Positions 1-64,000 of a stretch of DNA of 64,000 nucleotides are shown piece by piece. This DNA is from an uncultured Actinomycetota bacterium. Lineage in GTDB: Bacteria; Actinomycetota; Actinomycetes; Streptosporangiales; Streptosporangiaceae. Position numbers and translations under genes: made by a program. The stretch covers positions 5,149,209 through 5,213,208 of the forward strand of contig CAVRGA010000002.1 in assembly GCA_963720575.1 (NCBI GenBank), in the 5' to 3' direction. The notes under the pieces are model-generated. The model searched no databases. It was given only the letters and a program-made list of their open reading frames with translations, and was not told the origin of the DNA. Position 1 is the stretch's first letter. The number at the start of each line of letters is the position of its first letter.

Positions 1-99
1 GCGCAGGGCCAGCAGGCTGGCCGTCGCGCAGCCCGCTGGCCCGCCTCCCACGACCACCGCGTCGAACTGGGAACTGTGGTCCACCTCGGACACCCCTTC
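1..99 (-). CDS. FAD-dependent oxidoreductase/monooxygenase, N-terminal fragment. The gene continues beyond the window start.
   Basis: Minus-strand translation of 1-99 gives ...VSEVDHSSQFDAVVVGGGPAGCATASLLALR. This is a classic GxGxxG dinucleotide-binding N-terminus. It is in frame to position 1 without a stop. Confidence 0.4.
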
Positions 100-197
100 C
101 GGGGGTAGCAGTCTGTGCCGGCCGACGGATGGCTTGTTTACTTGACTCGCATGCTACGCGGCCAGCCCGCTAGGGGGCCGCGGATGGCCGGGCGCGT

Positions 198-1226
198 TCA
201 CTGCTCCAGCCGCTGTGCCAGATCCAGCCAGGACCTGGCATTGACCCTGGCAAGGTGGGCGATCGATGAGGCGCGATGGGCGGGAATATGCGGCACGCTT
301 TGCTCAATGGCCCTGATGCCCAGCGTGCAGGTGTGCAGCCACCGGATGATGCCGCGGCCTTTCTCGTTATATCTCAGCGCCGGGTCGCGGCTGAGCTTCT
401 GCACTATAGATTCCGCGATGCTGATTGACGTTGCCGCGGTACCGGCCGCGGCGAGGTCGGCTGGGCTAGCGGATTCGGCGCCCTGCGCCTCCGCCTGGCC
501 CGTGTGCAGCCTGGTCGGCTCGGCCTCCTGGCCGTCCTCGCTGGCGCTGTCGCGCTGGGCAGGCACAGGGTCCTGGCCGCGCCGCAGCCTGGCCCGCACG
601 TCCCTGACCGTCGCCGTGGAGATGCCGGCGGATCTTGCGATGTCCCTGAGCGACGCGGCCGGGTCGTGCGCGAGCAAGTCCGCGGCGATCCTGCGTCCAT
701 CGGCGCTGTTCAGCGGCCGGACGCGGCCGTCGCGGCCCGTCCTGGCGGTCAACTGGGTATTTGCGCCAGTCGCACACTGGCGGAGCGCGCTGACCGTCTT
801 GTGCGACAGGCCGGCGGCGATCGCGATGCGCCGGTCGGACCAGTGCGGATGGGACTGCAGTATCCGCACCGCCGCGCCCTTCCGCTCGGCCAGAGTTAAA
901 GGCAATCCGTGAACGACGTTCTCATGTACGGCAATGACAAACGCCTCGTGTTCATCTCCCTTGAACCATCGCACTAGAATGGTGTCCTCGCCGCGGAGCG
1001 TGGCGGCTCGAAGCCGATGCATTCCGTCTATGACTCGCATACTCGGCCAATGTACAATTATCGGCGGAAAGGAGACGTCCAAGTCAGCCAGGCTACGGAC
1101 GTAGCGAGCGTTCAGGTCCCCGGCGCGCGGTGAGTCTCCTGGCCGCAGTGACGCGACCCGCACCCGGGCAGTGCCGTCGTCAGCTGGCTCAGCTTTCCAT
1201 GGGACGCGAATCATATCGACCGACAT
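198..1226 (-). CDS. ParB/Srx-like nuclease-domain protein with two HTH segments; putative regulator.
   Basis: 342-aa ORF. ParB/sulfiredoxin-like core IIVHWPSMRVIDGMHRLRAATLRGE, then two HTH-like stretches (AIAAGLSHKTVSALRQ; IARSAGISTATVRDVRARL). Sits divergently from the flavoenzyme gene. Confidence 0.55.
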   Translation of the reverse strand: MSVDMIRVPWKAEPADDGTARVRVASLRPGDSPRAGDLNARYVRSLADLDVSFPPIIVHWPSMRVIDGMHRLRAATLRGEDTILVRWFKGDEHEAFVIAVHENVVHGLPLTLAERKGAAVRILQSHPHWSDRRIAIAAGLSHKTVSALRQCATGANTQLTARTGRDGRVRPLNSADGRRIAADLLAHDPAASLRDIARSAGISTATVRDVRARLRRGQDPVPAQRDSASEDGQEAEPTRLHTGQAEAQGAESASPADLAAAGTAATSISIAESIVQKLSRDPALRYNEKGRGIIRWLHTCTLGIRAIEQSVPHIPAHRASSIAHLARVNARSWLDLAQRLEQ

Positions 1227-1594
1227 TGGTTAACACTTCCTATCTATGAATTCGATAGATGGAGAGATTGCCAGACGGCAACTAAATCGGCCATGGGTTA
1301 AATATAGTAAAAAATGATCACGAAACTGCGTTACGAATCATAACTTATCGTGAGGTTACGACAGAAGAGCCTGGCTGCGGGCCTGCCCGGGCCAGGCGTC
1401 GGCGCTGCCCGCCAGCCGGTACTGCTTGATGCCGCGTTTACGCAGGCCAGCCAGCCGAGGGGGACGAGGACGGGCCGGCAGCCGGCCCGGTGACGTGTAG
1501 AGAAAATGTATCGTTCCTGTACTGACATGCACGTTCCGGGCATCCTGGTAGCTGCCAGCGGCGCCGGTCGATACGAAATTGGCGGCAGAGGTCG
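1227..1594. promoter_or_regulatory. Divergent intergenic region, AT-rich, with a small inverted repeat.
   Basis: GC content drops sharply (…aaatatagtaaaaaatgatcacgaaactgcgttacgaatcataactta…). Inverted repeat TCTAT-gaattcg-ATAGA at about 1243-1259. Lies between divergently transcribed genes. Confidence 0.3.
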
Positions 1595-2764
1595 ATGAAG
1601 CAATTGCTTAATAGCACGTCGGAACAGGTCAGCGCTTTCGCGAAAATGTTGCGCAGCCGGGCGGCTGAAGTCGAGAAACTCGGCACGATGCCAGCCGACA
1701 TCGCGCAGGCAGGAAAAGACAGCGGATTGTTTATGCTCGCGGTACCGCAGTCATTAGGCGGACTTGAGCGCGATCCGCTCACGATCATCGCCATCATCGA
1801 GGAACTGAGCCGCGCTGACGGCTCAGGCGGCTGGACGACAGCCATCAGCAACAACTCGGTCTTTTTTGCCTGGCTAGAGCCGGGCGTGGCGAAGGAGATT
1901 CTCGGCGACAGCCCGCGGATCGCGGCGACCTGCATGTTCACTCCGGTGGGGCGGGCAGTCGCGAATGGCAGCGACGCGGACTTCTCGGTCAGCGGACGAT
2001 GGCCGTTCAGCAGCGGGTGCATGCATGCTGACTGGTTCCAGGCCGGCTCATTTGTCATGGATCGCTCCAATACCCCGGTCATCAGGAACGGACGGCCTGA
2101 CTATCGTTTCGCTTTCTTTCCCAGCGACCAGGCGGAGGTCATTCCGACTTGGGACGCGCTCGGCCTTCGCGGGACCGGCAGCCATTCCATCGCGACCAAA
2201 GGCATCACCGTCGCCGAGCAGCACACGGCCGCGATGTTCTTCGAGCAAGCGCCGCACGACGGGCCGCTGTGGCGAATCCCGGCCTTTACCCTCGCTGGCA
2301 TCTTCCTGGCCGGATTTCCGCTCGGCGTCGCTGCCCGTGCCCTTGACGAATTCCGCTCGCTGGCGCTGTCAAGGGTCCGCGCGCCTGCCACCCAGCCGCT
2401 TGGCTATGAGCCCGAGTGCCAGGTGGAGTATGCGCACAGCGAGGCCGTCGTCCGAGCGGCCAGGAGCCTGGTATTCGACTCGGTCGGGCGGCTGTGGGAG
2501 ATCGCCCTGCGCGGCGACGTTCCTGACGTGCAGGTACGCGCGGAGGTTCTGCTAGCGGTGCAGCACGCGATGCACTCGTGCGCGTCAGCGGTGGACGGCA
2601 TCTTGCGGCTGGCGGGCGCCAGGGCCGTTGCCAAGGGCAATGCACTCGAGCGCTGCTTCCGCGACATTCATACCGGCGCGCAGCACGTTTTCTTCAGTTC
2701 GGACGCGGCCAAGCGGTTCGCGAAGTGCCGCTTCGGCATCGAGCAGGACACCTTCATGATCTAA
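1595..2764 (+). CDS. Acyl-CoA dehydrogenase-family flavoenzyme; possibly a tailoring oxidase.
   Basis: 389 aa. N-terminal ACAD-like fold (FMLAVPQSLGG, GSGGWTTAISNNSV) and typical length. Confidence 0.7.
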   Translation: MKQLLNSTSEQVSAFAKMLRSRAAEVEKLGTMPADIAQAGKDSGLFMLAVPQSLGGLERDPLTIIAIIEELSRADGSGGWTTAISNNSVFFAWLEPGVAKEILGDSPRIAATCMFTPVGRAVANGSDADFSVSGRWPFSSGCMHADWFQAGSFVMDRSNTPVIRNGRPDYRFAFFPSDQAEVIPTWDALGLRGTGSHSIATKGITVAEQHTAAMFFEQAPHDGPLWRIPAFTLAGIFLAGFPLGVAARALDEFRSLALSRVRAPATQPLGYEPECQVEYAHSEAVVRAARSLVFDSVGRLWEIALRGDVPDVQVRAEVLLAVQHAMHSCASAVDGILRLAGARAVAKGNALERCFRDIHTGAQHVFFSSDAAKRFAKCRFGIEQDTFMI

Positions 2765-2766
2765 GG

Positions 2767-4545
2767 TCAGATCTCGAGTCGTATCTGGTAACGCTCGAGC
2801 CAGTCGTTTATTCGCAGCACCCGCTCCAGGCCGAGGCGCACGACCTGCGCGCCGTTGGCTGGCATCGCGGCGAGGGCGCGCACCGTGGGAAGGCTGAGCA
2901 GGCTAAATACCGGGGCTTCGCGCGCCGTGAGCAGAGCACTGACGGCGCGGCGCAACTGCTCGTGATATCGCGGGTCCTGGGTCGTCGGATACGGGCTTTT
3001 CGCCCTGGCAAGCACCGATGCCGGAAGCAGGTCGCTGGCTGCCGCGCGGAGCAGGCTCTTCTCGCGCCCGTCGAATGTCTTCATCGCCCAGGGCACATTG
3101 AAGACGTATTCGACGAGCCGGTGATCAAGGAATGGCACCCGCACCTCGAGACCCGCCGCCATGCTCATCCTGTCCTTGCGCTCGAGCGGCAGTGGCAGGA
3201 ACCGGGTCAGGTGCAGGTGGCAGATCTCCCGCATCCTTCTTTCCCGCTGGCTTTCGCCCGGCAGCCGGGGCACCTCACGCAGTGCCTGCGCGTACCTCTC
3301 CGCCTGATAACCGGGCACGTCGAGGCCCTTGAGCCGCGGCTCGTAAATGGAATGGCGACCCAGGCGACGGGTCATCGCCAGCCAGGGAAAGGTGTCTGCC
3401 TCGACCGATAGCTGGTCATGGAACCAGGCGTATCCGCCGAAGACCTCGTCCGCGCCTTCGCCAGACAAGGCGACGGTTGAGTGCGCACTTATGGTTTTGC
3501 AAAGCAGATACAGCGAGGTATCCATGTCGCCGAGTGGCGGCAGGTCCCTCGCCCGCAAGGTCGCCTCCCACGCGTGCGCGCTGGTCAGGTCATCGGCGGC
3601 GATGCGGAGATCGGTGTGCTCGGTGCCGACATGGGCGGCTACGTCGCGCACGTAAGGAGCGTCGGGGGTCTGGCGCATCTCGTCGGCGGTGAAGTCGAGT
3701 TCGACGGCGAAGGATCGCAGCGGGCCGAGACCTTCGCGCTGAAGTACCTGCTGCGCGAGCGCCACGATGGTGCTTGAGTCAAGGCCGCCTCCGAGCAGGG
3801 CGCACAGCGGCACGTCGGCGATCAGCTGACGCTCGATGGCGTCCTCGATCAGCTCGCGAACATTCGCGATCGTGGTGCGCAGGTCGTCCGGGTGCTCGCC
3901 GGCTCGCAGCGACCAGTAGCAGTGCTCGGAAACGTGACCGCGCCTGACGCGGAGGAAGTGCCCTGGCTTCACTTCCCGCATGCCCTTGAATACCGCTTCC
4001 CCTGGCGTGCGGGCCATCGACAGCATTTCGAGCGCGCCCCGGCCATCGACCACGGGCTCGGCAAGCCCGCTGGCGAAGATCGCCTTCGGCTCTGACCCGA
4101 AGATCACCCCGTTAGCCAGCCGGTAGTAGTAAAGCGGCTTGATGCCGAGCCGGTCACGGGCCAGCAGGAGCTCTTCTTTCTCCGGGTCCCAGATCGCGAA
4201 GGCGAACATCCCGTTGAGCCGGCGGACTATGTCCTCGCCCCAGCGCAGGTACCCGCGCAGCAAGACCTCCGTGTCACTTCTGGTCACGCACCCGGACAGC
4301 TGCGCGCGCAGCTCGCGGTAGTTGTAGATCTCGCCGCTGAATGACAGCACCGCGCCGGCCGCCATGGGCTGCCTGCCGCCTTCGACGTCGATGACCGCGA
4401 GGCGACGGTGACCGAGCACCGCGTGCGGCCCGGTCCAGCTCCCTTGCTGGTCGGGACCCCGGTGGACCATGGTGCCGGTCATGCGCAGCACAGTCTCCTG
4501 ATCGGGCGCGCCGTCAAAGTCGATCAAGCCGCAGATGCCGCACAT
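2767..4545 (-). CDS. asnB: Asparagine synthase (glutamine-hydrolysing), AsnB family.
   Basis: 592 aa. N-terminal MCGICG carries the Cys1 glutaminase nucleophile. The synthetase domain motif SGGLDSS is present. Length matches AsnB. Confidence 0.85.
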   Translation of the reverse strand: MCGICGLIDFDGAPDQETVLRMTGTMVHRGPDQQGSWTGPHAVLGHRRLAVIDVEGGRQPMAAGAVLSFSGEIYNYRELRAQLSGCVTRSDTEVLLRGYLRWGEDIVRRLNGMFAFAIWDPEKEELLLARDRLGIKPLYYYRLANGVIFGSEPKAIFASGLAEPVVDGRGALEMLSMARTPGEAVFKGMREVKPGHFLRVRRGHVSEHCYWSLRAGEHPDDLRTTIANVRELIEDAIERQLIADVPLCALLGGGLDSSTIVALAQQVLQREGLGPLRSFAVELDFTADEMRQTPDAPYVRDVAAHVGTEHTDLRIAADDLTSAHAWEATLRARDLPPLGDMDTSLYLLCKTISAHSTVALSGEGADEVFGGYAWFHDQLSVEADTFPWLAMTRRLGRHSIYEPRLKGLDVPGYQAERYAQALREVPRLPGESQRERRMREICHLHLTRFLPLPLERKDRMSMAAGLEVRVPFLDHRLVEYVFNVPWAMKTFDGREKSLLRAAASDLLPASVLARAKSPYPTTQDPRYHEQLRRAVSALLTAREAPVFSLLSLPTVRALAAMPANGAQVVRLGLERVLRINDWLERYQIRLEI

Positions 4546-4563
4546 CTGGTCTCCGTTCGTCAG

Positions 4564-5829
4564 TCAGGCTCCGGCGATGCCGGCTGACCTTGGCCGCAGC
4601 GCGAGCGGCACCCGCGCGTAACCGCGCACGACCTGATGTGGCCGGCGGACCGGCTGGCCGGCCACGTCGATCGAGCCGCACCTCGAAATCAGCTGCTCGA
4701 ATACGGCGGCGCCTTGCGCTCTGGCGAGCAGGACGCCGAGGCAGTGATGGGCACCGCCGCCGAAGCTGAGATGCGGATTAGGCCGCCTGGTCAGGTCAAG
4801 CCGGTCTGGCTCGCGGAACTGCGACGCGTCCCGGTTTGCCGACCCCAGCATGAGCAGGACGATCCTGCCGGGGCGGAGCACGCGCTCGCCGATCCCGACT
4901 GGCTGCGTGGTCACCCTCGTGACCCACTGGAGCGGCGCGTCGTACCTCAGCACCTCCTCGGCCGCCGCGGCCACGAGCGACGGGTCGGCGGCCAGCCTGG
5001 CGCGCTGATCCGGGTGCTGAGCGAGCGCCAGGCAGCCGCCGGCGATCAGGTGCATGGTCGTCTCGAAACCCGCGAAGAGCAGGAACGTCAGGTTGTCGAG
5101 TAGCTCATCCTCGGTAAAGCGATCGCCATCAGGCTGCGGCGCGATCGCTCGCGAGATCACGTCGTCGCCCGGCGTTTTCGCCCGCTCGCGCATCAGGTCG
5201 CGCAGGTAGGCCTTGAGCCAGCTCGCCTCGCGTTCCCCGTTGCCCTGCTCCGCATTGGTAAACGGGATCAAGATGATCGCCCGGCCGAGGTCGGCTGCCA
5301 CCGAGGCGACCTGCGCGCTGTCCGCCGCCGGAATGCCGAGCAGGTCGCACACGACGCGAAGCTGAAGCGGCAGCGCGAGGTCGCTGACGATCTCGGTCTC
5401 GGCCCGGTCAAGCGCGCTCGTGACGAGTTCGTCCGTCGTCTGGCGGATGACCGTTCGCATCCTGCGGACCAGGGGCGGATTGAGCACGCGGGACATCAGG
5501 CCGCGCAGCCTCGGGTGCTGCGGCGGGTCGAGCGCGGACAGCAGGTTGGGAAGCTCGGCGTTCGGCCGGGTGGCGGCGAGCAACCGCGCGCCCAGATCGC
5601 CTTGCCGCGCGGGCAAGCGGGGTGGCCGCATGCCGCCCGGCCTGCCGTGTCCGAGCCTCGGGTCGCGCAGCAGCGCGGATACCTCGGCGTACCTGGTCAC
5701 GCCCCAGGTGCCGGGCCCGCATCGGCAGAGCGGGCCGGCCTGCCGCAGGCTGGCGTAGGCCGGATAGGGGTCTTCGGGAAAGGCGGGGCTCAAGATGTTG
5801 AACTGCGGAGGGAGGGCTGCGGTCGTCAT
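4564..5829 (-). CDS. Cytochrome P450.
   Basis: 421 aa. Heme-binding loop FGGGAHHCLG. EXXR-type helix K (EEVLRYD). AGFETT I-helix motif. Confidence 0.85.
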   Translation of the reverse strand: MTTAALPPQFNILSPAFPEDPYPAYASLRQAGPLCRCGPGTWGVTRYAEVSALLRDPRLGHGRPGGMRPPRLPARQGDLGARLLAATRPNAELPNLLSALDPPQHPRLRGLMSRVLNPPLVRRMRTVIRQTTDELVTSALDRAETEIVSDLALPLQLRVVCDLLGIPAADSAQVASVAADLGRAIILIPFTNAEQGNGEREASWLKAYLRDLMRERAKTPGDDVISRAIAPQPDGDRFTEDELLDNLTFLLFAGFETTMHLIAGGCLALAQHPDQRARLAADPSLVAAAAEEVLRYDAPLQWVTRVTTQPVGIGERVLRPGRIVLLMLGSANRDASQFREPDRLDLTRRPNPHLSFGGGAHHCLGVLLARAQGAAVFEQLISRCGSIDVAGQPVRRPHQVVRGYARVPLALRPRSAGIAGA

Positions 5830-5844
5830 GCCTGCCTGACTAGG

Positions 5845-7047
5845 TCACTTGGGATGAACCGACATGGGGACACTGGCATGCGCGCGAACCGCGCCGCCGG
5901 CCACGCGGGCAGGTGAGCCGTTCCATTCACAGCTCGCCAGGCGGCGCGCCAGGCTGGCGAAAACCGTCCTGGCCTCGAGCCGGGCCAAGGCCGCGCCGAG
6001 GCAGAAGTGAGGTCCGCCCCCGAAGCTCACGTGCGGGTTCGGCCGCCGGCCGATCTCAAGCTGCCAAGCCCGGGCGAACTGACGTTCGTCACGATTGGCC
6101 GAGCCGATGAGCAGGAGCACCATGCGTCCCGCCCGAATCGTCCGGCCGCCTATTTCCACAGGCTCGAGCGCGACCCGGTACCGGCTCTGGATCGGGGCAT
6201 CGAGCCGCAGGAACTCCTCCACCGCCGCCGGGGCCAGACCGGGATCAGCCAGCAGCCGTGCCAGCTCGGCTGGATGGTCGAGCAGGGCGGCGCAGCCCGT
6301 GGCGATGAGGCTCGTAGTCGTCTCGAAGCCGGCGAAGAACAGGAAGACGATGTTGTCGACGATCTCCTCGAGCGTCAGTCCTTCGCCGGCCTCGGGAGCG
6401 GCGAGGCGCGAGAGCAGGTCGTCGCGTGGCGCCAGGCGGCGCTCGGCGAGCTGGCCGGCTATGTAGGTCCTGAGCCAGCTGACAGCCGCGTCGGCCGCGG
6501 CCTGGGCGGCGGGCTCGCCCGTCGCGGCGACCGCCTTGCCGAGATCAGCCGCCCTGCGGCGAACTTCGTCGCGGTCAGCGGGGGGGATCCCGATCAGCTG
6601 GCAGATCACCGCGACTGGCAGCGGCGTGGCGAGGTCGGCCACGACCTCGAGGCGTCCTGCTTCGAGCCCGGGCGCGAGCAGCGAGTCGGCCAGCGCGGCA
6701 ATCGCGGGCCCGATGCGGCGCACCGCACCTGGCGTGAATCCCTGGCCGACCAGCTTGCGGATCCGCCCGTGAGCCGGGTGGTCGCGATACAGCATGATGC
6801 GCCTGGCGAACTCGCCGGCCGCGCCGGTGCCAGCGGACAGCCGGTGATAGAGATCAGGCAGCTGGCTGCCAAGACGCTGGTCGTTCAGCAGGGCGGTGAC
6901 GTCAGCGTGCCTGCTCGCCACCCACTGCCCTGGACCGCCCCGGCACAGCGCCCCGGCCCTGCGCAGCCGCTCGTAGTCCGGATAGGGATCGGCCCCTGAC
7001 GCGCTATCGCGCGGATCGAACCGATATGGCAGGAGCCCGCTGTTCAC
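5845..7047 (-). CDS. Cytochrome P450.
   Basis: 400 aa. FGGGPHFCLG heme loop, AGFETTT I-helix, EEFLRLD. Paralogous to the adjacent P450. Confidence 0.85.
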   Translation of the reverse strand: MNSGLLPYRFDPRDSASGADPYPDYERLRRAGALCRGGPGQWVASRHADVTALLNDQRLGSQLPDLYHRLSAGTGAAGEFARRIMLYRDHPAHGRIRKLVGQGFTPGAVRRIGPAIAALADSLLAPGLEAGRLEVVADLATPLPVAVICQLIGIPPADRDEVRRRAADLGKAVAATGEPAAQAAADAAVSWLRTYIAGQLAERRLAPRDDLLSRLAAPEAGEGLTLEEIVDNIVFLFFAGFETTTSLIATGCAALLDHPAELARLLADPGLAPAAVEEFLRLDAPIQSRYRVALEPVEIGGRTIRAGRMVLLLIGSANRDERQFARAWQLEIGRRPNPHVSFGGGPHFCLGAALARLEARTVFASLARRLASCEWNGSPARVAGGAVRAHASVPMSVHPK

Positions 7048-7126
7048 GTGCTTACTATCAGGCTGGCCCGAGGTTTATGGCAACACAATCAGTTACACTC
7101 TCATCTGCGGTCAGCAATTTCCGACG

Positions 7127-8224
7127 ATGACATTAGAGGGTCAGCTCATGACCAGCGCCGATATACACGAAGCGAAGTCGCGGGAGCTTGATGAGCTGAC
7201 CGAAAATATCGAGCGACTGCGGCGGCTAGCCGATTACAGTAGCGCTCTTGCGCTGCGTGCGGCTTGTTCTCTGGGTATAGCTGACTATCTTGCCGACGGT
7301 CCCCTCGCGGTCACTGAATTGGCGGCGGCGAGCGCCACCTCGGCTCCGGTGCTGCGCAGGATTCTGCACGCTCTCGCGGCGCATGGAGTATTCGAGGAGA
7401 TCGCACCTGACAGTTACGCGCTGGGCAGCCTGGGCGACCTGCTGCGCCGTGACCATCCGCTGTCGATGCACGACGCCTACGAACTCTGGCCGCTGCACAT
7501 CAGGGCCTGGAGCGCGTTCGAGTTCAGCGTCCGGACCGGGGCGGCGGCGTTCGAGCACGTGCACGGCGTCGCCCATCGGCAGTATCGCGCCAGCCACCTC
7601 GACGAAGACGCGCGGATGGACCGGGCCCATCGCGCCGCCACGAACGCTGACCTGCTGACGCTGACCCGCGTCTACGACTGGTCTGCGGGGGTCCGGGTCG
7701 TCGTCGACGTCGGCGGCGGTACCGGCGCCTTCCTGGCCGGCTTGCTGACGAGGTACAGGCAACTTCGCGGCGTGCTCTTCGACCTGCCCACGATGGTGAG
7801 CAGGTCGGGCGAGGTGCTCGACGGCTCGCCGGCAGCTGACCGCATCGAGATCGCGCCGGGGGATTTCTTCGCCAGCGTGCCGCCCGGCGGGGATCTCTAC
7901 GTACTCAAGGCGGTACTCGGCGGCTGGCCGGACGAGTCGGGCGTGCTCATCTTGCGTGCCGTCCGCAAGGCGATGGGGGCCGGAAGCCGCCTGCTGATCA
8001 TCGAGCCGATCTTGCAGCACGACGCGCGGTTCACGATCGGCAATATGGTGCACCTTCAGACACTGGTGCTCTACGGCGGCCCGGAACGCGCCATGCAGGA
8101 CTACGAGCGCCTCGCCGCCGAAGCCGGGCTGCGGCTCAGCCGGGTGATCCCGCGCGCGACGCTGTCCATCATGGAGTTCACGCTGGCTGACCGGCGGGCT
8201 CAGGCCGGCAGCGAGGCGACCTGA
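7127..8224 (+). CDS. Class I SAM-dependent O-methyltransferase (COMT-like, with dimerisation domain).
   Basis: 365 aa. Motif I VVDVGGGTGAF. LFDLP...PGDFF motifs typical of plant-like O-methyltransferases. Confidence 0.8.
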   Translation: MTLEGQLMTSADIHEAKSRELDELTENIERLRRLADYSSALALRAACSLGIADYLADGPLAVTELAAASATSAPVLRRILHALAAHGVFEEIAPDSYALGSLGDLLRRDHPLSMHDAYELWPLHIRAWSAFEFSVRTGAAAFEHVHGVAHRQYRASHLDEDARMDRAHRAATNADLLTLTRVYDWSAGVRVVVDVGGGTGAFLAGLLTRYRQLRGVLFDLPTMVSRSGEVLDGSPAADRIEIAPGDFFASVPPGGDLYVLKAVLGGWPDESGVLILRAVRKAMGAGSRLLIIEPILQHDARFTIGNMVHLQTLVLYGGPERAMQDYERLAAEAGLRLSRVIPRATLSIMEFTLADRRAQAGSEAT

Positions 8225-9489
8225 GCAGCCGGGTCGCTGGCCGCCGCCGCGGCGAGCGCGACGTACTTCGCGAGAAAAGCGCGTGCCCACCGCGGGTCAA
8301 CCCGGTCCTGGCTGAAGAAGAGCTTGACCGCGAACCCTGAGCCGCGCGGCATGAGAGCGAGCTCGAAGTCGAAGCGGCCGCTGACGTCAGGCACCATTCC
8401 GGTGAATTCGAGATCGCCTGCGGTAATGCTGGCCTCGAGAGGCTGGCTGAGCATCTGGAACACGACGTCATCAAGCCGCAGTTTCCCTGGCCTGGTGGTC
8501 ACCTGGGTCAGCAGGTGAAAGGGCAGTTCCTGGTGCGCGGTCGCTCCGATCACGACGCGCCTGGCGACCGCGACGGTGTCAGCGAAGGTCGCGTCGGCTG
8601 GCAGCCGCGCGCGGAGCACCAGCATGTTGGCGATGAAACCGACGGTGTTCTGCACCTCGGGCTTCGCGCGATTCGCGAACAGCGATGACACGGAAAGGTC
8701 CGGCTGGCTGGTGGCCCGGCAGAGCATGGCGTAATAGACCGCGAGCATGACGGCGAAGATCGTGGTCCCGCTGACCCTGGCAAGTTCCCTGAGCTTCGCG
8801 CCGACCTCATCGGGTATCTGCGACTGCTCGGCTCGTCGTCGCGCTCCGACGGCTCGTGCCTGGCCGATCGGGAGGTCGAGCGGCCCGGCGCCGGTTAGCT
8901 GAGCGCGCCAGTACTCCTGGTGCCTGAGGAAGTCAGGCCGCCTGAACTGCCGGGCCTGCCAGAGCGCGAAGTGCCGGTACTGCCAGGCGGGCGGTGGCAG
9001 CACCTGGCCGTCCTCCGCCGCGGCCGAGTAACAGAGCGCCACCTCCCGGAGCAGGACATCGCAGGACCAGGTGTCAGTGATCAGGTGATGCATGTTGACG
9101 CACAGCACGTGCTCCGTGCTGCTCGCCTGCCAGAGGTGAACGCGCACCGGCCAGATGACCGGGTCTACCCTCGTCCCGAGCTCGACCGTCAGCGCCTCAC
9201 CGACCGCGCCCGGTCCGTCGAGGCTGACGCGGGAAAGCGGCAGCGGCCCCGGATCGTGTACGACCTGGGTGAGGCCGCGGCCCGCGCCGGTGAAGGTCGT
9301 GCGCAGCGACTCGTGGCGGGCAGCGAGCTTGCCGACGGCGACAGTGAGCCTGGCCAGGTCGAGCGGCCCAGTCAGCCGGCACACCATAGGGCAGTTCAGA
9401 GTCCCGCCCTGGCCGTGGTGCCGGTCGAGGAACCACAGCAGCCGCTGACCGGCAGAAGCCGGGACCTGTCTCATTGCGCGAACCGCCAA
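8200..9489 (-). CDS. Free-standing NRPS condensation (C) domain protein.
   Basis: 429 aa. Catalytic HHxxxD core HHLITDTWS. N-terminal LLWFLDR motif. Confidence 0.8.
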   Translation of the reverse strand: MAVRAMRQVPASAGQRLLWFLDRHHGQGGTLNCPMVCRLTGPLDLARLTVAVGKLAARHESLRTTFTGAGRGLTQVVHDPGPLPLSRVSLDGPGAVGEALTVELGTRVDPVIWPVRVHLWQASSTEHVLCVNMHHLITDTWSCDVLLREVALCYSAAAEDGQVLPPPAWQYRHFALWQARQFRRPDFLRHQEYWRAQLTGAGPLDLPIGQARAVGARRRAEQSQIPDEVGAKLRELARVSGTTIFAVMLAVYYAMLCRATSQPDLSVSSLFANRAKPEVQNTVGFIANMLVLRARLPADATFADTVAVARRVVIGATAHQELPFHLLTQVTTRPGKLRLDDVVFQMLSQPLEASITAGDLEFTGMVPDVSGRFDFELALMPRGSGFAVKLFFSQDRVDPRWARAFLAKYVALAAAAASDPAAQVASLPA

Positions 9490-9697
9490 TCTGCTGTCAC
9501 GATCAAGGCTGTCAGTGGCCGCTAATGTCCGCTCAGCCTAACAATCCGTATTCGCAGGAAGCCAGGCCTTGCTGCCGTTTGCCTTCATTTTCCGACGCCG
9601 GAGGCCAGGTCATAAACAAGCACCCTCAACGGCCATCCAGCGCCAATGCCCGCTGGATTTCTGTCAAGATTGTCACATCTGTTTCTGAGGGCTGATC

Positions 9698-12600
9698 ATG
9701 ACAAGTGAGTCATCCGCGGGAAACCCGCAGGAGACGCCAGCCGAGACGGGGCTGTCGCTCGATGCGATCCGCGCAGCGGTAGCAGAAGTGCTCGGTACCG
9801 TGCCCGACGGGATAGCCGAAGACGACGACCTGATCGGCTACGGCATCGACTCGATTCGGATCATGCAGCTGCTCAACCGGTGGCGCCGCGCTGGCGTCGT
9901 GCTCAGATTCGCTGACCTGGTCGAGAAGCCGAGCCTGAGCGCCTGGTCCGTGCTCGCGGCACAGCGGCAGGCCGCCGTGCCGCGATCACAGCCCAGGCTG
10001 GCCGTGGACGAGTCGGCGCCGTTCGCGCTGGCACCCATGCAGCAGGCGTACTGGATCGGGCGGGCCGATGGTCAGATACTGGGCGGCGTCGGTGCTCATT
10101 TCTATGCCGAATTCGACGGGCCCGGCACTGATCCTGGCAGGCTTGACGAGGCGGCGCGGAAGCTGATCAGCCGGCATGGCATGCTCCGCGCGCGCTTTCT
10201 TGACGACGGCACGCAGCAGATCCGCCCTGAAGGCGCGTGGCAAGGTGTCACGGTGCACGATCTCCGCGGCGCTCCCGCGCGGGAAGCCGAGGCTCTGCGG
10301 CGGCGCTTGTCGCATCATAAGCTCGCCGTGGACCGGGGCCAGGCGCTCGACATCCAGCTTTCTTATCTGCCTGACGGCACTACCAGGACCCATGTCAACA
10401 TCGACATGCTGGTCAGTGACGCGCTGAGCTATCAGATCATCCTGGGTGAGCTCGCGCACTTCTACCTGCGGCCAGCCGCGGAGTTGCCGCCGATCGGGTA
10501 CAGCTTTCCGCGATATCTCGCCGAGCAGCGGCTCAGCCGGTCAGCCGAAGCGTCCTGCGCCAGGGACTACTGGAATGCCGCACTGGACGCGATGCCCGGC
10601 GCTCCGCAGCTGCCGCTCGCCGCCGAGCCAGAGCGGCTGGTCCGCGCGGGCATCAGCCGGCGTCACGACTGGCTGCCGGCGACCACGAAACGGCGGCTCG
10701 ATGAACGCGCCCGCGCCAGCGGCGTGACCTTGCCTGTCGCCTTCATGACGGCGTTCGCTGAGGTCATCGGGGCGTGGAGCGCTGAGCACCGGCTGCTGCT
10801 CAACGTCCCGATTTTCGATCGCGAAGAACTGCATCCGGACGTCGCGCGATTGGTCGGCGACTTCACCAACCTGGTGGTCGTCGCGGTAGATGTCACTGCT
10901 GACCTGCCGTTCGCCCGGCAGGCGCATCGCGTCCAGCGCCAGCTTCAAGGTGACCTGGCCCACGCGCAGTACTCAGGGGTAGAGGTGCTTCGCGACCTGG
11001 CACGCGAGCGGCCGGGTGACTGGATGATGGCGCCAGTGGTGTTCACGAGCGCGATCGGCATGGGGGAACTGTTCGGCGGCGCCGTCAGGCACTGCCTGGG
11101 TACCCCGGGATTCAGCACATCGGAAACACCTCAGGTATGGATCGATCACCAGGTCATCGAGCACGACGGCGGCCTGCTGCTCAACTGGGACGTTATCGAG
11201 GAGCTATTCCCCGACGGCGTGATAGACGCCATGTTCCGCGCTTATGCCGGCCTGATCGGCTGGATGGCGAGCAGCGACTGGAACGAGCCGGCGCCGTCGC
11301 TGCTTCCTGCTGGGCAGGCGCAGGTCAGGGCCACCGTCAATGCTACCGGTGAGCCGCATCGCCCCCGGCTGCTGCACGACGGGTTCTTCGAACGGGCGGC
11401 GAGCCAGCCGCTCACGCCCGCCTTGCTGTGGGGTGACGATCAGGTCATCACTTATGCCGAGCTCGCTGAGCGCGTGCTTGGCGTGGCCGGCCAGCTCGTC
11501 GCTGACGGACTGGCGCCCGGAGAGATCGTCGGCGTCTCGATCCCGAAGGGCCCCGAGCAGGTCATCGCCGTGCTGGCCGTGCTCGCGGCAGGCGGCAGCT
11601 ACCTGCCCCTCGGCGCTGACCTGCCTGAATTTCGCAAGCTGCGCATTTGCGAGCGGGCCGGGGTCAGGTCGGTGCTGACCGGGCTTCGCCAGGGCGCCGC
11701 GCCGCTGACCGGACCGGTCGCCGCTTCCCCGGATGACCTCGCGTACCTGATCTATACGTCAGGGTCGACCGGCGAGCCGAAGGGAGTGGAGATCACTCAT
11801 CGCGCGGCGATGAACACGATTGACGAGATCAACGACAGGTACCAGGTCGGTCCCGGCGACCGGGTTCTCGCGATCTCGGCGCTCGACTTCGACCTGTCCG
11901 TCTACGACATCTTCGGCTTGCTGTCGGCAGGCGGCGCCGTAGTCCTGGTGGAGGAGCGGGACAGGCGGGAAGCCAGGCGGTGGGCCGGCCTCATGCGGCG
12001 TCATCGCGTGACGGTCTGGGATTCGGTTCCTGCGCTGCTTGAGATGATGCTGGTCACCGGCGCCGCCGCTGACCTGAGGCTGGTGCTGGTGTCCGGTGAC
12101 CGGATCGGCCTCGACCTGCCGGCCCAGGTGCACGCCCAGGCGCGGCAGTGCGAGTTCGTCGCGCTCGGCGGTGCTACGGAAGCATCGATCTGGTCGAACG
12201 CCATCGACGTCAGCTCAGTCCCTGACCATTGGACCTCGATACCTTACGGCTACCCGCTGCGCGGGCAGAAGTATCGCGTCGTTGACGGCAGGGGACGCGA
12301 TTGCCCCGACTTCGTGCCCGGCGAGCTCTGGATCGGCGGCGCGGGCGTGGCCCGCGGCTACCGCGCGGGCGACGAGCTTGCCGCGGGCCGGTTCGCCTGG
12401 CATGAAGGCGAGCGCTATTACCGCACCGGTGACATCGGGCGCTACTGGCCAGACGGGACCCTGGAGTTCATCGGCAGGGCGGACTTCCAGGTGAAGATCC
12501 GCGGTCACCGGATCGAGCTCGGCGAGATCGAGAAGACCGCCGCCGCCCATCAGAAGGTCTCCGTGGCCGCGGCGACCAGGATCGTCCACGAGCGCATCGG

Positions 12601-13048
12601 CCTCGCGGTAGTCGCCGCCGACGACCTGGACGTCGTCGGCCTGCGCGGCTTCCTCGCCGCGCGGCTGCCGGGCTACATGGTGCCGGACGCGCTGGTGGTG
12701 CTCAGCGAGCTGCCGCTGAGCGCGAACGGCAAGATCGACAGGAAGTCGCTGGCCGGCCTCATCGAGAGGTGTGCCGAGAGCGCCGCGACCGAGAAGCCGG
12801 GCGGCCCCGTCGAGACCCGCCTCGCGGCGTTGTGGTCCGAGATACTCCCGGTCGCCGGGCCCGGCAGGAACGAGAGCTTCCTGGCGCTGGGCGGCGACAG
12901 CCTGGCCGCCACGCGCCTGGTCGAGGAGGTCAGGAAGCGTTTCGACGTGGAGGTGACGCTCAGGCAGCTGTTCGCCGGCCCGACCATAGCTGACCTGGCC
13001 GCGCTGATCGAGGCCAGCGCCGCGGGCACCGAGGAGGGCGAGCTGTGA
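9698..13048 (+). CDS. NRPS, PchE-like: aryl carrier protein, heterocyclisation domain, Cys-type A domain, PCP.
   Basis: 1116 aa. N-terminal carrier GYGIDSIR. Cy domain with DxxxxD (DMLVSDALS). A-domain motifs LAYLIYTSGSTGEPKGV and FDLSVYD (D-L-x-x-Y start of the Cys specificity code). GELWIGG, YRTGD, IELGEIE. C-terminal PCP LGGDSLAATRL. Confidence 0.9.
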   Translation: MTSESSAGNPQETPAETGLSLDAIRAAVAEVLGTVPDGIAEDDDLIGYGIDSIRIMQLLNRWRRAGVVLRFADLVEKPSLSAWSVLAAQRQAAVPRSQPRLAVDESAPFALAPMQQAYWIGRADGQILGGVGAHFYAEFDGPGTDPGRLDEAARKLISRHGMLRARFLDDGTQQIRPEGAWQGVTVHDLRGAPAREAEALRRRLSHHKLAVDRGQALDIQLSYLPDGTTRTHVNIDMLVSDALSYQIILGELAHFYLRPAAELPPIGYSFPRYLAEQRLSRSAEASCARDYWNAALDAMPGAPQLPLAAEPERLVRAGISRRHDWLPATTKRRLDERARASGVTLPVAFMTAFAEVIGAWSAEHRLLLNVPIFDREELHPDVARLVGDFTNLVVVAVDVTADLPFARQAHRVQRQLQGDLAHAQYSGVEVLRDLARERPGDWMMAPVVFTSAIGMGELFGGAVRHCLGTPGFSTSETPQVWIDHQVIEHDGGLLLNWDVIEELFPDGVIDAMFRAYAGLIGWMASSDWNEPAPSLLPAGQAQVRATVNATGEPHRPRLLHDGFFERAASQPLTPALLWGDDQVITYAELAERVLGVAGQLVADGLAPGEIVGVSIPKGPEQVIAVLAVLAAGGSYLPLGADLPEFRKLRICERAGVRSVLTGLRQGAAPLTGPVAASPDDLAYLIYTSGSTGEPKGVEITHRAAMNTIDEINDRYQVGPGDRVLAISALDFDLSVYDIFGLLSAGGAVVLVEERDRREARRWAGLMRRHRVTVWDSVPALLEMMLVTGAAADLRLVLVSGDRIGLDLPAQVHAQARQCEFVALGGATEASIWSNAIDVSSVPDHWTSIPYGYPLRGQKYRVVDGRGRDCPDFVPGELWIGGAGVARGYRAGDELAAGRFAWHEGERYYRTGDIGRYWPDGTLEFIGRADFQVKIRGHRIELGEIEKTAAAHQKVSVAAATRIVHERIGLAVVAADDLDVVGLRGFLAARLPGYMVPDALVVLSELPLSANGKIDRKSLAGLIERCAESAATEKPGGPVETRLAALWSEILPVAGPGRNESFLALGGDSLAATRLVEEVRKRFDVEVTLRQLFAGPTIADLAALIEASAAGTEEGEL

Positions 13049-16000
13049 CCGAGACGGATACCGGGCGGGCGCTGGTAGAGCAATTGCGCGAGGCCGGGGT
13101 CCGGCTGTGGGCAGACTCAGGCAAGCTCCGTTACCGGGCCGCGAAGGGAGTCATGACGCAGGAGTGGCAGGCCACCCTGCGGGCGCACAAGACCGCCGTG
13201 CTCGAGTACCTGAGCCAGCCCGACGACCTCATCGCCGCCAGCCGTCCGTCGGTGACCAGCTCAGATCCCTTCCCGCTGACCGACGTCCAGACGGCATACC
13301 TGCTCGGCCGGAGCGACGCGTTCCGCTATGGCGGGGTGGCCTGCCACGGCTACGGTGAGCTGGTCATCGGCGCGCTTGACCGGGACCGGCTGCAGGCCGC
13401 CTGGCACCAGCTCATCGCTCGTCACGAGATGCTGCGGACCGTCATCAGCGCGGCTGGCACTCAGCGCGTCCTCGCCGAGGTTCCCGAATTCGAGATCGAG
13501 GTGATCGACCTGGCGGCGGCTGGCTCCAGCATCGACGCCGTCAGGGACGAGATGAGTCATCGCGTCTACCCGACCGACGCCTGGCCCATGTTCGACCTGA
13601 AGATCAGCCGTGGCGCCACCATGGACGTGCTGCATTTCTCGATCGACTTCCTGATCGTGGACTTCGTCAGCACTCAGATCCTGCTTGACGAGCTGGTCAG
13701 GCTCTACCGCGGGCAGCAGTCGCTGCCCGAGCTGGCGCTGTCCTTCCGCGGCTATCTGGCCGAGGCGGAAATGCGGCAGGACAGCGATCGGCACGAGCGC
13801 GATCGCGAATACTGGCTCGATGCGGCGCAGTCCCTGCCGCCCGCACCTGACCTGCCGGTGCTCGAGCGCGCGCCGGGCAGGCGGTTTCGCCGGCTCGCGG
13901 GGTCCCTGCCCCCTGAGCAGTGGCGGGCGCTCCGGGCAGCCGCGGGTGAGCGGGGGATCACGGCGTCGGTCGCCGTGCTCGCTGCCTACGCCGAAGTGAT
14001 CAGCCGCTGGAGCCGCGACCAGCGGCTCACGCTGAACCTGACACTGCAGAACCGGCTGCCGCTGCACCCGCACGCCGGCCGGGTCGTCGGTGACTTCACC
14101 GCCGTTGAGCTGCTGGCTGTCGAACCAGCCAGCACGCTGGCCGGCCGGGCGAGCGCCATGCAAGAGCGGCTGTGGCAGGACCTTGATCACCGGCTCTGCT
14201 CCGGGCTCGACGTGATGCGCGAGGTGTCCAGGCGGCACGGGCCGGCGCCGGCCTGTTCCCTGTCGTCTTTACCAGCGCCGTGGGCGCCGACCCTGACGCG
14301 GATCGCCGCGAGTATGGGCTGAGCGACCTGGTCTACGGGATCACCCAGACTCCCCAGGTCTGGATCGACTGCCAGGTCGCCGAGGGCAACGGCGCCCTGG
14401 CCTTCAACTGGGACGTCAGGGAGGGGGTGTTCCCTGACGGCCTCGTTGGCGAGATGTTCGGTGCCTTCTCCCGCTTGCTCAGCCGGATGACGGCGCAGGA
14501 CGGGGTGTGGGACTCCGCCGAGCCCGTGCCGGTGCCGGCCAGCCAGCTTCAGCGCCGCGAGCTGATCAACTCCACTGCGGCGCCGTTGCCCGACAGCCTG
14601 CTGCACGAAGGCGTGGTGGCGCAGGCGCTGCGGGCTCCAGGCCGGCTGGCCGTCGCTGACCCTGCCGGGTCGCTGACCTATGGGGAGCTGCTCGGCCTGG
14701 CTCTTTCCCTGGCCGGCGAGCTCCGTGACGAGGGCCCTGTCGTCGCGGTGCTGATGGACTCCGGCAGGTTCCAGTTCGTCGCGGTTCTCGGGATCCTGCT
14801 CGCTGGGCTGGCCTACCTGCCGCTGGACGTCGACCAGCCCGCGGCCCGCCGCGAGCGCATTATGCGCGACGCCGGGGTGCGCTGCGCGGTCACCCGCGGA
14901 GACGCGGAGCTGCCCGCGGAAGTGCGCCGAGCGGACATCAGGACGATCGGTGCCTCGCCGCTCCCCGTCGGACCGCTGCCGCCGATGGCGGCTCCGGGTG
15001 ATCTGGCCTACGTCATCTACACCTCAGGATCGACCGGGGCTCCGAAAGGCGTGGCGATCAGCCATCGGAGCGCGGTCAACACGATCGCCGACATCAACCA
15101 GCGCTTCGCGATAACGGAGCGCGACCGGGTACTGGGGCTGGCCGCGCTGGGGTTCGACCTGTCGGTGTACGACCTGTTCGGGCCGCCCGCCCGGGGAGCG
15201 GCGCTCATCTTGCCCTCGGCCAGCCGGCACGCGGATCCGTCGCACTGGGCCGAGCTCATCGCGGAGTACCAGATCAGCTTGTGGAATTCTGTTCCCGCTC
15301 ATCTGCAGATGCTCAGCGACTACCTCGGCAGCGCCGGCGATGAGGTGCCATCGCTCCGGCTGGCGCTGCTGTCTGGCGACTGGATCCCGGTCCGGCTGCC
15401 CGACCAGGTCCGGGCTCAGGTGCCTGGCCTGCGGGTCGTCAGCCTCGGCGGCGCGACCGAGGCCGCGATCTGGTCCATCTGGCATCCCATCGAGGAAGTT
15501 GAGCCGGATTGGCACAGCATTCCCTACGGAAAGCCACTGGCGAATCAGTCATTTCACGTGCTCGACCACGACCTGCGGCCGTGCCCCGACTGGGTGCCTG
15601 GCGAACTCTTCATCGGCGGGACCGGGCTGGCGATCGGCTACCTCGGCGATGAGGCCAAGACAGCTGAGCGGTTCATCGTTCACCAGGCGCTCGGCAGGCT
15701 CTACCGGACCGGCGACCTCGGACGGTACTTGCCAGACGGCTCCATAGAGTTCCTCGGCCGGGAGGACCGCCAGGTCAAGCTTCGCGGCCACCGGATAGAG
15801 CTGGCCGAGGTCGAGGAGGCGGTGCGCGCGCATGAGCAAGTCGGGGCCGCGGTGGTGCTCGCAGACGGCCAGCGGGGTCTCGCGGCCTTCGTGGAACCGG
15901 CCAGGCGGCCAGCGGCGAGGGCCGGAGCCGGGCAGCCTGACCCGGTCGCCTGGCCGTCGCCGCCGCGGCCAGAACTCGCGGAGGCCGCCGCCACCGCCGG

Positions 16001-18026
16001 CGTCACCGACGGCGTCGACGTGCCGCGGTTCCGCGCTCATGCGAGAGCGCTCGACCAGGCATCGCTGCTGTCCATGGGACACGCGCTCGCGGCCGTCCGC
16101 CTGGCAGCCGGCGAGGTGCCCGGGCGGTATCGCAGCCTGATGCGCCGGTGGGAGCGCGCGATCGAGTCGGCCGGGCTGGCAGGAACGGGGCTGGCAAGCA
16201 CGGGGCCGACAGGCACGGAGGCGACGGCCGCGGCGGATGCCTGGCGGCGCGTCCGCGAGCGATGCGCCGATGACCCGGGGCTGATCTCCTATTTCGAGAC
16301 CTCAGCCCGCCAGCTGCCCGCCCAGCTGCTCGGCGCGACGGATCACCTGACACTGCTTTTCCCCGAGGGACAGCTGTCCGTATGCGAGGCGGTGTGGTCC
16401 GGGCCGTTAGCCGTCCGGTGGGCTAACCGCGCGGCCTCTGAACTGGTCCGCCAGCTGGCACCCGGCCGCGTGCTCGAGGTGGGCCTGGGCTCCGGCGGGA
16501 CCACTGCCGAGCTGCTCGCGGCGCTGCCTGAGGTCTCGTGCACGCTGACCGACCTTTCGCCGCTGTTCGTAACGGCCGCGCGAGACCGCTTCACGGCGCG
16601 GCCAGGACTGCGCTTCGCCGTGTTCGACATCACGCAGGACTACCGGGCTCAGGGGTTCCTGCCCAGCTCCTACGACGTGATCGTCGCTGGTGACGTCCTG
16701 CATGCCTGCTGCGACGTCCCCGACGTGCTCGCCAGGCTCGCCGAGCTGCTCGTGCCCGGCGGATGGCTGATCCTCACCGAGGTCACCAGGGAGCATCTGC
16801 CTTTCATGATCTCGCTGGAATTCCTGCTGCAGATCGACTTCGCTGACCAGCGCCGGGACGGTGACGACTGGTTCTTTACCGAGCCCCAGTGGCGCCAGCT
16901 GCTCGCCGAGGCGGGCGCCGGCACGGTACTGAGCCTGCCAGCCGACAGCCACGGGATCGTCGCCGAGTCTGGCCTGCGGGTCTTCGCTGCCCAGGTCAAG
17001 ACCGACCGGGTGCCTGTGTCCGAGTCCGGCCTGCGCGCGCATCTCGCGCAGCGGCTGCCTGACTACATGCTGCCCGCGCATGTCCAGGTCGTCGACGCGC
17101 TGCCGCTAAGCCAGAACGGCAAGATCGACCAGCGGGTTCTGGCGAGCTGGCTACCGCCGCTTCGCACCGGAGAAGCCGCGGTGCAGGTGAGCGCAAGCCA
17201 GCTCGAGGCGACCATGGCGACGCTGTGGGCAGAAGTGCTCGGACTGCCAGGCGTCGGCCTTGACCAGGGCTTTGTCGCTCTTGGCGGTGACTCGCTGCTC
17301 GCCGCGCGGCTGGCTGGCCGTATCCGCGAGGAGCTGTCACTGGCCACGCCTTTCGACACCGTGCTGCAGCAGGTTCTGGAAGGGCCGACCGTGGCCGGGC
17401 TCGCCGCCTGGATCGTCGCGCACGAGCCGCCCCGCGGGCTGACGGATGAGCCTGGCGACGCGGACGCGGGCGGGCAGCCAGCCCTGGCGATCAGGAACCT
17501 CGGCGGCAGCAGGACCGGCGAGGCGTGCGTGCTCATCCACGACGGCAGCGGCACCATCGCCTGCTATCAGCCGTACCTGGCCGCGCTCAGCGAGGACGGG
17601 CGGCTAGGCCAGCTGGCGGGACTTGAACTGGCGGACCCGTCCGGTTACCTCGCGCTCGATCCCGAGGTCGTCATCGGGCAGCTCGCCGACGACTGCGCGG
17701 ACGCGCTGCTCGATGCCGGATACCTCAGCGTGCGCATCGCCGGGCAAGGCCAGGGCGCCATTATCGCGATGGAGGTCGCCAGGCGCCTGGTCGAGGCAGG
17801 CGCCGACGTTCACCGGCTCGTCCTCGTCGGGCCCGCTGTCACCGGTCAGGACGACAGCCCGCTGTCCGCGCACCTTGCCGAGGCGCTCGGGCGCTGGCAG
17901 CCGCTCGCTTACTCGGGCGACCTCACCTTGGCCGGCGCTGGCGACGAGCGGGCCGCCGCGGCCTGCAGGCAGGCATGCCTTGGCACGGTCAGCCTGGCCG
18001 CGCACCTGGTCGAGGCGCTGCGATGA
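13045..18026 (+). CDS. NRPS, PchF-like: Cy domain, Cys-type A domain with embedded methyltransferase, PCP, TE-like domain. Apparent frame break near 14230-14280.
   Basis: ORF 13045-14322 is Cy N-terminal (DFLIVDFVS). ORF 14280-18026 continues the Cy in another frame (FPVVFTSAVGADPD…QVWIDCQ). A domain (YVIYTSGSTGAPKGV; FDLSVYD). MT insert between A8 and A10 (RVLEVGLGSGG). A10 PLSQNGKIDQ. PCP LGGDSLLAARL. TE-like domain with GQGQG where GxSxG is expected. GTGA overlap with the upstream NRPS. Confidence 0.8.
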
Positions 18027-19087
18027 CACGCCGCCTCAAGGTGGTGGTATGCGGCACCGCGTTCGGCCAGGTGTACCTGGAAGGCCTTCGCCACCTGGAG
18101 GCGAAATACGAGCTCGTCGGCGTGCATGCCAGGGGCAGCGCGCGATCGGAGGCCTGCGCCGAGCACTACGGTGTCCCGCTGCTCACCGACCTCGACGACG
18201 TGGACGCCGACGTCGCCTGTGTCATCGTCAGGGGCGGCCTGCTCGGGGGAGCAGGCAGCGACATGGCCCTGCGCCTGATGGCGCGTGGCGTCCACGTGCT
18301 GCAGGAGCATCCGCTGCATCACGACGAGCTTGCCGCGTGCCTGGCTCAGGCTCGCAAGAGCGGCGTGATCTACCAGCTCAACACCTTCTACGCCGACCTG
18401 CCCGCTGTTCGGCGGTTCCTCGCGGCCGCGCACGAGCTGACCGTCGAGCGGCCGCCCGTGTGCATCGACGCGATGACCGGCTTTCAGGTCGCCTACGCAC
18501 TGCTCGACATCATCGGCGCGGTGCTCGGGCGGCTGCGGCCCTATAGCTTCAGCGCGGCTCCGCACGACGGGACCTCGAGGCCGTTCCGCAGCCTCGACGG
18601 CCGGATCGGCGGAGTACCGGTCACGATCAGGATCGAGAACAGGATCGACCCGGCCGATCCCGACAGCCGGACGCGAATGCTGCACCGGATCTCTGTGGGC
18701 ACCGATAGCGGCGATCTCACCCTGGTCACCTCGGTCGGCCCGATCGTCTGGTCAGCGCGGCCGGGCATCCCGGGCCAGGTGCGGGACGCCGGTGCCGCCC
18801 CGCTGTTCGCTGGCCGGCCGCTCAGCGGCGGCGGCGCCTCGGCGAGGGTGATCGGGCCAGCGACAGCTCCCGATCAGGAGCAGGTGTTCGGCTCGCTCTG
18901 GCCCAGGACCGCCGCCAGGGCACTGGACCGGCTGCACGATGCTGTACTGACCCGGGCAGATCCGCTGCGACGCGGGCAGTATTACCTGGCGCTATGTCAA
19001 ATGTGGCAGGGCATCGCAGCGCAGCTAGGTCCGCCCGAACTCATGACTAGCCAGCCGCGCCTACTTACTGACAAGTCGCGGAACTAA
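18023..19087 (+). CDS. Thiazolinyl imide reductase (PchG/Irp3/YbtU family, Gfo/Idh/MocA-like).
   Basis: Starts MTRRLKVVVCGTAFGQVYLEGL with ATGA overlap to the NRPS stop. Length about 355 aa and position directly after the TE match pchG and ybtU. Confidence 0.7.
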   Translation: MTRRLKVVVCGTAFGQVYLEGLRHLEAKYELVGVHARGSARSEACAEHYGVPLLTDLDDVDADVACVIVRGGLLGGAGSDMALRLMARGVHVLQEHPLHHDELAACLAQARKSGVIYQLNTFYADLPAVRRFLAAAHELTVERPPVCIDAMTGFQVAYALLDIIGAVLGRLRPYSFSAAPHDGTSRPFRSLDGRIGGVPVTIRIENRIDPADPDSRTRMLHRISVGTDSGDLTLVTSVGPIVWSARPGIPGQVRDAGAAPLFAGRPLSGGGASARVIGPATAPDQEQVFGSLWPRTAARALDRLHDAVLTRADPLRRGQYYLALCQMWQGIAAQLGPPELMTSQPRLLTDKSRN

Positions 19088-19170
19088 ATGCCCGTCGCGG
19101 CGGCTATACCGTTGCCCTTGACTCTCCTAAGTCGCCAGCGGAGTATATCAACGGAAGAAAGGTCGCCGTC

Positions 19171-19926
19171 GTGCCTGGTCCAGTGACAGTGATCACCGGT
19201 GCGGGATCTGGCTTAGGCCGGGCGCTTGCGGTGAATCTCGCGAGGCAGGATCATCGCCTGGTGCTAGTTGGCCGGAGAAAGGAGCGGCTAGCTGAAGTCC
19301 GGAATTCCTGCCTGGTCGCGGGAACGGCCCGAGAAGACATACTGCTGGTGCCGGCGGATATAACCGCGCGGTCAGCTCCGACGCAGATTATCGATGAGAC
19401 AATGAACGCGTACGGTCAGGTCGACGCGCTTATAAACAATGCCGGCCAGGCTCGATTCGCACTGCTCGAAAATGCACTCGCCGAAGACATAGAATGCATG
19501 ATAGCGACACATCTGACAGCACCGGCTGCCCTCATTCGCGAGGCTACGCCGGCGTTGCGAGCCGCCAAGGGGATCGTCGTGAACATTGGCTCCATAGGTG
19601 GCGTGCTTGCGCTGCCCGGACGCGCTCTGTATGGCGCGACCAAAGCGGCACTGCATCATTTCACTCGCTCGCTAGCGCGTGAACTGGCTCCGGATATCCG
19701 CGTCAACGCTGTCGTGCCAGGAGCGATTGACACCGAGATGTACGACCATCTTGGTCTTTCGGTGGCTGAGGTCGCTGCCCTGCGCGACGAAATGATCCTC
19801 ACCACCCCGCTTGGCCGCATGGGCGCACCGGAGGACGTCGTGCCCTGGATCGACCTGATGCTCAAGCCCGCCGGGCACTGGATGACCGGCAGCCTGGTCG
19901 TGATAGACGGCGGGCGTTCCTGCTGA
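19171..19926 (+). CDS. Short-chain dehydrogenase/reductase (SDR).
   Basis: 251 aa. TGAGSGLGRA cofactor motif. YGATKAA catalytic Y-x3-K. Good RBS (ggaagaaagg) upstream of the GTG start. Confidence 0.85.
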   Translation: MPGPVTVITGAGSGLGRALAVNLARQDHRLVLVGRRKERLAEVRNSCLVAGTAREDILLVPADITARSAPTQIIDETMNAYGQVDALINNAGQARFALLENALAEDIECMIATHLTAPAALIREATPALRAAKGIVVNIGSIGGVLALPGRALYGATKAALHHFTRSLARELAPDIRVNAVVPGAIDTEMYDHLGLSVAEVAALRDEMILTTPLGRMGAPEDVVPWIDLMLKPAGHWMTGSLVVIDGGRSC

Positions 19927-19962
19927 TGAGGCAGCACTGACACCGACCTGGAAGGATTTGCA

Positions 19963-20850
19963 ATGACGAGCACGCAGGAGAAAGACACCGTCTACTCAAG
20001 TCCGAAGTTCCGTGACATCGATGTCGGCGCCATTATGCGAGACGGTCATCCTGACGTAGCCGACGGTGATGAGTTCATCATTTCTGTGGTAAGGGAACTG
20101 CATGCCAAGGCGAATCGCCGGCTGCGTATCATCGATGTCGGGTCTGGCTCCGGCGATCTGAGTCTCATGCTGGCAAGGCAACTGCCTGAAAGCGAGATCG
20201 TCGCCAACGACATAGAGCCCAATCCGGTCGCTCAGGCAACAGCTAAGCTCGCCGATTTCCCTCATGCCTCGGTATACGACCAGCCGTTTGAGAGCTGGGA
20301 TGGCACCGCCGACGCGGTTATCTCGTGGGGCTCGCATCATCACCTTAGCCATGACTATCTCTCACACGTCAAGCAGGTCCTGGCTCCTGGCGGGGTGCTG
20401 ATCATAGGCGACGAGTTCTGCCCGGAATACCTGACCAACGCGGACCGAGAGCGGCTGGCGGCGGCCAGTGAGATAATCATCGAAGACGGCTACATCTTCG
20501 ATAATGATGCCGACGCGACCGCTTTTCGCGACAACCGCGTGATGCCGCAGTGGACCGCGGGGCTGGAAGACGCCAGGCGCAAGGCGCTCTGGACCTGGTA
20601 CAAGTTTGTGGGCGACTATGCGGTCAGCAAAGGACACTGGCCGGTCCTGATCGCCGAGCTGGGCATTGCACGAGACGATCTGGTCACCGAATTCGACGAG
20701 GAGCACAAGACTTCGCCGTATCTGCTGGAGCGTGAATTGGAGTTGAATGGCTTCGAGGTAGCGCGGAAAAAAGTGATCGGTGACCGTGAGCCCGCGCTGC
20801 TGAGCTTCGTCGTGTACGTATGCCGAGTGGGACCGGAGAATGCCGGATGA
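19963..20850 (+). CDS. Class I SAM-dependent methyltransferase.
   Basis: 295 aa. Motif I IIDVGSGSGDLS. Acidic residue at end of beta-2 (VANDIEP). Confidence 0.75.
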   Translation: MTSTQEKDTVYSSPKFRDIDVGAIMRDGHPDVADGDEFIISVVRELHAKANRRLRIIDVGSGSGDLSLMLARQLPESEIVANDIEPNPVAQATAKLADFPHASVYDQPFESWDGTADAVISWGSHHHLSHDYLSHVKQVLAPGGVLIIGDEFCPEYLTNADRERLAAASEIIIEDGYIFDNDADATAFRDNRVMPQWTAGLEDARRKALWTWYKFVGDYAVSKGHWPVLIAELGIARDDLVTEFDEEHKTSPYLLERELELNGFEVARKKVIGDREPALLSFVVYVCRVGPENAG

Positions 20851-22031
20851 CATACTTGCCCGCCATGACGCGGACAGTGCGCCCGGTTGACGGCGTACGA
20901 GCCTCCTCGTTGCATGCCATCCACCGGCTCATGGAGAGCAGGCAGGGAGAGGCATTCCCTTTGCATGTCGGCGAGCCCTACCTGCGCATGCCCGAGGTGG
21001 CGCTTGATGCGTACGTCCGCGCTCTGCGCGACGGCAAGACCAGATACACCGACGCGCCAGGGATGCTGGCCTTGCGGGAGGCGCTTGCCGCGCGCCTGGC
21101 CGGGAACGGCGCTCCTGCTGTCGAGCGGTTGTTCGTCACCCCTGGCTCGTGCCAGGCCATCGCCGCGGTGCTGCAGTCGGTGGCGATTCCCGGCGGGATC
21201 GCCGTGCTGCCCCGCGTGCACTGGCCCATGCACCTGCAGCAGGTGGTGCTGGCTGGCCTGACACCTCGGTTCGTCGACATGTCCGGTCACCGCGCCGAGG
21301 TGACCGGCGCGCTCGAAGAGCTAGCCGGGCTAGGTGCGTGCGTGATCATCGTGAACTCGCCAGCCAATCCGGCGGGTACCGTACTCGACCGCGAACTGGT
21401 CGGCGCGATCCACGACTGGGCGAGCCGCCGCGGAATCTGGGTGATCAGCGACGAGGCGTACGAGGACTTCACCTACGAGGGGTCAGCGCCCGCGACGGCC
21501 GAGTTCGACCTGCGGCTGCCTGCTCCCGAGCGCGTGGTGTTCTCCGTGCACACCTTTTCCAAGGGCTACTCGATGACTGGCTGCCGCCTCGGCTATGTCG
21601 CCGCGCCGACGAAGGAGGCCGCTGACCGCCTGACCAGGATCCAGGAGGCGACGCTGGTGTCGCCGAGCACGCCGGTGCAGTATGCGGGCCTCGCGGCGCT
21701 GACCGACCAGCACTGCCTGCGCGAGCACAGCCAGTACGTCAGGATGACCAGGGACGCGATGCTCGCCGAAGCGTGGCTCGCTGGCCAGGTGCGGGCGTCG
21801 CCAGCCGGCGGCTGGTACATCCTCATCGATCTGGCCAGGTACACCGCTGACACCGACTGGCTGTGCCGCGAGCTGATCGAGCAGACAGGAGTCGCGGTCG
21901 CTCCCGGCGAGGATTTCTTCCCGCCCGGCGACCTGGCGGGACGTAGCATGGTCCGGCTGACGATGTGTCATGAACGCGAGATGACGTTGGAGGGAATCCA
22001 CAGGCTCCGCGAGTTTCTCGAGGCCCGATGA
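20847..22031 (+). CDS. PLP-dependent aminotransferase class I/II.
   Basis: About 395 aa from MTYLPAM, with ATGA overlap to the upstream stop. Aspartate-aminotransferase-family fold (NSPANPAGTV, SKGYSMTGCRLGY PLP-Lys region). Confidence 0.8.
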   Translation: MTYLPAMTRTVRPVDGVRASSLHAIHRLMESRQGEAFPLHVGEPYLRMPEVALDAYVRALRDGKTRYTDAPGMLALREALAARLAGNGAPAVERLFVTPGSCQAIAAVLQSVAIPGGIAVLPRVHWPMHLQQVVLAGLTPRFVDMSGHRAEVTGALEELAGLGACVIIVNSPANPAGTVLDRELVGAIHDWASRRGIWVISDEAYEDFTYEGSAPATAEFDLRLPAPERVVFSVHTFSKGYSMTGCRLGYVAAPTKEAADRLTRIQEATLVSPSTPVQYAGLAALTDQHCLREHSQYVRMTRDAMLAEAWLAGQVRASPAGGWYILIDLARYTADTDWLCRELIEQTGVAVAPGEDFFPPGDLAGRSMVRLTMCHEREMTLEGIHRLREFLEAR

Positions 22032-22706
22032 CCGGTCAGATACGCCAGCTGGCGGCGACGTACGCGGGCTACATGCGGCTGGACGGCCTGTTGGCATTGC
22101 AGCATCCGCGTACGCCCGCCATGGATGCCGCGACATGGGCGTCCGAGCACTTTTTCATCGTCTGCCATCAGGCCAGCGAGCTATGGGCGACCCAGATTCT
22201 CATCGACATCAGCGGGGCTGCGCGAAGCGCCGAAGCCGGCGACTGGGAGTTCGCGGTCGTCGCGCTCACCCGCGCATGCGCCCTGGTAGATCTGGTCAGG
22301 CAGAGCCTGACCTCGCTGCTCTGCATGCCGGTCGCGGACTTCATGCGCTTTCGCGGAGCGCTCGAAGGTGCCAGCGCGGCGGAGTCACGGCAGTTCGCCG
22401 CGCTGCTCCGGTGCGCGCGCGAGCCTGCGGTGCAGTCGCTCAGGGCCAGCCTGGCCACCGCGTTGCCCGCGACGGCGCCCGGCGGCAAGCACGGGTGCGG
22501 GTCATGCCCGGCACGCCGAGTGCGCGGCCGCCCGTGCGCTGGAGTCGCTGCTCGACGAGGTGCGCGACTGGCGGCGAATGCACGCGGAGATCGCCCGCCA
22601 TTTCATCGCCGACCTGCCGGGTACCGGTGGCACGAGCGGTGTCAGCTATCTGGTGCGTGATGACGACGACCTCGGGTGGCACGAAGGTCAGCAAAGAGAT
22701 CATTAA
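22028..22706 (+). CDS. Tryptophan 2,3-dioxygenase-like protein. Apparent frame break near 22480-22510.
   Basis: Frame A 22028-: EHFFIVCHQASELWATQILID and FMRFRGALEGASAAESRQFAALL, TDO signatures. Frame B to 22706: DWRRMHAEIARHFIADLPGTGGTSGVSYL, TDO C-terminal GTGGSSG motif. ATGA overlap with the aminotransferase stop. Confidence 0.6.
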
Positions 22707-23132
22707 AGAGGTCGGCATGGGCAGGAGCGGGTCCCTCACGTGGGCGCAGCAACGGCAGTGGCTCAACATCAGCTGGCGGCGCCTGGACCAGAACTACTCC
22801 GTCCGGCTCCGCCGCTATCAGATCACCGTCGCCGGTCGCGAGCGCGAGCAAGGCACGGATCTTTGAGCCAGCGTCGTCGGCCGCCCCGCTGACGGCCCGC
22901 ACTCCAGCCGAGATGGCGCTGGCCGCGGCGTTCGAGTTCACGCACGGCTTCGCGCCACCGGACTTCGGGCTGCCGTACTTCATGGCGGGAGGACGACTTG
23001 GCCGGGTCCCCGCGTTCATCGAGGCGGTGATCGAATCCGGTTATTCCGGCCTGGCTCCGCTGCACTTCATGGCGCCATGTTCGCTGCGCTGGGTCGCCTC
23101 GTCGTTGCGCCCGCGTGTGAGCGAAGGCAGCG

Positions 23133-23903
23133 TCACCGCGTGAAGAAGTGGGTCCGCGGGCGGTCGACGGCCTCGCCGTCAATGAGAATGTCGACCTTCT
23201 CGTTGTAGAACGAGACGAGGCCGGCGATCGGCGATAGCTGCCTGGCAGGGAATTCATAGGACCAGGCCAGGTCCTTGTGCACGCTCCCGGCTGTCGTGAC
23301 CGACCAGTAGCGGCTCGTCGTGCCCTTGTAAGGGCACATCGTGACCGTGTTCGTCGGGGTCAGGCAGGCCCAGTTCAGCTCGGTGCGGTTCAGGTAGTAT
23401 CGCGTCGGCAATCCGGTTTCGAACACCATTACTGGTGACGACGACTCGGCCAGCACGGTTCCGCCTAGCTCGACTCGAACTGTCCGGGTGGAACGCAAAG
23501 CGTCGACCCGCACGTAAGGGCTCCGAGGGTGCCCGAACACCACCTCGTCCTCTTCGAACCAGGTATCAAGAGCACACCAGTCGAATCGGATCGTCTCCGA
23601 CAGGGCGGCAATGGGGGATTCGGCGAGCACAACGGCGGCTTCCGGCCGGCGCGTGCCGGCTACGCGCAGTTCGTGCACCTCGCCAAGGCCGCGACTGCTC
23701 TCGCGCGATTGACCTGTCGGCGTCAGCAGGTCGGTCCGCACATCGGCGGCCGGCACGTAGTACTGCGGGTAGTGCGGCCATTCCCAGACGTACCTGGCGT
23801 TCGTGGTATCGAGCACCGTGGTGCCGTCCAGCATCGCCCGCACCCGGCGCGGCACCGGTTCGACGTGGTCCGCTGGCACGATCATCGCTGGGTAATCGTT
23901 CAT
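23133..23903 (-). CDS. DUF427 (tandem) domain protein.
   Basis: 256 aa. Two DUF427-like halves (…VLAESSSPVMVFETGLPTRYYLNRTEL…). Confidence 0.65.
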   Translation of the reverse strand: MNDYPAMIVPADHVEPVPRRVRAMLDGTTVLDTTNARYVWEWPHYPQYYVPAADVRTDLLTPTGQSRESSRGLGEVHELRVAGTRRPEAAVVLAESPIAALSETIRFDWCALDTWFEEDEVVFGHPRSPYVRVDALRSTRTVRVELGGTVLAESSSPVMVFETGLPTRYYLNRTELNWACLTPTNTVTMCPYKGTTSRYWSVTTAGSVHKDLAWSYEFPARQLSPIAGLVSFYNEKVDILIDGEAVDRPRTHFFTR

Positions 23904-23982
23904 CGTGCTTTCCTCGCAAGTAGGATCTGAGAAGATTTCCGACTGGCCATCGGCTGCTCTGGGGACGCGGCATGATGGCCGA

Positions 23983-24420
23983 ATGGATTACGAGCCGGTA
24001 CTCAGCCAGCTTAATCTGGCCGTACGCGACATGGGCGCGACAGCTGCGTTCTACCGCAGGCTGGGCCTGCCGATCGAGGCGAACGAGGACACGGAGCACG
24101 TCGCCTGCACTCTGCCCAACGGCATGATTATCGAGTGGGATCAGACCGACTTCGTGACCGTCTGGGACTCGAGTTCGACGGGCGAGACGGGCGGCACGAC
24201 CGTGCTGTGCTTCTCGCTGCCATCCCGGGACGCGGTCAATGACGTTTACGGCGACCTGATCGCTGGCGGGTACCATGGACGGCAGCAGCCTTACGACGCG
24301 TTCTGGGGCGCGCGCTACGCCATCGTCGCAGATCCTGATGGCAACCCTGTCGGGTTGATGAGCCCGATCGACCCTGACTTCAAATACTGGCCGCCTGAGA
24401 CGCCCCCGTCAGGACCATGA
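23983..24420 (+). CDS. VOC/glyoxalase-family protein.
   Basis: About 145 aa from MDYEPVLSQLNLAVRDMGATAAFYRRLGL. C-terminal DPDGNPVGL glyoxalase-fold motif. Confidence 0.65.
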   Translation: MDYEPVLSQLNLAVRDMGATAAFYRRLGLPIEANEDTEHVACTLPNGMIIEWDQTDFVTVWDSSSTGETGGTTVLCFSLPSRDAVNDVYGDLIAGGYHGRQQPYDAFWGARYAIVADPDGNPVGLMSPIDPDFKYWPPETPPSGP

Positions 24421-24832
24421 GCGCCCGTGGTCGCGCAGGCGTCGCTGCCGGAAGATCCGGTCCATGATCTCTGGGGCTGCTTGCGGTGACCTGTCCGATC
24501 ACCCGGCGCTTGACTGGCGGGCGGACATGCCGTTAGCTGGACGCGTGGTCTCCCCGATCCGGGGATGCCGCACCGGTCTGCGGGTTCAGGTCCTCGGACA
24601 CAGTAATCCTCATAACCGGCTGTTTTTGGGCGGGCACCGAGATTCGCCAGCGCCCAGTTCCACGCCTGCCTCCGCACATCCTCCCCTGGCCGAGCGCTCG
24701 TCGGCTGCACGGGCACTGCCGCCGAGATCGCCGCTACAGATGCCTTGCCGCGTCCTGGTACCGGCGGCACGGCTGGACGTTCCCGGCCGGGAGATGCCAC
24801 CCAGCGAACTAGAGCTGAAGGCGAATTACCAG

Positions 24833-25180
24833 CTAAGAAAACTGGATCACGAGCATCAACGAGCGCGACGGCGGATGCGGCGGGGGCGCTACCGCAGCCA
24901 GGATGTCAGCCGCGACAAACAGAGCCAATGCCGACACCATGAGCGCTCGTCGCGGAAGGCGCGCGGTGCCCGCAGCGAGGACCGGACCGCCGATTGCGCA
25001 GGCAATGGCGAAAGCGGTGACAAGGAGACCAGCCGGGCTTGTCGAGACGCCGAGGCTTCGAGCCACCGCTGGGAGCACGCCGCCGATCACGAAGGCGTCC
25101 GTGCCTATCGCGAACGTTCCGATAGCCAGCACGATCAGCGGGCGCCGGAGGCTCGTGAGATCCTGCCCGGGCGCCCTTGG
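24833..25180 (-). pseudogene. MFS transporter, N-terminal fragment only (truncated remnant).
   Basis: Minus-frame translation RRPLIVLAIGTFAIGTDAFVIGGVLPAVARSLGVS…AFAIACAIGGP… gives typical MFS TM1-TM2 with loop motif. The frame then runs into nonsense and a stop at 24833. No continuation in any frame. Confidence 0.4.
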
Positions 25181-25211
25181 CAGGTTCGCTTCCCGCGGCC
25201 CGGCCGAGAAG

Positions 25212-26756
25212 GTGGATGACACCACGTCTGGACCATTCGTCCAGGTCAGCTCCGTGTCTTGCGTCTCTCCCGGCAACTGCGTGGCGGTCGGCGCGGCGGA
25301 CGACAGCCAGCAGGCGTTCGCGGTCACCGAGCTCAAGGGGGCCTGGGGCGCCGCGCACATCATCGCCGTCCCTGCTGGCAGCCTCAGCGCCCAGCTCAAT
25401 TCGGTGTCGTGCGCCTCGCTCGCCGACTGCGGCGCCGGCGGCACCTACAGCGACGCGGACACCGCCTTCCACGCGTTCGTCGTCACCGAGACCAAGGGCG
25501 CCTGGGGCGCCGCGCAGGATGTCCCTGGCATCGTGCCCGTGCTTTCCGGTCCGGCCGCCCAGGTGCTCTCGGTGTCCTGTCCGACTGCGGGCAACTGCGC
25601 GGCCGGCGGGATCGAAGGCGACGGGGCCGCGTTCGTCGTCGACGACGTCGCCGGCGCCTGGGGCAAAGCCCGGCCCCTGAAGTCCGAGGGCAGCGGAGGC
25701 GGCATCCAGTCGGTATCGTGCTCGTCGCCCGGCAACTGCAGCGCGGTCGGCTTCACCGGTCTTGTCGTGAGCGAGGCTGACCACCACTGGACCGCCGCGC
25801 AACTCCTGCCTGGCGAGCCCTTCCTCTCGTCGGTCTCGTGCGCGGCTCCCGGCGACTGCGCGGCAGGCGGCGGCACGTCCGCCAACAAGCAGCTCGTCAT
25901 CGACGAGACGAACCCTGTCGTCGGGATTTACTCCGACTTCACCTCCACAGCCGACGTCAGGAAGGCGATCAGCCAGGGCTGGTCGCTGCTGGCCAACATC
26001 GCCGGGCTCGGGGCACCGGCCGGATGCGCAGCTCCGTGGACGAAGCCCGCACCTGCCCGCGCCAAGCTCGACTCCGACTACCAGGTCGAGCAGGTGCTCA
26101 GCAAGCAGGCAACTGACCATCCGGCCTGGATCTCCTACTGGACGCCCGAGATTCCACCCGTCGGGACCGACCTTTTCGACGCGGGCAAGGCGGCCGGCCA
26201 GGCCGCCGCGGCCGACGTCGCCAGCGTTGCCCGCACTGTCCTGAACCCGGTCACGCCCACCTACGTCGCTCTCGATTTCGAGACCAGCGCACCGGCCGGG
26301 CAGCCATCAGCGAAGTCCTGCGGGCACGACGCCGACCCGGGAAAGCGCCCCAAGAAGGGCGACAAGCAGTGCTGGGACTGGGCGAGCAAGGAGAAGGCCA
26401 ACTGCTTTGGCGTCGGGCCGGCCGACTGGAAGCAATTCGCCCTGGGCTGGGCCGCTGGCGTCGAGTCGGCAAAGTCGCTTCAGCTCGCCCCGGCCATCTA
26501 CGTCAACAAGACCGAGTACTCGACCGACAAGGCAGGCACGTTCGGCCTGCCGGTCATCGTGGCCATCAGCCCGATCCTGACGAGTAAGCCCATCCAGGGC
26601 CAAGGCCCCAACATCATCGGCTACGCCGGCTTCTACGGAACCTGCCAGGGCGCGGCAGCAGACGTGGCGAAGATCCGCAGCTGGGGCCGCCTGGATAACT
26701 CGGTGCAGTTCACCGCCAGCAAGATCTTCCCGCCGTCAGCCACGGGGACATGCTGA
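25212..26756 (+). CDS. Cys-containing repeat protein, paralogous to the 26790-28232 lipoprotein. N-terminus uncertain and possibly truncated.
   Basis: At least five repeats of S-[VC]-S-C-x-[SA]-x-G-[ND]-C-x-A-x-G separated by ETKGAWG/AFVVTE-type spacers. The annotated long ORF start (24903) is antisense to the MFS fragment. No signal peptide found. Confidence 0.45.
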   Translation: MDDTTSGPFVQVSSVSCVSPGNCVAVGAADDSQQAFAVTELKGAWGAAHIIAVPAGSLSAQLNSVSCASLADCGAGGTYSDADTAFHAFVVTETKGAWGAAQDVPGIVPVLSGPAAQVLSVSCPTAGNCAAGGIEGDGAAFVVDDVAGAWGKARPLKSEGSGGGIQSVSCSSPGNCSAVGFTGLVVSEADHHWTAAQLLPGEPFLSSVSCAAPGDCAAGGGTSANKQLVIDETNPVVGIYSDFTSTADVRKAISQGWSLLANIAGLGAPAGCAAPWTKPAPARAKLDSDYQVEQVLSKQATDHPAWISYWTPEIPPVGTDLFDAGKAAGQAAAADVASVARTVLNPVTPTYVALDFETSAPAGQPSAKSCGHDADPGKRPKKGDKQCWDWASKEKANCFGVGPADWKQFALGWAAGVESAKSLQLAPAIYVNKTEYSTDKAGTFGLPVIVAISPILTSKPIQGQGPNIIGYAGFYGTCQGAAADVAKIRSWGRLDNSVQFTASKIFPPSATGTC

Positions 26757-26789
26757 GCGTTCTCCAGACCGGAACGCACCGCGTACGGG

Positions 26790-28232
26790 CTATGGCTGTA
26801 TCCCCGGGACTCGTTCGGCTTTGCTCCAGGTGCCGTTCTTCTCGGTGGTGGCGAAAGGCTCCGGAGAGTGCTTGCCGTCGTAGGTGCCGGCGATGGCGCA
26901 GTCGCCGGGGGCGCCGCACGACAGCGTCAGGTTGTCGATGTACTCGCTCAGCGCTGCGGTGCCCGCCAGTTGCTCGGGCTTGCCCCAGCGCCCGTTCTTC
27001 TCCGTGGTGACGAAGGCCCTGACAGGGTTGCTGGACCCGGTGACGGAGTTGTAGATGCCGGCGGCGGTGCAGTTGCCCGCCGAGAAGCAGGCCAGCCCGG
27101 CGATGAAGCTGTACTTGCCGGTATTCAGCGCGGCGAGGCCGGGCAGGAGCCTGGCGCGGGCCCATGTGCCGTGTGTCTCGGTGGCGACCCATGCCTGGCC
27201 AGGCTTCTTGCCGTCGAGGTACTCGCCGCCCGCGGTGCAGTCGCCGGCCGACGAGCAGGACAGGGATGTGTCCGCGGGGATGGACACCCCGCCGCCGGGT
27301 ATGGCCCCGATGCCCGGGATCAGCCGGCCCGCGTCCCAGACACCGCGAGTCTCATTGACCGCGAAGACAAAGTCGCCTTCGGGGGTGAAGTAGTTCCCGG
27401 TGCCGGTGCAGTTGCCGCCTGGCTGGCACGAGAGCTGGTCAATGCCCTCGCCCTGCACCCCGGCCGCGATGGCAGGGAACGTATGCACCGTGCCCCAGAT
27501 GCCGTTCCTCTGGCTGGCGGCGTAGCCGCGGAACGCCCCAATAGTGCCGTAACGTCCGGCGACGGTGCAGTTGCCAGGCGATACGCAGGACAGGGCGGTA
27601 TTGCTGGCGGCCAGGCCTTGATCGAGCGCGATCAGGCCGGGAAGCGGCTCGGCCTTGCCCCACGTGCCGTTCTTCTCGCTGACCACGAACACCTGCCCGA
27701 CCCGGTGACCCGGAGCGCCGCTGGGCTGATACGTACCGGACGCGGTGCAGTTGCCCGCCGAGCGGCACGATATCTGCTGGACATGCGCCTCCCCGCCCGC
27801 GTTCAGGGCGGCCAGGCCGGGAACCGCCTCCGCGATGCCCCACACCCCGCCGCGCTCGGTAACCACGAGCGCCTGCAGCCCGCTTTTCTCGAAAATGCCG
27901 CCGCCCGCTCCGCAGTTGCCCTTGGACGAACACGACACCGACCCCAGCCAGGCGCTCAGGTGACCGCCCGGCAGGCGAACTGTCCCTGCCTTGCCCCAGG
28001 CGCCCCTGTTCTCGCTCACCACCAGCGGCCCGTTCGCGTGCCGGTAATAGAGGATGCCGACGGCCGCGCAACTGCCGGCCGAGACGCAGTTGACCGAGTC
28101 AATCTCACCGCCGACCGGCTGCGCGCCAGCTGCCGAAGCCGGCCCGGCTCCGAGCCCGCACGCCGAGATCACCGCCGCCGTCACCGCTGCCGCCCGCGCC
28201 AAAGGAACCAAGTCCCGTAACCGTCCCGCCAT
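26790..28232 (-). CDS. Secreted lipoprotein with about nine repeats of a roughly 45-aa Cys-containing unit.
   Basis: Start MAGRLRDLVPLARAAAVTAAVISAC, signal peptide plus lipobox ISAC. Repeats of …SC.S.GNC.A.G.Y…FVV.E.NG.WGKA..LPGL.AL…. Confidence 0.6.
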   Translation of the reverse strand: MAGRLRDLVPLARAAAVTAAVISACGLGAGPASAAGAQPVGGEIDSVNCVSAGSCAAVGILYYRHANGPLVVSENRGAWGKAGTVRLPGGHLSAWLGSVSCSSKGNCGAGGGIFEKSGLQALVVTERGGVWGIAEAVPGLAALNAGGEAHVQQISCRSAGNCTASGTYQPSGAPGHRVGQVFVVSEKNGTWGKAEPLPGLIALDQGLAASNTALSCVSPGNCTVAGRYGTIGAFRGYAASQRNGIWGTVHTFPAIAAGVQGEGIDQLSCQPGGNCTGTGNYFTPEGDFVFAVNETRGVWDAGRLIPGIGAIPGGGVSIPADTSLSCSSAGDCTAGGEYLDGKKPGQAWVATETHGTWARARLLPGLAALNTGKYSFIAGLACFSAGNCTAAGIYNSVTGSSNPVRAFVTTEKNGRWGKPEQLAGTAALSEYIDNLTLSCGAPGDCAIAGTYDGKHSPEPFATTEKNGTWSKAERVPGIQP

Positions 28233-28472
28233 CGAGATCACCGCCCCATGGATTCGTCGTCGCCTGGTTAGCTGACGCCTGACGCGCCGCCCGGGTTTAC
28301 CTCCCAGGTGCCTCTGCGGCCGATTAGCACGGCACTGCGGGGCGGTCACCGCTTATATCACGGTAAAGTCGCACCCTTTGGGGGGCCGCTCCGGTTATGC
28401 GCCGGGCTACGATCGGAGCATGGGCGAGCAGTTGCCGTCTACGGCGCACGCATCCGGAGAGCGTCCGGGGCC

Positions 28473-28952
28473 ATGACGAAGTACCAGGCAGCGTGGCAGG
28501 AGATACGGGACTTACCGATCGGGCTTCGCGTCTTCTTTGGGCTTATCGCAGCCGGTTTCGTAGCGTTCTTCGGCGTATTCGACCTGCCGGTCACGGTCAA
28601 CGCGGTCGCGTTCCTAGCGGGCGCCGGCGGCCATGGCAGGTTCATCGCTACCGGCACCCGCGTCTCCTGCGGCGGGGATAACGGTTGCAACACGTTCACC
28701 GATGGCTACCTGGAACCCGGCCATATCTCGGCCACGGTGCCGGGTGTGGTCCATGGCTCGTTCCCGGCCCGGCTCCCAGTCTGGGTCTGGGGGCCAGACA
28801 ATGCCATGCCTTTCAGCCGCGACTCGGCGATCTTATGGGCGGTCTTTCTAGGTGGCATCCAGCTGGTACTGGCAGGGATCATCGCGTTCGCGGTCTACCA
28901 CGGGGCACGGGCATGGCGGTCTGCCAGGAGGCGCCGGGCCAAGCGAGAATGA
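28473..28952 (+). CDS. Small membrane protein (two predicted TM helices), unknown function.
   Basis: Start MTKYQAAWQEIRDLPIGLRVFFGLIAAGFVAFFGVF. Second hydrophobic segment near the C-terminus. Confidence 0.45.
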   Translation: MTKYQAAWQEIRDLPIGLRVFFGLIAAGFVAFFGVFDLPVTVNAVAFLAGAGGHGRFIATGTRVSCGGDNGCNTFTDGYLEPGHISATVPGVVHGSFPARLPVWVWGPDNAMPFSRDSAILWAVFLGGIQLVLAGIIAFAVYHGARAWRSARRRRAKRE

Positions 28953-28957
28953 GCGGC

Positions 28958-30283
28958 TCAGCTTCCTCCGGCGCACATGAGCGTCGATCCTCCGATGTAG
29001 GCCTCCAGGCCGTCCAGGACGGACGCCCGCGTCCCGAAGTTGACGTTGGTGTCGGAGCCCGGCTCCCACGTGAACCCGAAATGCGGCAGGGCGGCGATCG
29101 CATCGGCGTTGTTCTCGATGAAAACCCTCAGGTCGCCGTCATTGAAGTCGTGCAGCGAACAGTAGGCGCCGCGCTCGAAGTTCCCCTTGAAGATCAGGAA
29201 CTGGCCGAAGCCGTTGGTATTGGGTCCGCCTATGGTGCAGCCATCCGGCCAGGTGGCCGATTCGCACGGCTCGCTCAGAATGGCCGGCACGCCGGAGACC
29301 GTCGGCGGGCTGGTCAGGCTTGAGTTTGTGGTGACGGTGGTCGCCAGTTCGTCGGCCAGATTGCCGAAGAGGCTGCTGTAGGCGCCGCAGGTCGTCGTCA
29401 CGGGGCAGTACGCCTTGGCCGCTACCGACAGGTCAGCGTAGGCGTTGACCATCTCTCCTTGAGTGGACAGCCATTTTTGGGTGCCAGTTGCCGCGGTGCA
29501 GCCCGAGCTTGGGTCGGTTTCCCCGGCGATAAAGAACTCCGAGCCGGATGCGCCCGGGGCGGGCGTGCCGGCCACGTGGTTAGTCATCTCCGACATGACG
29601 CTGTCGGCAACCTGGAGGGCACCGCCCTTGCCGTCAGCCTTGCCGCCCATGTACTCGGCGTTACCGGTGATCTCGTACAGCCAGGCCGAGTCCCGTACGT
29701 ACAGGGAGTTAGCGAAACCGTCTTCGAGTTCGGGCTTCGACGCATCGGCGTTCTGCTGGACGATGAGGTCGCAGTCCTCCATGTACCCCTGGTCGGTGAT
29801 GTTGTTCCAGAGCTGCTCGGCCGCGTACAGGTACTTGCTGAGCTTGGTGTCCTCGTAAGCGTTGATCAGCGCCTGCTCCCACCAGCCCATGTCGTCGTAC
29901 CAGTGATTGTCGAACGGCGAGACTCCCTCGTCATCCGCGCCAGCGGGGCATCCTCCGTCGCAGAAGGTGCTGAACGTGTTCGAGAAGTCGGCCTTGATCG
30001 AGGTGATATTGCCCTGCCGGGTCGTGTTCGTGGTGCCGGTGTTGTTCTCGGCGTAATCAAAGAGCGCCATGAACGTGTCCGCCGTCCACCACCAGCAGTT
30101 TCCCGACTCCTGGCTGGCCGGACAGGTCGTGCTGAACAGGCCCGTGCTGTTCTGGTAAACGCCGAGAATGTCACTGGCGGCCGTGTCAGCCGCCGCGCTG
30201 GGCGTGACGGCTGCGCCGGCACCGGGTATTCCGAAAGCGAGAATGCCTAATGTGGTTACTAGCACACAAAGGATTCGTTTCAT
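28958..30283 (-). CDS. Secreted glycoside-hydrolase-like protein (possibly GH76 family).
   Basis: Start MKRILCVLVTTLGILAFGIPGAGAA (signal peptide). YDDMGWW and WLYEITGN segments resemble the GH76 six-hairpin family. The family call is tentative. Confidence 0.45.
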   Translation of the reverse strand: MKRILCVLVTTLGILAFGIPGAGAAVTPSAAADTAASDILGVYQNSTGLFSTTCPASQESGNCWWWTADTFMALFDYAENNTGTTNTTRQGNITSIKADFSNTFSTFCDGGCPAGADDEGVSPFDNHWYDDMGWWEQALINAYEDTKLSKYLYAAEQLWNNITDQGYMEDCDLIVQQNADASKPELEDGFANSLYVRDSAWLYEITGNAEYMGGKADGKGGALQVADSVMSEMTNHVAGTPAPGASGSEFFIAGETDPSSGCTAATGTQKWLSTQGEMVNAYADLSVAAKAYCPVTTTCGAYSSLFGNLADELATTVTTNSSLTSPPTVSGVPAILSEPCESATWPDGCTIGGPNTNGFGQFLIFKGNFERGAYCSLHDFNDGDLRVFIENNADAIAALPHFGFTWEPGSDTNVNFGTRASVLDGLEAYIGGSTLMCAGGS

Positions 30284-30415
30284 CCTTTGACAGTAAGTTA
30301 AGCTGGATACGCTGACAATACCCGAAACGACAGCCACTTCAGATAATCAACGCGCCGGCACGCGCGCGGCGAGCCTAGCCTAGATGGCCCGTCGGCGCGC
30401 GCACGGCTGCGGTTA

Positions 30416-30871
30416 CTACTTGTGCGGCTTCTTGACCGTGATGGTGATGGCGTTGCTGTGGCTCGCGCGCAGATGCGGCGTGCTCGCGGTATCGCCGGCG
30501 AACTTGGCCTCATAGTGCGAGGTCCGCGACGGCGCCGCGATGGTGAAGGTGAACGCGCCGCCAGTGCCGGTCGCCGCGGTCTCGCCGGTCGAGACGAAGC
30601 TCTTGTGCTTGCGCGACCAGGTGAACAACGTCACCATCTCGCCGCTGACGCCCTTGCGGTGAGCCCTGAGCACCCCGCTGATCGCGTCCGTGTGGTGCCT
30701 GGCGTGCGCGACGGCCTTGTTGTTCAGGTGCAGGAACGTAACCTCAGCCTTGGCCGGCTTCTTGCCGCTGACCGCGGCACCCGCCGTGCCGGCGGTCAAC
30801 AGGACGCCGCTGGCGGCCAGAACGGTGACAGCAGCCGCGGAGCCCAGCCGGGCGGCCAGAGATACGCGCAT
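30416..30871 (-). CDS. Small secreted protein, unknown function.
   Basis: Start MRVSLAARLGSAAAVTVLAASGVLLTAGTAGAA (signal peptide). About 150 aa. Confidence 0.5.
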   Translation of the reverse strand: MRVSLAARLGSAAAVTVLAASGVLLTAGTAGAAVSGKKPAKAEVTFLHLNNKAVAHARHHTDAISGVLRAHRKGVSGEMVTLFTWSRKHKSFVSTGETAATGTGGAFTFTIAAPSRTSHYEAKFAGDTASTPHLRASHSNAITITVKKPHK

Positions 30872-31065
30872 GGAGTGTCTCCTTCGGTGGGGGAAATGCA
30901 GCACCCAGGCTGCAACGGAACTGCTACTACAGCGATGCCGATCACCCCGGCGTTACTGCGCCCCATGATCGGCAACCGCGCTAGCCCTAGAGCCGCCTGC
31001 CTGTGACCTGAAGGCGTACGCTCATAGGCGTAGAACACAGTACATATCGGGGGAAGCGGCTTCAG

Positions 31066-31290
31066 ATGCCTTCTGGATCGCCGGACAGCCTGCTTGGCGC
31101 CATCGGCAGGGTGACCGTGTCCATCCCAGCGCATGGCCCTGGTGAGGTTCTCTTGCCGGTTCGGGGCGGCACTGAAGCGTTCGCTGCCTGGTCCGACGAG
31201 CCAGTCGCCAGGCACAGCCGCGTGGTTGTCGTCGAATGCCTGTCCGCACGGTCGGTTTTCGTTTCCATGCTTTCCACCCGTCCGGCTTGA
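31066..31290 (+). CDS. NfeD-like OB-fold small protein (short form), partner of the flotillin gene.
   Basis: GEVLLPVRGGTEAFAAWSDEPVARHSRVVVVEC resembles the NfeD C-terminal beta-barrel. Positioned immediately upstream of an SPFH gene. Start is uncertain. Confidence 0.3.
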   Translation: MPSGSPDSLLGAIGRVTVSIPAHGPGEVLLPVRGGTEAFAAWSDEPVARHSRVVVVECLSARSVFVSMLSTRPA

Positions 31291-31325
31291 GGGCCGGCCG
31301 GGCGCGTACTCATCGAGGAGTCGAG

Positions 31326-32672
31326 ATGATGTGGTGGCGGGTACCCGCGCCGAACGAGGCGCTGCTGATCTCCGGTTCGAAGGGGCGCAAGGACGGCTCC
31401 GAGCAGTTCCGGATCGTCACCGGTCACGGTGCCATGGTCCTGCCGATCAAGCAGAAGGCCCGGCTGCTCTCGCTCGCCCTGCGCGAGGCCGAGATCGTCG
31501 AGGACTGCATCACCCAGCAGGGAATCAAGCTCAACGTCCGGGCCGTCGCCGCTTTCAAGGTCGGCGACGACCCGGTCTCGATCGCCAACGCGGCCCGCAG
31601 GTTCCTGGCTGAGCAGGACAAGATGGAAGTGCTGGTCGGCCGGGTGTTCGCCGGGCACCTGCGGTCGATCATCGGCGGCCTGACGGTCGAGCAGATAATC
31701 CGGGAGCGCGACCGGGTCGCCCAGGAGGTCAAGGACGGCAGCCACGGCGAGATGGAGAAGCTCGGCATCGTCGTCGATGCCCTGGAGATCCAGGAAATCG
31801 AGGACGCCTCCGGTTACATCAACAATCTCGCGGCCCCGCATGCGGCGGCAGTCGCCAGCGCAGCCCGCATCGCCCGGGCCCGGGCTGATCAGGAAGCCGC
31901 TCAGCGCGAGCTTGAAGTAGCCGCGATGAAGGCTCAGTACGAGCGCGATACCGAGATCAAGAAAGCCGGCTTCCTGGCGGAGACCGAGCAGGCCAGGTCA
32001 AGGGCCGCCCAGTCCGGCCCGCTTGCCTCGGCTCAGGCGTCGCAGGAAGTCATCGAGCAGCAGACAGCGCTCGCCAGCAGGCAGGCCGACCTGGCCGCGC
32101 AGCGCCTGGAGGCAGAGGTGCGGCGGCCCGCCGACGCCGAGGCCTACCGCAAGCGCGCCATCGCCGAGGCCGACCGCGACCAGGCCAAGCTCGCCGCGGA
32201 AGCCGACGCCTATCGCAAGAGAATGCTCGCCGAGGCAGACCGCGACCAGGCCAAGCTCGCTGCCGAGGCCGAGGCTTACCGCAACACCACGATTGCCGCG
32301 GCACAGGCCACGGCCGCCAAGCTGCAGGCCGACGCGGCAGCCTACGCCGAGAGGGCGACGGCTCAAGGTGAAGCCGACGCGAACGAAGCCAGGGCCACCT
32401 CGCTCCGCGCGGGTAACCAGGAGCTCATCGCAGCCAGCCGTCTCATCGAGCAGCTGCCCGTGCTGGTTGAGGCAGCAGCGCGCGGCATCGCCGATTCCAA
32501 CCTGACTGTCCTGAATGGCGCGCAGGGCGTCAATGAGCTGCTTGCCGGCCTGGTAGGCCAGGGCCTGTCGATTTTCGAGCTGCTCAAGAAGTCGACTGCC
32601 GCAGCAGTCGGAGAACTCCCGGCCTCCGATGTGAACGGAAAGGCCGCGCCCAAGGCCACCGCTCCGCACTGA
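31326..32672 (+). CDS. Flotillin-like SPFH/band-7 protein.
   Basis: Start MMWWRVPAPNEALLISGS. SPFH core. Long Ala/Glu-rich coiled coil with repeated AEADRDQAKLAAEA (flotillin EA repeats). Confidence 0.8.
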   Translation: MMWWRVPAPNEALLISGSKGRKDGSEQFRIVTGHGAMVLPIKQKARLLSLALREAEIVEDCITQQGIKLNVRAVAAFKVGDDPVSIANAARRFLAEQDKMEVLVGRVFAGHLRSIIGGLTVEQIIRERDRVAQEVKDGSHGEMEKLGIVVDALEIQEIEDASGYINNLAAPHAAAVASAARIARARADQEAAQRELEVAAMKAQYERDTEIKKAGFLAETEQARSRAAQSGPLASAQASQEVIEQQTALASRQADLAAQRLEAEVRRPADAEAYRKRAIAEADRDQAKLAAEADAYRKRMLAEADRDQAKLAAEAEAYRNTTIAAAQATAAKLQADAAAYAERATAQGEADANEARATSLRAGNQELIAASRLIEQLPVLVEAAARGIADSNLTVLNGAQGVNELLAGLVGQGLSIFELLKKSTAAAVGELPASDVNGKAAPKATAPH

Positions 32673-32997
32673 CAAAGTGCCCAGAGCCCGGATGCTGATG
32701 ACGACCCGCCGAGATCCGCTCAGCACCACAACGTTAAAGCTGAAACCAATTTTCTTAATGAAAAATTTGCGGTGCCTGGACGTGCACTCCTGAGGCCAGT
32801 GCAGCCGGCCTGCCAGCGGAAGCCACCCGCCTGGTGCGCCTTAGTAACATCTTCCGTAATCTACTGGTTCATAGATTTTCCCGATTACAAGGTATATCGT
32901 GGGCGTAGTCGGGCGTGCTCAAGATAGCTAGAACGTCGGCTATCGCCTTGGGCATACGGATAGTTAAAGATCGGTACAGTCCTGTATGCTCCCCCTC

Positions 32998-33378
32998 ATG
33001 GGCGAAATAGAAGAAGGGCCGCCACCTGTCCTTGTGACCATCGGCGATATTTCCTGTACATCCCAGTCAGTTATCACGCCTTCAGGGAGCCACCCCATCA
33101 AGGATGTGGTGTGGTCCGTCAACGACATGACTTCCACCGTCCGGGTCATTCCGGTCTGGGCGATTATTCTGACAATCATTACTTTTTGGTTCTTTCTTAT
33201 TGGGCTACTCTTCTTGCTCGTCCGGGAGACCAGGACGACCGGGAGCGTTCAGGTGGCCGTCCAGGGCGCGAATTTCTTCCATTCGACGCAAGTTTCCGTG
33301 AGCAGCCCAGCCCAGGTGGCCGATGTCAACTCGCGGGTCGGATTCGCGCGCTCGCTGACCGCTGGCGCGACCGCCTAG
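32998..33378 (+). CDS. Small membrane protein (one TM), unknown function. First gene of the ATPase/toxin operon. GC content is atypical.
   Basis: MGEIEEGPP…VIPVWAIILTIITFWFFLIGLLFLLVRETR. Codon usage is AT-richer (att/ttt/ctt) than its neighbours. Preceded by an AT-rich leader. Confidence 0.45.
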   Translation: MGEIEEGPPPVLVTIGDISCTSQSVITPSGSHPIKDVVWSVNDMTSTVRVIPVWAIILTIITFWFFLIGLLFLLVRETRTTGSVQVAVQGANFFHSTQVSVSSPAQVADVNSRVGFARSLTAGATA

Positions 33379-33402
33379 CTGGCCGGATCTCAAGGGGGGC
33401 AC

Positions 33403-35271
33403 ATGGTGCAGGATCTTCCGGCAGAGCGGCCGGAGCCAGCAGTCGCCGCGCAGGAGATCAGCCTCGCTGAGAAGCTGTTCGTGCCGGCGGAGAGGTGGGG
33501 GTGGGAGTACGCCGAGCCCGCGAGGCTCGAAGTTCCGGCCCGGCTCCAGCAGAAGCCCGAGTGGCGCGAGCCCTCGATCACGGCTCGGCCCCCGGTGCCG
33601 CTGACTCGTTCCGCGCAGCGACCGCCGCCCCGGCTGGGCTGGCGCCTGGCGGTCTTCATTCCCGTGACGCTCATCTGCCTGCTGATCGCCGTGCATGCTG
33701 CCGGGATACTCGTCATTCCGCTAGTACTCGGCCTCATCCTGTTCGTGCCGATGGCGTCAGCGGGCACGCGGCAGCCCGCGGTTGGCCCGCATGACCTCCG
33801 CCAGGCGGAGTGGAGCAAGTATCAGCAAGAGCTCAGGCTGTGGGAAACGGCGGTCGCCCAGCACGAGCATGCCGAGGTGGCTCGCCTGGCGGGCATGCCC
33901 GTCTGGTATCCGCTCAGCACCGATGCCGCCGCCCGCCGGGTCGACATCGTGGGCGGCACCGGCGACGGGTGGGCCGCCATGCTGGCGACATTCGGCATGT
34001 CAGCGCTCGCGAACGACGACATGATGCTGCTGCTCGACTTCTCTCAGCATGACGTCGGAGGCGGCTTAGCCGAACTGGCTTCCGTGCCCGATCTGGCGGT
34101 GGAGTGGCTGCATCTCCCGGCCGATCTGGCCGCGATTGACCTGCTTGACGAGCTCGACGCCGAAGCGTGCGCCGAGACGATCGCCGAGGCGGTCGCGACG
34201 CTGCGGCCTGTGCCGGGAAACGCTGATGTGCGCGCCATGCACGCGGCGTTCCTCCGCACCGTCACCAGCAGGCTCGACGGGAGTCTCACCTTCGCCCGGA
34301 TCGCCGCCGGCCTGCGGGTCCTGCAGCGACGCTACGACGACACTGGCGAAACGACCCCGCTGGCCGCGCAGGAGCTACGGGCACTGCATGCCCAGGTCGA
34401 TACCGTCGGCGGCTCGGAACGAGCTGATGGCGAATTGTCATTCCTGTGCGAGATGCTCGAGCTACTGGCTACCGGAAGCGTTACCGGAGTCAATGACCTG
34501 CGATCCTGGCATCAGGCACAGCTGACTGTTATCGCCACGGACGATCTCAATGAGCGCAGGAAGGACCTGATCGACAGGGTGCTGCTTCAGGTGGTGCTCC
34601 AGCATCTGCGCAGGCGCCGTTTCGGCAATGGCCATGGGCTGCTCGCTATCGCCGGGGCCGACCACCTTGGCGCGGTTACGCTGGAAGCGCTGACCCGGCA
34701 CGCCAGGCTTAACGGCGCCCGCCTGATCCTCTTCTTCGAGCATCTGCGCGCCGATGCCGTTCAGATGCTCGGCGGGTCCGACAGCGCTGCCATATTGATG
34801 CGGATGGGAAACGCGCAAGAGGCAGCGGCGGCCGCCGAATTCATCGGACGGGCCCATCGTTTCGTTCAGAGCCAGCTGACCAGGCAGGTCGGCCAGACGA
34901 AGACCGTGTCAAGCGGAGTTACAGGCGGCGGACAGTCAGGGCTCAGCACGACGTCCGGTCAGAGTTCGGGACACAGCCACAGCGCTGGCGCGATATCGCG
35001 GCATTCTTCCTGGCATTCGTCAGTCACGGACTCTCGCATGCTCACCTGGAACGAAACAAAGAACTGGTCGACGGCCTCGTCGGTTACCGAAGGCGAGACG
35101 TCCCAGCGCGTCTATGAATTCGCCGTCGAGCCCACCGAAATCCAGTCGCTGCCGCTGACGGCGTTCATCCTCGTGGAGTCCGGTCACGGTGGCCGCCGCG
35201 TCACGCTCGGGGACTGTAATCCCGGGATCGTGACGCTCGACCGGGTGTCGGCCGCGTCCCGTAGCGCCTGA
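33403..35271 (+). CDS. Membrane-anchored protein (2 TM) with a degenerate P-loop NTPase-like domain, paralogous to the downstream ATPase.
   Basis: 622 aa. TM hairpin LAVFIPVTLICLLIAVHAAGILVIPLVLGLILFV. VDIVGGTGDGWAAML…DDMMLLLDFSQ lines up with AFVCGATGAGKSQTV…PWLVIEPAKS of the next gene, with the Walker A Lys replaced by Trp. Ser/Gly-rich C-terminus. Confidence 0.55.
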   Translation: MVQDLPAERPEPAVAAQEISLAEKLFVPAERWGWEYAEPARLEVPARLQQKPEWREPSITARPPVPLTRSAQRPPPRLGWRLAVFIPVTLICLLIAVHAAGILVIPLVLGLILFVPMASAGTRQPAVGPHDLRQAEWSKYQQELRLWETAVAQHEHAEVARLAGMPVWYPLSTDAAARRVDIVGGTGDGWAAMLATFGMSALANDDMMLLLDFSQHDVGGGLAELASVPDLAVEWLHLPADLAAIDLLDELDAEACAETIAEAVATLRPVPGNADVRAMHAAFLRTVTSRLDGSLTFARIAAGLRVLQRRYDDTGETTPLAAQELRALHAQVDTVGGSERADGELSFLCEMLELLATGSVTGVNDLRSWHQAQLTVIATDDLNERRKDLIDRVLLQVVLQHLRRRRFGNGHGLLAIAGADHLGAVTLEALTRHARLNGARLILFFEHLRADAVQMLGGSDSAAILMRMGNAQEAAAAAEFIGRAHRFVQSQLTRQVGQTKTVSSGVTGGGQSGLSTTSGQSSGHSHSAGAISRHSSWHSSVTDSRMLTWNETKNWSTASSVTEGETSQRVYEFAVEPTEIQSLPLTAFILVESGHGGRRVTLGDCNPGIVTLDRVSAASRSA

Positions 35272-35286
35272 CGCGGCTGGCAGCAC

Positions 35287-38205
35287 ATGCGGCAAGAGGC
35301 CGGCGATCACGCGGCGGCGCCCTGGACGAGCTACCGCTTCGTCCAGCTGCTGGCCGTACCCCGGTCAAAGCGGCCCGCGTCAGCAGCGCGGGACGCCGAG
35401 CCGGACCCGGGTTACCGTCGCCTCACTCAGCTGTTCGCGGCCCTGACATCGGCACATGCGACCTTGTCCGGTCATCGGGCTGACGGCGCCGGGGCGTTCG
35501 CCATGGCGTGGTTCCGGTCACCGGCTCAGGCGGATCACCGCGTCGTGCTCGGCGGGCAGCCCGTCCTCCCCTGGTCAGCGGCAGTATCAGCGAAGCCGGC
35601 GAAGACGCTGCGGATTCCCTACCCGCCGGGCGCCCTTGTCCGGGAGCTTCCTGCCGGCCAGCTGGGCGGCTGGCTGACTGAGTTCCCGTCATGGGTGGCG
35701 TGCACGGCCGTGCCGGACGCGCTGTGGACTAAAGATGACGGCAAGGCTCGGGACGGCTCCTTTGACGACTACGCGGCTTGCCTGTCCGAGCCGTTCGCCT
35801 GGGTCGTGCTGGCCGAGCCGCTACAGGCCGAGGAGCTCGACGAGGAGCTCACCAGCCTCGAAACGCAGATTCCCAGGATGCGGCAGCGGCAGAATTCCGA
35901 GGCCGACCGGGTGCGCCTGGAGCGTTCCGAGGCGCGATACCGGGAACTAGCCAGATCCAGGATCTACGGCACCTGGAGCGTGCGCGTGCTGGTGGGCGGC
36001 ATGAACGTCGCCCAGGCGCGCGCTACGGCGGCGTTGCTCTGCGGCGCGAGCGAGCTGGGCGGCCTGCCCTACGCGCTGACGCCTTCGGGAGGCTGCGGCT
36101 CGCAGGAGAGCCTGCTCCAGGCTTTCGCGCACCGACGGGCCGGAGATGCGCCGTTCGCGGCGAGCACCGAGATGGTCGCCGCCCTGGCACGGCCGCCCGA
36201 GAAAGAAATGCCTGGCATCAGGGTGATCACCCCGCCGACCTTCGACATCACCCCTGAGCACTCGACCGGGACCGGGTTCAGCCTCGGAACGGTGCTGGAC
36301 GAGACGCTGACGTCCGCAGGTGAGTTCCTGCTCTCCCCGGCGACGCTCAACCGGCATGCCTTCGTCTGCGGGGCTACCGGCGCAGGAAAGTCACAGACCG
36401 TGCGGTCCCTGCTTGACGCTCTGGCCACCAGCCAGCCTCCGGTGCCCTGGCTGGTGATCGAGCCCGCCAAGTCTGAATACGCCCGCATGGCAGGCCGGCT
36501 CGCGGGCCGCGGCAAGGTGACGATCATCAGGCCGGGCGACTCGACGTCGGTGCCAGGCTGTCTTAACCCGCTCGAGCCTGAGCCCGGATTCCCGATCCAA
36601 ACCCACATCGACCTGATCAGGGCGCTTTTCCTGGCTGCCTTCGAGGCGTACGAGCCGTTCCCTCAGGTACTCAGCCACGCCCTGACCCGCTGCTATCAGA
36701 ACATGGGCTGGGATCTCGCGCTGAGCGAGTCGCGCCTGCCCGGCATCACGCCCGCTTGGCCGACCCTGACCGACTTGCAGCGCGAGGCGCTCTCGGTGGT
36801 CGAGCACATCGGCTACGGCCGGGAGGTGACCGCCGACGTCAGGGGCTTCATCGACGTCCGGATCAGCAGCCTGCGACTTGGCACCCCAGGCCGGTTCTTC
36901 GAAGGCGGCCATCCGCTCGACCTGGCCAGCCTGCTGAGCAGCAACACCGTCCTGGAGCTCGAGGACATCGGCAACGACCAGGACAAGGCATTCCTCATCG
37001 GCGCCGTCCTCATTCGCGTGGCCGAGCACCTGCGCCAGCGCTGGGGCCGGTATGAGGGCGAGCTGACCCTGCGGCACGTCACCGTCGTCGAGGAAGCGCA
37101 CCGGCTGCTCAAGGTCGCTGAGCTTGGCAGCCCCGCCGCCCACGCCGTCGAGCTGTTCGCCGCGCTGATCGCCGAGATTCGCGCCTACGGCGAAGGCATC
37201 GTCGTGGCCGAGCAGATCCCCGGCAAGATAGTGACCGACGTCATCAAGAACTCAGCGCTCAAGATCGTCCATCGGCTGCCCGCTCAGGATGACCGGCTCG
37301 CCGTCGGGGCGACCATGAACCTCGACGAACGGCAGTCACAGTACGTCGTCACGCTGCCGCCAGGCCAGGCGGCGGTCTTCGCCGACGGCATGGACCATCC
37401 GGTACTCGTCGCGATGCCGTACCGGGAAGAGCAGGAAACCGCGACCGGGGCGAGCCGCGAAGTTGGCCTGGCGGGCAGGCGCGGCATGGCCTGCGGCACG
37501 CAGTGCCGGGTCCGAGCCTGCACGCTGCGCGAGATCGCCCTCGGTGAACGGGCGGCCGCCGATCCGCACGTGATCTTGTGGCTTGAGCTCCTCATCGTCG
37601 CCCACCTGGTCGGCGAGCCAGAGCCCAGGCCGGACCGCACCTGGCTGGCCGGCCTGCGGAAAGCAGCCGACCGCAGAACGCTGGAGTGCGCCGTCGCAAA
37701 CAGGATCGATACGGCGATCACGAGCCGCTATGGCGAGCTGGTCAGCTTCTACCAGCCGGAATCGCTCGCGGCCCACGTCGCCGACTGCGCCATGCGCTGG
37801 CTGGATGGCGCGGCCGGCAGCTGCGAAGGCAATGAGATCGGCTGGCAGGCCGGCCGGTACCGGTGGATCGACGTCGTCAGGTCACTGCACGACGGCACCC
37901 CGAAGGACAGGCCCCATCCGGCCACCGCGAGCTGGCGTGCCCGCGGCCTCGAGCTGCCCGGCAGCACCCAGGCCAAGCAGCTTGAGGCCTGGCGGCGCCA
38001 CCCGGATACGTGGCTGCCATCGCGGACGGTCATCGAGGGCAGGGATAGCCCGCCCGCGTACGAGCGCGCGGCCAGCCAGCTCAGCGACGCCATCGAGCCG
38101 ATCGACCGCCTCGCGCGGGCGGTCACGTTCCTGGCTACCGGCACGGACTGGCCAGAGACACGCCTGTACCCGGAGGCGTGGCGCGCTCGCCGGGAGGCGA
38201 CATGA
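35287..38205 (+). CDS. HerA/FtsK-superfamily (DUF87-like) ATPase with N- and C-terminal extension domains.
   Basis: 972 aa. Walker A AFVCGATGAGKSQTV. Walker B / HerA signature TVVEEAHRLL. Second HerA signature IVVAEQIPGKIVTDVIKNSALKIVHRLPAQDDRLAV. Cys cluster CGTQCRVRAC in the C-terminal domain. Confidence 0.75.
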   Translation: MRQEAGDHAAAPWTSYRFVQLLAVPRSKRPASAARDAEPDPGYRRLTQLFAALTSAHATLSGHRADGAGAFAMAWFRSPAQADHRVVLGGQPVLPWSAAVSAKPAKTLRIPYPPGALVRELPAGQLGGWLTEFPSWVACTAVPDALWTKDDGKARDGSFDDYAACLSEPFAWVVLAEPLQAEELDEELTSLETQIPRMRQRQNSEADRVRLERSEARYRELARSRIYGTWSVRVLVGGMNVAQARATAALLCGASELGGLPYALTPSGGCGSQESLLQAFAHRRAGDAPFAASTEMVAALARPPEKEMPGIRVITPPTFDITPEHSTGTGFSLGTVLDETLTSAGEFLLSPATLNRHAFVCGATGAGKSQTVRSLLDALATSQPPVPWLVIEPAKSEYARMAGRLAGRGKVTIIRPGDSTSVPGCLNPLEPEPGFPIQTHIDLIRALFLAAFEAYEPFPQVLSHALTRCYQNMGWDLALSESRLPGITPAWPTLTDLQREALSVVEHIGYGREVTADVRGFIDVRISSLRLGTPGRFFEGGHPLDLASLLSSNTVLELEDIGNDQDKAFLIGAVLIRVAEHLRQRWGRYEGELTLRHVTVVEEAHRLLKVAELGSPAAHAVELFAALIAEIRAYGEGIVVAEQIPGKIVTDVIKNSALKIVHRLPAQDDRLAVGATMNLDERQSQYVVTLPPGQAAVFADGMDHPVLVAMPYREEQETATGASREVGLAGRRGMACGTQCRVRACTLREIALGERAAADPHVILWLELLIVAHLVGEPEPRPDRTWLAGLRKAADRRTLECAVANRIDTAITSRYGELVSFYQPESLAAHVADCAMRWLDGAAGSCEGNEIGWQAGRYRWIDVVRSLHDGTPKDRPHPATASWRARGLELPGSTQAKQLEAWRRHPDTWLPSRTVIEGRDSPPAYERAASQLSDAIEPIDRLARAVTFLATGTDWPETRLYPEAWRARREAT

Positions 38206-38840
38206 CTGAACTCAGGGAGCCCGAGCCGCCCGTCATCGACCAGGCGGAGCTGAATGACCGCGCCGGCACCCAGGATGCGCCAGCAGCCCAGCGAGACGCC
38301 GAGCTGATCCCAGCACCTCGGCAGCAGGAAGTGCGGGACACCGGCACGACCGACGACCAGCAGGCTGACAACCCTCCGCCCAGCGTCGACGGACCGCACG
38401 AGTCGCCCGAGAGCTGGGCCGGCGACATCAACCCGGCAGACGACCGGGCCAACTGCGGCGACTGCGCGCGTGCCAGTCAGCAAACCTGGGAAGGCGATCC
38501 GCGTGCGGCGGCGATGTCTGCGGACACCGACGGTGAGCCTCCAGAACGGATGGCCGAATGGGCGGGCGAGACGCCCAGGGAGGTCACCATGGCTGAGGTC
38601 GGCGAGCGACTGCAGGACCTTGGGCCGGGAAGTTCCGCGATCGTCGGCTTTGATCGAGAGGACGACGTCGGTCACTGGTTCAATGCCGTCAACGATGATG
38701 GAGAGATCAAGGCAGTGGACGGCCAGAGCGGGGCCGTTGAGCCGTGGCCGCCTACCGTGGACGGACTCGGTTTCAGCGAAGCTGAGATGAGTTACTCGGA
38801 CGCCATTTTCTTTGATCCATCAGGGAGGACCGTTACGTGA
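38202..38840 (+). CDS. Papain-fold toxin-like protein (Tox-PL-type Cys-His-Asp/Gln catalytic triad) with an acidic, disordered N-terminal half.
   Basis: ATGA overlap with the ATPase stop. NCGDCARASQQTW (Cys nucleophile motif), …SSAIVGFDREDDVGHWFNAVNDDGEIKAVDGQSG (His and Asp/Gln). The arrangement matches papain-like polymorphic-toxin domains. Confidence 0.55.
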   Translation: MTELREPEPPVIDQAELNDRAGTQDAPAAQRDAELIPAPRQQEVRDTGTTDDQQADNPPPSVDGPHESPESWAGDINPADDRANCGDCARASQQTWEGDPRAAAMSADTDGEPPERMAEWAGETPREVTMAEVGERLQDLGPGSSAIVGFDREDDVGHWFNAVNDDGEIKAVDGQSGAVEPWPPTVDGLGFSEAEMSYSDAIFFDPSGRTVT

Positions 38841-39115
38841 TTACACACGACGATGCTGAGCGCATCGCGACCGATATCCTCGGGGCACCCGGCCCGGTCG
38901 AGGATCCCGACTGGAGGCTCGTCGAGTTCGACTCAGGCTGGCTCATCAAGAAAAAATCCCAGGGTCGGCGCGGCGGTGTGACCAGGGTTATCGAACGCTC
39001 ATCCGGTGAGGTACTTGAGTTTCCATCGAGCATCTCATCTCGTCGCATCCTGGATGATTTCGCGGCGGTAGCAGATCGCGGCCGCGTCAATAAGGACGCG
39101 CGTGGCGGAGGCTGA
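38837..39115 (+). CDS. YrhB-like immunity protein.
   Basis: 92 aa. ATGA overlap with the toxin stop. MITHDDAERIATDILG…WRLVEFDSGWLIKKKS…VIERSSGEVLEFPSSISSRRIL matches the YrhB-family pattern (MI..EA..IA…GW…G…FPSS). Confidence 0.55.
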   Translation: MITHDDAERIATDILGAPGPVEDPDWRLVEFDSGWLIKKKSQGRRGGVTRVIERSSGEVLEFPSSISSRRILDDFAAVADRGRVNKDARGGG

Positions 39116-39118
39116 CCA

Positions 39119-39470
39119 ATGACGCTGAAGACCGCCCGGCTCACGATCGACCGCAGCTTGCTCCCGCAAAAATGGGACGGCCTTGGCATCAAGTTCGAGC
39201 GTCGTTCCGTCGTGGCCATCAAGGCCTCCGCCCCGCCCCGTGACCTGGTGCTTGTCAAGCCGGCGGGATCGCTTCTCGCCGCCGGCGATGCGGTGGGCCC
39301 CGAGCCGCGCTGGAACAACATTCTCTGCGGGCCTCAAGGCCATGGACGGCACGGACGCGCAAGGGCAGGGCCAGCTGCTCATCACGGGCCAGCGGATCAT
39401 CGGCATGATCGAGAACGGACAGGTGGCAGGCGGGTCGCCGCTCTCCGATTCCACCGGCAACATATAAAAA
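39119..39470 (+). CDS. Hypothetical small protein; the reading frame appears broken near 39290-39330.
   Basis: Frame A: MTLKTARLTIDRSLLPQKWDGLGIKFERRSVVAIKA…PEPRWNNILCG. Frame B continues plausibly to a stop at 39467: …MDGTDAQGQGQLLITGQRIIGMIENGQVAGGSPLSDSTGNI. Confidence 0.25.
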
Positions 39471-39769
39471 CTGGGCTACTGGCCCGGCGGCGGGAAGAAG
39501 AAGCGCCGCAGGCCGCCGGCCGGCGAGGCGCTGCGCGAGGTCCGGGCAGACGGCTCGACCTTTCTCAAAACGCCCATAACCCCTCAGACGCGCCGCCAGG
39601 GCTGCACGCCCTGATGAGACGGGACTGGCCGGCGAGCACCGTTCTGACCCCGGCCCGCCTGACAGCGGCGTGCGACGATGGCGCCTGATGAGCGGGCCGC
39701 AGGCCAGCGGTTGCGGGCCGGGATGCTCCGCAGGGCGGAGCAAGCTCAGGCCGCCCGGCTAATCGGAGA

Positions 39770-40555
39770 TCATCGGCTGCGGATCTGATTACGCACGGGT
39801 GGCTTGCCGAAGATGGCTTCCTTGGAGGCCTGCGCGAGGGTGGCCTGGGTACTGGCGGGCAGCCCGATCCTGTTCCAGTGGAAGATCACGTGCAAAGCGA
39901 TAACTGCCCGAAGTCCGCAGGTGAGTTCCCCTGTTTCCCGCAGCCTCCGCAGGTCGGTGCCTGCGTTTTCGAATGCTGCGTGCCATTCGCCGGCAGCCCT
40001 GGGGATCCCGGTGAGGAGCAGGCGGGCGCTGGCTGTGAAGTCGTCCCATGCGCGGGCTTCCGAGACTAGGGGGCGGTTGATGTGCTGAGCGCGATAATCG
40101 AGGACTCTTGCCCAGACGTCGCCTTGTTCGTTGAGGTCGAGCGCGGCTGCGCGCATGAGTCCCGTGCAAAGCACGAGCGAGCGTTCCCGCCGGTCAGCCG
40201 GGTCCTGGCGGAGGTAGGTGAGGAGGTGGCGGCTGTCGTGGTGGAACAGCGCATGCGCGCTGGCCATGGCTTCGGTGCCGCCGAACGCGTGGGTCTCAGG
40301 TTCGTAGATATCTGCGGTCCAGCTGACTCCGCAGCCGATCATCCTGGAGGCGAGGCCGGGGTTATCGGGTTCCTTCGCGGGCTGGTATCGGATACGCCAG
40401 GGGCCTTTGCGGATGAACCACCAGGAGGTGATTAGACCGTCGGTTTCAGCGGCGGGAAGCACCTGCGAAAGATGGGCGACAGCGTGATGTTCTTGCCGCT
40501 GGCGTGTGTCGCCGAGCCAGGTGATGTTGATCTGCTGCCAGGGAGTCTCGTCCAC
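39770..40555 (-). CDS. Stand-alone SpaB_C-type (lantibiotic dehydratase C-terminal / thiopeptide-type) elimination-domain protein.
   Basis: WWFIRKGPWRIRYQ and IYEPETHAFGG…LFHHDSR motifs. Proposed GTG start at 40555, 14 nt after the LanC stop. The annotated ORF start (40732) would overlap LanC. Confidence 0.7.
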   Translation of the reverse strand: MDETPWQQINITWLGDTRQRQEHHAVAHLSQVLPAAETDGLITSWWFIRKGPWRIRYQPAKEPDNPGLASRMIGCGVSWTADIYEPETHAFGGTEAMASAHALFHHDSRHLLTYLRQDPADRRERSLVLCTGLMRAAALDLNEQGDVWARVLDYRAQHINRPLVSEARAWDDFTASARLLLTGIPRAAGEWHAAFENAGTDLRRLRETGELTCGLRAVIALHVIFHWNRIGLPASTQATLAQASKEAIFGKPPVRNQIRSR

Positions 40556-40568
40556 GGCTGGCCTTTCG

Positions 40569-41639
40569 TCAGGTGAGGAGCAGGCACGCGTCCCACGAGG
40601 TGGCGGTGGTTCCGGCAGTGGCGAGGTCGGCGCCTGCCGTGCCGTCGAGGAGGCCGGTGATTTCGCCGGGGGCAGCGGGAGCCTGCCGGTGCAGGTCGTG
40701 GAGCGGGGTGAGGGATACCGGGGTGGAGGCATCGCCGGCGATACGGCGGGCGGTGGCGAGGAGCCCAGCGGTGCCGTGGCAGAGGCTGCGGCCGGTCAGG
40801 AGCCCGGTCTGGGATGGGTCGGTGACGCAACTGGCGAATGCGGTCTCGGCGAGGTGCTGGCGGGCGGGGTCGCGCAGGGCCTGCGCGGCGAGTTGCTGGG
40901 CGCGGGCGATGCCGGGGGTGCCGTAGCACCAGGACGGCCTGGGCGGGGTCCGCTGGGCTGACGCGCCGTGGTGCAGCTCGGCGCGGGTAATGGCCTGGGG
41001 CCACCAGGTGATTCCGCCGGTGCCTTGCTGCCAGGTATCCAGCCATTGGCAGATGCGGCCGATCGCGGTGGTGTGGCCGTCGACCGTAATGCGGTCGGTG
41101 CGGGTGAGGGCGAGCAGCGCGAGCGGGCCGGCGATGCCGTGGGCCATGCCGAAGTTAGCGTGGCCTCCGGCGAGCTGCGCGCGTCCTGGTCCGTTCCTGC
41201 ACCACCAGCCCGGCAGTGTGCCGATCGGCTCGGTAAGCCGGACCAGGTACTCCAGGATGTCGCGGAGCAGGTCGTGGTCGCCGAGCCGCCGCGCGGTGAC
41301 GCCGAGTCCGGTCAGGCCCCGGATGAGGTCATATTCAGCGTAGTGCGGCTGCTCGTGCCGGTCGATGCGGCGACGGGCGGCATCGAGCCGCTGGCTGGTG
41401 ACGATGGCTGTGCCCTCGGCGGTGAGCGCCTGTGCGTGCGCGAGTCCGGGGCGGTCGGTAGTGGCGAGTACGAAAGCGATTGCGGGGGCGCCGTAGAAGA
41501 GGCTGGCGCCAGCGCCGATGCTGACACCGCCGGCGGTGGCGCGGCGCAGTGCCTCCTGCGCCGCCGGCCAGTTGCTGGTCTCCAGGTGCAGCAGGGCTAC
41601 CCCGGCCATTCCGTCGGCGAGGGATTGCTCGTTGCTCAT
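40569..41639 (-). CDS. lanC: LanC-like lanthipeptide cyclase.
   Basis: 356 aa. Zinc-ligand motifs SWCYGTPGI and CHGTAGL. GxxG repeats (HANFGMAHGIAG). Confidence 0.85.
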   Translation of the reverse strand: MSNEQSLADGMAGVALLHLETSNWPAAQEALRRATAGGVSIGAGASLFYGAPAIAFVLATTDRPGLAHAQALTAEGTAIVTSQRLDAARRRIDRHEQPHYAEYDLIRGLTGLGVTARRLGDHDLLRDILEYLVRLTEPIGTLPGWWCRNGPGRAQLAGGHANFGMAHGIAGPLALLALTRTDRITVDGHTTAIGRICQWLDTWQQGTGGITWWPQAITRAELHHGASAQRTPPRPSWCYGTPGIARAQQLAAQALRDPARQHLAETAFASCVTDPSQTGLLTGRSLCHGTAGLLATARRIAGDASTPVSLTPLHDLHRQAPAAPGEITGLLDGTAGADLATAGTTATSWDACLLLT

Positions 41640-44429
41640 GGTGCTTGCCGGGCGCGGGCGGTGCGGGCTATGGCGCGGGCCAGGCGCAGGCAGTGCCGTT
41701 CGGAGGCGGGATCGACGCTGATCATGCGGGCGTGGTGCAGGTGGAGCAGGTCAGCGAGAACCTGGTCGGGGTCGAGGCCGTCGCGGCTGGCCAGGGTGCG
41801 GTAGGCGGTCAGTGCTGCGGTGAGCTGTTCGTCGCGGAACGGTATCCGGGCGAGAGTGAGCTGGGCGGGGTTCAGGCGGGGTCCGGTGAGGTGCGTGGTG
41901 CCTGCGAGCCAGCTGAGGCCGTGGCCGGTGAAGCTGTCAGCGATGGTGATCATGCTGGCGGCGGTGGCTGCCTGCCGGTCGCCGGCCAGGCGGTGCAGGA
42001 CGGCGCGGGAATCGGCCGCGAAGACCGCCTCGGCGGCGGCGAGTGCCGCTCCGGTGCCGTGCCGGGTTTCGGGCCGGTAGGGGTGGAGGCTGTAGTCGTG
42101 CGCGGCGGCGTGATCGTGCAGTTCCCGGCCAGGCAGCGAGGTGCCGGGCGGTGTCGGCGAACTGGCCGGGGCGCGGGAGCGGGATGCGCAACCGCAGGTG
42201 GGGCGCGGGGTCGGGATACCGCACGAACCACCAGCCTGAGGGCAGGTGGTCGCCCGGGCGGGTGGCGAGGTCGGCCAGGATGTCGTCGGTCCGGCCGTGC
42301 AGGTGCGCCTCGAGCCAGCGTCCCTGTCCCGGGTGGTACTCGACAGTGCTGGCCGGGCGGGCGGGCCGTGCTGGCCGGGCCGGCTGGGTGCGGGTCAGTG
42401 TGAGCACGATCTCTGCGGGGCGTCCGCCGATCCAGCCGGCCGGACCCGGAGCCTCGGTGATCATGATGCGGGCCTGCCGGCTGAGCTGGCTGCGCAGGAT
42501 GGCGAGGTGAGCGGGCTCGTCGAGGTCCAGCTGCAGTCGCACGTCGTCGTCGCCTTCCAGGACCTCGCGGGGAAGCCGGAGCTGTTCGCGGTGGTGCTGC
42601 CAGGCGTCGCGCCATTGCGGCCAGGTCGCGGTGCGGGCGGGAAGCGCTTCCCGGTCGATGATCCACCGGGCGGGGTGCACGATGCTGCGGCCGTGGCGGA
42701 CTCGGGGCAGGAACGGCAGGCTGCTGGCATGTCCCCAGTCGAACCGGCTGCACGGCGCTGTCCACGCGGTCCAGATCTCGGTCAGGAACCGCATCAGGGG
42801 CTGCTGCAGGGCCGGCAGCAGCACGCTGTTGAGCAGCAGCGGCTCCACGGGCCGCCCGGTGACCTTCGATACCAGCCACAGCCGCTGGCCGTCGCCGGTC
42901 ACCGCCAGGTCCTGCACCGTCCGCTGCGGTACCGGATGGAACTCGCCCAGGGGGAGGACGGGCAGCACCTCGGGCACCCGGGCCACTGCCGTCAGGCGGG
43001 CGTCCAGCGGAGGGCCGGAGAGCTGGACGATATCCGCGCCGGGCAGCGCCGTCGGCAGGTACCGGAAGGCACGCCGGTATGAGGCGAGCTCGGCGGGGGT
43101 CAGCAGGTGCAGGAACCGGCCGGCGGCGACGCCGGCGTGACGTGACCCGCTGAGCACCGTCAGCGTGAACTCTCCCCGGTCCAGGTCTGCCAGGGTGCCG
43201 GCGGCCAGGGTGAACCGCAGGTCGGCGTGCGGGACCGGCGGCCGGCGGTCATCGCCGCGTAAGGCACCGATCAGCGCGTCGTCGAGTATCACCTCGGTGC
43301 CGCCGTTCAGCGCGGACTGCTGGGCGACCTGGCCGAGCAGCCGGTCGCGGGCGGTGAACACCGCTGGGGAGCGCCGGGCGGATCCCCGGTATCCGGCGGG
43401 GTATCCCAGGACGTTCAGCAGATCACGGACCGGCACGGCTGCTCCGGGCCCCCACCGCTCGATGAACGCATGGTGGTACTCGGCCCATCCGGGCATGCCA
43501 GGCGCCACCGCGGTCAGCGCCGACGCAGCCCGGCCCGCCTCACGGAGTACCGCGGGCGGCAGTGTAACGGCGGCGTCGGCACGCAGATCGACTGCGACCC
43601 GGCTGCCGGGGCGCGGCAGGGTGTAGCAGCGAGCCGCGTACCCGGCCGGATCGGTTACGGTCATCGCCGGGCGCAGCTCTGACAGCAGCACCCCCGTCTG
43701 CACCAACCCGGCCAGCAGCTGCTCGGCCGCGGCGGCGTCCGCTGGTCCGGCGATCGTCGCGGCGAGCCCGGCGAACCCGGCCGGCGAGCGCGCTGCATCG
43801 ATGGCGGCCCGGACCGGGCCGGTCAGCCGGACCTCGGCATCCCACCTGCGCTCCCCGTCCGTGCGGGCACAGGGCACCACCCACCGGTCGCCGCGCTGAT
43901 ATCCGAGCGTATTCGTCACCACCGCGACGGTGCGCAAGACATCGAGGTCCGTCTCGGCCCGCGTGGCGTGCTCGGCGATGAACTGGCCGTCGGGACGGGT
44001 GACCAGCTGGTGCTCGTCACCGATACGGACTGCCGCGCGGTCACCGAAGCGGACCGGGGCGATGCCGGCGAAGCTGCCGAACGGCGTCGCGCGGGTGGTC
44101 CATCGCAGCAGGTATCGGATCGCTGACTCGGTCAGCCGGCGCAGCCGCTGCCGGGGCACCGGATCACCGGTCACCGCGCTGCTGATCTGTGCGGCCAGCT
44201 GGGGAGCTGCGGAACTGACGGCCGCCGCGAAGCCAGGCAGCCGCCAGGCGAGGGTCAGCCACTCCTGCCACTGCGCGGGAGCGCCCGAGGCCAGGTCAGG
44301 CCAGGCCGGCAGATCCAGGCCGGCCGGATACGAGGCGGCCCGGATGTGGGCCGTGCCTTCTGCGGGAATCATCGGACGCTCCGGGGAAGCTCGGCCCGGC
44401 GCGCGAGGTACCGGACCCGAGGAGGCCAA
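41636..44429 (-). CDS. lanB: LanB-type class I lanthipeptide dehydratase, full length (glutamylation plus elimination domains). Apparent frame break near 42130.
   Basis: ORF 41937-44429 gives the Lant_dehydr_N-like domain and ends …GWWFVRYPDPAPHLRLR…HLAAW, then Arg/Pro nonsense. A third frame from about 42130 reads …YRPETRHGTGAALAAAEAVFAADSRA…, which continues into ORF 41636-41953 (…VLADLLHLHHARMISVDPASERHCLRLARAIA). This parallels the SpaB_C protein at 39770. ATGA overlap with lanC. Confidence 0.8.
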
Positions 44430-44440
44430 CGGATCGGCCG

Positions 44441-44589
44441 CTATGCGTCGGAGCGGGTCGTGCAGGCCGTCCCGCTCGTGTTGCCTGAGCCGCAGTTGTC
44501 GTCAGTGGTGGTGCTGTGGCCGGTGGCGGCGGCCCGGAGTCAACCAGGCTGACGTCCAGGGTGAACTCCGGGGATCGGGTTTCGCTCAT
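44441..44589 (-). CDS. FxLD-family lanthipeptide precursor (LanA), apparently interrupted by a single-base indel.
   Basis: ATGA overlap with the upstream methyltransferase stop. Leader MSETRSPEFTLDVSLVDS(G) contains F-x-L-D. After a G/C run (about 44520-44545) a different frame reads …ATGHSTTTDDNCGSGNTSGTACTTRSDA-stop (TAG at 44441-44443): a Ser/Thr/Cys-rich core. The in-frame continuation lacks any Cys and runs into lanB. Confidence 0.5.
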
Positions 44590-45845
44590 GGCAATTGCCC
44601 TTCTGGTGCGGGGGTGAAGGTGAGGACAAGACGGCTGTGCCGCTTGTCCAGCACCGTCCCGGGCGGCAGGTCGCCGTCGGGAGTCTTCAGGGGCAGAACA
44701 TGCATCACCGGCGCGGGAGTGCCCGCGTCGACCCAGGCGCGCATCTGGCCGGCCAGTCGGGCGGCCGCCGCCGCGGCATCAGGTCCGTGCGCGCGGGCAC
44801 CGAGGTCGAACATGCGGTCGGTCCAGCGCAGCGCTGACCGGTAGCACAACGTGCCGCCATCAAAGGTGGCGGGCGAGCCGAAACGCCAGCCCGGGGCGAC
44901 GACCCCGGCATCGACGGCCTCCTGCTGGGCCGCCAGGACAGCGAACTGCCCGGTGTCAGCCCCGGGAGCGGCTGCCAGCCACATGTCGAGGTCGGCCAGG
45001 ACAGTCGTGGGCGGCAGGCTCACCCCGGCCCACGCCTGCTCGGAAGACCTGGACAGCAACTCGCCGAGCACCCCGGCATCCATCTGCTGGCCCTCGTCGA
45101 GGCGCAAGTGGACGCCCTCGGCGATGTCGACGTACTGCATCTCGTGAGCACTGGCGCCCCGCACCAGGACAAACCCGCACAGCCGCTGGCTGTGACTGAC
45201 CAGCCGGTCGCCCTCCCGGCTCAGCGCCCACGAACGCGTCATCCCGAACGTCCGCAGCGGCACGACCAGCGTCCCAGTCGCGGCAAGCTGCCCGATCCAG
45301 GCCGGAGGGATATCCCAGGCCCCGGCCGTCACGATAATCACGTCGAAAGAACCATCGCCGGCGATGGGCTGCTCTGCGTCCGTGCACACCACGGTCACGT
45401 CGTCATAGCCGGCTGCCGCCAGGCATGCCGTAGCGCGGCTGGTCACGTCAGGATCGATATCGACCGTCGTCACAGATCCGGACGGGCCGACCAGCTCGCG
45501 GAGCAGCGCCGCGTTATAGCCACCGGAGCCGATCTCCAGCACCTGGCGGCCGCGGAGGCCGCCGTCGCTGGCATCAGCGGCCTGGCCGAGCATCTCCGCG
45601 ATGAGCCACGACGCCGACACCGAGCTGACGGTCTCGTCACCGACTCGCTTGGTGATCACGGCGTGGTCAGTCCGGTACGCCTCTTCCAGCCCGGTACCTG
45701 GGGTAAACAGATGCCGCGGCACCGCCCGCAGCGCCGCCTGCACCTCGGGCCGCATGATCAGCCCCTTGTCCACATGATCAGCGACTAGCTGATCAACCAT
45801 CGCGGTGTGAAAGCCCTCGGCGCTCACCGTGCCGACCGTCATCAT
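44586..45845 (-). CDS. Protein-L-isoaspartate O-methyltransferase-like methyltransferase with C-terminal extension (FxLD-system / OlvSA-type).
   Basis: 419 aa. PIMT core VLEIGSGGYNAALL. About 200-aa C-terminal domain. Immediately upstream of, and coupled to, the precursor gene. Confidence 0.8.
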   Translation of the reverse strand: MMTVGTVSAEGFHTAMVDQLVADHVDKGLIMRPEVQAALRAVPRHLFTPGTGLEEAYRTDHAVITKRVGDETVSSVSASWLIAEMLGQAADASDGGLRGRQVLEIGSGGYNAALLRELVGPSGSVTTVDIDPDVTSRATACLAAAGYDDVTVVCTDAEQPIAGDGSFDVIIVTAGAWDIPPAWIGQLAATGTLVVPLRTFGMTRSWALSREGDRLVSHSQRLCGFVLVRGASAHEMQYVDIAEGVHLRLDEGQQMDAGVLGELLSRSSEQAWAGVSLPPTTVLADLDMWLAAAPGADTGQFAVLAAQQEAVDAGVVAPGWRFGSPATFDGGTLCYRSALRWTDRMFDLGARAHGPDAAAAAARLAGQMRAWVDAGTPAPVMHVLPLKTPDGDLPPGTVLDKRHSRLVLTFTPAPEGQLP

Positions 45846-45871
45846 GTTGCCTTTCGTCCTTGGATGGATGA

Positions 45872-46354
45872 TTACTGACGAGAATGATTACTGACGAGTC
45901 CGTGCTGCTTGCGGAACCCGGCCGCTGCCGCCGGAAATCCCTGCGGTGTTACTTCCTGCGGGCCAGTAGGCGAACGCAGGCCGTCGGCCGCCAGCGGCGG
46001 CCTGATGCCAGGCCGTAATCTGGGCGGCCATCGCGCTCGCGGCCTGGCGGACCGGGGACCCCAGGCACGGGACCCGAATTCGACTCCTGACTCATCTGGC
46101 GTCGGCCGGACGGCGAGGACGGCGACGGAGCCGTCGCGGAAGGCGCCGTAGGGAAACCACGCCTTGAAGCGGGTCGCGGCAAGCTCAGTGCCGTCCTGGG
46201 CGGCGACGCGGCAGAACCCGGGCAGCCACGCGCCGAGCCAGAGGTACAGGTCAGCGAACGACATACGGTGCGCGATCGTGATGCCTGTCCACTCCTCAGC
46301 AGGGCGCGCGGAGCTGGCCGCATCGGCGGGGCCTGAGAGTGTGATGTCGGCCAA
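45872..46354 (-). CDS. Hypothetical protein; the C-terminal half of the ORF reads as low-complexity sequence and its true extent is unclear.
   Basis: First about 105 aa look protein-like (MADITLSGP…FADLYLWLGAWLPGF…VAVLAVRPTPDESGVEF). The remainder is Arg/Pro-rich. Confidence 0.3.
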   Translation of the reverse strand: MADITLSGPADAASSARPAEEWTGITIAHRMSFADLYLWLGAWLPGFCRVAAQDGTELAATRFKAWFPYGAFRDGSVAVLAVRPTPDESGVEFGSRAWGPRSARPRARWPPRLRPGIRPPLAADGLRSPTGPQEVTPQGFPAAAAGFRKQHGLVSNHSRQ

Positions 46355-46668
46355 TTCTGATTACCTTTGCTGCTCTTCGGGCGATGTGGCTGGTAAGCCG
46401 ATCAATGGGATGACGTGCTGCGGAGACTACAGGCCAGGCAGGCGACCGAGTTAACAAGCAGTTAACGTTTCCGGGATCGGAACTGCACGCTACGAAAGAC
46501 GCTGACGACTCTTGATGCTCAAGATCAGCAGGAAAGGTCAGGAGATGGTCACCAGATAAGTAGCACTTTCGCCTGTCATCGCCTCGACGGCGCACGCTCT
46601 CATCCTGGAGCGGTCTTAACTGGTGGTTAAGCTTGCGGTGTGGAAAGCCATGTGATCGATGAGGCCTT

Positions 46669-48171
46669 ATGACAGTGGTCAGCCGCACCTGCGCGCGCTG
46701 TAGTCGACCGCTCAGCCGCTATAACAACGGTGACTATTGCGGTTCCTGCGAAGTATCAGACGATCGCGCGAAGAACGACCGAATTAGTCCTGAAGCGGCG
46801 AGCGAGATCGGCGAGCGGCTGAAAGCTGTCCGGCAGCGGCGAGGCATGACCCTCAGGGTCGTCGCTGGGCTCGCCGGCGTCTCCGCGCCGTACCTGTCGA
46901 TGGTCGAGACCGGCAAGCGCTCCCTGGACAGGTACTCGCTGATCCGCGATCTCGCAGAAGCCCTGCGAGTCCCGGCGAGCGACCTTGCGCCTGAGCTGTC
47001 GGAGGCCAGAGCGAAGCAGAGCCTGCCGGTGCCGCTTGCTGGGCCAGACTGGAACTGGTGTAGTGACCCTCTTATCGACCTAGCCGAGCTGGAGGGCACT
47101 GACTTGCACACTCGCCGTAGAGAACTGCTCACAGGAGCCGCCTGCTCAGCGATGGCCATAGCTCTTCCGGATGCTGCGTGGTGGCGGTCGCAAGAGGCAG
47201 TTCAAGCAGCAGTGCCGAAGGTTCAGGGGAAGACCCACCGAATCGGAGCTGACGACGTGGCGGCCGTCCAGCAGCTGGGCCTCGCTTTCTCCCGGCTCGA
47301 CCAGCTGCGCGGCGGAGGTCACAGCCGAAAAGCCATCGCTCAGTATCTGCATTCAAATGCGGCCACGATGCTGCAAGGCTGTTTCGCGTCCGAACGGGTT
47401 CGCTCGGACATGTTCTCAGCTCTAGGCGAGCTAGCGTATTTGTCAGGATGGATGGCATTCGATAATTACGAGCACATCGTCGCCAGACGATACTTCGTTC
47501 TTGCGCTGAAGCTGGCAGCACGTGCGGCGAACGCGTCGCTGGCTGGGCACATCCTGAGGGCCATGGCTCATCAGGCCCTTGACCTGGGCATGGCGAGTCT
47601 GGGCCTGGATCTAGCCGAGGCCTCGGTGGAGGGCCAGCGATACCGGTCGGCCACTCCGCGAGAACGAGCCTTGCTCGGTGTCGTACATGCCAGGGCGCTG
47701 GCTGCGACCGGGAGCAAAGCGGCTGCGGGCAGAGCGCTGCTTAGGGCAGAGGATGATCTCAGGTGTGCCAGCCCTGGCATCGCGGAACCCTCGCGAACTT
47801 TCTTCTTCGGCGAGGCGTCACTTGCGCACGAGACAGGGCGGACCCTGCTGAGCTGCGGCGATACGCGAAGTGCGATCCGGCAGTTTCAGGACAGTGTGGG
47901 AACCAGGGGTGCGGCGTTCCGGCGGACTCAAGCGGTGACCCTGGGCTACCTCGGTGCCGCGCAGATGACGTCTGGTGATATCGAAGAGGCGTGCGCCACC
48001 TGGAGCCAGGCCCTTGACCTCATCGAGGACGGCGGCATCAAATCCGGGCGTACCCGGCAAACAGCTGCCGACATCCGGCAGATGACCACACCCTTCCGCC
48101 ATAGCCGCCGTATTCCAGTCCTGGCGTCAATGGAGGAACGCGTCTCGGCATATCTCGCGGAGATCGACTAG
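46669..48171 (+). CDS. XRE-family HTH transcriptional regulator with N-terminal Cys4 segment and C-terminal TPR-like domain.
   Basis: CARCSRPLSRYNNGDYCGSC. HTH LRVVAGLAGVSAPYLSMVETGKR. Long alpha-helical C-terminal domain. Confidence 0.75.
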   Translation: MTVVSRTCARCSRPLSRYNNGDYCGSCEVSDDRAKNDRISPEAASEIGERLKAVRQRRGMTLRVVAGLAGVSAPYLSMVETGKRSLDRYSLIRDLAEALRVPASDLAPELSEARAKQSLPVPLAGPDWNWCSDPLIDLAELEGTDLHTRRRELLTGAACSAMAIALPDAAWWRSQEAVQAAVPKVQGKTHRIGADDVAAVQQLGLAFSRLDQLRGGGHSRKAIAQYLHSNAATMLQGCFASERVRSDMFSALGELAYLSGWMAFDNYEHIVARRYFVLALKLAARAANASLAGHILRAMAHQALDLGMASLGLDLAEASVEGQRYRSATPRERALLGVVHARALAATGSKAAAGRALLRAEDDLRCASPGIAEPSRTFFFGEASLAHETGRTLLSCGDTRSAIRQFQDSVGTRGAAFRRTQAVTLGYLGAAQMTSGDIEEACATWSQALDLIEDGGIKSGRTRQTAADIRQMTTPFRHSRRIPVLASMEERVSAYLAEID

Positions 48172-48193
48172 CCTCCCCCGGGAAGGAACCGAA

Positions 48194-48664
48194 ATGACTC
48201 AAGGCGGGCTGGAGATCCAGCCGATCGGACTCGTCGTGGGCGGACGCGCCGAAATCAGCGACGACCACTGGACCGGAATGGCGATCATACGCCTGAACGA
48301 AAATTACCCGGCAGAAGTCGTTCAGGGCCTGGACCAGTTCTCGCACCTGGTGGTCGTCTGGCACTTCCACCGTGCATCCGAATCAGAAGTCGCATTGCAT
48401 GCGCGAAGCCCTAGAGGAAACCCGGCCTGGCCAGCCACCGGGACGTTCGTCCACCGTAACCATCGCAGGCCAAACCAGCTCGCGCAGTCCTTCCCCCGGC
48501 TGCTGAAAGTTGACGGGCTGGATCTCCACGTCACCGACCTGGACGCGATCGACGGCACGCCAATCTATGATCTCGCCCCGTACTTCGCGGAGATGGGGCC
48601 GCGAGGCGTGATCCGCCAGCCGACGTGGCCAGCGGAAATGCTCCGGAACTACTGGGCCGATTAA
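48194..48664 (+). CDS. tsaA: TsaA/YaeB-family SAM-dependent methyltransferase (tRNA m6t6A-type fold).
   Basis: 156 aa. FSHLVVVWHFHR and LDAIDGTPIYDLAPY motifs of the TsaA family. Confidence 0.75.
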   Translation: MTQGGLEIQPIGLVVGGRAEISDDHWTGMAIIRLNENYPAEVVQGLDQFSHLVVVWHFHRASESEVALHARSPRGNPAWPATGTFVHRNHRRPNQLAQSFPRLLKVDGLDLHVTDLDAIDGTPIYDLAPYFAEMGPRGVIRQPTWPAEMLRNYWAD

Positions 48665-48718
48665 CGCCGCGCTATGCGGTTCCCGCGACGCCGATGAGGT
48701 GTCCCTCGGGGCCAGTGC

Positions 48719-48824
48719 GATGTTCCGTGATCATGTTCGTGGGCGTGATCACGGAAGATCGCCCAGGTCAGGAAAGCGGCGATGTTCCGTGATCATGACC
48801 GCGTCCTTGATCACGGAGTATCGC
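48719..48824. repeat. Two tandem 44-bp repeat units (48719-48762; 48781-48824), each an 11-bp-arm inverted repeat TTCCGTGATCA-N12-TGATCACGGAA.
   Basis: Unit 1 gatgttccgtgatcatgttcgtgggcgtgatcacggaagatcgc. Unit 2 gatgttccgtgatcatgaccgcgtccttgatcacggagtatcgc. Located between convergent gene ends. Confidence 0.7.
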
Positions 48825-48865
48825 GCCTGCCGCCCCCGCCCTGACAGATGCGGGCCGCCAGCGGC

Positions 48866-49636
48866 TCACCCGTGACTTCGCCTGCGGCTGTGCAGCCAGT
48901 CGCCGAAATTACGGGCGACGATCCGCTCGTCGTGGACGCCGGCGGCAGCCGGAGAGGCAAGCCAGACTATCGGCGGTCCCATGATCGCCGGGTCGAGCAG
49001 GCTGGCGCGCTGAGCAGCCCCGATCTCGGCGGGAATCATCCCCGTCGCGGTCGCGCCGCCGGGCAGCAGGATGTTGGCGGTGACCGGCGTGCCGGCCAGG
49101 TCGGCCGCCATCACCCGGGCCAGGGCCTCCACGGCGGCACCAGATGGCCCGTAGGGGACGAACCCGCGGCGGGTCATCGTCTGCTCGCTCATCGAGATCG
49201 TGACCACCCGCCCGCCCCCGGTGCTCAGCATGCGCGGCACTACCGCCCGGGCGACCAGGAACGTGCCGGTCACCTTGGTCTCCATCACGTCGCTAAAGCC
49301 CGCGGCCGGCACCTCCCAGAACGGCCGGGGCTCGGTCATGAACCGCGGGTTGACGGTCCGCATCCCGATCCCGGCGTTGCTGACGAGCAGGTCCAGGCCG
49401 CCGAGCATCCTCCAGGTGCTCTCGACCGCCGCCGATACCGAACTGGCATCGCGGACGTCGAGTTCGATTCCCAGTGCTCCGGCACCCAGTTCGGCGGCGG
49501 TGGCCTGCGCGCGCCCCCGGTAGCGGCTAGTCACCGCCACCCAGGCGCCCGCCGCCGCGAGCGCCGCCGCCATCGCCCGCCCCAGCCCGCTCGTGCCCCC
49601 GGTCACCAAGACCCGGGTACCTATCAGCTGCGACAT
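48866..49636 (-). CDS. Short-chain dehydrogenase/reductase (SDR).
   Basis: 256 aa. TGGTSGLGRA. NAG motif. YGPSGAAVEAL region. Confidence 0.85.
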   Translation of the reverse strand: MSQLIGTRVLVTGGTSGLGRAMAAALAAAGAWVAVTSRYRGRAQATAAELGAGALGIELDVRDASSVSAAVESTWRMLGGLDLLVSNAGIGMRTVNPRFMTEPRPFWEVPAAGFSDVMETKVTGTFLVARAVVPRMLSTGGGRVVTISMSEQTMTRRGFVPYGPSGAAVEALARVMAADLAGTPVTANILLPGGATATGMIPAEIGAAQRASLLDPAIMGPPIVWLASPAAAGVHDERIVARNFGDWLHSRRRSHG

Positions 49637-49877
49637 CCAGGTTCAGCTCCCCTGATAGTCATGAATAGCTCAGACGCTGCCAAGCATGATCTCGTCACCA
49701 GCGCCGGCCGGGAGCCACTCGCCACCACGCGGCCCGCTCGCCACCCGGATTGCCGCCCTCGACCTTAGAGTCAGGTGAATGGCTAAGTCGGCCTAACTCG
49801 GGTGTTTCCGCAATGGCATGCTTGCCTTTTTAGCGGGCAGTGGTGCAGGGTCGCGCGCTGGGGAGGGGCAGGCAAAC

Positions 49878-52800
49878 ATGGGGCGAGCGTTCTTTACCGG
49901 TCGGCGAGTACTCGAGATATCAGCGGCGTCGCTGGCAGGAACCGGCCTGCTGATCGGCAGCCAGGTACCGGCCTCGGCAGTTTCGCGGGCACCGGCGGCG
50001 CTTCCGGGCGCGCCGACGGCGGTCTCGGCCCGCGGCACCGATCACGGCGCACTGCTGAGCTGGAAAGCTCCGGCCGCTACCGGGGGGTCGCCGGTGACCG
50101 GGTACCTGATCAAGGCCTCACCCGGCGGCCGGCAGGTGCGCACCGCCGCGGTCACCAGATACGCCGTCGGCGGGCTGTCCAACGGGCACGCGTACAGATT
50201 CACGGTCGCCGCGGTCAACCACGCCGGAACCGGACGCGCCAGCAAGCCATCGCCTCCCGTCACGCCCCGCCCGCCCGCCGCACCGTCCGAGGTCAGGGCG
50301 CTGCGAGTCACCGCGGGTTTCCGGCTGCTCAACGTCTCCTGGCAGGCACCGAAATCGGATGGCGGAACTCCGGTCACCGGCTATCACCTCACCGTGAAGC
50401 CCGGCAATCGCACCCTGGCCGCGGCCGGAGCGGCCCGTTCTGCCATTGTGACCGGCCTGAAGAACGGCATTACGTACCGCGTCACAGTTTCGGCCGTCAA
50501 TGCCGCCGGGCGCGGCAAGACGCTGACATCCGCCGGCGTCAAGCCCAGGGTCACCGCGCCCAGTGCGGTAGCAAGCGTCACCGCTGCCTCCGCCGCCTCG
50601 GGCGTCACCGTGTCCTGGTCGCCGCCGGCCAGTAACGGCGGATCGGCGATCAAGGCCTACCAGATAGCGATCTCAGGCACGCGCAGGACCATCAAGGTCT
50701 CCGCCAGCGCACGATCGGACACTATTACCGGGCTCGCGAATGGCCACAGCTACACCTTCGCGGTGACCGCGCTGAACGGCAAGGGACCTGGGCCGGCCGC
50801 TACGTCGGCCGCGGCGTCCGCGAGCGGGACGGTCGGCGCGCGCACCGTGGTGCTTTCCGCCGCCTCGCTGGCCGCGCTGTCAGAAGTGCAGACCGACCGC
50901 ACGCTGATGTTCACCAGTCCGCCGGCTCAGGTGAAGCACCTGGCCAAGGGCGACATCGTCGTCGCCGGCATCAGCAAGGCGACACCCGGCGGACTGCTGC
51001 TCGACGTCACCAGCGTGTCCGCGACCGCGTCCGTGGTCACTGTGCGGACCTCGCCCGCCTCCCTTGACCAGGCGCTGTCAGCCGCGGGTTTCGGCGGCAC
51101 GATGGCATTGACCCCGGGCCAGGTCGCCGGCTTCACGCCGGCCAGGTCCGGCGTGAGCCTGATGCCCGCCAGCCCCCTGGCAGCGTCCGGGCTGCCGGGC
51201 ATCGGGATCAGCGTGCACACGATCTTGTACACCGGGACCGGGCACAGGACCGTGAGCGTGTCCGGCAACCTCAGCCTGACGCCTGACCTGTCGTTCTCCG
51301 CGTCGATCAGTTGCTGCGTGCACGTCAGCACCAAGTTCACCGCCACGATCACCGCCTCGGCCGCGCTGTCTCTCCACGCGGGCGTCGACGCCAAGACCGA
51401 AGGCGACTACCCCCTGGGCGACATCGACTTCAAGCCCTTCCTGGTCGACGTTCTCGGCGTCCCGGTCGTGATCCAGGCGGCGCTCGGTATCTCGCTGACC
51501 GCCAAGGGCGAGGTCAAAGCGGGCCTTGATACAGGAGCCAGCCAGATCCTGACCGTAGGCGGGGAAGTGACCACCAGGGACTCGCATGTATCGGCCAAGC
51601 CCGTGTACTCGCACACCAGCACGTGGACACCGCCGGCCGTGGCCGGCAGCTTCGAAGCCGCGGCAGGCATCAAGACGGAACTCTCGGCCACGTTCAATGA
51701 GATCCCAGGTCCGAGCCTCGTCAACACCTGGTACCTGCTCGAGCTGACCGCCAACACGGCGCTCAATCCCTGGTGGACCCTGTGGATCGAGAACGTGGTC
51801 GGCATCGAGTACAAGCTGTCGATGTTCGGTGACCAGTTCACCGACGTGTTCCTCTCGCTGCTTGACAACAAGTTCCCGCTCACCCGGGCGCCCGCGCCCT
51901 ATCAGGACATCGCGATCACGCCGGACCCCGCGACCGTCAATCCCGGCGGCACGCTGCAACTGCATGCCAAGGTCGCGGGCTCGGCGGCGCAGAACGTCAC
52001 CTGGACGCTTCCCGACGGCGGCGGCAGCATCAGCCCGCAAGGCCTGTACACCGCCCCGGCTCAGCCGGGCACCTACTTGGTGGTCGCGGCCCAGCCCCCA
52101 GGCGGGCTCAAGCTCCCGCAAGAAGGCGAGCTGTCGATCCTGGTCGGGGCCATACCACCAGGCGCGCCCGTCAGCCCGGCGGCCAGCTCGGCCAGCTACG
52201 GCAGCGCGACCGTGACCTGGCAGCCGCCGGCCAACACCAGCGGCGCCGCGATCAGCCAGTACACGATCACCGCGCACCCGGGGAATCAGAGCCAGACCGC
52301 GGCAGGGACCGCCACCAGCACGGTCATGGGCGACCTGATCCCCGGCGCCGTCTACACCTTCACCGTCACCGCGTCGAGCAGCGGCGGAAGCAGCATCGCG
52401 TCCCCGCCCTCCAGCCCGGTCACCATCGACGACACCGCGACTGTGCTCACGGCGTTCGACGGATCACCGGGGTCCGGCTCGCCTCCCGCGACACTCGGCC
52501 CCTATCAGATGACCAAGTTCGGCAAGGACACCCAGCCTGTCGGCGGAGTCGTCAGCGTGGCCGGGCCTACCGGAACCGTCGGCCTCAAGTTCGAAGTCGA
52601 GCACCTCAAGGTCGGCGCGACCGGCTTCACCAGCTGGAGCAACGGCTACGCCGGCGACATCTACCACTCCAACGGCGAGGGATTCACCCAGTTCGACTTC
52701 ACGCTTCCGCCCGGCACGCGGGCGTTCTACTTCTACGCCCAGCCCAGTGACGTCATCGCCTCGACCGGCCTGATAGCGACCACGCCCGACGGAGCCACCT

Positions 52801-52952
52801 CGGGCACGGTCAGCGCCACCCCGGACGGCGGTGCCATGTACTTCGGCTTCTACGCGACCGGCTCCGCGCCACTGACAGAAATCGACGTACGCAACACCTC
52901 CGACGCTACCTTCGCGGTCGGGGAATTCGGCATCGCGGCAGGAGCCGGGTGA
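49878..52952 (+). CDS. Large secreted protein with fibronectin type III repeats and a bacterial Ig-like (BIG_2-like) domain.
   Basis: Start MGRAFFTGRRVLEISAASLAGTGLLIGSQVPASA (signal peptide). Three N-terminal FN3 units (LSWKAP…GGSPVTGY…YRFTVAAVN). BIG-like ITPDPATVNPGGTLQLHAKVAG. One more FN3 near the C-terminus. Confidence 0.7.
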   Translation: MGRAFFTGRRVLEISAASLAGTGLLIGSQVPASAVSRAPAALPGAPTAVSARGTDHGALLSWKAPAATGGSPVTGYLIKASPGGRQVRTAAVTRYAVGGLSNGHAYRFTVAAVNHAGTGRASKPSPPVTPRPPAAPSEVRALRVTAGFRLLNVSWQAPKSDGGTPVTGYHLTVKPGNRTLAAAGAARSAIVTGLKNGITYRVTVSAVNAAGRGKTLTSAGVKPRVTAPSAVASVTAASAASGVTVSWSPPASNGGSAIKAYQIAISGTRRTIKVSASARSDTITGLANGHSYTFAVTALNGKGPGPAATSAAASASGTVGARTVVLSAASLAALSEVQTDRTLMFTSPPAQVKHLAKGDIVVAGISKATPGGLLLDVTSVSATASVVTVRTSPASLDQALSAAGFGGTMALTPGQVAGFTPARSGVSLMPASPLAASGLPGIGISVHTILYTGTGHRTVSVSGNLSLTPDLSFSASISCCVHVSTKFTATITASAALSLHAGVDAKTEGDYPLGDIDFKPFLVDVLGVPVVIQAALGISLTAKGEVKAGLDTGASQILTVGGEVTTRDSHVSAKPVYSHTSTWTPPAVAGSFEAAAGIKTELSATFNEIPGPSLVNTWYLLELTANTALNPWWTLWIENVVGIEYKLSMFGDQFTDVFLSLLDNKFPLTRAPAPYQDIAITPDPATVNPGGTLQLHAKVAGSAAQNVTWTLPDGGGSISPQGLYTAPAQPGTYLVVAAQPPGGLKLPQEGELSILVGAIPPGAPVSPAASSASYGSATVTWQPPANTSGAAISQYTITAHPGNQSQTAAGTATSTVMGDLIPGAVYTFTVTASSSGGSSIASPPSSPVTIDDTATVLTAFDGSPGSGSPPATLGPYQMTKFGKDTQPVGGVVSVAGPTGTVGLKFEVEHLKVGATGFTSWSNGYAGDIYHSNGEGFTQFDFTLPPGTRAFYFYAQPSDVIASTGLIATTPDGATSGTVSATPDGGAMYFGFYATGSAPLTEIDVRNTSDATFAVGEFGIAAGAG

Positions 52953-52995
52953 CTGGCGCTCAGCGCGGAGACTCATGGTGATCGAGGAAGTCCGT

Positions 52996-53811
52996 ATGGG
53001 TGACGAGGTTGTGTTCGCGGCGGATCTGTACCGTGGCAGCGCGGAATTCTATGACCGCTACCGGCTGCCTTACCCGGAGGCGCTGCTGGCGGACCTGGCC
53101 CGGCGCGCCGGGGTTTCGGGGCGCGGGTGCCTGCTGGACCTGGCGTGCGGGACGGGCCAGCTCGCCTTCCCGCTGCGCCGCTGGTTCTCCGCGGTGTGGG
53201 CGGTGGACCAGGAGCCGGACATGGCGGAAATGGTCCGGGGCAAGGCAGCCGCCGCGGGCGACGGTAATGTTCGGCCGGTCGTGTCGAGCGCGGAGGCCCT
53301 TGACGCCGGGCCGGGTTCCTTCGAGCTGGCCGTCATCGGCAACGCGTTCCACCGGCTCGACCGCGACCTGGTCGCCCGCCGGGTCTTCGGCTGGCTCCAG
53401 CCGGGCGGCTGCCTGGCGCTGTGCTGGTCGTCCTCCCCGTGGGCCGGCCAGCAGGACTGGCAGCGGGAACTCGCGGCCGTCATGGGCAGGTGGAAGGCGG
53501 CGCTCGGAGCCGGGGACAGGGTTCCGGCTGGCTGGGACCTGGCGCGGCAGCGCCGGCCTGATGCCCGGGTGCTGTCCGATGCCGGTTTCGAGACCGCCGG
53601 GCGGTACGAGTTCACCGCCGGGCACCGCTGGAGCCTGCCGGAACTCGCCGGGCACATCCGGTCGACATCGGCACTGCCGCCGCCGGTACTCGGCGACCAG
53701 GCCGGGGCATTCGATGACGACCTCGCGGCCAGCCTCAGCCCGCACGGCGACGACGGTGCCTTCTCCGAGACCGTGAGCTTCGCCTACGAGCTTGCCCGCA
53801 AGCCCGCATGA
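52996..53811 (+). CDS. Class I SAM-dependent methyltransferase.
   Basis: Motif I LLDLACGTGQLA. Motif II. About 270 aa. Confidence 0.7.
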   Translation: MGDEVVFAADLYRGSAEFYDRYRLPYPEALLADLARRAGVSGRGCLLDLACGTGQLAFPLRRWFSAVWAVDQEPDMAEMVRGKAAAAGDGNVRPVVSSAEALDAGPGSFELAVIGNAFHRLDRDLVARRVFGWLQPGGCLALCWSSSPWAGQQDWQRELAAVMGRWKAALGAGDRVPAGWDLARQRRPDARVLSDAGFETAGRYEFTAGHRWSLPELAGHIRSTSALPPPVLGDQAGAFDDDLAASLSPHGDDGAFSETVSFAYELARKPA

Positions 53812-53899
53812 GCCCGCGGGGGATGGCCGCGGCGTGCGGGTGCCCGCGGCGACGCGGGCACCCGCCAGGATTACTTACATGCGAGACGCGCAGGATCAG

Positions 53900-56101
53900 T
53901 TACGGCACGACGTAGTTGACTGACGTGCCCCAGTTGGCCCTCCCGTCTCTGGTCCCGCCGCAAGTGCTCAGCGTCAGCGCGAAGGCCGCGCCGGTGCAGT
54001 TCGGGAACTGGATGTAATTGTTTGCGAAATAGATTCTGCCGGTCCCTGGGAGGAACACGCCCTCGCTGTAGTCGCCCCAGCGCGGCCGGGTACGGCCAGG
54101 GAACCCCTGGTACTCGGAGAAGCCGTCCTGCGGCGACTGGCCCAGGTCAGCGATGTTGATGACCGATCCTTGCACGCCGTTCGACAGGCTGGTAAGGCGG
54201 CCGTAGGCAGTGCTGGGGAAGAAGCCCCCGTTGTCTGCCCCGGTGGGCCCGCCGTTTCCTGACAAGGTGAACAAGACGATGGCGCGGCCGTTTCCGCCAT
54301 CCTGGCTGCGGAAGCCCTCGGCGGCCATGGCCGACATCTCCAGGTCCTCATGCTGCGGCGAGACATACGACTGGCTGGTGAGGGTGAAGACCCCGTGCCG
54401 GTCGAAGCTGTCGGTGCCGACGACCCAGTAGACGACGCCCTGGTGGGCCTCGGGGGCCGCCTCAGAGGAGAACGTCTGGCTGATGCCCGTCTCGGAGGAA
54501 GTCCACAACTGGCCCCGCGCCTGCGACGCTTGGGTGACGCCATCGCCGTTGGTGGCGATCGTGCCCTCCGGGCAGCTCGCGGGGGCCGGGTTGCCCGTGC
54601 TCAGGCCGGCCGCTCCGCATTCGTCGCCCAGCGGGATCGGGCCGGCCTTCTGCGCTGCCCGGCTTCCGTTGTCGTAGGACAGCACGTCGGAGAACAGCTG
54701 ACCGCCGAACTGGATGCCGCCGCAGCCGGCGCAGTCGTGGCTGTTCAGACCGCCCAAGCCGGTCCAGTCGAAGACGGCGAGCCGGTTGTCGCCCTGCCCG
54801 CGGAAGTCGAGCGTCGCGAGCATGAACGCGGAGCCGTCGTGACTGTTGTCGAACTGGGACGAGTCCGGCGGCTGCGCCGGAATCACCTGGATCCAGCACG
54901 TGATGCCGGGCCGCTGGGTCTGGTTATCAGAGGAGCAGGTCCCGTCTGGCGTCGGCACCAGGCCCATGTTCTCGATGGCGACATTGAAGCCACGGTTCGG
55001 GCTTCCGTCGGGCTCGGTGACCGGCTGGCCCTCCTCCATCGCCTTCTTGTCGAATGCGAACTCCTGCGCTCCGTTGAAGAATCCGCCGCCCAGGCCGGGA
55101 TTGTTCCCGTCGAGCGGGAACTCGTCGTACATCATCAGGAACGCGTCTCGCGAAGTCGCGATCTTCGCGAAGTCGTTGAGCAGGCTGGGCGAGCCCGGCT
55201 CGGCCGGGTTGTAGTTGGCGTTGAGGAAGTAGACGTTGTACGGGCCGAACGGGTTTGAGCCCACGGTCACGGCGATGGCCTCGAAGCAGCCATTGGCCAC
55301 GGCGGCGAAGCAGCCCGCGAACGGGCCGCCGGACGCCTCGGTGCTGGCAGAAGCGATCTCGGTGAAGAACCAGTGCCCGCCATGGTCGGGGTCGAATACA
55401 CAGGAGGGATCCCCGCCGGAGCTCCAGCCCCGGGCAGTGAGCCCCATCACGGTGTCCAGCGGGATCGCTCCGGACAACCGGTGCAGGGCCGCGTTGAAGA
55501 TCATGATCTCGCCGATGTTATTCGCCTCGGCGACGACTCCCTTGCCAGCGCACAGGCCCTGGTCCGGGGGCTCGATGTCGCCCTGCGGGTTGGTGGCCAG
55601 CGTTCCGCTGTCGACCGCGTTCAGGCCCTTCACGCCGACGGCACCGCCCGAGGCAGAGCTGACGTTGTCGCAGCCAGGGCCTAGCGGCTCGCAGCTCACG
55701 GCCGGGATAACGGGAGCGTCGGCACTTGCCAGCTTTCCGGCAGCGCGGGCAGCACTTGCACGCGGCAGCATGGGCAGCGTCATGGCGTGCTGCTGGTCGG
55801 CCCGGACTGACTGGCTGGCCTTAGCAGCCCGATGACCGGCTGCCAGGGCCAGCGTGGATGGCGTGCGGAAGGGGCCGGTGAGCAGGGAACAGCCCGAAGC
55901 GCAGCCGGTCGCGGCCGGGCCGGCGAAGGTTGGCGAGAACTGTCCCAGGCTTGCTGACGAGCTCGACTGCCCGGCGGAGGCACGGGACATGGCAGTCGCC
56001 GCCGCTTCACCAGGGCCAGAGGTGAGCAGCGCGACCGGAAGGGACAGCAGCGAAAGCATCGCGGCCGCCCCCAGGAAGCGTTTGTTTCTGCTGTTCGGCA
56101 T
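53900..56101 (-). CDS. Secreted protein of unknown function.
   Basis: Start MPNSRNKRFLGAAAMLSLLSLPVALLTSGPGEAAA (signal peptide). 733 aa. No confident family recognised. Confidence 0.55.
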   Translation of the reverse strand: MPNSRNKRFLGAAAMLSLLSLPVALLTSGPGEAAATAMSRASAGQSSSSASLGQFSPTFAGPAATGCASGCSLLTGPFRTPSTLALAAGHRAAKASQSVRADQQHAMTLPMLPRASAARAAGKLASADAPVIPAVSCEPLGPGCDNVSSASGGAVGVKGLNAVDSGTLATNPQGDIEPPDQGLCAGKGVVAEANNIGEIMIFNAALHRLSGAIPLDTVMGLTARGWSSGGDPSCVFDPDHGGHWFFTEIASASTEASGGPFAGCFAAVANGCFEAIAVTVGSNPFGPYNVYFLNANYNPAEPGSPSLLNDFAKIATSRDAFLMMYDEFPLDGNNPGLGGGFFNGAQEFAFDKKAMEEGQPVTEPDGSPNRGFNVAIENMGLVPTPDGTCSSDNQTQRPGITCWIQVIPAQPPDSSQFDNSHDGSAFMLATLDFRGQGDNRLAVFDWTGLGGLNSHDCAGCGGIQFGGQLFSDVLSYDNGSRAAQKAGPIPLGDECGAAGLSTGNPAPASCPEGTIATNGDGVTQASQARGQLWTSSETGISQTFSSEAAPEAHQGVVYWVVGTDSFDRHGVFTLTSQSYVSPQHEDLEMSAMAAEGFRSQDGGNGRAIVLFTLSGNGGPTGADNGGFFPSTAYGRLTSLSNGVQGSVINIADLGQSPQDGFSEYQGFPGRTRPRWGDYSEGVFLPGTGRIYFANNYIQFPNCTGAAFALTLSTCGGTRDGRANWGTSVNYVVP

Positions 56102-56403
56102 AAATCCTCCATTACGGAGCAAACGCACCCCCGGGGACTGCGATGCAGAATGCGGCTCTCCCGCACCCGGGGGCCCACGCGGGAAGGCCTAGGCAGCAGC
56201 CCGCGGCGGCCGATGCGACCGCCATGGCTGGCGCCGTTATCGTCCTGCCGGAGGAACTATCCGTCAATCCCCAAAAAGCACGCTATGGCCAGCCGGGCGC
56301 CTGCCGGCCCGGCGGTGCCGCAGTGAGCCGTCCTACGCTTGGCCAGGTCATGCCGATACTGGGGACAAGGATCACGTCCGTTCCCGTCAGGAGATGATCT
56401 GCC

Positions 56404-57759
56404 ATGAGCGTGGCCGCCGGTACCCGCGCAGTGCTTCACGACCAGGCAGCCGCAGTGCTGCGCGGCAACGACGCGGGCGACTGGACCAGGGCGGCACCTG
56501 TCCTTTATCCGCACCAGTGGAGCTGGGACAGCGCCTTCATAGCTATCGGATGGGCGCACCTGGACGTCCGGCGGGCCATGACCGAGCTCGAGCAACTCTT
56601 CACGGCGCAGTGGGCGACGGGAATGGTGCCTCATGTCGTGTTCCGGGCGGGTCCGGACCGTCCTTACTTTCCCGGGCCGGAGTGGTGGGGCACCTCCGTC
56701 TCGCCGGCGGCGCCCGCGCCTCCTGTCAAGACGACCGGGATCTGCCAGCCGCCGGTGCATGCCCTGGCCTTGCAGCGGATCTGGCAGCTCACACCGCAGG
56801 CGCGGCAGCCGGAGATCCGCGCGCGCATTCAGGCGCTGTACCCCCGGATGGTCAGCTGGCATCGCTATCTCGCCACCTACCGCGACCCCGAGGAATCCGG
56901 CCTGGTCAGCACCTATCACCCATGGGAGGGCACGGACAACTCCCCGCGCTGGGACAGCGCGCTTCAGCGCATCACGGTGGCCAAGCCCGGCCCGTACACT
57001 CGCCTGGACACCAGCGCGGTGGCCGACCCGTCGCAGCGGCCCACCAACTGGGACTATGACCGGTTCCTCTGGCTGGTCGAACAGTTGCGGAAATACCGGT
57101 ACGACGACGCCCAGATCTACCGCGAGTACCCGTTCCTGATCAAGGACGTTTTCTTCAGCGCCATCCTCGTCGCGGCCAACGCCGCGCTCCTTGACCTAGC
57201 CGAGGTGGCCGGGGCCAGCGACGACGACCGCGAGCAGCTGACCCGCTGGCTCAGCCGCGGCCGCGCCGGGCTGGCCAGCCGCTTCGACACCCAGGCCGGC
57301 CTGTGCGCCGACTACGACGTCCGCGCCGGGCAGGACATCCGGCTGCGAACGTTCGCGGGCTTCGCGCCGCTGTTCGCCCGGACCGCGGACACCGGCCAGC
57401 GCGCTGCCCAGCTGCGGCTTCTCGACTCCGACGATTTCTGCGGCCACCCGGGACTGCGCTGGCGCCTGCTGCCGAGCACCTCCCCCGCCGAGCCGGGGTT
57501 CGAGCCGGAGAACTACTGGCGCGGCCCGGTCTGGCCCATCATCAACTGGCTGCTGTGGCAGTCGCTGAGCCTGCTCGGCTACTCGGCCCGAGCGGACGAG
57601 ATCCGCAGCGACTCGCTCAGCCAGATCGCAGCCGACGGGGACTTCGGCGAGTATTTCGAGCCGTTCACCGGCAAACAGCTCGGCTCGGCGCAGCAGTCCT
57701 GGACAGCCGCCGTCACGCTGGACTGGTCGGCCTCCGGCCACAGCGGCGGAGCATGCTAG
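56404..57759 (+). CDS. GH63-like six-hairpin glycosidase (glucosyl-/mannosyl-glycerate-hydrolase-like).
   Basis: 451 aa. HQWSWDSAFIAIGW motif characteristic of the GH63/MGH family. Confidence 0.65.
   Translation: MSVAAGTRAVLHDQAAAVLRGNDAGDWTRAAPVLYPHQWSWDSAFIAIGWAHLDVRRAMTELEQLFTAQWATGMVPHVVFRAGPDRPYFPGPEWWGTSVSPAAPAPPVKTTGICQPPVHALALQRIWQLTPQARQPEIRARIQALYPRMVSWHRYLATYRDPEESGLVSTYHPWEGTDNSPRWDSALQRITVAKPGPYTRLDTSAVADPSQRPTNWDYDRFLWLVEQLRKYRYDDAQIYREYPFLIKDVFFSAILVAANAALLDLAEVAGASDDDREQLTRWLSRGRAGLASRFDTQAGLCADYDVRAGQDIRLRTFAGFAPLFARTADTGQRAAQLRLLDSDDFCGHPGLRWRLLPSTSPAEPGFEPENYWRGPVWPIINWLLWQSLSLLGYSARADEIRSDSLSQIAADGDFGEYFEPFTGKQLGSAQQSWTAAVTLDWSASGHSGGAC
57366..57406. repeat. 41-bp segment inside the GH63 gene, duplicated at 59575-59615 (1 mismatch).
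   Basis: gccgctgttcgcccggac[c/t]gcggacaccggccagcgcgctg. Both copies encode LFARTADTGQRA in their local frame. Confidence 0.8.
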
Positions 57760-57859
57760 CGCTTCACCGGCGGTACCTTGGCGGCGCGGGACATCCGAAG
57801 ATGTCAACAAGCAGTAGGTCCAGATCGACAGGCGCTAACTGGTGTGCGAAAATCGCACC

Positions 57860-58981
57860 ATGGCTGGTCGTGAAACTGTGTCAGCTGCTGACCTTGGGCG
57901 CCGCATCGCGCAGGCTCGCCAAGAAGCGGACCTGACTCAAGCTGAGCTTGGACATGTCGTGGGCTTGGATCGAACTGCCATCGCCAAGCTAGAGTCAGGA
58001 GTCCGGAAGGTCTCGGCATCTGAACTGCTGGCCATCGCGTCTGCCCTCGATCGGCCCATCGACTGGTTCGTCTTTGACTCACCGCCATCAGTTGTCAGCC
58101 GTCGATCGGATGCCCTCGCTGGTGGCCGCTCTCGTCTGCTCGACAACTGGATCGATCGCCTGGCTCGCGATGTCGGGTTCCTGGTCGAGCAGGGTGTTCT
58201 TGCAGATACGCAAGAGCGGCCCAGCCTGGAGTTGCCTTCTGACGTTGCGGGTGCAGAACTTCTTGCTGCTCAGGCCAGGGATCTCATGGCTGTATCTGAT
58301 GGTCCTGTCCTCGATCTGCAGCGTGCTTGCGAGCGAGTGGGTCTGCTGGCCTTCTCCCTTGACCTAGGTGAGACGGGCGGTGATGCGGCATACGTCGAGG
58401 TCGGAAGCATAGGCATTGCGTTGGTGAATGGCCGCATAGATCCCGGCCGACGTCGGTTCAACCTTGCGCATGAACTCGGCCACCACCTGTTCGGGGACGC
58501 GTACGCACCGGAGATCACGATTAGTGGAACCGACGACATGGAACGGTTGATCAATGCCTTCGCGATTCATCTGATCTTGCCTCGCGGGTCTGTCACTAGC
58601 GTATGGCGGGCGTTGGCAGACCAGGACGCTCGGCTAGCCGCAGTCGCAATCTCGGTTCGATTCCGCGCAAGCTGGACTGCCACCTGTAGCCAGCTTTGCA
58701 ATCTAGACCTCATCGATACTCCGCAACGCCAGCAGCTGACCAATGCACCCCCAAACGCGGCAGATTTCGTGGCCCTTGGCGAGCGCTGGGAAGCCGAACT
58801 CGAGGCGCCTACAGTCCCGCCGCAATATGGTGTGCGTGTGATGAGCGCTTATCAGGCTGGCCGGCTATCGGCATCACGAACAGTAGAGCTGCTGTGGGGA
58901 ACCGTGTCGATCGAGGAACTACCGGAACAACGCGTGCTACCTTTGGAGTCGCTCCGACGGGAATTCGACCACATGTCATGA
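57860..58981 (+). CDS. XRE-family HTH fused to an ImmA/IrrE-family zinc metallopeptidase domain.
   Basis: HTH LTQAELGHVVGLDRTAIAKLESG. HEXXH LAHELGHHLFGD. Confidence 0.75.
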   Translation: MAGRETVSAADLGRRIAQARQEADLTQAELGHVVGLDRTAIAKLESGVRKVSASELLAIASALDRPIDWFVFDSPPSVVSRRSDALAGGRSRLLDNWIDRLARDVGFLVEQGVLADTQERPSLELPSDVAGAELLAAQARDLMAVSDGPVLDLQRACERVGLLAFSLDLGETGGDAAYVEVGSIGIALVNGRIDPGRRRFNLAHELGHHLFGDAYAPEITISGTDDMERLINAFAIHLILPRGSVTSVWRALADQDARLAAVAISVRFRASWTATCSQLCNLDLIDTPQRQQLTNAPPNAADFVALGERWEAELEAPTVPPQYGVRVMSAYQAGRLSASRTVELLWGTVSIEELPEQRVLPLESLRREFDHMS

Positions 58982-59511
58982 CGACTCTGGTGTTCGACAA
59001 CACGCCGTTGAGCCACTTCGCTCGCGCTAGCGCTCTTCCAATATTAGAGAGCATCTCAGCCGGCTTCCGATGCGTCTCTCCCGCTGAGGTAATGACAGAA
59101 ATAATCCGCGGCGCTACAAAGTATCCGGCCATTGCTGCGGCGGTTAGCTTGCCATGGGTGGATATCGTCGAGTTGACTGAGGTTGAGGAGATCGTTGCCT
59201 TCGCACGGTACAAGTCTGAACTCGGCGGTGGCCTGGAACGGAATAATGGTGAGGCCGCAGCACTCGCGTGGGCGAGTGTGCACGGAGGAACCGTAGTCAT
59301 CGACGAGCGGGCGGGTACACGGGCGGCTCGTCGCGATCATATTGAGGTCCACGGCACGCTGTGGCTCATTACCAATGCCATTCGCGGCAGTAAGCTCCAA
59401 GAAGCCGACGCGATCAAAATGATTGACCAGCTTGCCGCCACGGACATGGCTTTGCCTACAGACGGTGCAGGTTTCATTGCATGGGCTCATGAGCAGGGAC
59501 TGCTCCCGTAG
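58978..59511 (+). CDS. PIN-like (DUF3368-type) predicted nuclease; candidate toxin/effector partner of the XRE-ImmA protein.
   Basis: ATGA overlap with the upstream stop. MTTLVFDNTPLSHFARA…, GEAAALAWASVHGGTVVIDERAGTRAARRDHIEVHGTLWLI matches the DUF3368 PIN_3 pattern (GEAEAIALA…DD..AR..A…G…GT). Confidence 0.5.
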   Translation: MTTLVFDNTPLSHFARASALPILESISAGFRCVSPAEVMTEIIRGATKYPAIAAAVSLPWVDIVELTEVEEIVAFARYKSELGGGLERNNGEAAALAWASVHGGTVVIDERAGTRAARRDHIEVHGTLWLITNAIRGSKLQEADAIKMIDQLAATDMALPTDGAGFIAWAHEQGLLP

Positions 59512-59574
59512 CACGCAAGGTCTCCTGCCCGGTCTGGAGTTGAGCCGGCGGACCCGCGCTCAGACGTCTGCGCG

Positions 59575-59615
59575 GCCGCTGTTCGCCCGGACTGCGGACA
59601 CCGGCCAGCGCGCTG
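59575..59615. repeat. Second copy of the 41-bp GH63 segment; part of a short GH63-paralog remnant reading …RPLFARTADTGQRAGLARHSLS.
   Basis: See 57366-57406. Copy 2 lies immediately downstream of the XRE-ImmA/PIN module. Confidence 0.8.
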
Positions 59616-59698
59616 GTCTTGCCCGCCATTCGCTGTCATAGTCGAATGACGGGCGCGAACGACGTGACGCCGATGCGGAGCACCACCTGGGAGGACCG

Positions 59699-60022
59699 AT
59701 GAAGCACGGGATCATTCGCATGGCGGCCGCCGCCGCGTCTCTTGGCCTTGCCGCCGGGGTCACCCTGACCGGGGCGGGCAGCGCCCAGGCTGTAGCGTCC
59801 AACTGGTTATGCGACACGCTGTCGCCCCCGTCCGGCGGAACGGTGTTCGGGGGTCACTGCCAGGGCCTCGGGGGCGGCACCGGCTGGTTCCAGGTATATA
59901 TCGGCGGAGGCGCGTACATGATTGTCTACAGGTGCACCAACTTCGTGTCCACGCTGGTGAATGATCCTCCCACTCCGCAGTACTACAACGTCACCGGCAC
60001 CGGCTGCATCCCGGCTTCGTAG
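59699..60022 (+). CDS. Small secreted Cys-containing protein (4 Cys), unknown function.
   Basis: MKHGIIRMAAAAASLGLAAGVTLTGAGSAQA (signal peptide). 107 aa. Confidence 0.5.
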   Translation: MKHGIIRMAAAAASLGLAAGVTLTGAGSAQAVASNWLCDTLSPPSGGTVFGGHCQGLGGGTGWFQVYIGGGAYMIVYRCTNFVSTLVNDPPTPQYYNVTGTGCIPAS

Positions 60023-60097
60023 ACACCGGCGGCCATACCCCGGATCAATCCGCGGCAAAGGCGGCTCTACGGCCATCGCGCCCCTTCCGGACGTTAC

Positions 60098-60535
60098 GGT
60101 GACCCCGGTCGCTTATTTCCCGGAGAAGTACTTCCCGGAGAACCTCGTCGTGCGCGCCGACGGCTCGGTGCTGATCACCGCCGTGCTGCAGAAGGAGCTG
60201 TGGTACGTTCCGCAGTCGACAACGGCGATGACTTCTGCATCGATCAGGACGCCGGCTTCGCGTACGTCACCCGGCATCGCGTCAGTACCCTCGACCGCGT
60301 GCCGCTCGCTCCGCGCCACGGCAGCGAGGTGCGCCACATCGCAGGCGACCCGTTCGACCCAGTTATCGTCGGGCCGTCAAGCGCCTGCTGGGGACGCGAG
60401 CCCGGCGACGAAGGTAAGGTCATGTACGTGACCACGGACGGCGGCACCACCGCACCGCCCGAAGGCGTGACCCGCAACGCCGCCCTCCTGCGCGTCGAAC
60501 TCGCCCCGGACCCCGGCGCGCTCAGACGTCGGTGA
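60098..60535 (+). CDS. Hypothetical protein; the frame appears broken near 60215.
   Basis: Frame A …VTPVAYFPEKYFPENLVVRADGSVLITAVLQKELWYVP. Frame B …AVDNGDDFCIDQDAGFAYVTRH…KVMYVTTDGGTTAPPEG…. Confidence 0.25.
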   Translation, partial: GDPGRLFPGEVLPGEPRRARRRLGADHRRAAEGAVVRSAVDNGDDFCIDQDAGFAYVTRHRVSTLDRVPLAPRHGSEVRHIAGDPFDPVIVGPSSACWGREPGDEGKVMYVTTDGGTTAPPEGVTRNAALLRVELAPDPGALRRR

Positions 60536-60579
60536 GGCCTCACTACGACAGGCTTGCCATCTGAGCGGCCATCGGCCGG

Positions 60580-60645
60580 GCCTGCCGCGGCGCAGTGCTC
60601 GCCCGGCGCCCCGCCGCCCAGGACGATCACGTCATAGCTGCTCAT
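60580..60645 (-). pseudogene. Remnant (about 22 aa) of an FAD/NAD(P)-binding disulfide-oxidoreductase N-terminus.
   Basis: MSSYDVIVLGGGAPGEHCAAAG then nonsense. ATGA overlap with the upstream VOC gene stop. Confidence 0.3.
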
Positions 60646-61265
60646 GTCGGCAGTTCCGTCCCGGCGTGCTCCGCCACCATGTAGGCGGCGTACCAGCCGG
60701 GCCAGTCCGGGTCTGCGGCGCCGATCCGCTTCTCGTGCTCGCCGTGCGCGGCCTCCGCGCGCCGCATCGCGCCTGCCAGGTCCGCCGCAGACGCGAATGC
60801 CGTCTCGGCAGCGTCGACCCGGCCGGGCAGCCGCGTCGTGACTTCCTGGAGCAGCCAGCCGTTGCCGTCCGGGTCGCTGAACGTGGCGAAGGAGCTGTAG
60901 CTGGCATCATCTGGCGCGGGCCCGCTCACGCGGCCGCTCGTCCCGTCAGCCTGGAACTGAGCACCCGGCGTGCCAGCGTGGAACACCTCGCTCACGTCGG
61001 CACCGCGCCGGGCCAGCTCGCCGCGCACCGCAGCGACGTCGGAGACGATCAGGTACAGGCCCTGGGCCGAGCCGGGCGCAGCTGACGTAATGTTCGTGCC
61101 GAACTGGACCGAGCACCCCGAGCCCGGTGGGGTGAACTGAACGACCCGGAAGCCGTTATCGAAGGAGAAGTCGGCGTCGAGCCGCCACCCGAGCTTCCCG
61201 TAGAACTCCTTCGCCCGGTCAGCATCCGACACCGGTATGACGGCAACCTCAAACCTCATGTCCAT
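60642..61265 (-). CDS. VOC/glyoxalase-family protein with C-terminal extension.
   Basis: MDMRFEVAVIPVSDADRAKEFYGKLGWRLDADF…DPDGNGWLLQE. Conserved C-terminal PDWPGWYAAYMVAEHAG tail. Confidence 0.7.
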   Translation of the reverse strand: MDMRFEVAVIPVSDADRAKEFYGKLGWRLDADFSFDNGFRVVQFTPPGSGCSVQFGTNITSAAPGSAQGLYLIVSDVAAVRGELARRGADVSEVFHAGTPGAQFQADGTSGRVSGPAPDDASYSSFATFSDPDGNGWLLQEVTTRLPGRVDAAETAFASAADLAGAMRRAEAAHGEHEKRIGAADPDWPGWYAAYMVAEHAGTELPT

Positions 61266-61688
61266 GATGACGGCTCCTCCCGTTTCCATTACGTCACGTA
61301 TCTCAGGTCCGCCACTCTCGGACCGCATAGGGGAAAGCCCGATCAGGGCTAAGGCCGCCCGGACCGCGAGCGTGGTCCCGGCGTCAGCAATCGGGGTGTC
61401 CCGTGGTCGCCGAGGAATGGCCCGCGATCGAAGGTTCTAGGACAGGTCGCGCCGAGCCATGCCCGAACGCCACCGTCGGCAAACCGCGCGGCGCTCGCAG
61501 ACGCCCAGTCCCGCCTGCGGCAGAAGATCGTAGCTGCCCCAGCGGAGACGTCATCTTCCTCGACGCCGGCGGCTGAGGACTCGCTCGCAACGTGGGCTGA
61601 CTTTACGATTAGTCAGGAATGACACCGTGGCCGGCGCCGCTGACCTGATCGATGCTGGCTGCCGCAGCCGAATGCGCGAGGTCTGCAC

Positions 61689-63431
61689 ATGGCCGACTAT
61701 GACTTGATCATCCGCTCGGGCCTGGTCGTGGACGGCACGGGTGGCGAACCGTTCGCGGGCGACGTCGCGGTCGACGGCGGCGCGATCGCGGCGGTAGGCA
61801 AGGTGACCGGCAGGGGCAGGCGGGAGATCGACGCCGAGGGCGCGCTGACCACCCCTGGTTTCGTGGACGTCCACACCCACTACGACGGCCAGGCGACCTG
61901 GGATGCCCGGCTCCAGCCGTCGTCCTGGCACGGAGTCACCACGGTGGTCATGGGCAACTGCGGTGTCGGGTTCGCGCCAGTGCGGGCCAGGAACCGGGAT
62001 CGGCTCGTCGAGCTGATGGAGGGCGTCGAGGACATCCCGGGATCGGCCCTTCGGGAAGGGCTGACCTGGGACTGGGAGTCGTTTCCCGACTATCTTGACG
62101 TGCTGGCTCAGCGACGCTTCGACGTCGATGTCGCCGCGCAGGTGCCGCACGCCGCGCTGAGGGTCGAGGTCATGGGCGGCAGGGCCGCGGCACAGGTGCA
62201 GGCGACACCTGATGAGGCGGCGGAGATCGCGCGGCTGGCCGGTGAGGCCGTGACGGCGGGCGCGCTCGGATTCACCACCTCGCGCACGCTGAACCACAAG
62301 AGCAGCGGCGGCGAGCTGACGCCCTCGTACGGGACCGGTCAAGACGAGCTGGTCGCGATCGGCCGAGCTGTCGGCCAGACCGGGCGGGGCGTCCTGCAGG
62401 TGGTGTCGGACTTCACCAACGCCGAGTCTGAGTTTGAATTGCTGCGGCAAGTGATGCGCGCCGGCCGCGCCCCTCTGTCGGTTTCGCTGATCCAGTCCAA
62501 CCTCGCTGCGGACAGCTACCGCCAGGTCCTTGACTTCGTGACCGACTGCCAGCTGGAAGGGCTCACCATCCGGGCTCAGGTGGCACCACGGCCGATCGGC
62601 CTGCTGCTCGGCCTGCAGAACACGCTGCACCCGTTCATGGAGAACCCAATCTGGCAGCGGATCGCTGATCGCAGCGCCGCCGACCAAGCCAGGCTGATGC
62701 GCTCGGATGGCCTGCGCGCCGAGGTCCTCGCCGCCCAGAGCCGGGCCAAGAACCGGCGGCGGCTTGGCGGCATTCTCATTCACAAGTACGAGCTGATGTA
62801 TGAGGTGACCGACCCGCCGCAGTACGAGCCAGACCTCACGGAGACCATAGCCGCCCGGGCAGGCCGGCTCGGAGTGACACCGGAAGAACTGGCATACGAC
62901 ATCATGGCGGCAGGCAATGGCGACGCGATGCTCTACCTGACCTTCGCCAACTACGCCCGCGGCAACCTGGACGTCGTCAAGGAAATGCTCGAGCACCCGC
63001 ACACAATCCCCGGTCTGTCCGACGGCGGCGCTCACGTTGGCACTATCTGCGACGGCAGCTTCCCCACGACTCTGCTCGGGCACTGGGCCAGAGACCGCGA
63101 AGCGGGGCTGAGCCTGCCATTCGTGATTCAGCGTCAGGCGCGCGACACTGCCAGGGCCGTCGGCCTCAACGACCGCGGCGTGCTGGCGCCGGGCTACCGC
63201 GCCGACGTCAACGTCATCGACCTGCGGGCTCTTCGGCTGCACCGCCCGACCATGCTGTTCGACCTGCCGGGCGGCGGAAGACGGCTGATGCAGCGAGCTG
63301 ATGGCTACCGGCACACCATCGTCGCTGGCCTGGAAACCTACCGAAACGGTCAGGCCACCGGCGCTCTACCCGGACGACTCGTTCGCGGCCCGCAGGCGAC
63401 CAGGGAACACAAGGCATCCGGCGAACAGTAG
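61689..63431 (+). CDS. N-acyl-D-amino-acid deacylase (D-aminoacylase) family amidohydrolase.
   Basis: 580 aa. [44 protein letters not shown] metal-binding motif. [11 protein letters not shown]. Confidence 0.8.
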
Positions 63432-63650
63432 GCCACCGCCGAACTGCTTGAGCGAGCACAGATTTGCGCCGTTCTGTATCGGTGCTGGTCATCGACCGTG
63501 GCGAGTACGCCATTATCCGCCCCATCCCGATGATCCGGTCTCAGCCCTCGAAGGATCGCAGGCCGGACCTGATGGAAGCGCGGACGATGCCCGCGCCGCC
63601 GAGCGGCGAGCCGAGGAAGCAGCCGAGCAGCGCCGAGCCGCCCGCACGCA

Positions 63651-63864
63651 GTGACCGTCCTGGACGCCTAAGCCGTCATTGCCTACCTGCGCGGAGAGCC
63701 GTCCGCCGGAGAGGTCGCCGACCTGCTAGGCAGCGGTCAGCCTCGCCGCAGCCATCGCATGCCACGAGCCGCTCGCCACCTGCGATCCCGCCCTCGCCCA
63801 AGTACTCCGGGCGGAAGGGGGCAAAGTGCACGCTCTTCCCGACAGCAAAGGTCGACGGCCCTAA
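63651..63864 (+). pseudogene. Decayed vapC-like PIN toxin gene: in-frame stop, frameshift and internal deletion.
   Basis: VTVLDA-stop-AVIAYLRGEPSAGEVADLL is a VapC N-terminus with TAA where Ser is expected. After a frame change: AAVSLAAAIACHEPLATCDPALAQVLRAEGGKVHALP, a VapC C-terminus. GTGA overlap with an upstream small ORF. Confidence 0.35.
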
Positions 63865-64000
63865 CCAGCACCCCGTTGGCGCCATCTGCCCTGGCAGTCA
63901 CAGACCTAGTATCCCGCACCGCCCGGCACATGCGCGCTGCCTGCACCTGGCGTTACTCGACGCACGCTTCCCGCAGGCGGCGTCGCCTGGTTCCGTACGT

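What the first reader, a model, noticed from the sequence alone, without database searches (positions are those of the whole stretch)
1..22706. Pyochelin/coelibactin-type aryl-thiazoline NRPS cluster with an unusual tailoring set that includes a tryptophan 2,3-dioxygenase.
The core is PchE-like (ArCP-Cy-A-PCP), PchF-like (Cy-A with embedded MT-PCP-TE) and PchG-like reductase. Both A domains carry FDLSVYD, the D-L-x-x-Y start of the Cys specificity code, which predicts an aryl-thiazoline-(N-methyl)thiazolidine scaffold.

The surrounding genes are unusual for this class: two P450s, a COMT-like O-methyltransferase, AsnB, an ACAD-like flavoenzyme, a stand-alone C domain, an SDR, a methyltransferase, a class I/II aminotransferase and a TDO. 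A TDO-plus-aminotransferase pair is how kynurenine-derived aryl acids (3-hydroxyanthranilate or quinaldic/kynurenic-type starters) are made in other NRPS pathways. The aryl starter here may therefore be Trp-derived rather than salicylate.

No salicylate synthase or aryl-AMP ligase lies inside the window, and the cluster may extend left of position 1 (partial FAD-oxidoreductase gene).
Basis: partly seen in the sequence, partly recalled or inferred. Interest (0 to 1): 0.6.

Follow-up and report, generated by a model that had tools for sequence, protein, structure and literature searches.

The report
Tryptophan-primed pyochelin-like thiazoline gene cluster
An actinomycete gene cluster joins a pyochelin-type two-cysteine peptide assembly line to a tryptophan-to-quinoline-acid gene cassette related to the one used by quinomycin-type antitumour antibiotics, a combination found in many related bacteria for which I found no described product.

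Summary
Window 1-22706 holds ArCP-Cy-A-PCP, Cy-A(MT)-PCP-TE, a thiazolinyl imine reductase and every listed tailoring gene. Both A domains carry Cys codes (DLYDLSLIWK, DLYNLSLIWK).

Corrections:
- The PchF-like gene (about 14242) and the TDO (extra C at 22507) are frameshifted. An independent assembly of the same organism has an intact TDO, and the differences cluster at GCCGGC, so these look like assembly errors.
- The "ACAD-like" gene is an HsaA/HpaH-type flavin monooxygenase.
- The cut gene at position 1 is a flavin-dependent halogenase.
- The cis TE has no catalytic Ser/Asp/His.

TDO and aminotransferase belong to a translationally coupled SDR-MT-AT-TDO cassette. This cassette sits beside the same NRPS genes in relatives. 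A sister form lacks the MT but carries a Trp-type A-PCP, a P450 and a type II thioesterase, which matches the published 3-hydroxyquinaldic acid gene set (TioK/I/Q/H/G/F).

A matching aryl-AMP ligase is encoded on what appears to be the same 5.8-Mb contig, outside the window. Its pocket motif is not the salicylate or DHB type.

The likely product is a decorated quinaldoyl-thiazoline-N-methylthiazolidine. I rate it a new variant of known kinds, of moderate interest.

The parts
1..93 (-). First 31 codons of a 410-aa flavin-dependent halogenase; the rest lies left of the window
   Evidence: Logan contig L001 is 99.9% identical to window 1-4333 and extends 1490 nt to the left. Matches Pfam Trp_halogenase and the NCBIfam CmlS-like model. 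Carries GGGPAG and GWLWFIP motifs. A 55% identical ortholog lies about 0.8 kb upstream of the cassette in L084.
198..1226 (-). NovG/StrR-like pathway regulator
   Evidence: PF27534 NovG_helical is on record for this product. A 47% identical ortholog lies in the M. malaysiensis cluster, L005.
1595..2764 (+). Two-component flavin-dependent monooxygenase, oxygenase subunit (ACAD fold, HsaA/HpaH-C2/XiaF-like); probable aromatic hydroxylase
   Evidence: Pfam Acyl-CoA_dh_2 and Acyl-CoA_dh_N. NCBIfam HsaA 1e-46 and HpaH 1e-29. PDB best hits are Rv3094c, HsaA, XiaF and C2-HpaH.
2767..4545 (-). Glutamine-dependent asparagine synthetase homolog (AsnB); possible amidating enzyme
   Evidence: TIGR01536 scores 478 bits against a cut-off of 267. 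N-terminal MCG is present.
4564..5829 (-). Cytochrome P450 a
   Evidence: Pfam p450. PDB hits are generic. Only 30-34% identical to the cassette-linked P450s of L004, L005 and L090.
5845..7047 (-). Cytochrome P450 b (paralog of a)
   Evidence: Pfam p450. Same best PDB hit as P450 a.
7127..8224 (+). Methyltransf_2 (COMT-like) O-methyltransferase with dimerisation domain
   Evidence: A 41% identical homolog lies in L005.
8200..9489 (-). Stand-alone condensation domain with HHxxxD (HHLITDT); candidate trans-acting release or amide-forming enzyme
   Evidence: Pfam Condensation 1e-60 over the full length. Motif seen. A 39% identical ortholog lies directly upstream of the PchE-like gene in L005. PDB hits are ordinary C domains.
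9698..13048 (+). PchE/HMWP2-like NRPS: ArCP-Cy-A(Cys)-PCP
   Evidence: Pfam. ArCP motif GIDSIRIM, Cy motif DMLVSDALS, PCP motif GGDSL. Specificity code DLY(D)LSLIWK. Best relatives are 66, 55 and 52% identical.
13045..18026 (+). PchF-like NRPS: TubC_N docking-Cy-A(Cys, embedded MT)-PCP-degenerate TE. Read as two ORFs because of a 1-nt frameshift at about 14242
   Evidence: Pfam. Cy motif DFLIVDFVS. Code DLYNLSLIWK. Frame change located between 14241 and 14244 against the intact 1658-aa ortholog of L083. TE lacks Ser, Asp and His.
18023..19087 (+). Thiazolinyl imine reductase (PchG/Irp3 family)
   Evidence: Pfam GFO_IDH_MocA and Irp3-like_C. TIGR01761 scores 315 bits against a cut-off of 189. 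Start codon overlaps the NRPS stop codon.
19171..19926 (+). SDR oxidoreductase, first gene of the cassette (TioH/Swb2-like by position and family)
   Evidence: Pfam adh_short. 73, 66, 51, 59 and 58% identical to the cassette SDRs of L083, L084, L085, L004 and L005. 47% identical to the SDR of the A-PCP/P450/TEII-type cassette in L090.
19963..20850 (+). Class I SAM methyltransferase; the cassette member that distinguishes this variant
   Evidence: Pfam Methyltransf_25/11/12. It is the most conserved cassette gene: 80, 74 and 50% identity in L083, L084 and L085. Also present in L087, L088, L089 and L099. Absent from L004, L005, L090 and L092.
20847..22031 (+). Class I/II PLP aminotransferase (TioG/Swb1-like)
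   Evidence: Pfam. The exact 394-aa product is P0001. Its start overlaps the MT stop and its stop overlaps the TDO start. About 90 homologs at 45% identity or more, mostly from actinomycetes and soil metagenomes.
22028..22706 (+). Short (225-aa) TDO-family haem dioxygenase (TioF-like), frameshifted in this assembly by an extra C at 22507
   Evidence: Pfam Trp_dioxygenase. Intact in the independent assembly L082. The distal His (VCHQASELW), Arg (FMRFR), proximal His (WRRMH) and GTGGTSG motifs align with solved TDOs. Scores below the NCBIfam equivalog cut-off, 85 against 391 bits.
23983..24420 (+). Small VOC/glyoxalase-family protein; possibly a cluster member (self-resistance?)
   Evidence: Pfam Glyoxalase. 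A 68% identical ortholog follows the TDO in L083. Glyoxalase-family genes also lie beside the cassette in L084 and L085.

Best explanation
This is a biosynthetic gene cluster of about 24 kb. It runs from a halogenase gene just left of window position 1 to the TDO at 22706, and probably on to the glyoxalase-family gene at 24420.

Starter unit (inferred). The four coupled genes SDR-MT-AT-TDO turn tryptophan into a quinoline-2-carboxylic (quinaldic) acid.
- The TDO opens the indole ring.
- The aminotransferase makes the 2-oxo acid, which ring-closes onto the aniline nitrogen.
- The SDR removes the 4-oxygen, as TioH/Swb2 do in 3-hydroxyquinaldic acid biosynthesis.
- The methyltransferase takes the place of the carrier-protein-bound beta-hydroxylation (A-PCP + P450 + thioesterase) seen in the sister variant. 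It most likely puts a methyl on the beta-carbon, giving a 3-methyl rather than a 3-hydroxy acid.

Loading (inferred). A dedicated aryl-AMP ligase, encoded outside the window on what appears to be the same 5.8-Mb contig, loads the acid onto the N-terminal ArCP.

Assembly (shown by domain content). Two Cy-A(Cys)-PCP modules add two cysteines as thiazolines. The PchG/Irp3-like reductase reduces the second ring to a thiazolidine. The A-embedded MT methylates it, as in pyochelin.

Decoration (inferred). The halogenase, the HsaA-like hydroxylase, two P450s and the O-methyltransferase decorate the aromatic ring.

Release (inferred). The cis TE is catalytically dead, so release must occur in trans. 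Here that is probably the stand-alone C domain, forming an amide, with AsnB as a possible amidating partner. Some relatives carry a type II thioesterase instead.

Shown versus inferred. Shown: gene and domain content, Cys codes, cassette conservation and linkage, loss of TE residues, and the frameshift at 22507 being absent from a second assembly. Inferred: the chemistry of the cassette, the role of the MT, the release route and the product.
For: NRPS core:
- Domain order and motifs.
- Cys specificity codes.
- The reductase scores above its family cut-off.

Cassette linkage:
- SDR-MT-AT-TDO with overlapping stop and start codons recurs next to PchE/PchF/PchG-like genes. It is seen in L083 (64-80% identity, same order from NRPS to TDO), L084 and S. 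capoamus L085/L086.
- It also occurs on short metagenome contigs L087, L089 and L099.

Sister variant:
- SDR-AT(-TDO) without MT comes with an A-PCP and a P450 in L004, L005 and L090, with a type II thioesterase in L004 and L090, and with a P450 and a thioesterase in L092. No TDO was detected in L005.
- The L004 A-PCP is 50-54% identical to A-PCP didomains of Kribbella sandramycini, Kribbella sp. CA-293567, Streptomyces echinatus and Actinomadura sp. ATCC 31491. One homolog is named L-tryptophan-[L-tryptophyl-carrier protein] ligase by JGI.
- Its code is DAWT(I/V)TGVGK, an aromatic amino acid type.

Literature:
- The 3HQA pathway is TioK (A-T), TioI (P450), TioQ (TEII), TioF (TDO), TioG (aminotransferase), TioH (oxidoreductase) and TioJ (ligase) (PMC4052310).
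- In the sandramycin cluster san7, san8 and san9 are the TioH, TioG and TioF homologs. If numbered in map order, that is the same order as here (PMC9962454).

Ligase:
- In-cluster orthologs occur in L005, L004 and L167, which is the same contig as L084.
Several of these contigs are only 10-16 kb.
- Protein P0148 is listed on a contig of the same length (5,803,652 bp) as the window's aminotransferase. It is 62-68% identical to the in-cluster ligases.
- All four ligases retrieved in full, and the L005 ligase, share the motif HNAALGCPG. From memory, DHB ligases have HNY..SSPG and salicylate ligases have HNF..A(C/S)PG at this place.
- P0148 scores below the DHB-ligase equivalog cut-off.

TDO: haem and substrate residues are conserved.

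MT role:
- The window's P450s are only 30-37% identical to the cassette-linked P450s of the sister variant, whereas true orthologs run 52-59%.
- No A-PCP from the source contig appears among the top 120 homologs.
- An aminotransferase plus a SAM C-methyltransferase has precedent in beta-methylation of indolepyruvate, StnR/StnQ1 (PMC4742848).

Frameshifts:
- The window has an extra C at 22507 compared with L082, where the TDO is intact.
- Seven of nine window-versus-Logan differences, and the 14242 site, lie within 4 nt of GCCGGC. Only 3.3% of window positions do.
Against: - The window itself has no aryl-AMP ligase, no Trp A-PCP, no MbtH, no type II thioesterase and no kynurenine formamidase. 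The position of P0148 in the genome could not be obtained, so it might belong to another cluster.
- I could not compare the cassette proteins directly with TioF/G/H, Swb1/2 or San7-9, because no reference sequences were available. The link rests on family, gene order and the company the genes keep.
- The TDO-like protein is short and divergent: 85 bits against an equivalog cut-off of 391, and the position I recall as Tyr113 of Xanthomonas TDO is Phe. It might catalyse a different haem-dependent oxidation.
- One relative (L084) has a small CM_2 (PchB-fold) gene beside the cassette, which could point to salicylate.
- The MT's substrate is not established by any test. PDB hits are uninformative.
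- The PchF frameshift at 14242 has no direct confirmation from a second assembly.
Confidence: 0.6

Rival explanations
1. The starter is salicylate or another ordinary aryl acid made elsewhere. The SDR-MT-AT-TDO cassette would then make a different, tryptophan-derived building block. One possibility is an amine or acid that the stand-alone C domain joins to the thiazolidine carboxyl at release. Another is a separate small metabolite.
For: - The ligase lies outside the window.
- The dead cis TE plus a free C domain call for a nucleophile partner.
- L084 has a PchB-fold CM_2 gene beside the cassette.
Against: - The cluster-linked ligases share a pocket motif, HNAALGCPG, that by my recollection differs from the DHB and salicylate types.
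- In the sister variant the full 3HQA set accompanies the same ArCP-Cy NRPS. The reviews read here describe 3HQA only as an NRPS starter unit loaded by a TioJ-type ligase.
- No isochorismate synthase was seen in any locus examined.
- The free C domain is missing from L084 and L085, which still carry the cassette.
Confidence: 0.15
2. The MT-AT-TDO trio works as in beta-methyltryptophan and oxindole pathways. The aminotransferase plus MT would make beta-methyltryptophan. The TDO-like haem enzyme would oxidise the indole without the kynurenine-to-quinoline route. From memory, MarE of maremycin biosynthesis does this. The aryl or acyl unit would then be indole- or oxindole-derived.
For: - An aminotransferase plus a SAM C-methyltransferase make beta-methyltryptophan in streptonigrin biosynthesis (PMC4742848).
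- The TDO-like protein is divergent and scores below the equivalog cut-off.
- The MT is the best conserved gene of the cassette.
Against: - The SDR-AT-TDO order and the homology (41-47% identity) to the MT-less cassettes that come with a TioK-like A-PCP, a P450 and a TEII point to quinaldic acid chemistry.
- The ligase pocket motif is identical in MT-containing and MT-less clusters, which implies acids of similar shape.
- No cupin epimerase is present.
Confidence: 0.15
3. The cluster is a decaying, non-functional remnant in this strain. It has two frameshifted genes, a dead TE, and no ligase, A-PCP or thioesterase.
For: - Frameshifts in the PchF-like gene and in the TDO.
- TE without a catalytic triad.
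- Genes present in relatives are missing here.
Against: - The 22507 frameshift is absent from an independent assembly of what appears to be the same organism (99.9% identical DNA).
- The differences between assemblies concentrate at GCCGGC, as does the 14242 site, which is typical of systematic sequencing error.
- The TE is degenerate in all four family members examined, so that is a family trait.
- All other ORFs are intact, and a cognate ligase exists in the genome.
Confidence: 0.05

Closest known systems
Pyochelin synthetase system (PchD/E/F/G) and the yersiniabactin HMWP2/Irp3 system
   Same: - ArCP-Cy-A(Cys)-PCP first module.
- Second Cy-A(Cys) module with an MT embedded in the A domain.
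- PchG/Irp3-family thiazolinyl imine reductase.
- Aryl acid loaded in trans by a DhbE-family ligase.
- Best hit outside actinomycetes is Yersinia HMWP2 at 39% identity.
   Different: - No salicylate synthesis genes.
- The ligase pocket motif is not the salicylate or DHB type (the reference motifs are from memory).
- The cis TE lacks Ser, Asp and His.
- A tryptophan-processing cassette, a halogenase, hydroxylases, AsnB and a free C domain are attached.
3-Hydroxyquinaldic acid starter-unit pathway of thiocoraline, SW-163 and sandramycin (TioF-K and TioQ; Swb1, 2 and 10-14; San3-9)
   Same: - TDO, class I/II aminotransferase and short-chain oxidoreductase lie together, in the order of san7-8-9.
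- A TioJ-like aryl-AMP ligase is present in the genome.
- The sister clusters (L004, L005, L090) also carry the Trp-type A-PCP and the P450, and L004 and L090 a type II thioesterase.
   Different: - In the window the A-PCP, the beta-hydroxylase P450, the thioesterase and MbtH are absent. A SAM methyltransferase is inserted between the SDR and the aminotransferase.
- The acid would prime a thiazoline assembly line, not a bisintercalator depsipeptide NRPS.
Desferrithiocin (from memory)
   Same: A heteroaromatic ortho-hydroxy acid (3-hydroxypicolinate) is capped with a cysteine-derived thiazoline as a metal-binding unit. A 3-hydroxyquinaldoyl-thiazoline from the sister clusters would be its benzo-fused analogue.
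   Different: Desferrithiocin has one thiazoline only and a pyridine rather than a quinoline ring.
Beta-methyltryptophan formation by StnR/StnQ1 (streptonigrin) and MarG/MarI (maremycin)
   Same: A PLP aminotransferase is paired with a SAM methyltransferase acting on a tryptophan-derived 2-oxo acid (PMC4742848).
   Different: No cupin epimerase is present. The pair is embedded between an SDR and a TDO. Homology of the MT to StnQ1 or MarI was not tested.

Membership tests
Pyochelin/yersiniabactin-type aryl-capped thiazoline NRPS | Loading module ArCP-Cy-A-PCP with a DxxxxD Cy motif | tested here: met
   Pfam domains. Motifs GIDSIRIM and DMLVSDALS.
Pyochelin/yersiniabactin-type aryl-capped thiazoline NRPS | Cysteine-specific A domains | tested here: met
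   DLY(D)LSLIWK and DLYNLSLIWK, against the canonical Cys code DLYNLSLIWK.
Pyochelin/yersiniabactin-type aryl-capped thiazoline NRPS | Thiazolinyl imine reductase (PchG/Irp3) and an A-embedded methyltransferase | tested here: met
   TIGR01761 scores 315 bits against a cut-off of 189. The MT domain lies between AMP-binding and AMP-binding_C.
Pyochelin/yersiniabactin-type aryl-capped thiazoline NRPS | Catalytically competent C-terminal thioesterase | tested here: not met
   GQGQG stands in place of GxSxG, and the C-terminal half carrying Asp and His is missing. The same holds in L083 and L084; in L085 the Ser is likewise absent, but its C-terminal region is longer and was not compared with active thioesterases.
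Pyochelin/yersiniabactin-type aryl-capped thiazoline NRPS | Salicylate synthesis genes and a salicyl-AMP ligase in the cluster | tested here: not met
   None in the 64 kb or in the 1.5 kb to the left. The genome's ligase P0148 has HNAALGCPG and scores below the DHB-ligase cut-off.
3-Hydroxyquinaldic acid (3HQA) starter pathway | TDO + aminotransferase + oxidoreductase (TioF/G/H) encoded together | tested here: met
   SDR, AT and TDO at 19171-22706. They are 41-47% identical to the corresponding genes of L090, which also carries an A-PCP, a P450 and a TEII. Order as san7-8-9. No direct comparison with the Tio, Swb or San sequences was possible.
3-Hydroxyquinaldic acid (3HQA) starter pathway | Trp-activating A-PCP didomain (TioK) with an MbtH-like partner | tested here: not met
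   Absent from the window. No homolog from the source contig appears among the top 120 hits. Present in L004, L005, L090 and L091.
3-Hydroxyquinaldic acid (3HQA) starter pathway | P450 beta-hydroxylase (TioI) and releasing type II thioesterase (TioQ) | tested here: not met
   No thioesterase gene is present. The two P450s are only 30-37% identical to the cassette-linked P450s of L004, L005 and L090, whereas orthologous genes run 52-59%.
3-Hydroxyquinaldic acid (3HQA) starter pathway | Aryl-AMP ligase (TioJ) that loads a free or N-terminal carrier | tested here: inconclusive
   Not in the window. An ortholog, P0148, is listed on a contig of the same length as the one carrying the window's aminotransferase. 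Its position is unknown.
Flavin-dependent halogenases | GxGxxG and WxWxIP motifs | tested here: met
   GGGPAG and GWLWFIP are present in the 410-aa protein read from L001. CmlS-like model 4e-65, below its equivalog cut-off.
Beta-methyltryptophan cassette (StnR/StnQ1, MarG/MarI) | Homology of the MT to indolepyruvate C-methyltransferases | not testable with these tools
   No reference sequences were available. PDB hits to the MT are unnamed SAM methyltransferases.

The most novel reading that the evidence does not exclude
The MT-containing cassette is a carrier-protein-independent route from tryptophan to a C-methylated quinaldic acid. It has replaced the TioK/TioI/TioQ beta-hydroxylation trio. 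It feeds a pyochelin-like line that has lost its own thioesterase and releases its product in trans. The products would be an undescribed family of halogenated quinoline-thiazoline-thiazolidine compounds, acting as metal binders or DNA binders. The linked glyoxalase/bleomycin-resistance-type gene fits the DNA-binding idea. The family is spread through rare actinomycetes and soil metagenomes.
Probability: 0.3. Interest if true: 0.7.

Novelty: new variant of a known kind. Interest (0 to 1): 0.55.

Why it matters
The cluster joins two well-studied biosynthetic modules that, as far as I could find, have not been reported together. One is the quinaldic acid chromophore pathway of DNA-bisintercalating antibiotics. 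The other is the pyochelin-type thiazoline siderophore line.

The family is not a one-off. About 90 aminotransferase homologs at 45% identity or more were found, and many lie on the same contigs as the ligase. No product has been assigned in the literature I could search, so it is a concrete and sizeable target for genome mining.

The two cassette forms, MT versus A-PCP + P450 + thioesterase, offer a natural experiment on how a beta-substituent is installed on a tryptophan-derived acid. The serine-less TE raises a testable question about chain release.

On the practical side, the finding shows that the source assembly carries motif-linked indel errors that create false pseudogenes.

Tried and rejected
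- Exact-product look-ups failed for the 425-aa Cy ORF, the 210-aa TDO ORF, the 403-aa aminotransferase ORF, the 1116-aa NRPS and the ligase P0148. The megabase source contig was never returned. So the sequence more than 1.5 kb left of the window, and the position of the ligase, remain unknown.
- PDB sequence searches with both P450s, the aminotransferase, the MT and the C domain gave only generic relatives and no functional hint.
- The metagenome scan used generic aminotransferase patterns, and most of its 80 loci were unrelated. Eleven of the top thirteen (L087-L095, L097, L099) were screened by tblastn, and L087-L094 and L099 carried cassette genes.
- Literature searches found no matching product. 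Terms tried: hydroxyquinaldic or quinaldic acid with thiazoline, thiazolidine or siderophore; TDO with thiazoline; pyochelin with kynurenine; methylquinaldic or methylkynurenine. Thiazohalostatin, a compound from Actinomadura, was considered, but the review that lists it gives no structure or gene cluster.
- A pyrrole-type starter (prolyl-S-PCP dehydrogenase plus halogenase) was rejected. The ACAD-fold protein is of the HsaA/HpaH type, and no Pro-specific A domain exists.
- A 3-hydroxyanthranilate starter was rejected for lack of a kynureninase.
- Rfam and tRNA scans of the window found nothing.

Full report
**What is in the sequence**

In map order they are:
- a NovG/StrR-like regulator (198-1226, minus strand);
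- an ACAD-fold protein (1595-2764);
- AsnB (2767-4545, minus);
- two P450s (4564-5829 and 5845-7047, minus);
- a Methyltransf_2 O-methyltransferase (7127-8224);
- a free condensation domain (8200-9489, minus);
- an ArCP-Cy-A-PCP synthetase (9698-13048);
- a TubC_N-Cy-A(MT)-PCP-TE synthetase (13045-18026);
- a thiazolinyl imide reductase (18023-19087; TIGR01761, 315 bits against a cut-off of 189);
- an SDR (19171-19926);
- a class I methyltransferase (19963-20850);
- a class I/II aminotransferase (20847-22031);
- a TDO-family protein (22028-22706).

The ACAD-fold protein is best described as the oxygenase part of a two-component flavin monooxygenase. Its closest families and structures are HsaA, HpaH-C2, XiaF and Rv3094c.

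A Logan contig of what appears to be the same organism overlaps window 1-4333 at 99.9% identity and reaches 1490 nt further left. It shows that the gene cut by position 1 is a 410-aa flavin-dependent halogenase with GGGPAG and GWLWFIP motifs. Beyond it lies the end of a CarboxypepD_reg-domain gene, which looks unrelated to secondary metabolism.

To the right of the TDO come a DUF427 gene, a small glyoxalase-family gene and ORFs without family matches. No salicylate synthase, aryl-AMP ligase, A-PCP didomain, MbtH or thioesterase gene lies anywhere in the 64 kb.

**Two frameshifts, probably artefacts**

The PchF-like gene reads as two ORFs. Against the intact 1658-aa ortholog of the closest relative (L083), residues 10-398 match window 13072-14241 in one frame. 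Residues 400-1658 match 14244-18023 in another frame.

The TDO also changes frame. A second Logan contig (L082, window 17969-23786, 99.93% identical) lacks one C at window 22507 and encodes an intact 225-aa TDO.

Seven of the nine differences between the window and the two Logan contigs, and the 14242 site, lie within 4 nt of GCCGGC. Only 3.3% of window positions do. This pattern fits systematic sequencing error at one motif.

The errors are not all on one side. At 4220 the Logan contig breaks AsnB while the window keeps it whole. I therefore treat both frameshifts as assembly errors. The evidence is direct for 22507 and indirect for 14242.

**The assembly line**

- The first synthetase has an EntB-type aryl carrier motif (GIDSIRIM), a Cy motif (DMLVSDALS) and a PCP.
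- The second has a TubC-type docking domain, a Cy motif (DFLIVDFVS), an MT inserted in the A domain as in PchF, and a PCP.
- Aligned to GrsA (the reference sequence was recalled from memory), the specificity codes are DLYNLSLIWK for the second A domain and DLY(D)LSLIWK for the first. The relatives examined have N at the deviating position. Both codes specify cysteine.

One feature departs from pyochelin. The C-terminal TE is a stump. Aligned with four active type II thioesterases, the GHSxG nucleophile motif is GQGQG in the window, GERQG in L083 and GAGPA in L084. The half of the domain that carries Asp and His is missing. In L085 the corresponding stretch is GAHGG, again without the Ser. Chain release must therefore come from another protein.

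**The tryptophan cassette and its relatives**

A scan of one genome per species found only distant relatives of the first synthetase:
- a Streptosporangiaceae MAG (66%);
- Plantactinospora siamensis (55%);
- Microtetraspora malaysiensis (52%);
- then Yersinia HMWP2 (39%).

Homologs of the aminotransferase are more numerous. About 90 reach 45% identity or more, from actinomycetes and soil metagenomes. Their contexts fall into two forms.

Form 1, as in the window, is SDR-MT-AT-TDO with overlapping stop and start codons.
- It sits next to PchE-, PchF- and PchG-like genes in L083. There the genes are 64-80% identical and in the same order from the NRPS to the TDO, followed by the glyoxalase-family gene.
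- It sits next to the same genes in the metagenome contig L084, which also has the halogenase at 55% identity.
- It occurs in Streptomyces capoamus (L085/L086, 43-51% identity).
- It also appears on short contigs L087, L089 and L099.

Form 2 lacks the MT.
- It has an A-PCP didomain and a P450 in L004, L005 and L090, and a type II thioesterase in L004 and L090.
- L091 has the A-PCP directly before the aminotransferase. L092 has a P450 and a thioesterase.
- No TDO was detected within the L005 locus.

In the loci seen here, the MT and the A-PCP with its linked P450 are mutually exclusive.

**Link to 3-hydroxyquinaldic acid**

Reviews of the bisintercalator antibiotics describe the 3HQA pathway in these steps (PMC4052310):
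1. Trp is loaded by an A-T protein (TioK).
2. A P450 (TioI) beta-hydroxylates it.
3. A type II thioesterase (TioQ) releases it.
4. A TDO (TioF) opens the ring.
5. An aminotransferase (TioG, Swb1) transaminates and the product cyclises.
6. An oxidoreductase (TioH, Swb2) reduces it.
7. An AMP ligase (TioJ) activates the acid.

In the sandramycin cluster the homologs of TioH, TioG and TioF are san7, san8 and san9. If the genes are numbered in map order, this matches the SDR-AT-TDO order found here (PMC9962454).

The A-PCP of the P. siamensis cluster is 50-54% identical to A-PCP didomains of several strains whose names suggest bisintercalator production. These are Kribbella sandramycini, Kribbella sp. 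CA-293567, Streptomyces echinatus and Actinomadura sp. ATCC 31491. CA-293567 is documented as a sandramycin producer; the other links are from memory. A JGI homolog is named L-tryptophan-[L-tryptophyl-carrier protein] ligase. Its code, DAWT(I/V)TGVGK, fits an aromatic amino acid.

Form 2 is thus the 3HQA gene set joined to a thiazoline-forming NRPS. The window's cassette is its homolog: 41-47% identical to L090 and 52-59% identical to L004 and L005.

The TDO-like protein keeps the distal His, the substrate Arg, the proximal His and the GTGG(S/T)SG motif of solved TDOs. It is short, however, and scores well below the equivalog cut-off.

**The missing ligase**

- DhbE-family ligases lie inside the clusters of M. 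malaysiensis, P. siamensis and the L084 contig.
Several are only 10-16 kb long.
- One ligase, P0148, is listed on a contig of 5,803,652 bp, the same length as the contig carrying the window's aminotransferase. It is 62-68% identical to the in-cluster ligases.
- All four ligases retrieved in full, and the L005 ligase, share HNAALGCPG at the place where DHB and salicylate ligases have, from memory, HNY..SSPG and HNF..A(C/S)PG. The smaller residues would fit a larger, bicyclic acid.
- P0148 is not in the window, and its position could not be retrieved.

**What the MT may do**

This part is inference. The window's two P450s are only 30-37% identical to the P450s linked to form-2 cassettes. No TioK-like A-PCP from the source contig appears among the top 120 homologs. 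So the carrier-bound beta-hydroxylation seems to be absent here.

An aminotransferase paired with a SAM C-methyltransferase is known to beta-methylate indolepyruvate (StnR/StnQ1, PMC4742848). I therefore propose that the MT installs a methyl at the carbon that becomes C3 of the quinoline. The result would be a 3-methyl rather than a 3-hydroxy acid. The identical ligase pocket motif in both forms fits acids of similar shape.

O- or N-methylation of a kynurenic-type intermediate cannot be excluded.

**Release and decoration**

The window has no thioesterase gene. It does have a free C domain with HHLITDT and an intact AsnB. A 39% identical C domain lies directly upstream of the PchE-like gene in M. 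malaysiensis. Release by amide formation is the most economical reading, but it is untested.

The halogenase, the HsaA-like hydroxylase, the P450s and the O-methyltransferase would decorate the aromatic ring. Apart from the halogenase (55% identical in L084), these genes are not conserved as orthologs in L084 or L085. They look like lineage-specific tailoring.

**Comparison with what is known**

The NRPS core works like PchE/F/G but fails two membership features: salicylate supply and an active TE. The cassette works like TioF/G/H but lacks TioK, TioI and TioQ and has gained an MT.

Searches of the paper library found no compound or cluster that combines a quinaldic acid with thiazoline or thiazolidine rings. 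The small 3HQA derivatives that are known are actinoquinolines and Ser, Gln and Cys amides.

I rate this a new variant of known kinds, with moderate interest.

**Limits**

- There was no direct sequence comparison with the reference Tio, Swb, San, Stn or Mar proteins.
- All chemistry is inferred from gene content.

Noticed in passing
window 39770-45845: A second biosynthetic locus. It holds a LanB-type lanthipeptide dehydratase (41937-44429, Lant_dehydr_N 4e-161), a separate Lant_dehydr_C protein (39770-40732) and a PCMT-family methyltransferase (44586-45845). The 40-42 kb stretch has an unusual GC skew of +0.21, and G+C reaches 0.74 at 42-44 kb. No precursor peptide was identified.
   Followed up: partly
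window 1477, 1484, 4220-4228, 18816, 22507, 23647, 23651 and about 14242: Differences between the window and independent Logan contigs of what appears to be the same organism cluster at GCCGGC sites. They include the indel that breaks the TDO. This suggests motif-linked systematic error, perhaps related to methylation, in one or both assemblies. Other apparent pseudogenes in this genome may have the same cause.
   Followed up: yes
window 12110-12112 (residue 805 of the first synthetase): The first A domain has Asp at specificity position 278 (VWDSVP). The relatives examined have Asn (WNSVP), a one-base difference. It could be a real substitution or another sequencing error.
   Followed up: partly
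window 24903-35271: Several long ORFs have no Pfam match: 24903-26756, 26790-28349, 28958-30337 and 33403-35271. They are followed by a 972-aa HerA/FtsK-like ATPase at 35287-38205.
   Followed up: no
L167 8992-9990 (same contig as L084): In a metagenomic relative, an AurF-like di-iron N-oxygenase gene sits directly before the cluster's aryl-AMP ligase. This hints at oxidation of an arylamine in that version of the pathway. The same pair occurs on Logan contig L168.
   Followed up: no
L090 4562-6518: An AlkZ-like DNA glycosylase and an AP-endonuclease-fold gene lie inside a cluster that carries the MT-less SDR-AT-TDO cassette with an A-PCP, a P450 and a thioesterase. This suggests a DNA-damaging product there.
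   Followed up: no
L084 7845-8120: A 91-aa CM_2 (chorismate mutase / PchB fold) gene lies immediately upstream of the cassette in one relative. It is absent from the window.
   Followed up: no
window 23133-23903: A DUF427 (NTP_transf_9) gene lies between the TDO and the conserved glyoxalase-family gene. It is not present at this place in the closest relative, L083.
   Followed up: partly
window 49818-52952: A 1044-aa protein with four fibronectin type III repeats. It appears unrelated to the finding.
   Followed up: no

Follow-up and report, generated by a model that had tools for sequence, protein, structure and literature searches.

The closest described counterparts of the assembly line considered here are those of pyochelin (PchF, PchC, and PchG) and of thiazostatin/watasemycin (Sven0517), the pathways of which are both described in PMC5427693. 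PchF and Sven0517 have the domain order Cy-A(MT)-PCP-TE, and their TE domain hydrolyses the thioester; the known function of PchC is editing, not release (PMC5427693). In PchF-type systems, there is also a PchE-like ArCP-Cy-A-PCP partner, and the gene of a trans-acting thiazolinyl reductase lies directly downstream. We found the same core arrangement in the 64-kb window (i.e., the whole stretch of 64,000 nucleotides that was analysed), where the surrounding cluster includes the following genes:

1595..2764, + strand, acyl-CoA-dehydrogenase-fold flavin monooxygenase (group D), by Pfam; best PDB relatives Rv3094c, HsaA, and XiaF
2767..4545, - strand, AsnB-type glutamine amidotransferase, by Pfam
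4564..7047, - strand, two cytochrome P450 genes (4564-5829 and 5845-7047), by Pfam
7127..8224, + strand, O-methyltransferase, by Pfam
8200..9474, - strand, free-standing condensation protein (424 aa from the ATG at 9474), candidate releasing enzyme, by PF00668
9698..13048, + strand, NRPS1, PchE-like, ArCP-Cy-A-PCP, by Pfam, with motifs DMLVSD, GIDS, and GGDS
13045..18026, + strand, NRPS2, PchF-like, with TubC-type docking, Cy, A with embedded MT, PCP, and a degenerate TE-like domain, by Pfam, GC3, and orthologues
18023..19087, + strand, thiazolinyl imine reductase, PchG/Irp3-like, by PF01408 and PF21390, with its start and the stop of NRPS2 overlapping in ATGA
19171..22700, + strand, SDR (19171-19926), methyltransferase (19963-20850), aminotransferase (20820-22031), and TDO-like gene (22028 to about 22700), by Pfam
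23905..24420, + strand, glyoxalase-family gene that probably closes the cluster on the right, by Pfam

NRPS2 has 47-51% identity with proteins named pyochelin synthetase by JGI. However, the cluster departs from the pyochelin-type systems in several ways. A PchC-like type II TE is missing, as tblastn gave no match either in the window or in the orthologous locus L001 (21-kb contig), and this in spite of such a gene following directly after the reductase gene in 12 of the 12 other loci with enough sequence. No other hydrolase was found in the cluster, nor did we see in the window a salicylate synthase or aryl-AMP ligase, or any acceptor amine, extra carrier protein, or aryl-acid-activating enzyme. 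On the other hand, the free condensation protein, the AsnB-type enzyme, the two P450s, the O-methyltransferase, and the cassette of SDR, methyltransferase, aminotransferase, and TDO-like genes are all additional. Among the loci searched with tblastn, the AsnB-type gene occurs only in this cluster and in L001, while the cassette is shared with L001, L002, L009, and L014, and glyoxalase genes recur in related loci.

The domain that would correspond to the hydrolytic TE of PchF and Sven0517 is without a nucleophile, an Asp, or a lid. It forms the C-terminal end of the ORF 14280-18026 (+), which reads ...CVLIHDGSGT...VRIAGQGQGAIIAMEVARRL..., and the sites discussed below are as follows:

17217..17414, + strand, PCP of NRPS2 (GGDSL, Ser intact), by PF00550 and motif check
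17484..18023, + strand, degenerate, lid-less domain of thioesterase fold at the C-terminus of NRPS2, by partial PF00975 match, AF2, and Foldseek
17742..17756, + strand, GQGQG, the nucleophile elbow of this domain, by sequence, alignment, and model
17748-17750, + strand, Gly (GGC) of the elbow instead of a Ser/Cys nucleophile, by alignment and model
17829..17831, + strand, Gly in LVLVG, canonical site of the catalytic Asp, aligned with LLLVD of NocB TE
18003..18005, + strand, His standing where the topology puts the catalytic His, after the last strand and before the last helix of the model

In Pfam, this domain matches the thioesterase family PF00975 with 30.6 bits (gathering cut-off 26.4), though only positions 5-105 of the 226 in that family model are covered. 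A phmmer comparison with PDB chains paired GQGQG with GWSFG of the NocB TE and GHSMG of BorB, and LVLVG with LLLVD of the NocB TE, from which it follows that the Ser and Asp are both replaced by Gly. The AlphaFold model of the PCP and TE-like domain (pLDDT of 91.7, and about 95 across the TE-like stretch) has an alpha/beta strand-helix pattern, with the elbow Gly being positioned at the junction between strand 174-180 and helix 182-196, and the Gly of LVLVG immediately after strand 200-207. The best Foldseek matches of this model were PCP-TE didomains, namely those of EntF (3tej), SulM (8w2d), and ObiF1. We also considered a chance TE-like match, and this was ruled out by the score in Pfam, by the predicted fold, and by the Foldseek matches. 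Moreover, only 53 residues separate the elbow from the YxGD strand, as compared with about 150 in intact relatives, and a lid of about 100 residues is deleted relative to the long homologues. The His at 18003-18005 is kept in the orthologue P0002 (GH) and replaced in P0003 (DD), a GDH motif is found neither in this domain nor in any of the short-form relatives listed, and the residue is probably a vestige.

Taken as a whole, the domain is a pseudo-thioesterase, in which a compact alpha/beta core has been kept after the PCP and the nucleophile, the Asp, and the entire lid have been lost. With Ser and Asp both changed to Gly, the lid deleted, and the His unconserved in the closest orthologues, it cannot be a normal hydrolytic thioesterase. 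It is highly probable that it is non-hydrolytic, and release by hydrolysis in cis is very unlikely. A sequence-only reading of this DNA had already described a TE-like domain with GQGQG, had placed a Gly at the Ser position, and had considered hydrolysis by it unlikely if the Gly was genuine. Both the exact sequence and the modelled elbow bear out this description, and in the alignment no Ser nucleophile is intact, as the Gly stands opposite the Ser of the NocB TE and BorB. Of the span that it gave (17300-18026), the TE-like fold is right and the start is not, since the domain begins at about 17484 and 17300-17430 still belongs to the PCP. The codon of the Gly is GGC and is located at 17748-17750, 2 nt away from the position it named.

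We then compared the same sites among relatives of this domain. The elbow reads GERQG and GAREG in the closest orthologues and GAGVG and GAGAG in further ones, which shows GQGQG to be genuine, as the sequence-only reading had made a condition. Among 243 related TE-like domains, the nucleophile position is occupied by Gly in 53 of the 73 short forms, and by Cys in 106 and Ser in 25 of the long forms, with the intact relatives carrying GYC[ML]G together with GDHF. The nucleophile/His pair is not intact in 64 of 106 actinobacterial PchF homologues, and the degenerate ones cluster together in a tree of the A-MT core, on which about three state changes suffice. As judged from these sequences, the loss of the TE is old, clade-wide, and genuine. 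A word-index homologue search with the TE-like domain alone returned no relatives, a full HMMER scan 158, and a profile search of genome contigs with a narrow alignment of the domain 6 loci. Our literature searches brought up no paper that dealt with clusters of this type or with PchF homologues whose TE is dead.

With regard to selection, the TE-like domain has 54% identity to P0002 and is thus far more conserved than the linker between PCP and TE (21%), while the A core reaches 75%. Here, selection was gauged by the identity of each domain rather than by dN/dS, synonymous sites being saturated at 54-64% protein identity. In addition, the in-frame GC3 remains at 0.83-0.93. With its confidently predicted fold, the domain thus looks to be still maintained under purifying selection, and its role is likely a structural one or that of a docking partner for the PCP.

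NRPS2 is read in the assembly as two ORFs (13045-14322 and 14280-18026), as the sequence lacks a single G at about 14244-14245. This 1-nt deletion, recognisable from the switch of the GC3 frame, splits the Cy domain, and the orthologues read RRxGxxAGLFPVVFTS across the break; P0002 is an intact orthologue of 1658 aa. The split of the gene near 14245 did not figure in the sequence-only reading. A 1-nt insertion near 22508-22511 likewise disrupts the TDO-like gene (tblastn matches in two frames), and a third 1-nt frameshift is located 20 kb away, at about 42120-42140, in an unrelated lanthipeptide dehydratase gene. All three are in G/C-rich sequence, and the two in the cluster, resolved to the base, are in short G/C runs. 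The NRPS2 frameshift is probably an assembly error because there are two more in the window, and the same probably holds for all three as one-base indels of assembly. Accordingly, the assembly wants polishing before gene-level conclusions are drawn.

Three other explanations for the altered TE were weighed. One is that the cluster is decaying, such that a dead TE and the frameshifts in NRPS2 and the TDO-like gene are marks of a non-functional remnant for which no release mechanism is needed. Two 1-nt frameshifts inside a 23-kb cluster would fit with this, but the altered TE is a conserved state shared by dozens of intact orthologues, the other NRPS core motifs are all intact (DFLIVD, TSGSTGAPK, LEVGLGSG, and GGDSL in NRPS2), both halves of NRPS2 have strong GC3 and no stop codons, and the third frameshift in a distant gene, along with the G/C context, suggests errors of assembly. 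We therefore regard decay as improbable. Another is that GQGQG is really GxSxG, miscalled at one base. It would take no more than one A-to-G substitution to make GGC out of AGC, and this assembly does contain errors; those seen are, however, indels and not substitutions, Ser/Cys is missing at the same position in every close relative, and the Asp site and lid are lost as well, which together leave this explanation with a negligible chance. A further alternative is that the domain continues to release the chain from a non-canonical active site, provided either by the His that is retained at the topological position or by Cys257 of the PCP-TE construct (ACLG motif, nt 17976-17978), which is invariant across both the short and long forms. 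Yet, going by the topology of the model, Cys257 would be where the last strand begins, with the elbow at the other edge of the sheet, and it is just as invariant where GYCMG supplies the nucleophile, so its part is probably structural. As the His is also gone in the close orthologue P0003, and as there can be no substrate chamber where the lid is absent, a non-canonical site seems very improbable.

If the domain is dead, then some other protein must free the chain from the last PCP. The free-standing condensation protein would be the likeliest releasing agent in this cluster. Its ORF (8200-9489, -) had been picked out beforehand as a stand-alone condensation domain, and rightly so, for PF00668 is covered nearly end to end (1.2e-60) and is the only Pfam domain, with HHLITD as its motif. 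The protein is identical to P0271, a member of a family of about 56 stand-alone proteins, in all 56 of which HHxxxD keeps its second His and its Asp. A family member is found within 10 kb in seven of the eight evaluable loci with a dead TE and in neither of the two intact-TE loci with 10 kb of upstream sequence, these being small counts. The gene is syntenic in L001, L009, L010, L014, L015, and L016, while L011 is the only dead-TE locus to lack it, and there an extra PCP-TE protein is found instead. Family members also occur in other contexts, as in L012 (beside a 1821-aa long-form PchF homologue) and in L013 (two copies, and no Cy-NRPS within 10 kb).

As for its affinities, the condensation protein matches the elongation C domains of Txo1, Txo2, TycC, and fuscachelin with 130-152 bits, of which Txo1 (teixobactin) gives the 152, whereas the match to VibH (1l5a) is 17.5 bits (E of 0.015). 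Its descent is thus not that of VibH. We take its C1 motif, SxGQRLLWFL, to resemble that of DCL/LCL-type domains. The third-best match is PDB 8z0q, a "special condensation domain", and the teicoplanin X-domain matches at 1e-30. Since P450 genes often flank the genes of this family, a tailoring or recruiting role is possible. A non-catalytic role like that of the X-domain, for which these flanks and the teicoplanin match might speak, was judged less likely in view of the invariant HHxxxD.

In the mechanism that we propose, the last PCP would carry a thiazolinyl-(N-methyl)thiazolidinyl chain that is taken off in trans by the condensation protein, which would pass this acyl chain on to an amine or to ammonia as the nucleophile. 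The AsnB-type amidotransferase or the aminotransferase cassette may have a part in supplying this nucleophile, and the product would be an amide (or ester) in place of a free acid. We infer both that the condensation protein acts on the PCP of NRPS2 and the nature of the acceptor, and an amide-capped pyochelin-like product is a guess. Release by this protein, as was suggested earlier, is plausible given the invariant HHxxxD, the pairing in seven of eight loci, and the absence of the type II TE, though its relatives in the contexts of L012 and L013 weaken the case. For the whole chain, from dead TE to release in trans by the free condensation protein of the cluster, our support is tentative and falls a little short of an even chance.

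The chief rival explanation accepts that the TE is dead, but has the chain hydrolysed in trans by a type II TE or other enzyme from outside the window, or else released slowly and spontaneously, with the condensation protein serving in tailoring and AsnB amidating the free acid afterwards. A PchC-like type II TE is found at every other related locus, whether the TE there is dead or intact, and is therefore the default partner of this type of NRPS. The rest of the 5.8-Mb genome could encode one, or some other hydrolase. In addition, AsnB-type enzymes normally act on free carboxylates, and the family of the condensation protein also has members beside a long-form PchF homologue and members with no Cy-NRPS nearby. 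Set against this, the type II TE is absent from the 64-kb window and the 21-kb orthologous contig, PchC is an editing and not a releasing enzyme (PMC5427693), and the near-constant pairing of the dead TE with the condensation protein (7/8 loci) would be left unexplained. On balance, hydrolysis in trans appears rather unlikely.

Extended to the clade, release by the condensation protein would mean that the dead TE marks an undescribed release logic, one used by over half of the actinobacterial pyochelin-type synthetases sampled, with the chain being handed over to a dedicated DCL/LCL-like condensation protein and leaving as an amide or ester. In the present cluster, where the editing type II TE has been lost and AsnB gained, the nucleophile would then be ammonia or an amine made by the cluster, and the product a pyochelin analogue with a carboxamide cap and possibly with a Trp-derived aryl group instead of salicylate. 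This extension we regard as doubtful. If a large clade does off-load through a separate condensation protein, its clusters may encode so far undescribed amide- or ester-capped thiazoline metallophores, and the structures predicted for them would be wrong at the C-terminus, as genome-mining tools take Cy-A-PCP-TE to mean hydrolytic release of a free acid. The TE-like domain is also a clean natural pseudoenzyme inside a megasynthase, and would be useful for studying what TEs do other than catalysis, such as PCP docking and partner recruitment.

Among systems outside the pyochelin type, there is a precedent for a TE-like domain without a catalytic triad in PacP of the pacidamycin pathway, which has an A-T-TE0 architecture (PMC8748450). 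As is the case here, this triad-less domain ends an NRPS module, and free-standing condensation proteins are present in the pathway. In work by Zhang, Walsh, and co-workers in 2011, stand-alone condensation proteins such as PacI reportedly form the bonds of the pacidamycin pathway, the off-loading onto an amine among them. PacP is nonetheless a different type of NRPS, and is likened to NRPS2 by its triad loss and pathway context. Another parallel is VibH, the vibriobactin amide synthase, which is stand-alone and has an HHxxxD motif. By analogy, the condensation protein could pass an acyl group from its carrier to an amine in solution, although the bit scores given above (17.5 against 130-152) make VibH no relative of it. 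The Cys-nucleophile TEs of SulM, ObiF1, and MacB-TE resemble the intact relatives of the TE-like domain, which carry the GYC[ML]G and GDHF motifs, but the elbow of the domain itself has neither Cys nor Ser. The dead TE of this cluster is, then, a variation on the known "TE0" theme, and, unlike the TE0 of PacP, it is truncated and is the hallmark of an entire clade of pyochelin-type synthetases with Cy domains.

According to gene calls and Pfam matches, a single biosynthetic cluster occupies 1.6-24.4 kb of the window, which has a G+C content of 67.7%. Its genes are the following.

1595-2764, + strand: acyl-CoA-dehydrogenase-fold flavin monooxygenase
2767-4545, - strand: AsnB-type amidotransferase
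4564-5829 and 5845-7047, - strand: two P450s
7127-8224, + strand: O-methyltransferase
8200-9489, - strand: free-standing condensation (C) protein
9698-13048, + strand: PchE-like NRPS (ArCP-Cy-A-PCP)
13045-18026, + strand: PchF-like NRPS (NRPS2)
18023-19087, + strand: Irp3/PchG-like thiazolinyl reductase, its start overlapping the NRPS2 stop
19171 to ~22700, + strand: SDR, methyltransferase, aminotransferase and short TDO-like gene
23905-24420, + strand: glyoxalase-family gene

Within the window, neither a salicylate synthase nor an aryl-AMP ligase was found. The four genes at 19171-22700 (SDR, class I methyltransferase, class I/II aminotransferase, and short TDO-like haem protein) form a cassette that accompanies many of these NRPS pairs and is conserved in the related loci L001, L002, L009, and L014. 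Genes of this kind belong to the beta-methyl-Trp/maremycin, indolmycin, and quinaldic-acid pathways, and by analogy the cassette may provide a Trp-derived unit, either as aryl starter or as acceptor.

The sequence-only reading had described the NRPS2 C-terminus as a thioesterase (TE)-like domain with GQGQG in place of the nucleophile motif, and this is confirmed. The quoted peptide is present in the window, GQGQG spans nt 17742-17756, and the nucleophile position is a GGC codon for Gly (17748-17750). The PF00975 match of the tail is barely over the Pfam cut-off and confined to the opening half of the model (positions 5-105 of 226). A phmmer search against solved structures aligned RIAGQGQGAIIAMEVA...LVLVG of this domain (TE*) to RLGGWSFGGVVALEMA...LLLVD of the NocB TE, and RIAGQGQGAIIAMEVA also to FGHSMGATLAFELA of BorB, by which the Ser and canonical Asp sites are both Gly. 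The AlphaFold model of the last 272 NRPS2 residues (42 sequences as input; mean pLDDT of 91.7) consists of a four-helix PCP, then a disordered linker, then a compact alpha/beta domain. Here, the nucleophile-site Gly sits precisely where strand 174-180 gives way to helix 182-196, this being the nucleophile elbow, the second Gly (Asp site) comes after strand 200-207, and a His lies between the last strand and last helix. Foremost among the Foldseek matches were the PCP-TE didomains EntF (3tej), SulM (8w2d), and ObiF1; the TEs of Vlm2 and NocB ranked next, along with type II TEs. Compared with long homologues, TE* lacks both the lid (~100 residues that lie after beta6 and before the conserved YAGD strand) and the GDHF His motif. 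Based on these searches, the model, and the homologue comparison, TE* is a thioesterase fold with four of five defining catalytic features absent or doubtful, and the earlier expectation that it is unlikely to hydrolyze the chain is well supported. The Cys of ACLG (17976-17978), just before the last TE-fold strand, is invariant in all homologues aligned (42 short, 18 long) and probably structural.

The exact NRPS2 protein is on record (P0001), and its closest orthologues, P0002 (GERQG; 64% identity, encoded on the syntenic contig L001) and P0003 (GAREG), are uninterrupted genes. TE* on its own recovered 158 relatives from 1.84 billion representatives scanned in full with HMMER. When the nucleophile position was tallied in 243 related TE-like domains, long tails had Cys (106), Ser (25), Gly (18), or other residues (~20), and short tails had Gly in 53 of 73, a preference that would fit the strained backbone of a nucleophile elbow. 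The intact nucleophile/His pair is missing in 64 of 106 homologues, and since these group together on a neighbour-joining tree of the A-MT core (TE left out), about three state changes are enough to explain the dead TEs. Lid length varies across this group, from the complete ~150 residues to as few as 35. On these sequence comparisons, loss of the TE active site is old and clade-wide, with stepwise trimming thereafter, and a base-calling error at 17748-17750 can be dismissed. The degenerate form also occurs outside Actinobacteria, as betaproteobacterial Massilia sp. BJB1822 (L003; NZ_JABWEB010000045.1) has a PchF-like tail with GCGFG, thus Gly at the elbow, and no GDH motif, with a reductase and then a type II TE downstream.

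Nor is TE* a junk remnant. Its identity to P0002 is 54%; the adjoining PCP-TE linker reaches 21%, and the catalytic domains 61-75%. In-frame GC3 holds at 0.83-0.93, and the fold is predicted at high confidence. Moreover, the elbow's first Gly, ExA in the next helix, YxGD, and CLG are invariant in the short forms. As judged from this conservation, TE* is under purifying selection, which therefore implies a non-catalytic role, with PCP docking or partner recruitment as candidates.

NRPS2 itself splits into two ORFs (13045-14322 and 14280-18026) because one G is missing at ~14244-14245, inside the Cy domain (window 14236-14255, GG where orthologues imply GGG). Across this break, RRxGxxAGLFPVVFTS is uninterrupted in orthologues, and one added G restores RRHGPGAGLFPVVFTS. 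The TDO-like gene has a surplus base near 22508-22511 (window 22500-22515); its L001 orthologue aligns in frame 3 over residues 11-160 and then in frame 1 over residues 162-213, such that the 210-aa ORF 22028-22660 owes a false C-terminus to this one-base insertion. A third frame change, near 42.13 kb, is in the LanB of an unrelated lanthipeptide cluster, whose elimination domain continues in another frame. Three single-base indels within 64 kb, all in G/C-rich sequence and both cluster ones in short G/C runs, together with intact NRPS core motifs and an undisturbed coding signal, point to probable assembly indel errors rather than decay. This class I lanthipeptide system (40569-45845, - strand) and a further gene pair elsewhere in the window comprise the following.

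35287-38840, + strand: HerA/FtsK-like ATPase (972 aa), then a 220-aa protein whose toxin domain is a papain-fold glutamine deamidase (PF15644)
40569-41639, - strand: LanC
41937-44429, - strand: LanB, elimination domain running on in the other frame to ~41640
44586-45845, - strand: PCMT-family protein methyltransferase, reminiscent by analogy of the LanS-type enzymes of isoAsp-containing lanthipeptides

Among the window and 16 related loci compared with it, ten have a dead TE, with the elbows GQGQG (window), GERQG (L001), GAREG (L002), GCGFG (L003), GAGVG (L009), GAGAG (L010), GAGFG (L011), GAGPA (L014), GKGTG (L015), and GRGAAG (L016). The TE is intact in L004-L008 (GYC[ML]G plus GDHF); in these and the other intact TEs of actinobacterial PchF homologues (P0017-P0114), the nucleophile is nearly always Cys (GYCMG or GYCLG, with GDHF), and the canonical post-beta6 site has Ser rather than Asp. 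Of 8 evaluable dead-TE loci, 7 have a member of the free C protein family (~56 stand-alone proteins, 415-473 aa) no more than 10 kb away, mostly divergent from the PchE-like gene, the exception being L011, which carries an additional PCP-TE protein; both intact-TE loci having 10 kb of upstream sequence (n = 2) are without one. The second His and Asp of HHxxxD are kept in 56/56 members. Some related clusters (L009, at 3195-4514 and 2742-3035; L013) have a second free C paralogue, which adjoins stand-alone PCP, methyltransferase, and glyoxalase-fold genes and suggests that the family can also act with a discrete carrier protein.

The pairing of dead TE and free C protein favours release by the latter, as had been proposed, whereby it would take the chain off the last PCP. 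AsnB, found only in the window and L001 among these loci, could supply ammonia or later amidate a free acid. There are counter-examples: in L012 (Streptomyces xanthochromogenes) the C protein adjoins an 1821-aa long-form PchF homologue, and L013 has two copies with no Cy-NRPS nearby. By descent the C protein is no relative of VibH, the bit score being 17.5 for VibH and 130-152 for elongation C domains of teixobactin, tyrocidine, and fuscachelin, and so "VibH-style" can describe only a mode of action. A PchC-like type II TE gene lies directly 3' of the reductase gene in 8/8 other dead-TE loci and 4/4 intact loci with enough sequence; a search permissive to E = 10 found none in L001 or anywhere in the 64-kb window. 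The main rival, hydrolysis in trans by an unseen enzyme, seems to us rather unlikely. Release by the free C protein, circumstantially supported, is tentatively the best available hypothesis, and would make loss of the editing type II TE easier to tolerate in this lineage.

Free-standing C proteins are what the pacidamycin pathway is built around. The inactive-TE theme is likewise already known, as PacP of pacidamycin (A-T-TE0) has a TE-like domain without the triad (PMC8748450). For pyochelin and thiazostatin/watasemycin, the TE is taken as the thioester hydrolase and PchC as editing (PMC5427693). In the literature searched, neither dead TEs in PchF homologues nor this type of cluster were described; the main value here lies in the clade-wide dead-TE pattern, which bears on structure prediction for actinobacterial thiazoline metallophores.

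Follow-up and report, generated by a model that had tools for sequence, protein, structure and literature searches.

An actinomycete gene module joining a membrane-anchored pseudo-ATPase, a HerA-like ATPase and interchangeable toxin cassettes

Layout and composition of the gene block

The analysed window comprises 64,000 nt from an uncultured Actinomycetota bacterium, and the block under study lies within positions 32998-39470 (Table 1). The initial annotation described a six-gene operon here. Five of these genes, g1 to g5, are real and tightly packed open reading frames on the plus strand, separated by 24 nt (g1/g2) and 15 nt (g2/g3) and overlapping at the two remaining junctions, but the sixth lacks an intact reading frame. 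As first delimited (39119-39470), it spans 352 nt, which is not a multiple of three. The ORF opening at 39119 extends to 39688, its coding signal (third-position GC) fades near 39250, and past that point the signal shifts to another frame (39183/39288-39467). For an identical contig the automatic gene call yields only a 59-aa product at this place, and no relative of the sixth gene occurs among 80 related loci. We take it to be a remnant broken by a frameshift or else a short gene of 59 aa (39288-39467).

The AT-rich leader noted earlier was borne out, the intergenic region upstream of g1 having 53% GC and g1 itself 58%, compared with 68% for the window. Searches of this leader gave neither a sigma-70-type promoter match nor an Rfam match. 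Third-position GC (GC3) was 0.72 for g1, 0.80 for g2, 0.86 for g3, 0.74 for g4 and 0.66 for g5, the lowest of the block. The g1 product has no significant Pfam match and no counterpart upstream of g2 in the other loci of the 80-locus set; g1 is a local accessory gene outside the conserved module.

Table 1. Features of the gene block, in window coordinates.
Feature	Nucleotides	Residues	Strand	Description
AT-rich leader	32673-32985		.	Intergenic, upstream of gene block; may hold promoter
g1	32986/32998-33378		+	130 aa; one hydrophobic segment (residues ~48-82; hydropathy)
g2	33403-35271		+	622 aa; membrane-anchored pseudo-ATPase
g2 ERWGWE motif	33490-33507		+	N-terminal
g2 TM hairpin		~77-123	+	After ERWGWE; followed by coiled coil
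g2 P-loop domain			+	FtsK/HerA/VirD4-like; after coiled coil
g2 dead Walker A	33952-33972	184-190	+	GGTGDGW
g2 dead Walker B	34648-34671		+	AGADH
g2 disordered loop		486-571	+	S/T/G-rich; followed by conserved C-terminal beta element
g3	35287-38205		+	972 aa; soluble HerA/VirB4-clade ATPase
g3 DUF8350			+	N-terminal domain of ~300 aa
g3 Walker A	36370-36393	362-369	+	GATGAGKS; intact
g3 Walker B	37084-37101	600-605	+	VVEEAH; intact
g3 KIVHRLPAQDD		659-669	+
g3 Cys cluster in C-terminal helical region	37489-37521		+
g4	38202-38840		+	212 aa; toxin; start overlaps g3 stop (ATGA)
g4 N-terminal region		83 aa	+	Acidic, Pro-rich: 20 D/E, 6 K/R, 12 P
g4 Tox-PL1/Gln_amidase domain	38451-38732	84-177	+	Papain fold
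g5	38837-39115		+	92 aa; candidate immunity protein by position; start overlaps g4 stop (GTGA)
Doubtful sixth gene	39119-39467		+	From frame-specific GC3 and ORF calls

A dead and an intact ATPase

The degenerate P-loop reported for g2, in which Trp replaces the Walker A Lys, is present, and W190 is invariant in 40 homologs. Across the same homologs AGADH takes the place of the hhhhDE Walker B motif. Without the catalytic Walker A lysine and the Walker B acidic pair, g2 is therefore a pseudo-ATPase. Its predicted structure combines the TM hairpin with a catalytically dead P-loop domain of the ASCE fold (VirB4/TrwB/HerA type), the nearest structures being those of VirB4, DptH and TrwB, a coupling protein. 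Thus g2 is an inactive member of the FtsK/HerA superfamily, with no match to T4SS family HMMs in a search at the VirB4/VirD4 level. A single g2 homolog is labelled 'EccE', an automatic name with no match behind it.

The three signatures ascribed to g3 (GATGAGKS, VVEEAH and KIVHRLPAQDD) are all present, and residues G362, T364, G365, G367, K368, S369, E602 and E603 do not vary among 54 sequences. The protein contains one P-loop domain and lacks TM segments. In Pfam it scores 29.3 bits for DUF87 (gathering score 23.2) and 23.5 for HerA_C (gathering score 22), passing both, with FtsK_SpoIIIE under its cut-off (22.2 vs 24). The HMM matches and the matching fold place g3 in the HerA-VirB4 branch of the FtsK/HerA superfamily, the superfamily named in the initial annotation, and its motifs predict a catalytically intact enzyme. 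By sequence, its closest solved relatives in the PDB are anti-phage HerA proteins (8yho, 8wiv, 8j4u, 8xau, 9c1m), and the PADLOC models HerA and mad8 match it with E=1e-13 to 1e-15. DptH of Dnd restriction is a top structural match of both g2 and g3.

The toxin and its candidate immunity protein

The reading of g4 as a papain-fold toxin held: NCGDCA, GHWFNAVN and DGQSG are all present, and the protein matches Gln_amidase/Tox-PL1 (PF15644) with E=7.1e-16 to 7.7e-16 and 59.6 bits against a cut-off of 24.1. The NC-H-DxQ signature of Tox-PL1, as defined in PMC3482391, is intact (NC at residues 84-85, H158, D173-x-Q175).

A small protein follows in the immunity position, as had been noted. The label 'YrhB-like' given to it gained no support from g5 itself, which has no Pfam match even at E<=10. 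Hydropathy indicates no TM segment. An exhaustive phmmer search returned 55 relatives of g5, of which 52 were scanned for domains; Imm35 (PF15567) was weakly matched by two (best E=0.004) and Imm-NTF2-2 by five (best E=2.6e-4), and one carries a Gln_amidase domain (E=1.7e-12). This last relative supports a possible functional link between g5 and Tox-PL1-type toxins.

Conservation of the ATPase pair and exchange of toxin cassettes

All called genes within +/-10 kb of g3 homologs were clustered in the 80 loci, with crude gene calls. The only gene recurring with g3 is g2, which adjoins it in 61 of the 80 loci, in many genera; it lies upstream on the same strand in 41 of these, is divergent in 16 and lies downstream in 4. 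Of the proposed six-gene unit, then, only the g2/g3 pair travels together, and conservation does not extend to g1, g5 or the sixth gene. In the other 19 loci the g3 homologs are more distant and have neither g2 nor toxins. The spread of the module is biased to multicellular actinomycetes, and its chromosomal settings are mutually unrelated. Plasmid copies reside mostly on non-mobilizable replicons (16 of 19 records with g2). On the large Streptomyces clavuligerus plasmid pSCL4 the genes are annotated as hypothetical, ATP-binding, ADP-ribosyltransferase and a 134-aa protein.

The gene after g3 varies by locus and usually overlaps the g3 stop codon; in 19 of 44 called cases the gap is -3 (ATGA). 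At least six Pfam toxin families share this one position. Among 37 downstream proteins we observed calpain-like proteases (Peptidase_C2, six), Tox-PL1 deamidases as in the window (Gln_amidase, two), RelA/SpoT proteins (RelA_SpoT, two), an ADP-ribosyltransferase (ADPrib_exo_Tox), a Zeta toxin (Zeta_toxin) and a REase (Tox-REase-2). Acidic, Pro-rich N-termini occur in 26 of 44 called downstream proteins (~60%, on crude gene calls). These leaders are long (80-1000 aa) and disordered, and the N-terminal parts contain no Pfam domain, no shared folded domain and no hydrophobic signal. Similarity among the slot proteins is restricted to their last 270-340 residues.

Identity between toxins does not follow identity between the ATPases beside them. 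In loci L015 and L051 the ATPases are 46.6% identical and the toxin C-termini 93.6% identical over 343 aa; in L024 and L034 the ATPases are 87% identical and the toxin C-termini unrelated. Toxin modules are swapped without regard to the neighbouring ATPase. Most loci have a small ORF after the toxin, including DUF6406 (four cases), an HD hydrolase behind RelA_SpoT and, in a Nocardia example on a large actinomycete plasmid, an ankyrin-repeat protein in the immunity position. Some loci hold a second toxin, e.g. CdiA_C_tRNase, and some have tandem toxin-immunity cassettes. The toxin proposed for the window is no fixed partner of the ATPases, being one of many interchangeable cassettes.

Proposed function and alternative explanations

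The locus is best explained as one instance of a widespread actinomycete module consisting of g2, g3, a coupled polymorphic toxin gene and an immunity gene. That the g2-g3 pair is kept in filamentous actinomycetes, with a different toxin-immunity cassette in each lineage, suggests an undescribed machine handling or exporting protein toxins. With middling confidence, we interpret the module as an ATP-driven apparatus dedicated to recruiting or exporting polymorphic toxins. A g3 ring motor would dock on a g2 ring at the membrane, and g3 would recognise a short N-terminal motif of the toxin together with its long acidic, proline-rich disordered leader. ATP hydrolysis could then thread the toxin through the g2 assembly, or hand it to that assembly, for release or delivery into neighbouring cells. 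The toxin gene would be translationally coupled to the ATPase gene with its own immunity gene next, and the Tox-PL1 deamidase/protease g4 would be neutralised by g5 in the producer and its kin. Against export, the two-helix hairpin of g2 is the sole conserved membrane element, and the genes conserved within +/-10 kb in the 80 loci include no channel, cell-wall hydrolase or other part of a secretion system. One plasmid copy is located in an island of conflict or defence genes, and the 19 distant g3 homologs lack g2 and toxins. The similarity of g3 to anti-phage HerA proteins, the structural match of both ATPases to DptH and the presence of the acidic leader in only ~60% of called downstream ORFs also count against export.

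The initial annotation had weighed export or delivery against abortive-infection defence; cassette behaviour, immunity genes and the membrane anchor favour the former, and the latter is its main rival. Under this alternative HerA would scaffold an abortive-infection or anti-mobile-element system: the g3 ring would sense or translocate invading DNA at a membrane site held by g2, and would activate the bound toxin or free it from its immunity protein, killing the infected hyphal compartment; the variable toxins would be interchangeable effectors, like Sir2 and DUF4297 in known HerA systems. The defence-system relatives and PADLOC matches of g3, the effector gene straight behind HerA, the trypco2/serine-protease and ABC-three-component genes flanking one copy and the bias to multicellular actinomycetes are all consistent with this. 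However, the effector domains are of the classical interbacterial toxin type, each followed by a putative immunity gene of its own and some arranged in tandem cassettes. Immunity genes are not a feature of the known HerA defence systems. Disordered leaders of such length would be needless for a scaffolded effector, PADLOC gave no match for g2, g4 or g5 and none for the 37 downstream proteins (0/37 for known defence effectors, a point in favour of export), and Sir2 and DUF4297 were absent from Pfam and PADLOC scans of g1, g2, g4, g5 and these 37 proteins. On balance we consider a defence role less likely than export, though still plausible.

A reduced type IV secretion apparatus, or one derived from conjugation, appears improbable. 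Here g2 would be a degenerate VirD4/TrwB and g3 a VirB4 homolog, acting with T4SS parts encoded elsewhere on toxins as effectors, and the coupling-protein-like architecture of g2 (N-terminal TM hairpin, then P-loop domain) fits such an origin, as does a published remark that places a Streptomyces alarmone-synthetase clade beside 'TrwB, TrwK, TrwI' genes (PMC12691689). The resemblance of the large proteins to the VirB4 and VirD4 families is one of fold only. VirB4_plasma (NCBIfam) reaches 18 bits where 590 are required, conju_CD1110 14 where 325 are and Pfam TrwB_AAD_bind 14.8 where 20.5 are, g2 is catalytically dead in 40 of 40 homologs, and the neighbours conserved within +/-10 kb in the 80 loci include neither VirB6-like or VirB8-like genes nor a hydrolase or relaxase. 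Annotated plasmid examples likewise have no VirB6-like channel, VirB8-like protein, cell-wall hydrolase or relaxase beside the module, and the predominance of non-mobilizable replicons and the unrelated chromosomal settings also argue against this origin. Finally, the ATPase pair and the toxin-immunity pair could be functionally unrelated neighbours, such as a toxin-antitoxin addiction cassette that came to lie beside a housekeeping ATPase. The lower GC3 of g4 and g5 relative to g2 and g3, as expected of recently acquired DNA, and the g3 homologs without toxin or g2 point that way; but dissimilar toxins fill exactly the same slot in many genera, often with the ATGA overlap, one leader type is common to unrelated toxins, and in loci such as L039, L051, L052 and L055, with a divergent g2, the toxin still accompanies g3, which makes mere adjacency barely credible.

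Comparison with known systems

The combination had been considered without precedent in described systems, and the literature likewise gave no clear published description; judged by family HMMs and neighbouring genes, the g2/g3 module belongs to no T4SS, T7SS or known HerA defence system. With the polymorphic toxin systems surveyed by Zhang, de Souza, Anantharaman, Iyer and Aravind (2012; PMC3482391) it shares variable C-terminal toxin domains, including Tox-PL1, a downstream gene in the immunity position, recombinational cassette replacement and occasional extra cassettes. Where those systems use WXG/LXG, RHS/PAAR, MuF, SpvB or a signal peptide, the module has a low-complexity acidic, Pro-rich leader, and its toxin gene is linked to those of a HerA-like ATPase and a dead, membrane-anchored one, a pair that does not appear in the survey.

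Like a T4SS (TrwB/VirD4 with VirB4/TrwK), the module pairs a membrane-anchored P-loop protein with a soluble ATPase of the VirB4/HerA clade, and known T4SSs can export protein toxins. In contrast to them, its coupling-protein-like g2 has lost the Walker A Lys and Walker B Glu, and its signal seems to be an acidic one at the N-terminus, where theirs is C-terminal. The T7SS likewise employs an actinobacterial FtsK/HerA-superfamily ATPase (EccC/EssC), exports polymorphic toxins with downstream immunity genes and has degenerate P-loop domains in EccC. However, EccC/EssC combine TM segments with three tandem P-loop domains, whereas g3 has one and no TM segment; TIGR03924 (EccCa) scores 16 bits on g3 against a cut-off of 509, and no EccB, EccD, MycP or WXG100 genes are conserved near the module. 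None of the 37 downstream proteins has a WXG/LXG match in Pfam, and their low-complexity N-termini are unlike helical T7SS substrates.

HerA anti-phage systems (Sir2-HerA/Nezha, DUF4297-HerA) and DptH contain the proteins closest to the g3 ATPase domain in sequence and structure, and in the former an effector gene adjoins HerA. Their effectors, however, are Sir2 or nucleases unaccompanied by immunity genes, and they have neither a membrane pseudo-ATPase nor disordered leaders; g3 also has extra N-terminal (DUF8350) and C-terminal domains.

Streptomyces TraB, an FtsK-like conjugative DNA translocase, moves dsDNA and recognises clt repeats. It differs from the module in being an active, membrane-spanning enzyme on conjugative plasmids, and it illustrates that carrying a polyanionic macromolecule from one actinomycete hypha to another takes no more than one membrane-associated FtsK-family ring.

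Results

The gene block and its disputed sixth member

The window (68% GC) is actinomycete DNA of high GC content, in which five tightly packed plus-strand ORFs, g1 to g5, occupy positions 32986-39115. Gaps of 24 nt and 15 nt separate g1 from g2 and g2 from g3, whereas g3 and g4 overlap by ATGA and g4 and g5 by GTGA. The intergenic leader ahead of them has a GC content of 53%, and third-position GC is lower in g1 (0.72), g4 (0.74) and g5 (0.66) than in g2 (0.80) and g3 (0.86). The motifs quoted in the initial annotation were all found where it had placed them, and its observation largely holds, except that it framed the block as a six-gene operon: the actual unit consists of g2, g3 and a swappable cassette of toxin and immunity-type genes, a stronger finding than the initial annotation could see. 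The sixth gene cannot be a single intact ORF because its 352 nt are no multiple of three. The ORF from 39119 extends to 39688, with a third-position GC signal that fades near 39250, where the coding frame switches and a second frame (39183/39288-39467) carries the signal onwards; in an identical public contig, an automatic gene call retains just a 59-aa product at this site.

Two proposals were rejected: that the sixth gene is a relic of the second toxin gene (758 aa) present in Amycolatopsis eburnea, to which it shows no similarity, and that g1 is a conserved small membrane subunit, since it has no counterpart at other loci and the Kribbella upstream gene is unrelated. A check for mobile-element boundaries gave no noteworthy direct or inverted repeats on either side, and promoter, terminator and Rfam scans gave nothing usable.

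Coordinates of the module genes, of neighbouring features and of module copies at other loci
Feature	Sequence	Position	Strand	Remark
Convergent paralog	window	24903-26756	+	617 aa
Convergent paralog	window	26790-28349	-	519 aa
ORFs beside paralogs	window	28308-30904
SPFH/Band 7 gene	window	31236-32672
Repeats in SPFH/Band 7 gene	window	32128-32325		three tandem, 66 nt (22 aa)
Intergenic leader	window	32673-32985
g1	window	32986 (or 32998)-33378	+
g2	window	33403-35271	+	622 aa
g2 loop	window	34858-35115		residues 486-571
g3	window	35287-38205	+	972 aa
g3 Cys cluster	window	37489-37521		residues 735-745
g4	window	38202-38840	+
g5	window	38837-39115	+
Disputed sixth gene	window	39119-39470
Lanthipeptide gene set	window	39770-45845	-	class I
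Stand-alone Lant_dehydr_C protein	window	39770-40732	-
LanC	window	40569-41639	-
LanB	window	41937-44429	-	Lant_dehydr_N, E=4.5e-161
PCMT-type O-methyltransferase	window	44586-45845	-
A. eburnea locus (L084)	RSEC01000060.1	12838-16040
S. clavuligerus pSCL4 module (L085)	NZ_CP016560.1	391634-397698		hypothetical / ATP-binding / ADP-ribosyltransferase / 134-aa protein
S. antimycoticus plasmid locus (L086)	NZ_CP108859.1	455-3596 and 19677-19890

Directly downstream of the module lies the class I lanthipeptide gene set. The SPFH/Band 7 gene just upstream carries its tandem repeats (65-100% identical) in the C-terminal half of the protein. Neither of the two convergent paralogs has a Pfam match, and the ORFs beside them are likewise unannotatable.

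A live HerA-like ATPase paired with a dead membrane homolog

The g3 protein exceeds the Pfam cut-offs for DUF87 and HerA_C and is matched by the PADLOC HerA models and mad8 (E=1e-13 to 1e-15), while its family profile matches the HerA proteins 8yho, 8wiv, 8j4u, 4d2i and YjgR in the PDB. Its Walker A and B residues are invariant across 54 homologs, and it contains no hydrophobic segment. The AF2 model is confident (pLDDT 88.9) and shows four parts: an N-terminal domain, a small beta unit, the ATPase and a C-terminal helical region. The N-terminal domain, of approximately 300 residues, is DUF8350 in a newer Pfam release, a name for which full-text search returned no paper. Within the C-terminal helical region we observed a cysteine cluster (ACGTQCRVRAC), whose CGxxC...C pattern is present in the family consensus; further conserved cysteines follow (C801 and C846). 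This cluster may be a metal-binding site.

No match to g2 was obtained in Pfam, NCBIfam or PADLOC, and the name EccE carried by one UniRef homolog was dropped, having no Pfam or NCBIfam match behind it. Comparison of 40 homologs revealed a common ERWGWE motif and hydrophobic hairpin, the sequence 'RIDVFGGTGDGW' with an invariant Trp at the position of the Walker A Lys, 'AGADH' at the position of the Walker B acidic pair, a long S/T/G-rich loop and a conserved C-terminal beta element. On these grounds g2 belongs to the superfamily of g3 as a membrane-anchored but catalytically dead member, laid out overall like a type IV coupling protein. As family alignments of g2 and g3 by hhalign were not significant, the relation between the two rests on predicted structure. 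Searching the PDB with the g2 profile (hmmsearch) gave chance-level matches only, among them TrwB (E~1) and the loop of protective antigen and Vip4 (E 0.4-8), the latter probably compositional. The loop itself comprises 85 S/T/G/Q-rich residues modelled at very low confidence, splits the dead P-loop domain just ahead of the last conserved beta element, and is retained as a compositional feature in 40/40 homologs; it lacks the hydrophobic alternation of the pore-forming loops of anthrax protective antigen and Vip4.

Distribution of the ATPase pair

A search with g3 returned 2113 proteins at E<=1e-5, other HerA-like families included, and the best 120 of these were almost all actinomycete. Window proteins were placed by tblastn on a sample of 80 genome loci with 10-kb flanks. 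g2 adjoins g3 in 61 of the 80, lying directly upstream on the same strand in 41, divergently in 16 and downstream in 4, and the pair was found in Streptomyces, Pseudonocardiaceae, Nocardia, Micromonospora, Kribbella, Frankia and Actinomadura. By the same placement, g1, g5 and the sixth gene do not occur at any other locus, and g4 occurs elsewhere only in A. eburnea. In the remaining 19 loci, where g2 is absent, the g3 homologs are the most divergent ones (41-49% identity); at least some lie among housekeeping genes, and the group is treated as a separate g3 subfamily. This subfamily (L042-L074 among the compared loci), which is also toxin-less, comes mostly from Streptosporangiaceae and MAGs; neighbours inspected include a trehalose-phosphate synthase, a HIT protein and a polytopic membrane protein, and a conserved 86-aa ORF often lies just upstream.

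Annotated copies of the module are present on large actinomycete plasmids, for example Streptomyces clavuligerus pSCL4, where BB341_RS29380 is g2-like, RS29385 is the ATPase, RS29390 is an ADP-ribosyltransferase with an acidic leader of ~110 aa and RS29395 encodes the 134-aa protein. A phage origin was rejected: 50,697 phage records yielded just two weak partial matches and no relevant copy. The copy on the S. antimycoticus plasmid is set in what looks like a conflict island, having as near neighbours DprA/ComF genes, a trypco2 protein accompanied by a serine protease, and genes for a DUF6615 protein and for a protein of an ABC-three-component system.

An interchangeable cassette of toxin and putative immunity genes

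At g2-bearing loci, g3 and the ORF that follows it usually overlap at the g3 stop codon, and where g2 is divergent the toxin remains with g3. Counts of downstream ORFs are approximate because locus genes were called by a crude GC3 rule; on this basis, a short start of the M-[ST]-[ED]-[LI] type opens 26 of the 44 downstream proteins called, often followed by a proline run or PEP-type repeats and then by acidic low-complexity sequence of tens to a thousand residues. This common leader type has no hydrophobic signal. Pfam analysis of 37 downstream proteins identified C-terminal toxin domains (Peptidase_C2 in six, Gln_amidase in two, RelA_SpoT in two, and also ADPrib_exo_Tox, Zeta_toxin and Tox-REase-2), and many further C-termini have no known domain. 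The gene after the toxin is small or immunity-like: DUF6406 follows the calpain-like toxins, the RelA_SpoT toxins have an HD hydrolase nearby, and in Nocardia an ankyrin protein takes this place. A second toxin is present at some loci, for example one with a CdiA_C_tRNase match.

Likeness among the downstream proteins is limited to the C-terminal 270-340 residues and is discordant with the ATPase tree. Thus, loci L015 and L051 have ATPases 46.6% identical and toxin modules 93.6% identical, with leaders of 1007 and 164 residues, and the toxin modules of L024 and L034 are unrelated although their ATPases are 87% identical. The downstream gene therefore behaves as a polymorphic toxin locus.

In the window, g4 contains a Tox-PL1/Gln_amidase domain (E=7e-16) with an intact NC-H-DxQ signature as defined by Zhang et al. 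(PMC3482391), preceded by an 83-residue leader that contains 12 prolines and 20 acidic against 6 basic residues. An exhaustive search for g5 gave 55 relatives; of 52 scanned, one has a Gln_amidase domain and a few weakly touch Imm-NTF2-2 or Imm35. g5 itself matches no family. Its earlier label of 'YrhB-like' is not established; its position makes an immunity role plausible.

The A. eburnea locus is the only other one with a Gln_amidase toxin after the ATPase. Directly after its 75-aa immunity-position gene, a further protein of 758 aa is encoded whose repetitive leader is extremely acidic, and the locus is therefore a tandem toxin array. The 75-aa protein was rejected as a counterpart of g5, BLASTP giving no alignment.

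Discussion

Two features were observed at the core of the module: a conserved pair of a dead, membrane-anchored and a live, soluble P-loop protein, and a toxin gene whose translation is coupled to that of the live ATPase gene, with interchangeable modules and immunity-type genes. Comparative genomics and predicted structures suggest, with moderate confidence, that the module serves the ATP-driven export or delivery of toxins. By analogy with its relatives, g3 would form a ring that docks on g2 at the membrane and recognizes the toxin leader, ATP hydrolysis would move the toxin to or across the membrane, and g5 would shield the producer. The motor family of g3 otherwise pumps nucleic acid, and, speculatively, an acidic extended leader is the type of substrate that such a pump might accept.

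More tentatively, the pair could form the core of a hitherto unrecognized apparatus by which filamentous Actinomycetota secrete or deliver proteins. In it, a ring motor of the HerA type would sit on a ring of membrane-anchored pseudo-ATPase subunits, and toxins would be threaded by their polyanionic, proline-rich disordered leaders, acting as a DNA-like substrate for the motor, outward or into neighbouring hyphae.

The main rival, a HerA-scaffolded abortive-infection system, we consider rather unlikely. Defence HerA proteins are the nearest solved relatives of g3 and one module copy lies in a conflict island, but each toxin has its own immunity-type gene, cassettes are in tandem at some loci, the leaders are long and disordered, and PADLOC models match none of g2, g4, g5 and the 37 downstream proteins. 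A reduced type IV secretion system (T4SS) is improbable: the resemblance is one of fold only, neither protein passes the family HMMs, the partner that resembles a coupling protein is dead and the conserved neighbourhood holds no further T4SS gene. Chance adjacency of the ATPase pair and the toxin pair, which the repeated occurrence of this arrangement contradicts, is the least credible explanation.

Understanding of the interbacterial protein toxins of Streptomyces and relatives is just beginning, current examples being Umbrella particles, ABP toxins and type VII secretion system (T7SS) substrates. Toxin export by the module, if true, would give polymorphic toxins a new and widespread trafficking route that relies on two proteins of FtsK/HerA type, with the acidic proline-rich disordered leader as a candidate new type of export signal. 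The module also provides a conserved active/dead ATPase pairing for study and a collection of toxin and candidate immunity cassettes, many of them without known domains. Were the defence reading true, the module would be the first HerA system to combine a membrane pseudo-ATPase with effectors guarded by immunity proteins. Both readings are testable in S. clavuligerus, a model organism carrying the module on its megaplasmid pSCL4.

Full-text searches gave no clear description of the module. Ahmad et al. 2025 (PMC12691689) note that one Streptomyces alarmone-synthetase clade adjoins 'TrwB, TrwK and TrwI' genes. These names could refer to the present module, having been assigned by structure-based homology; the sequence file of that study contains no acidic or poly-Pro leader proteins. 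Compared with polymorphic toxin systems, the module behaves alike, but its trafficking part is new. With T4SS and T7SS it shares the use of FtsK/HerA-superfamily ATPases, whereas the defining tests of either system came out negative, as did the partner test for HerA defence systems.
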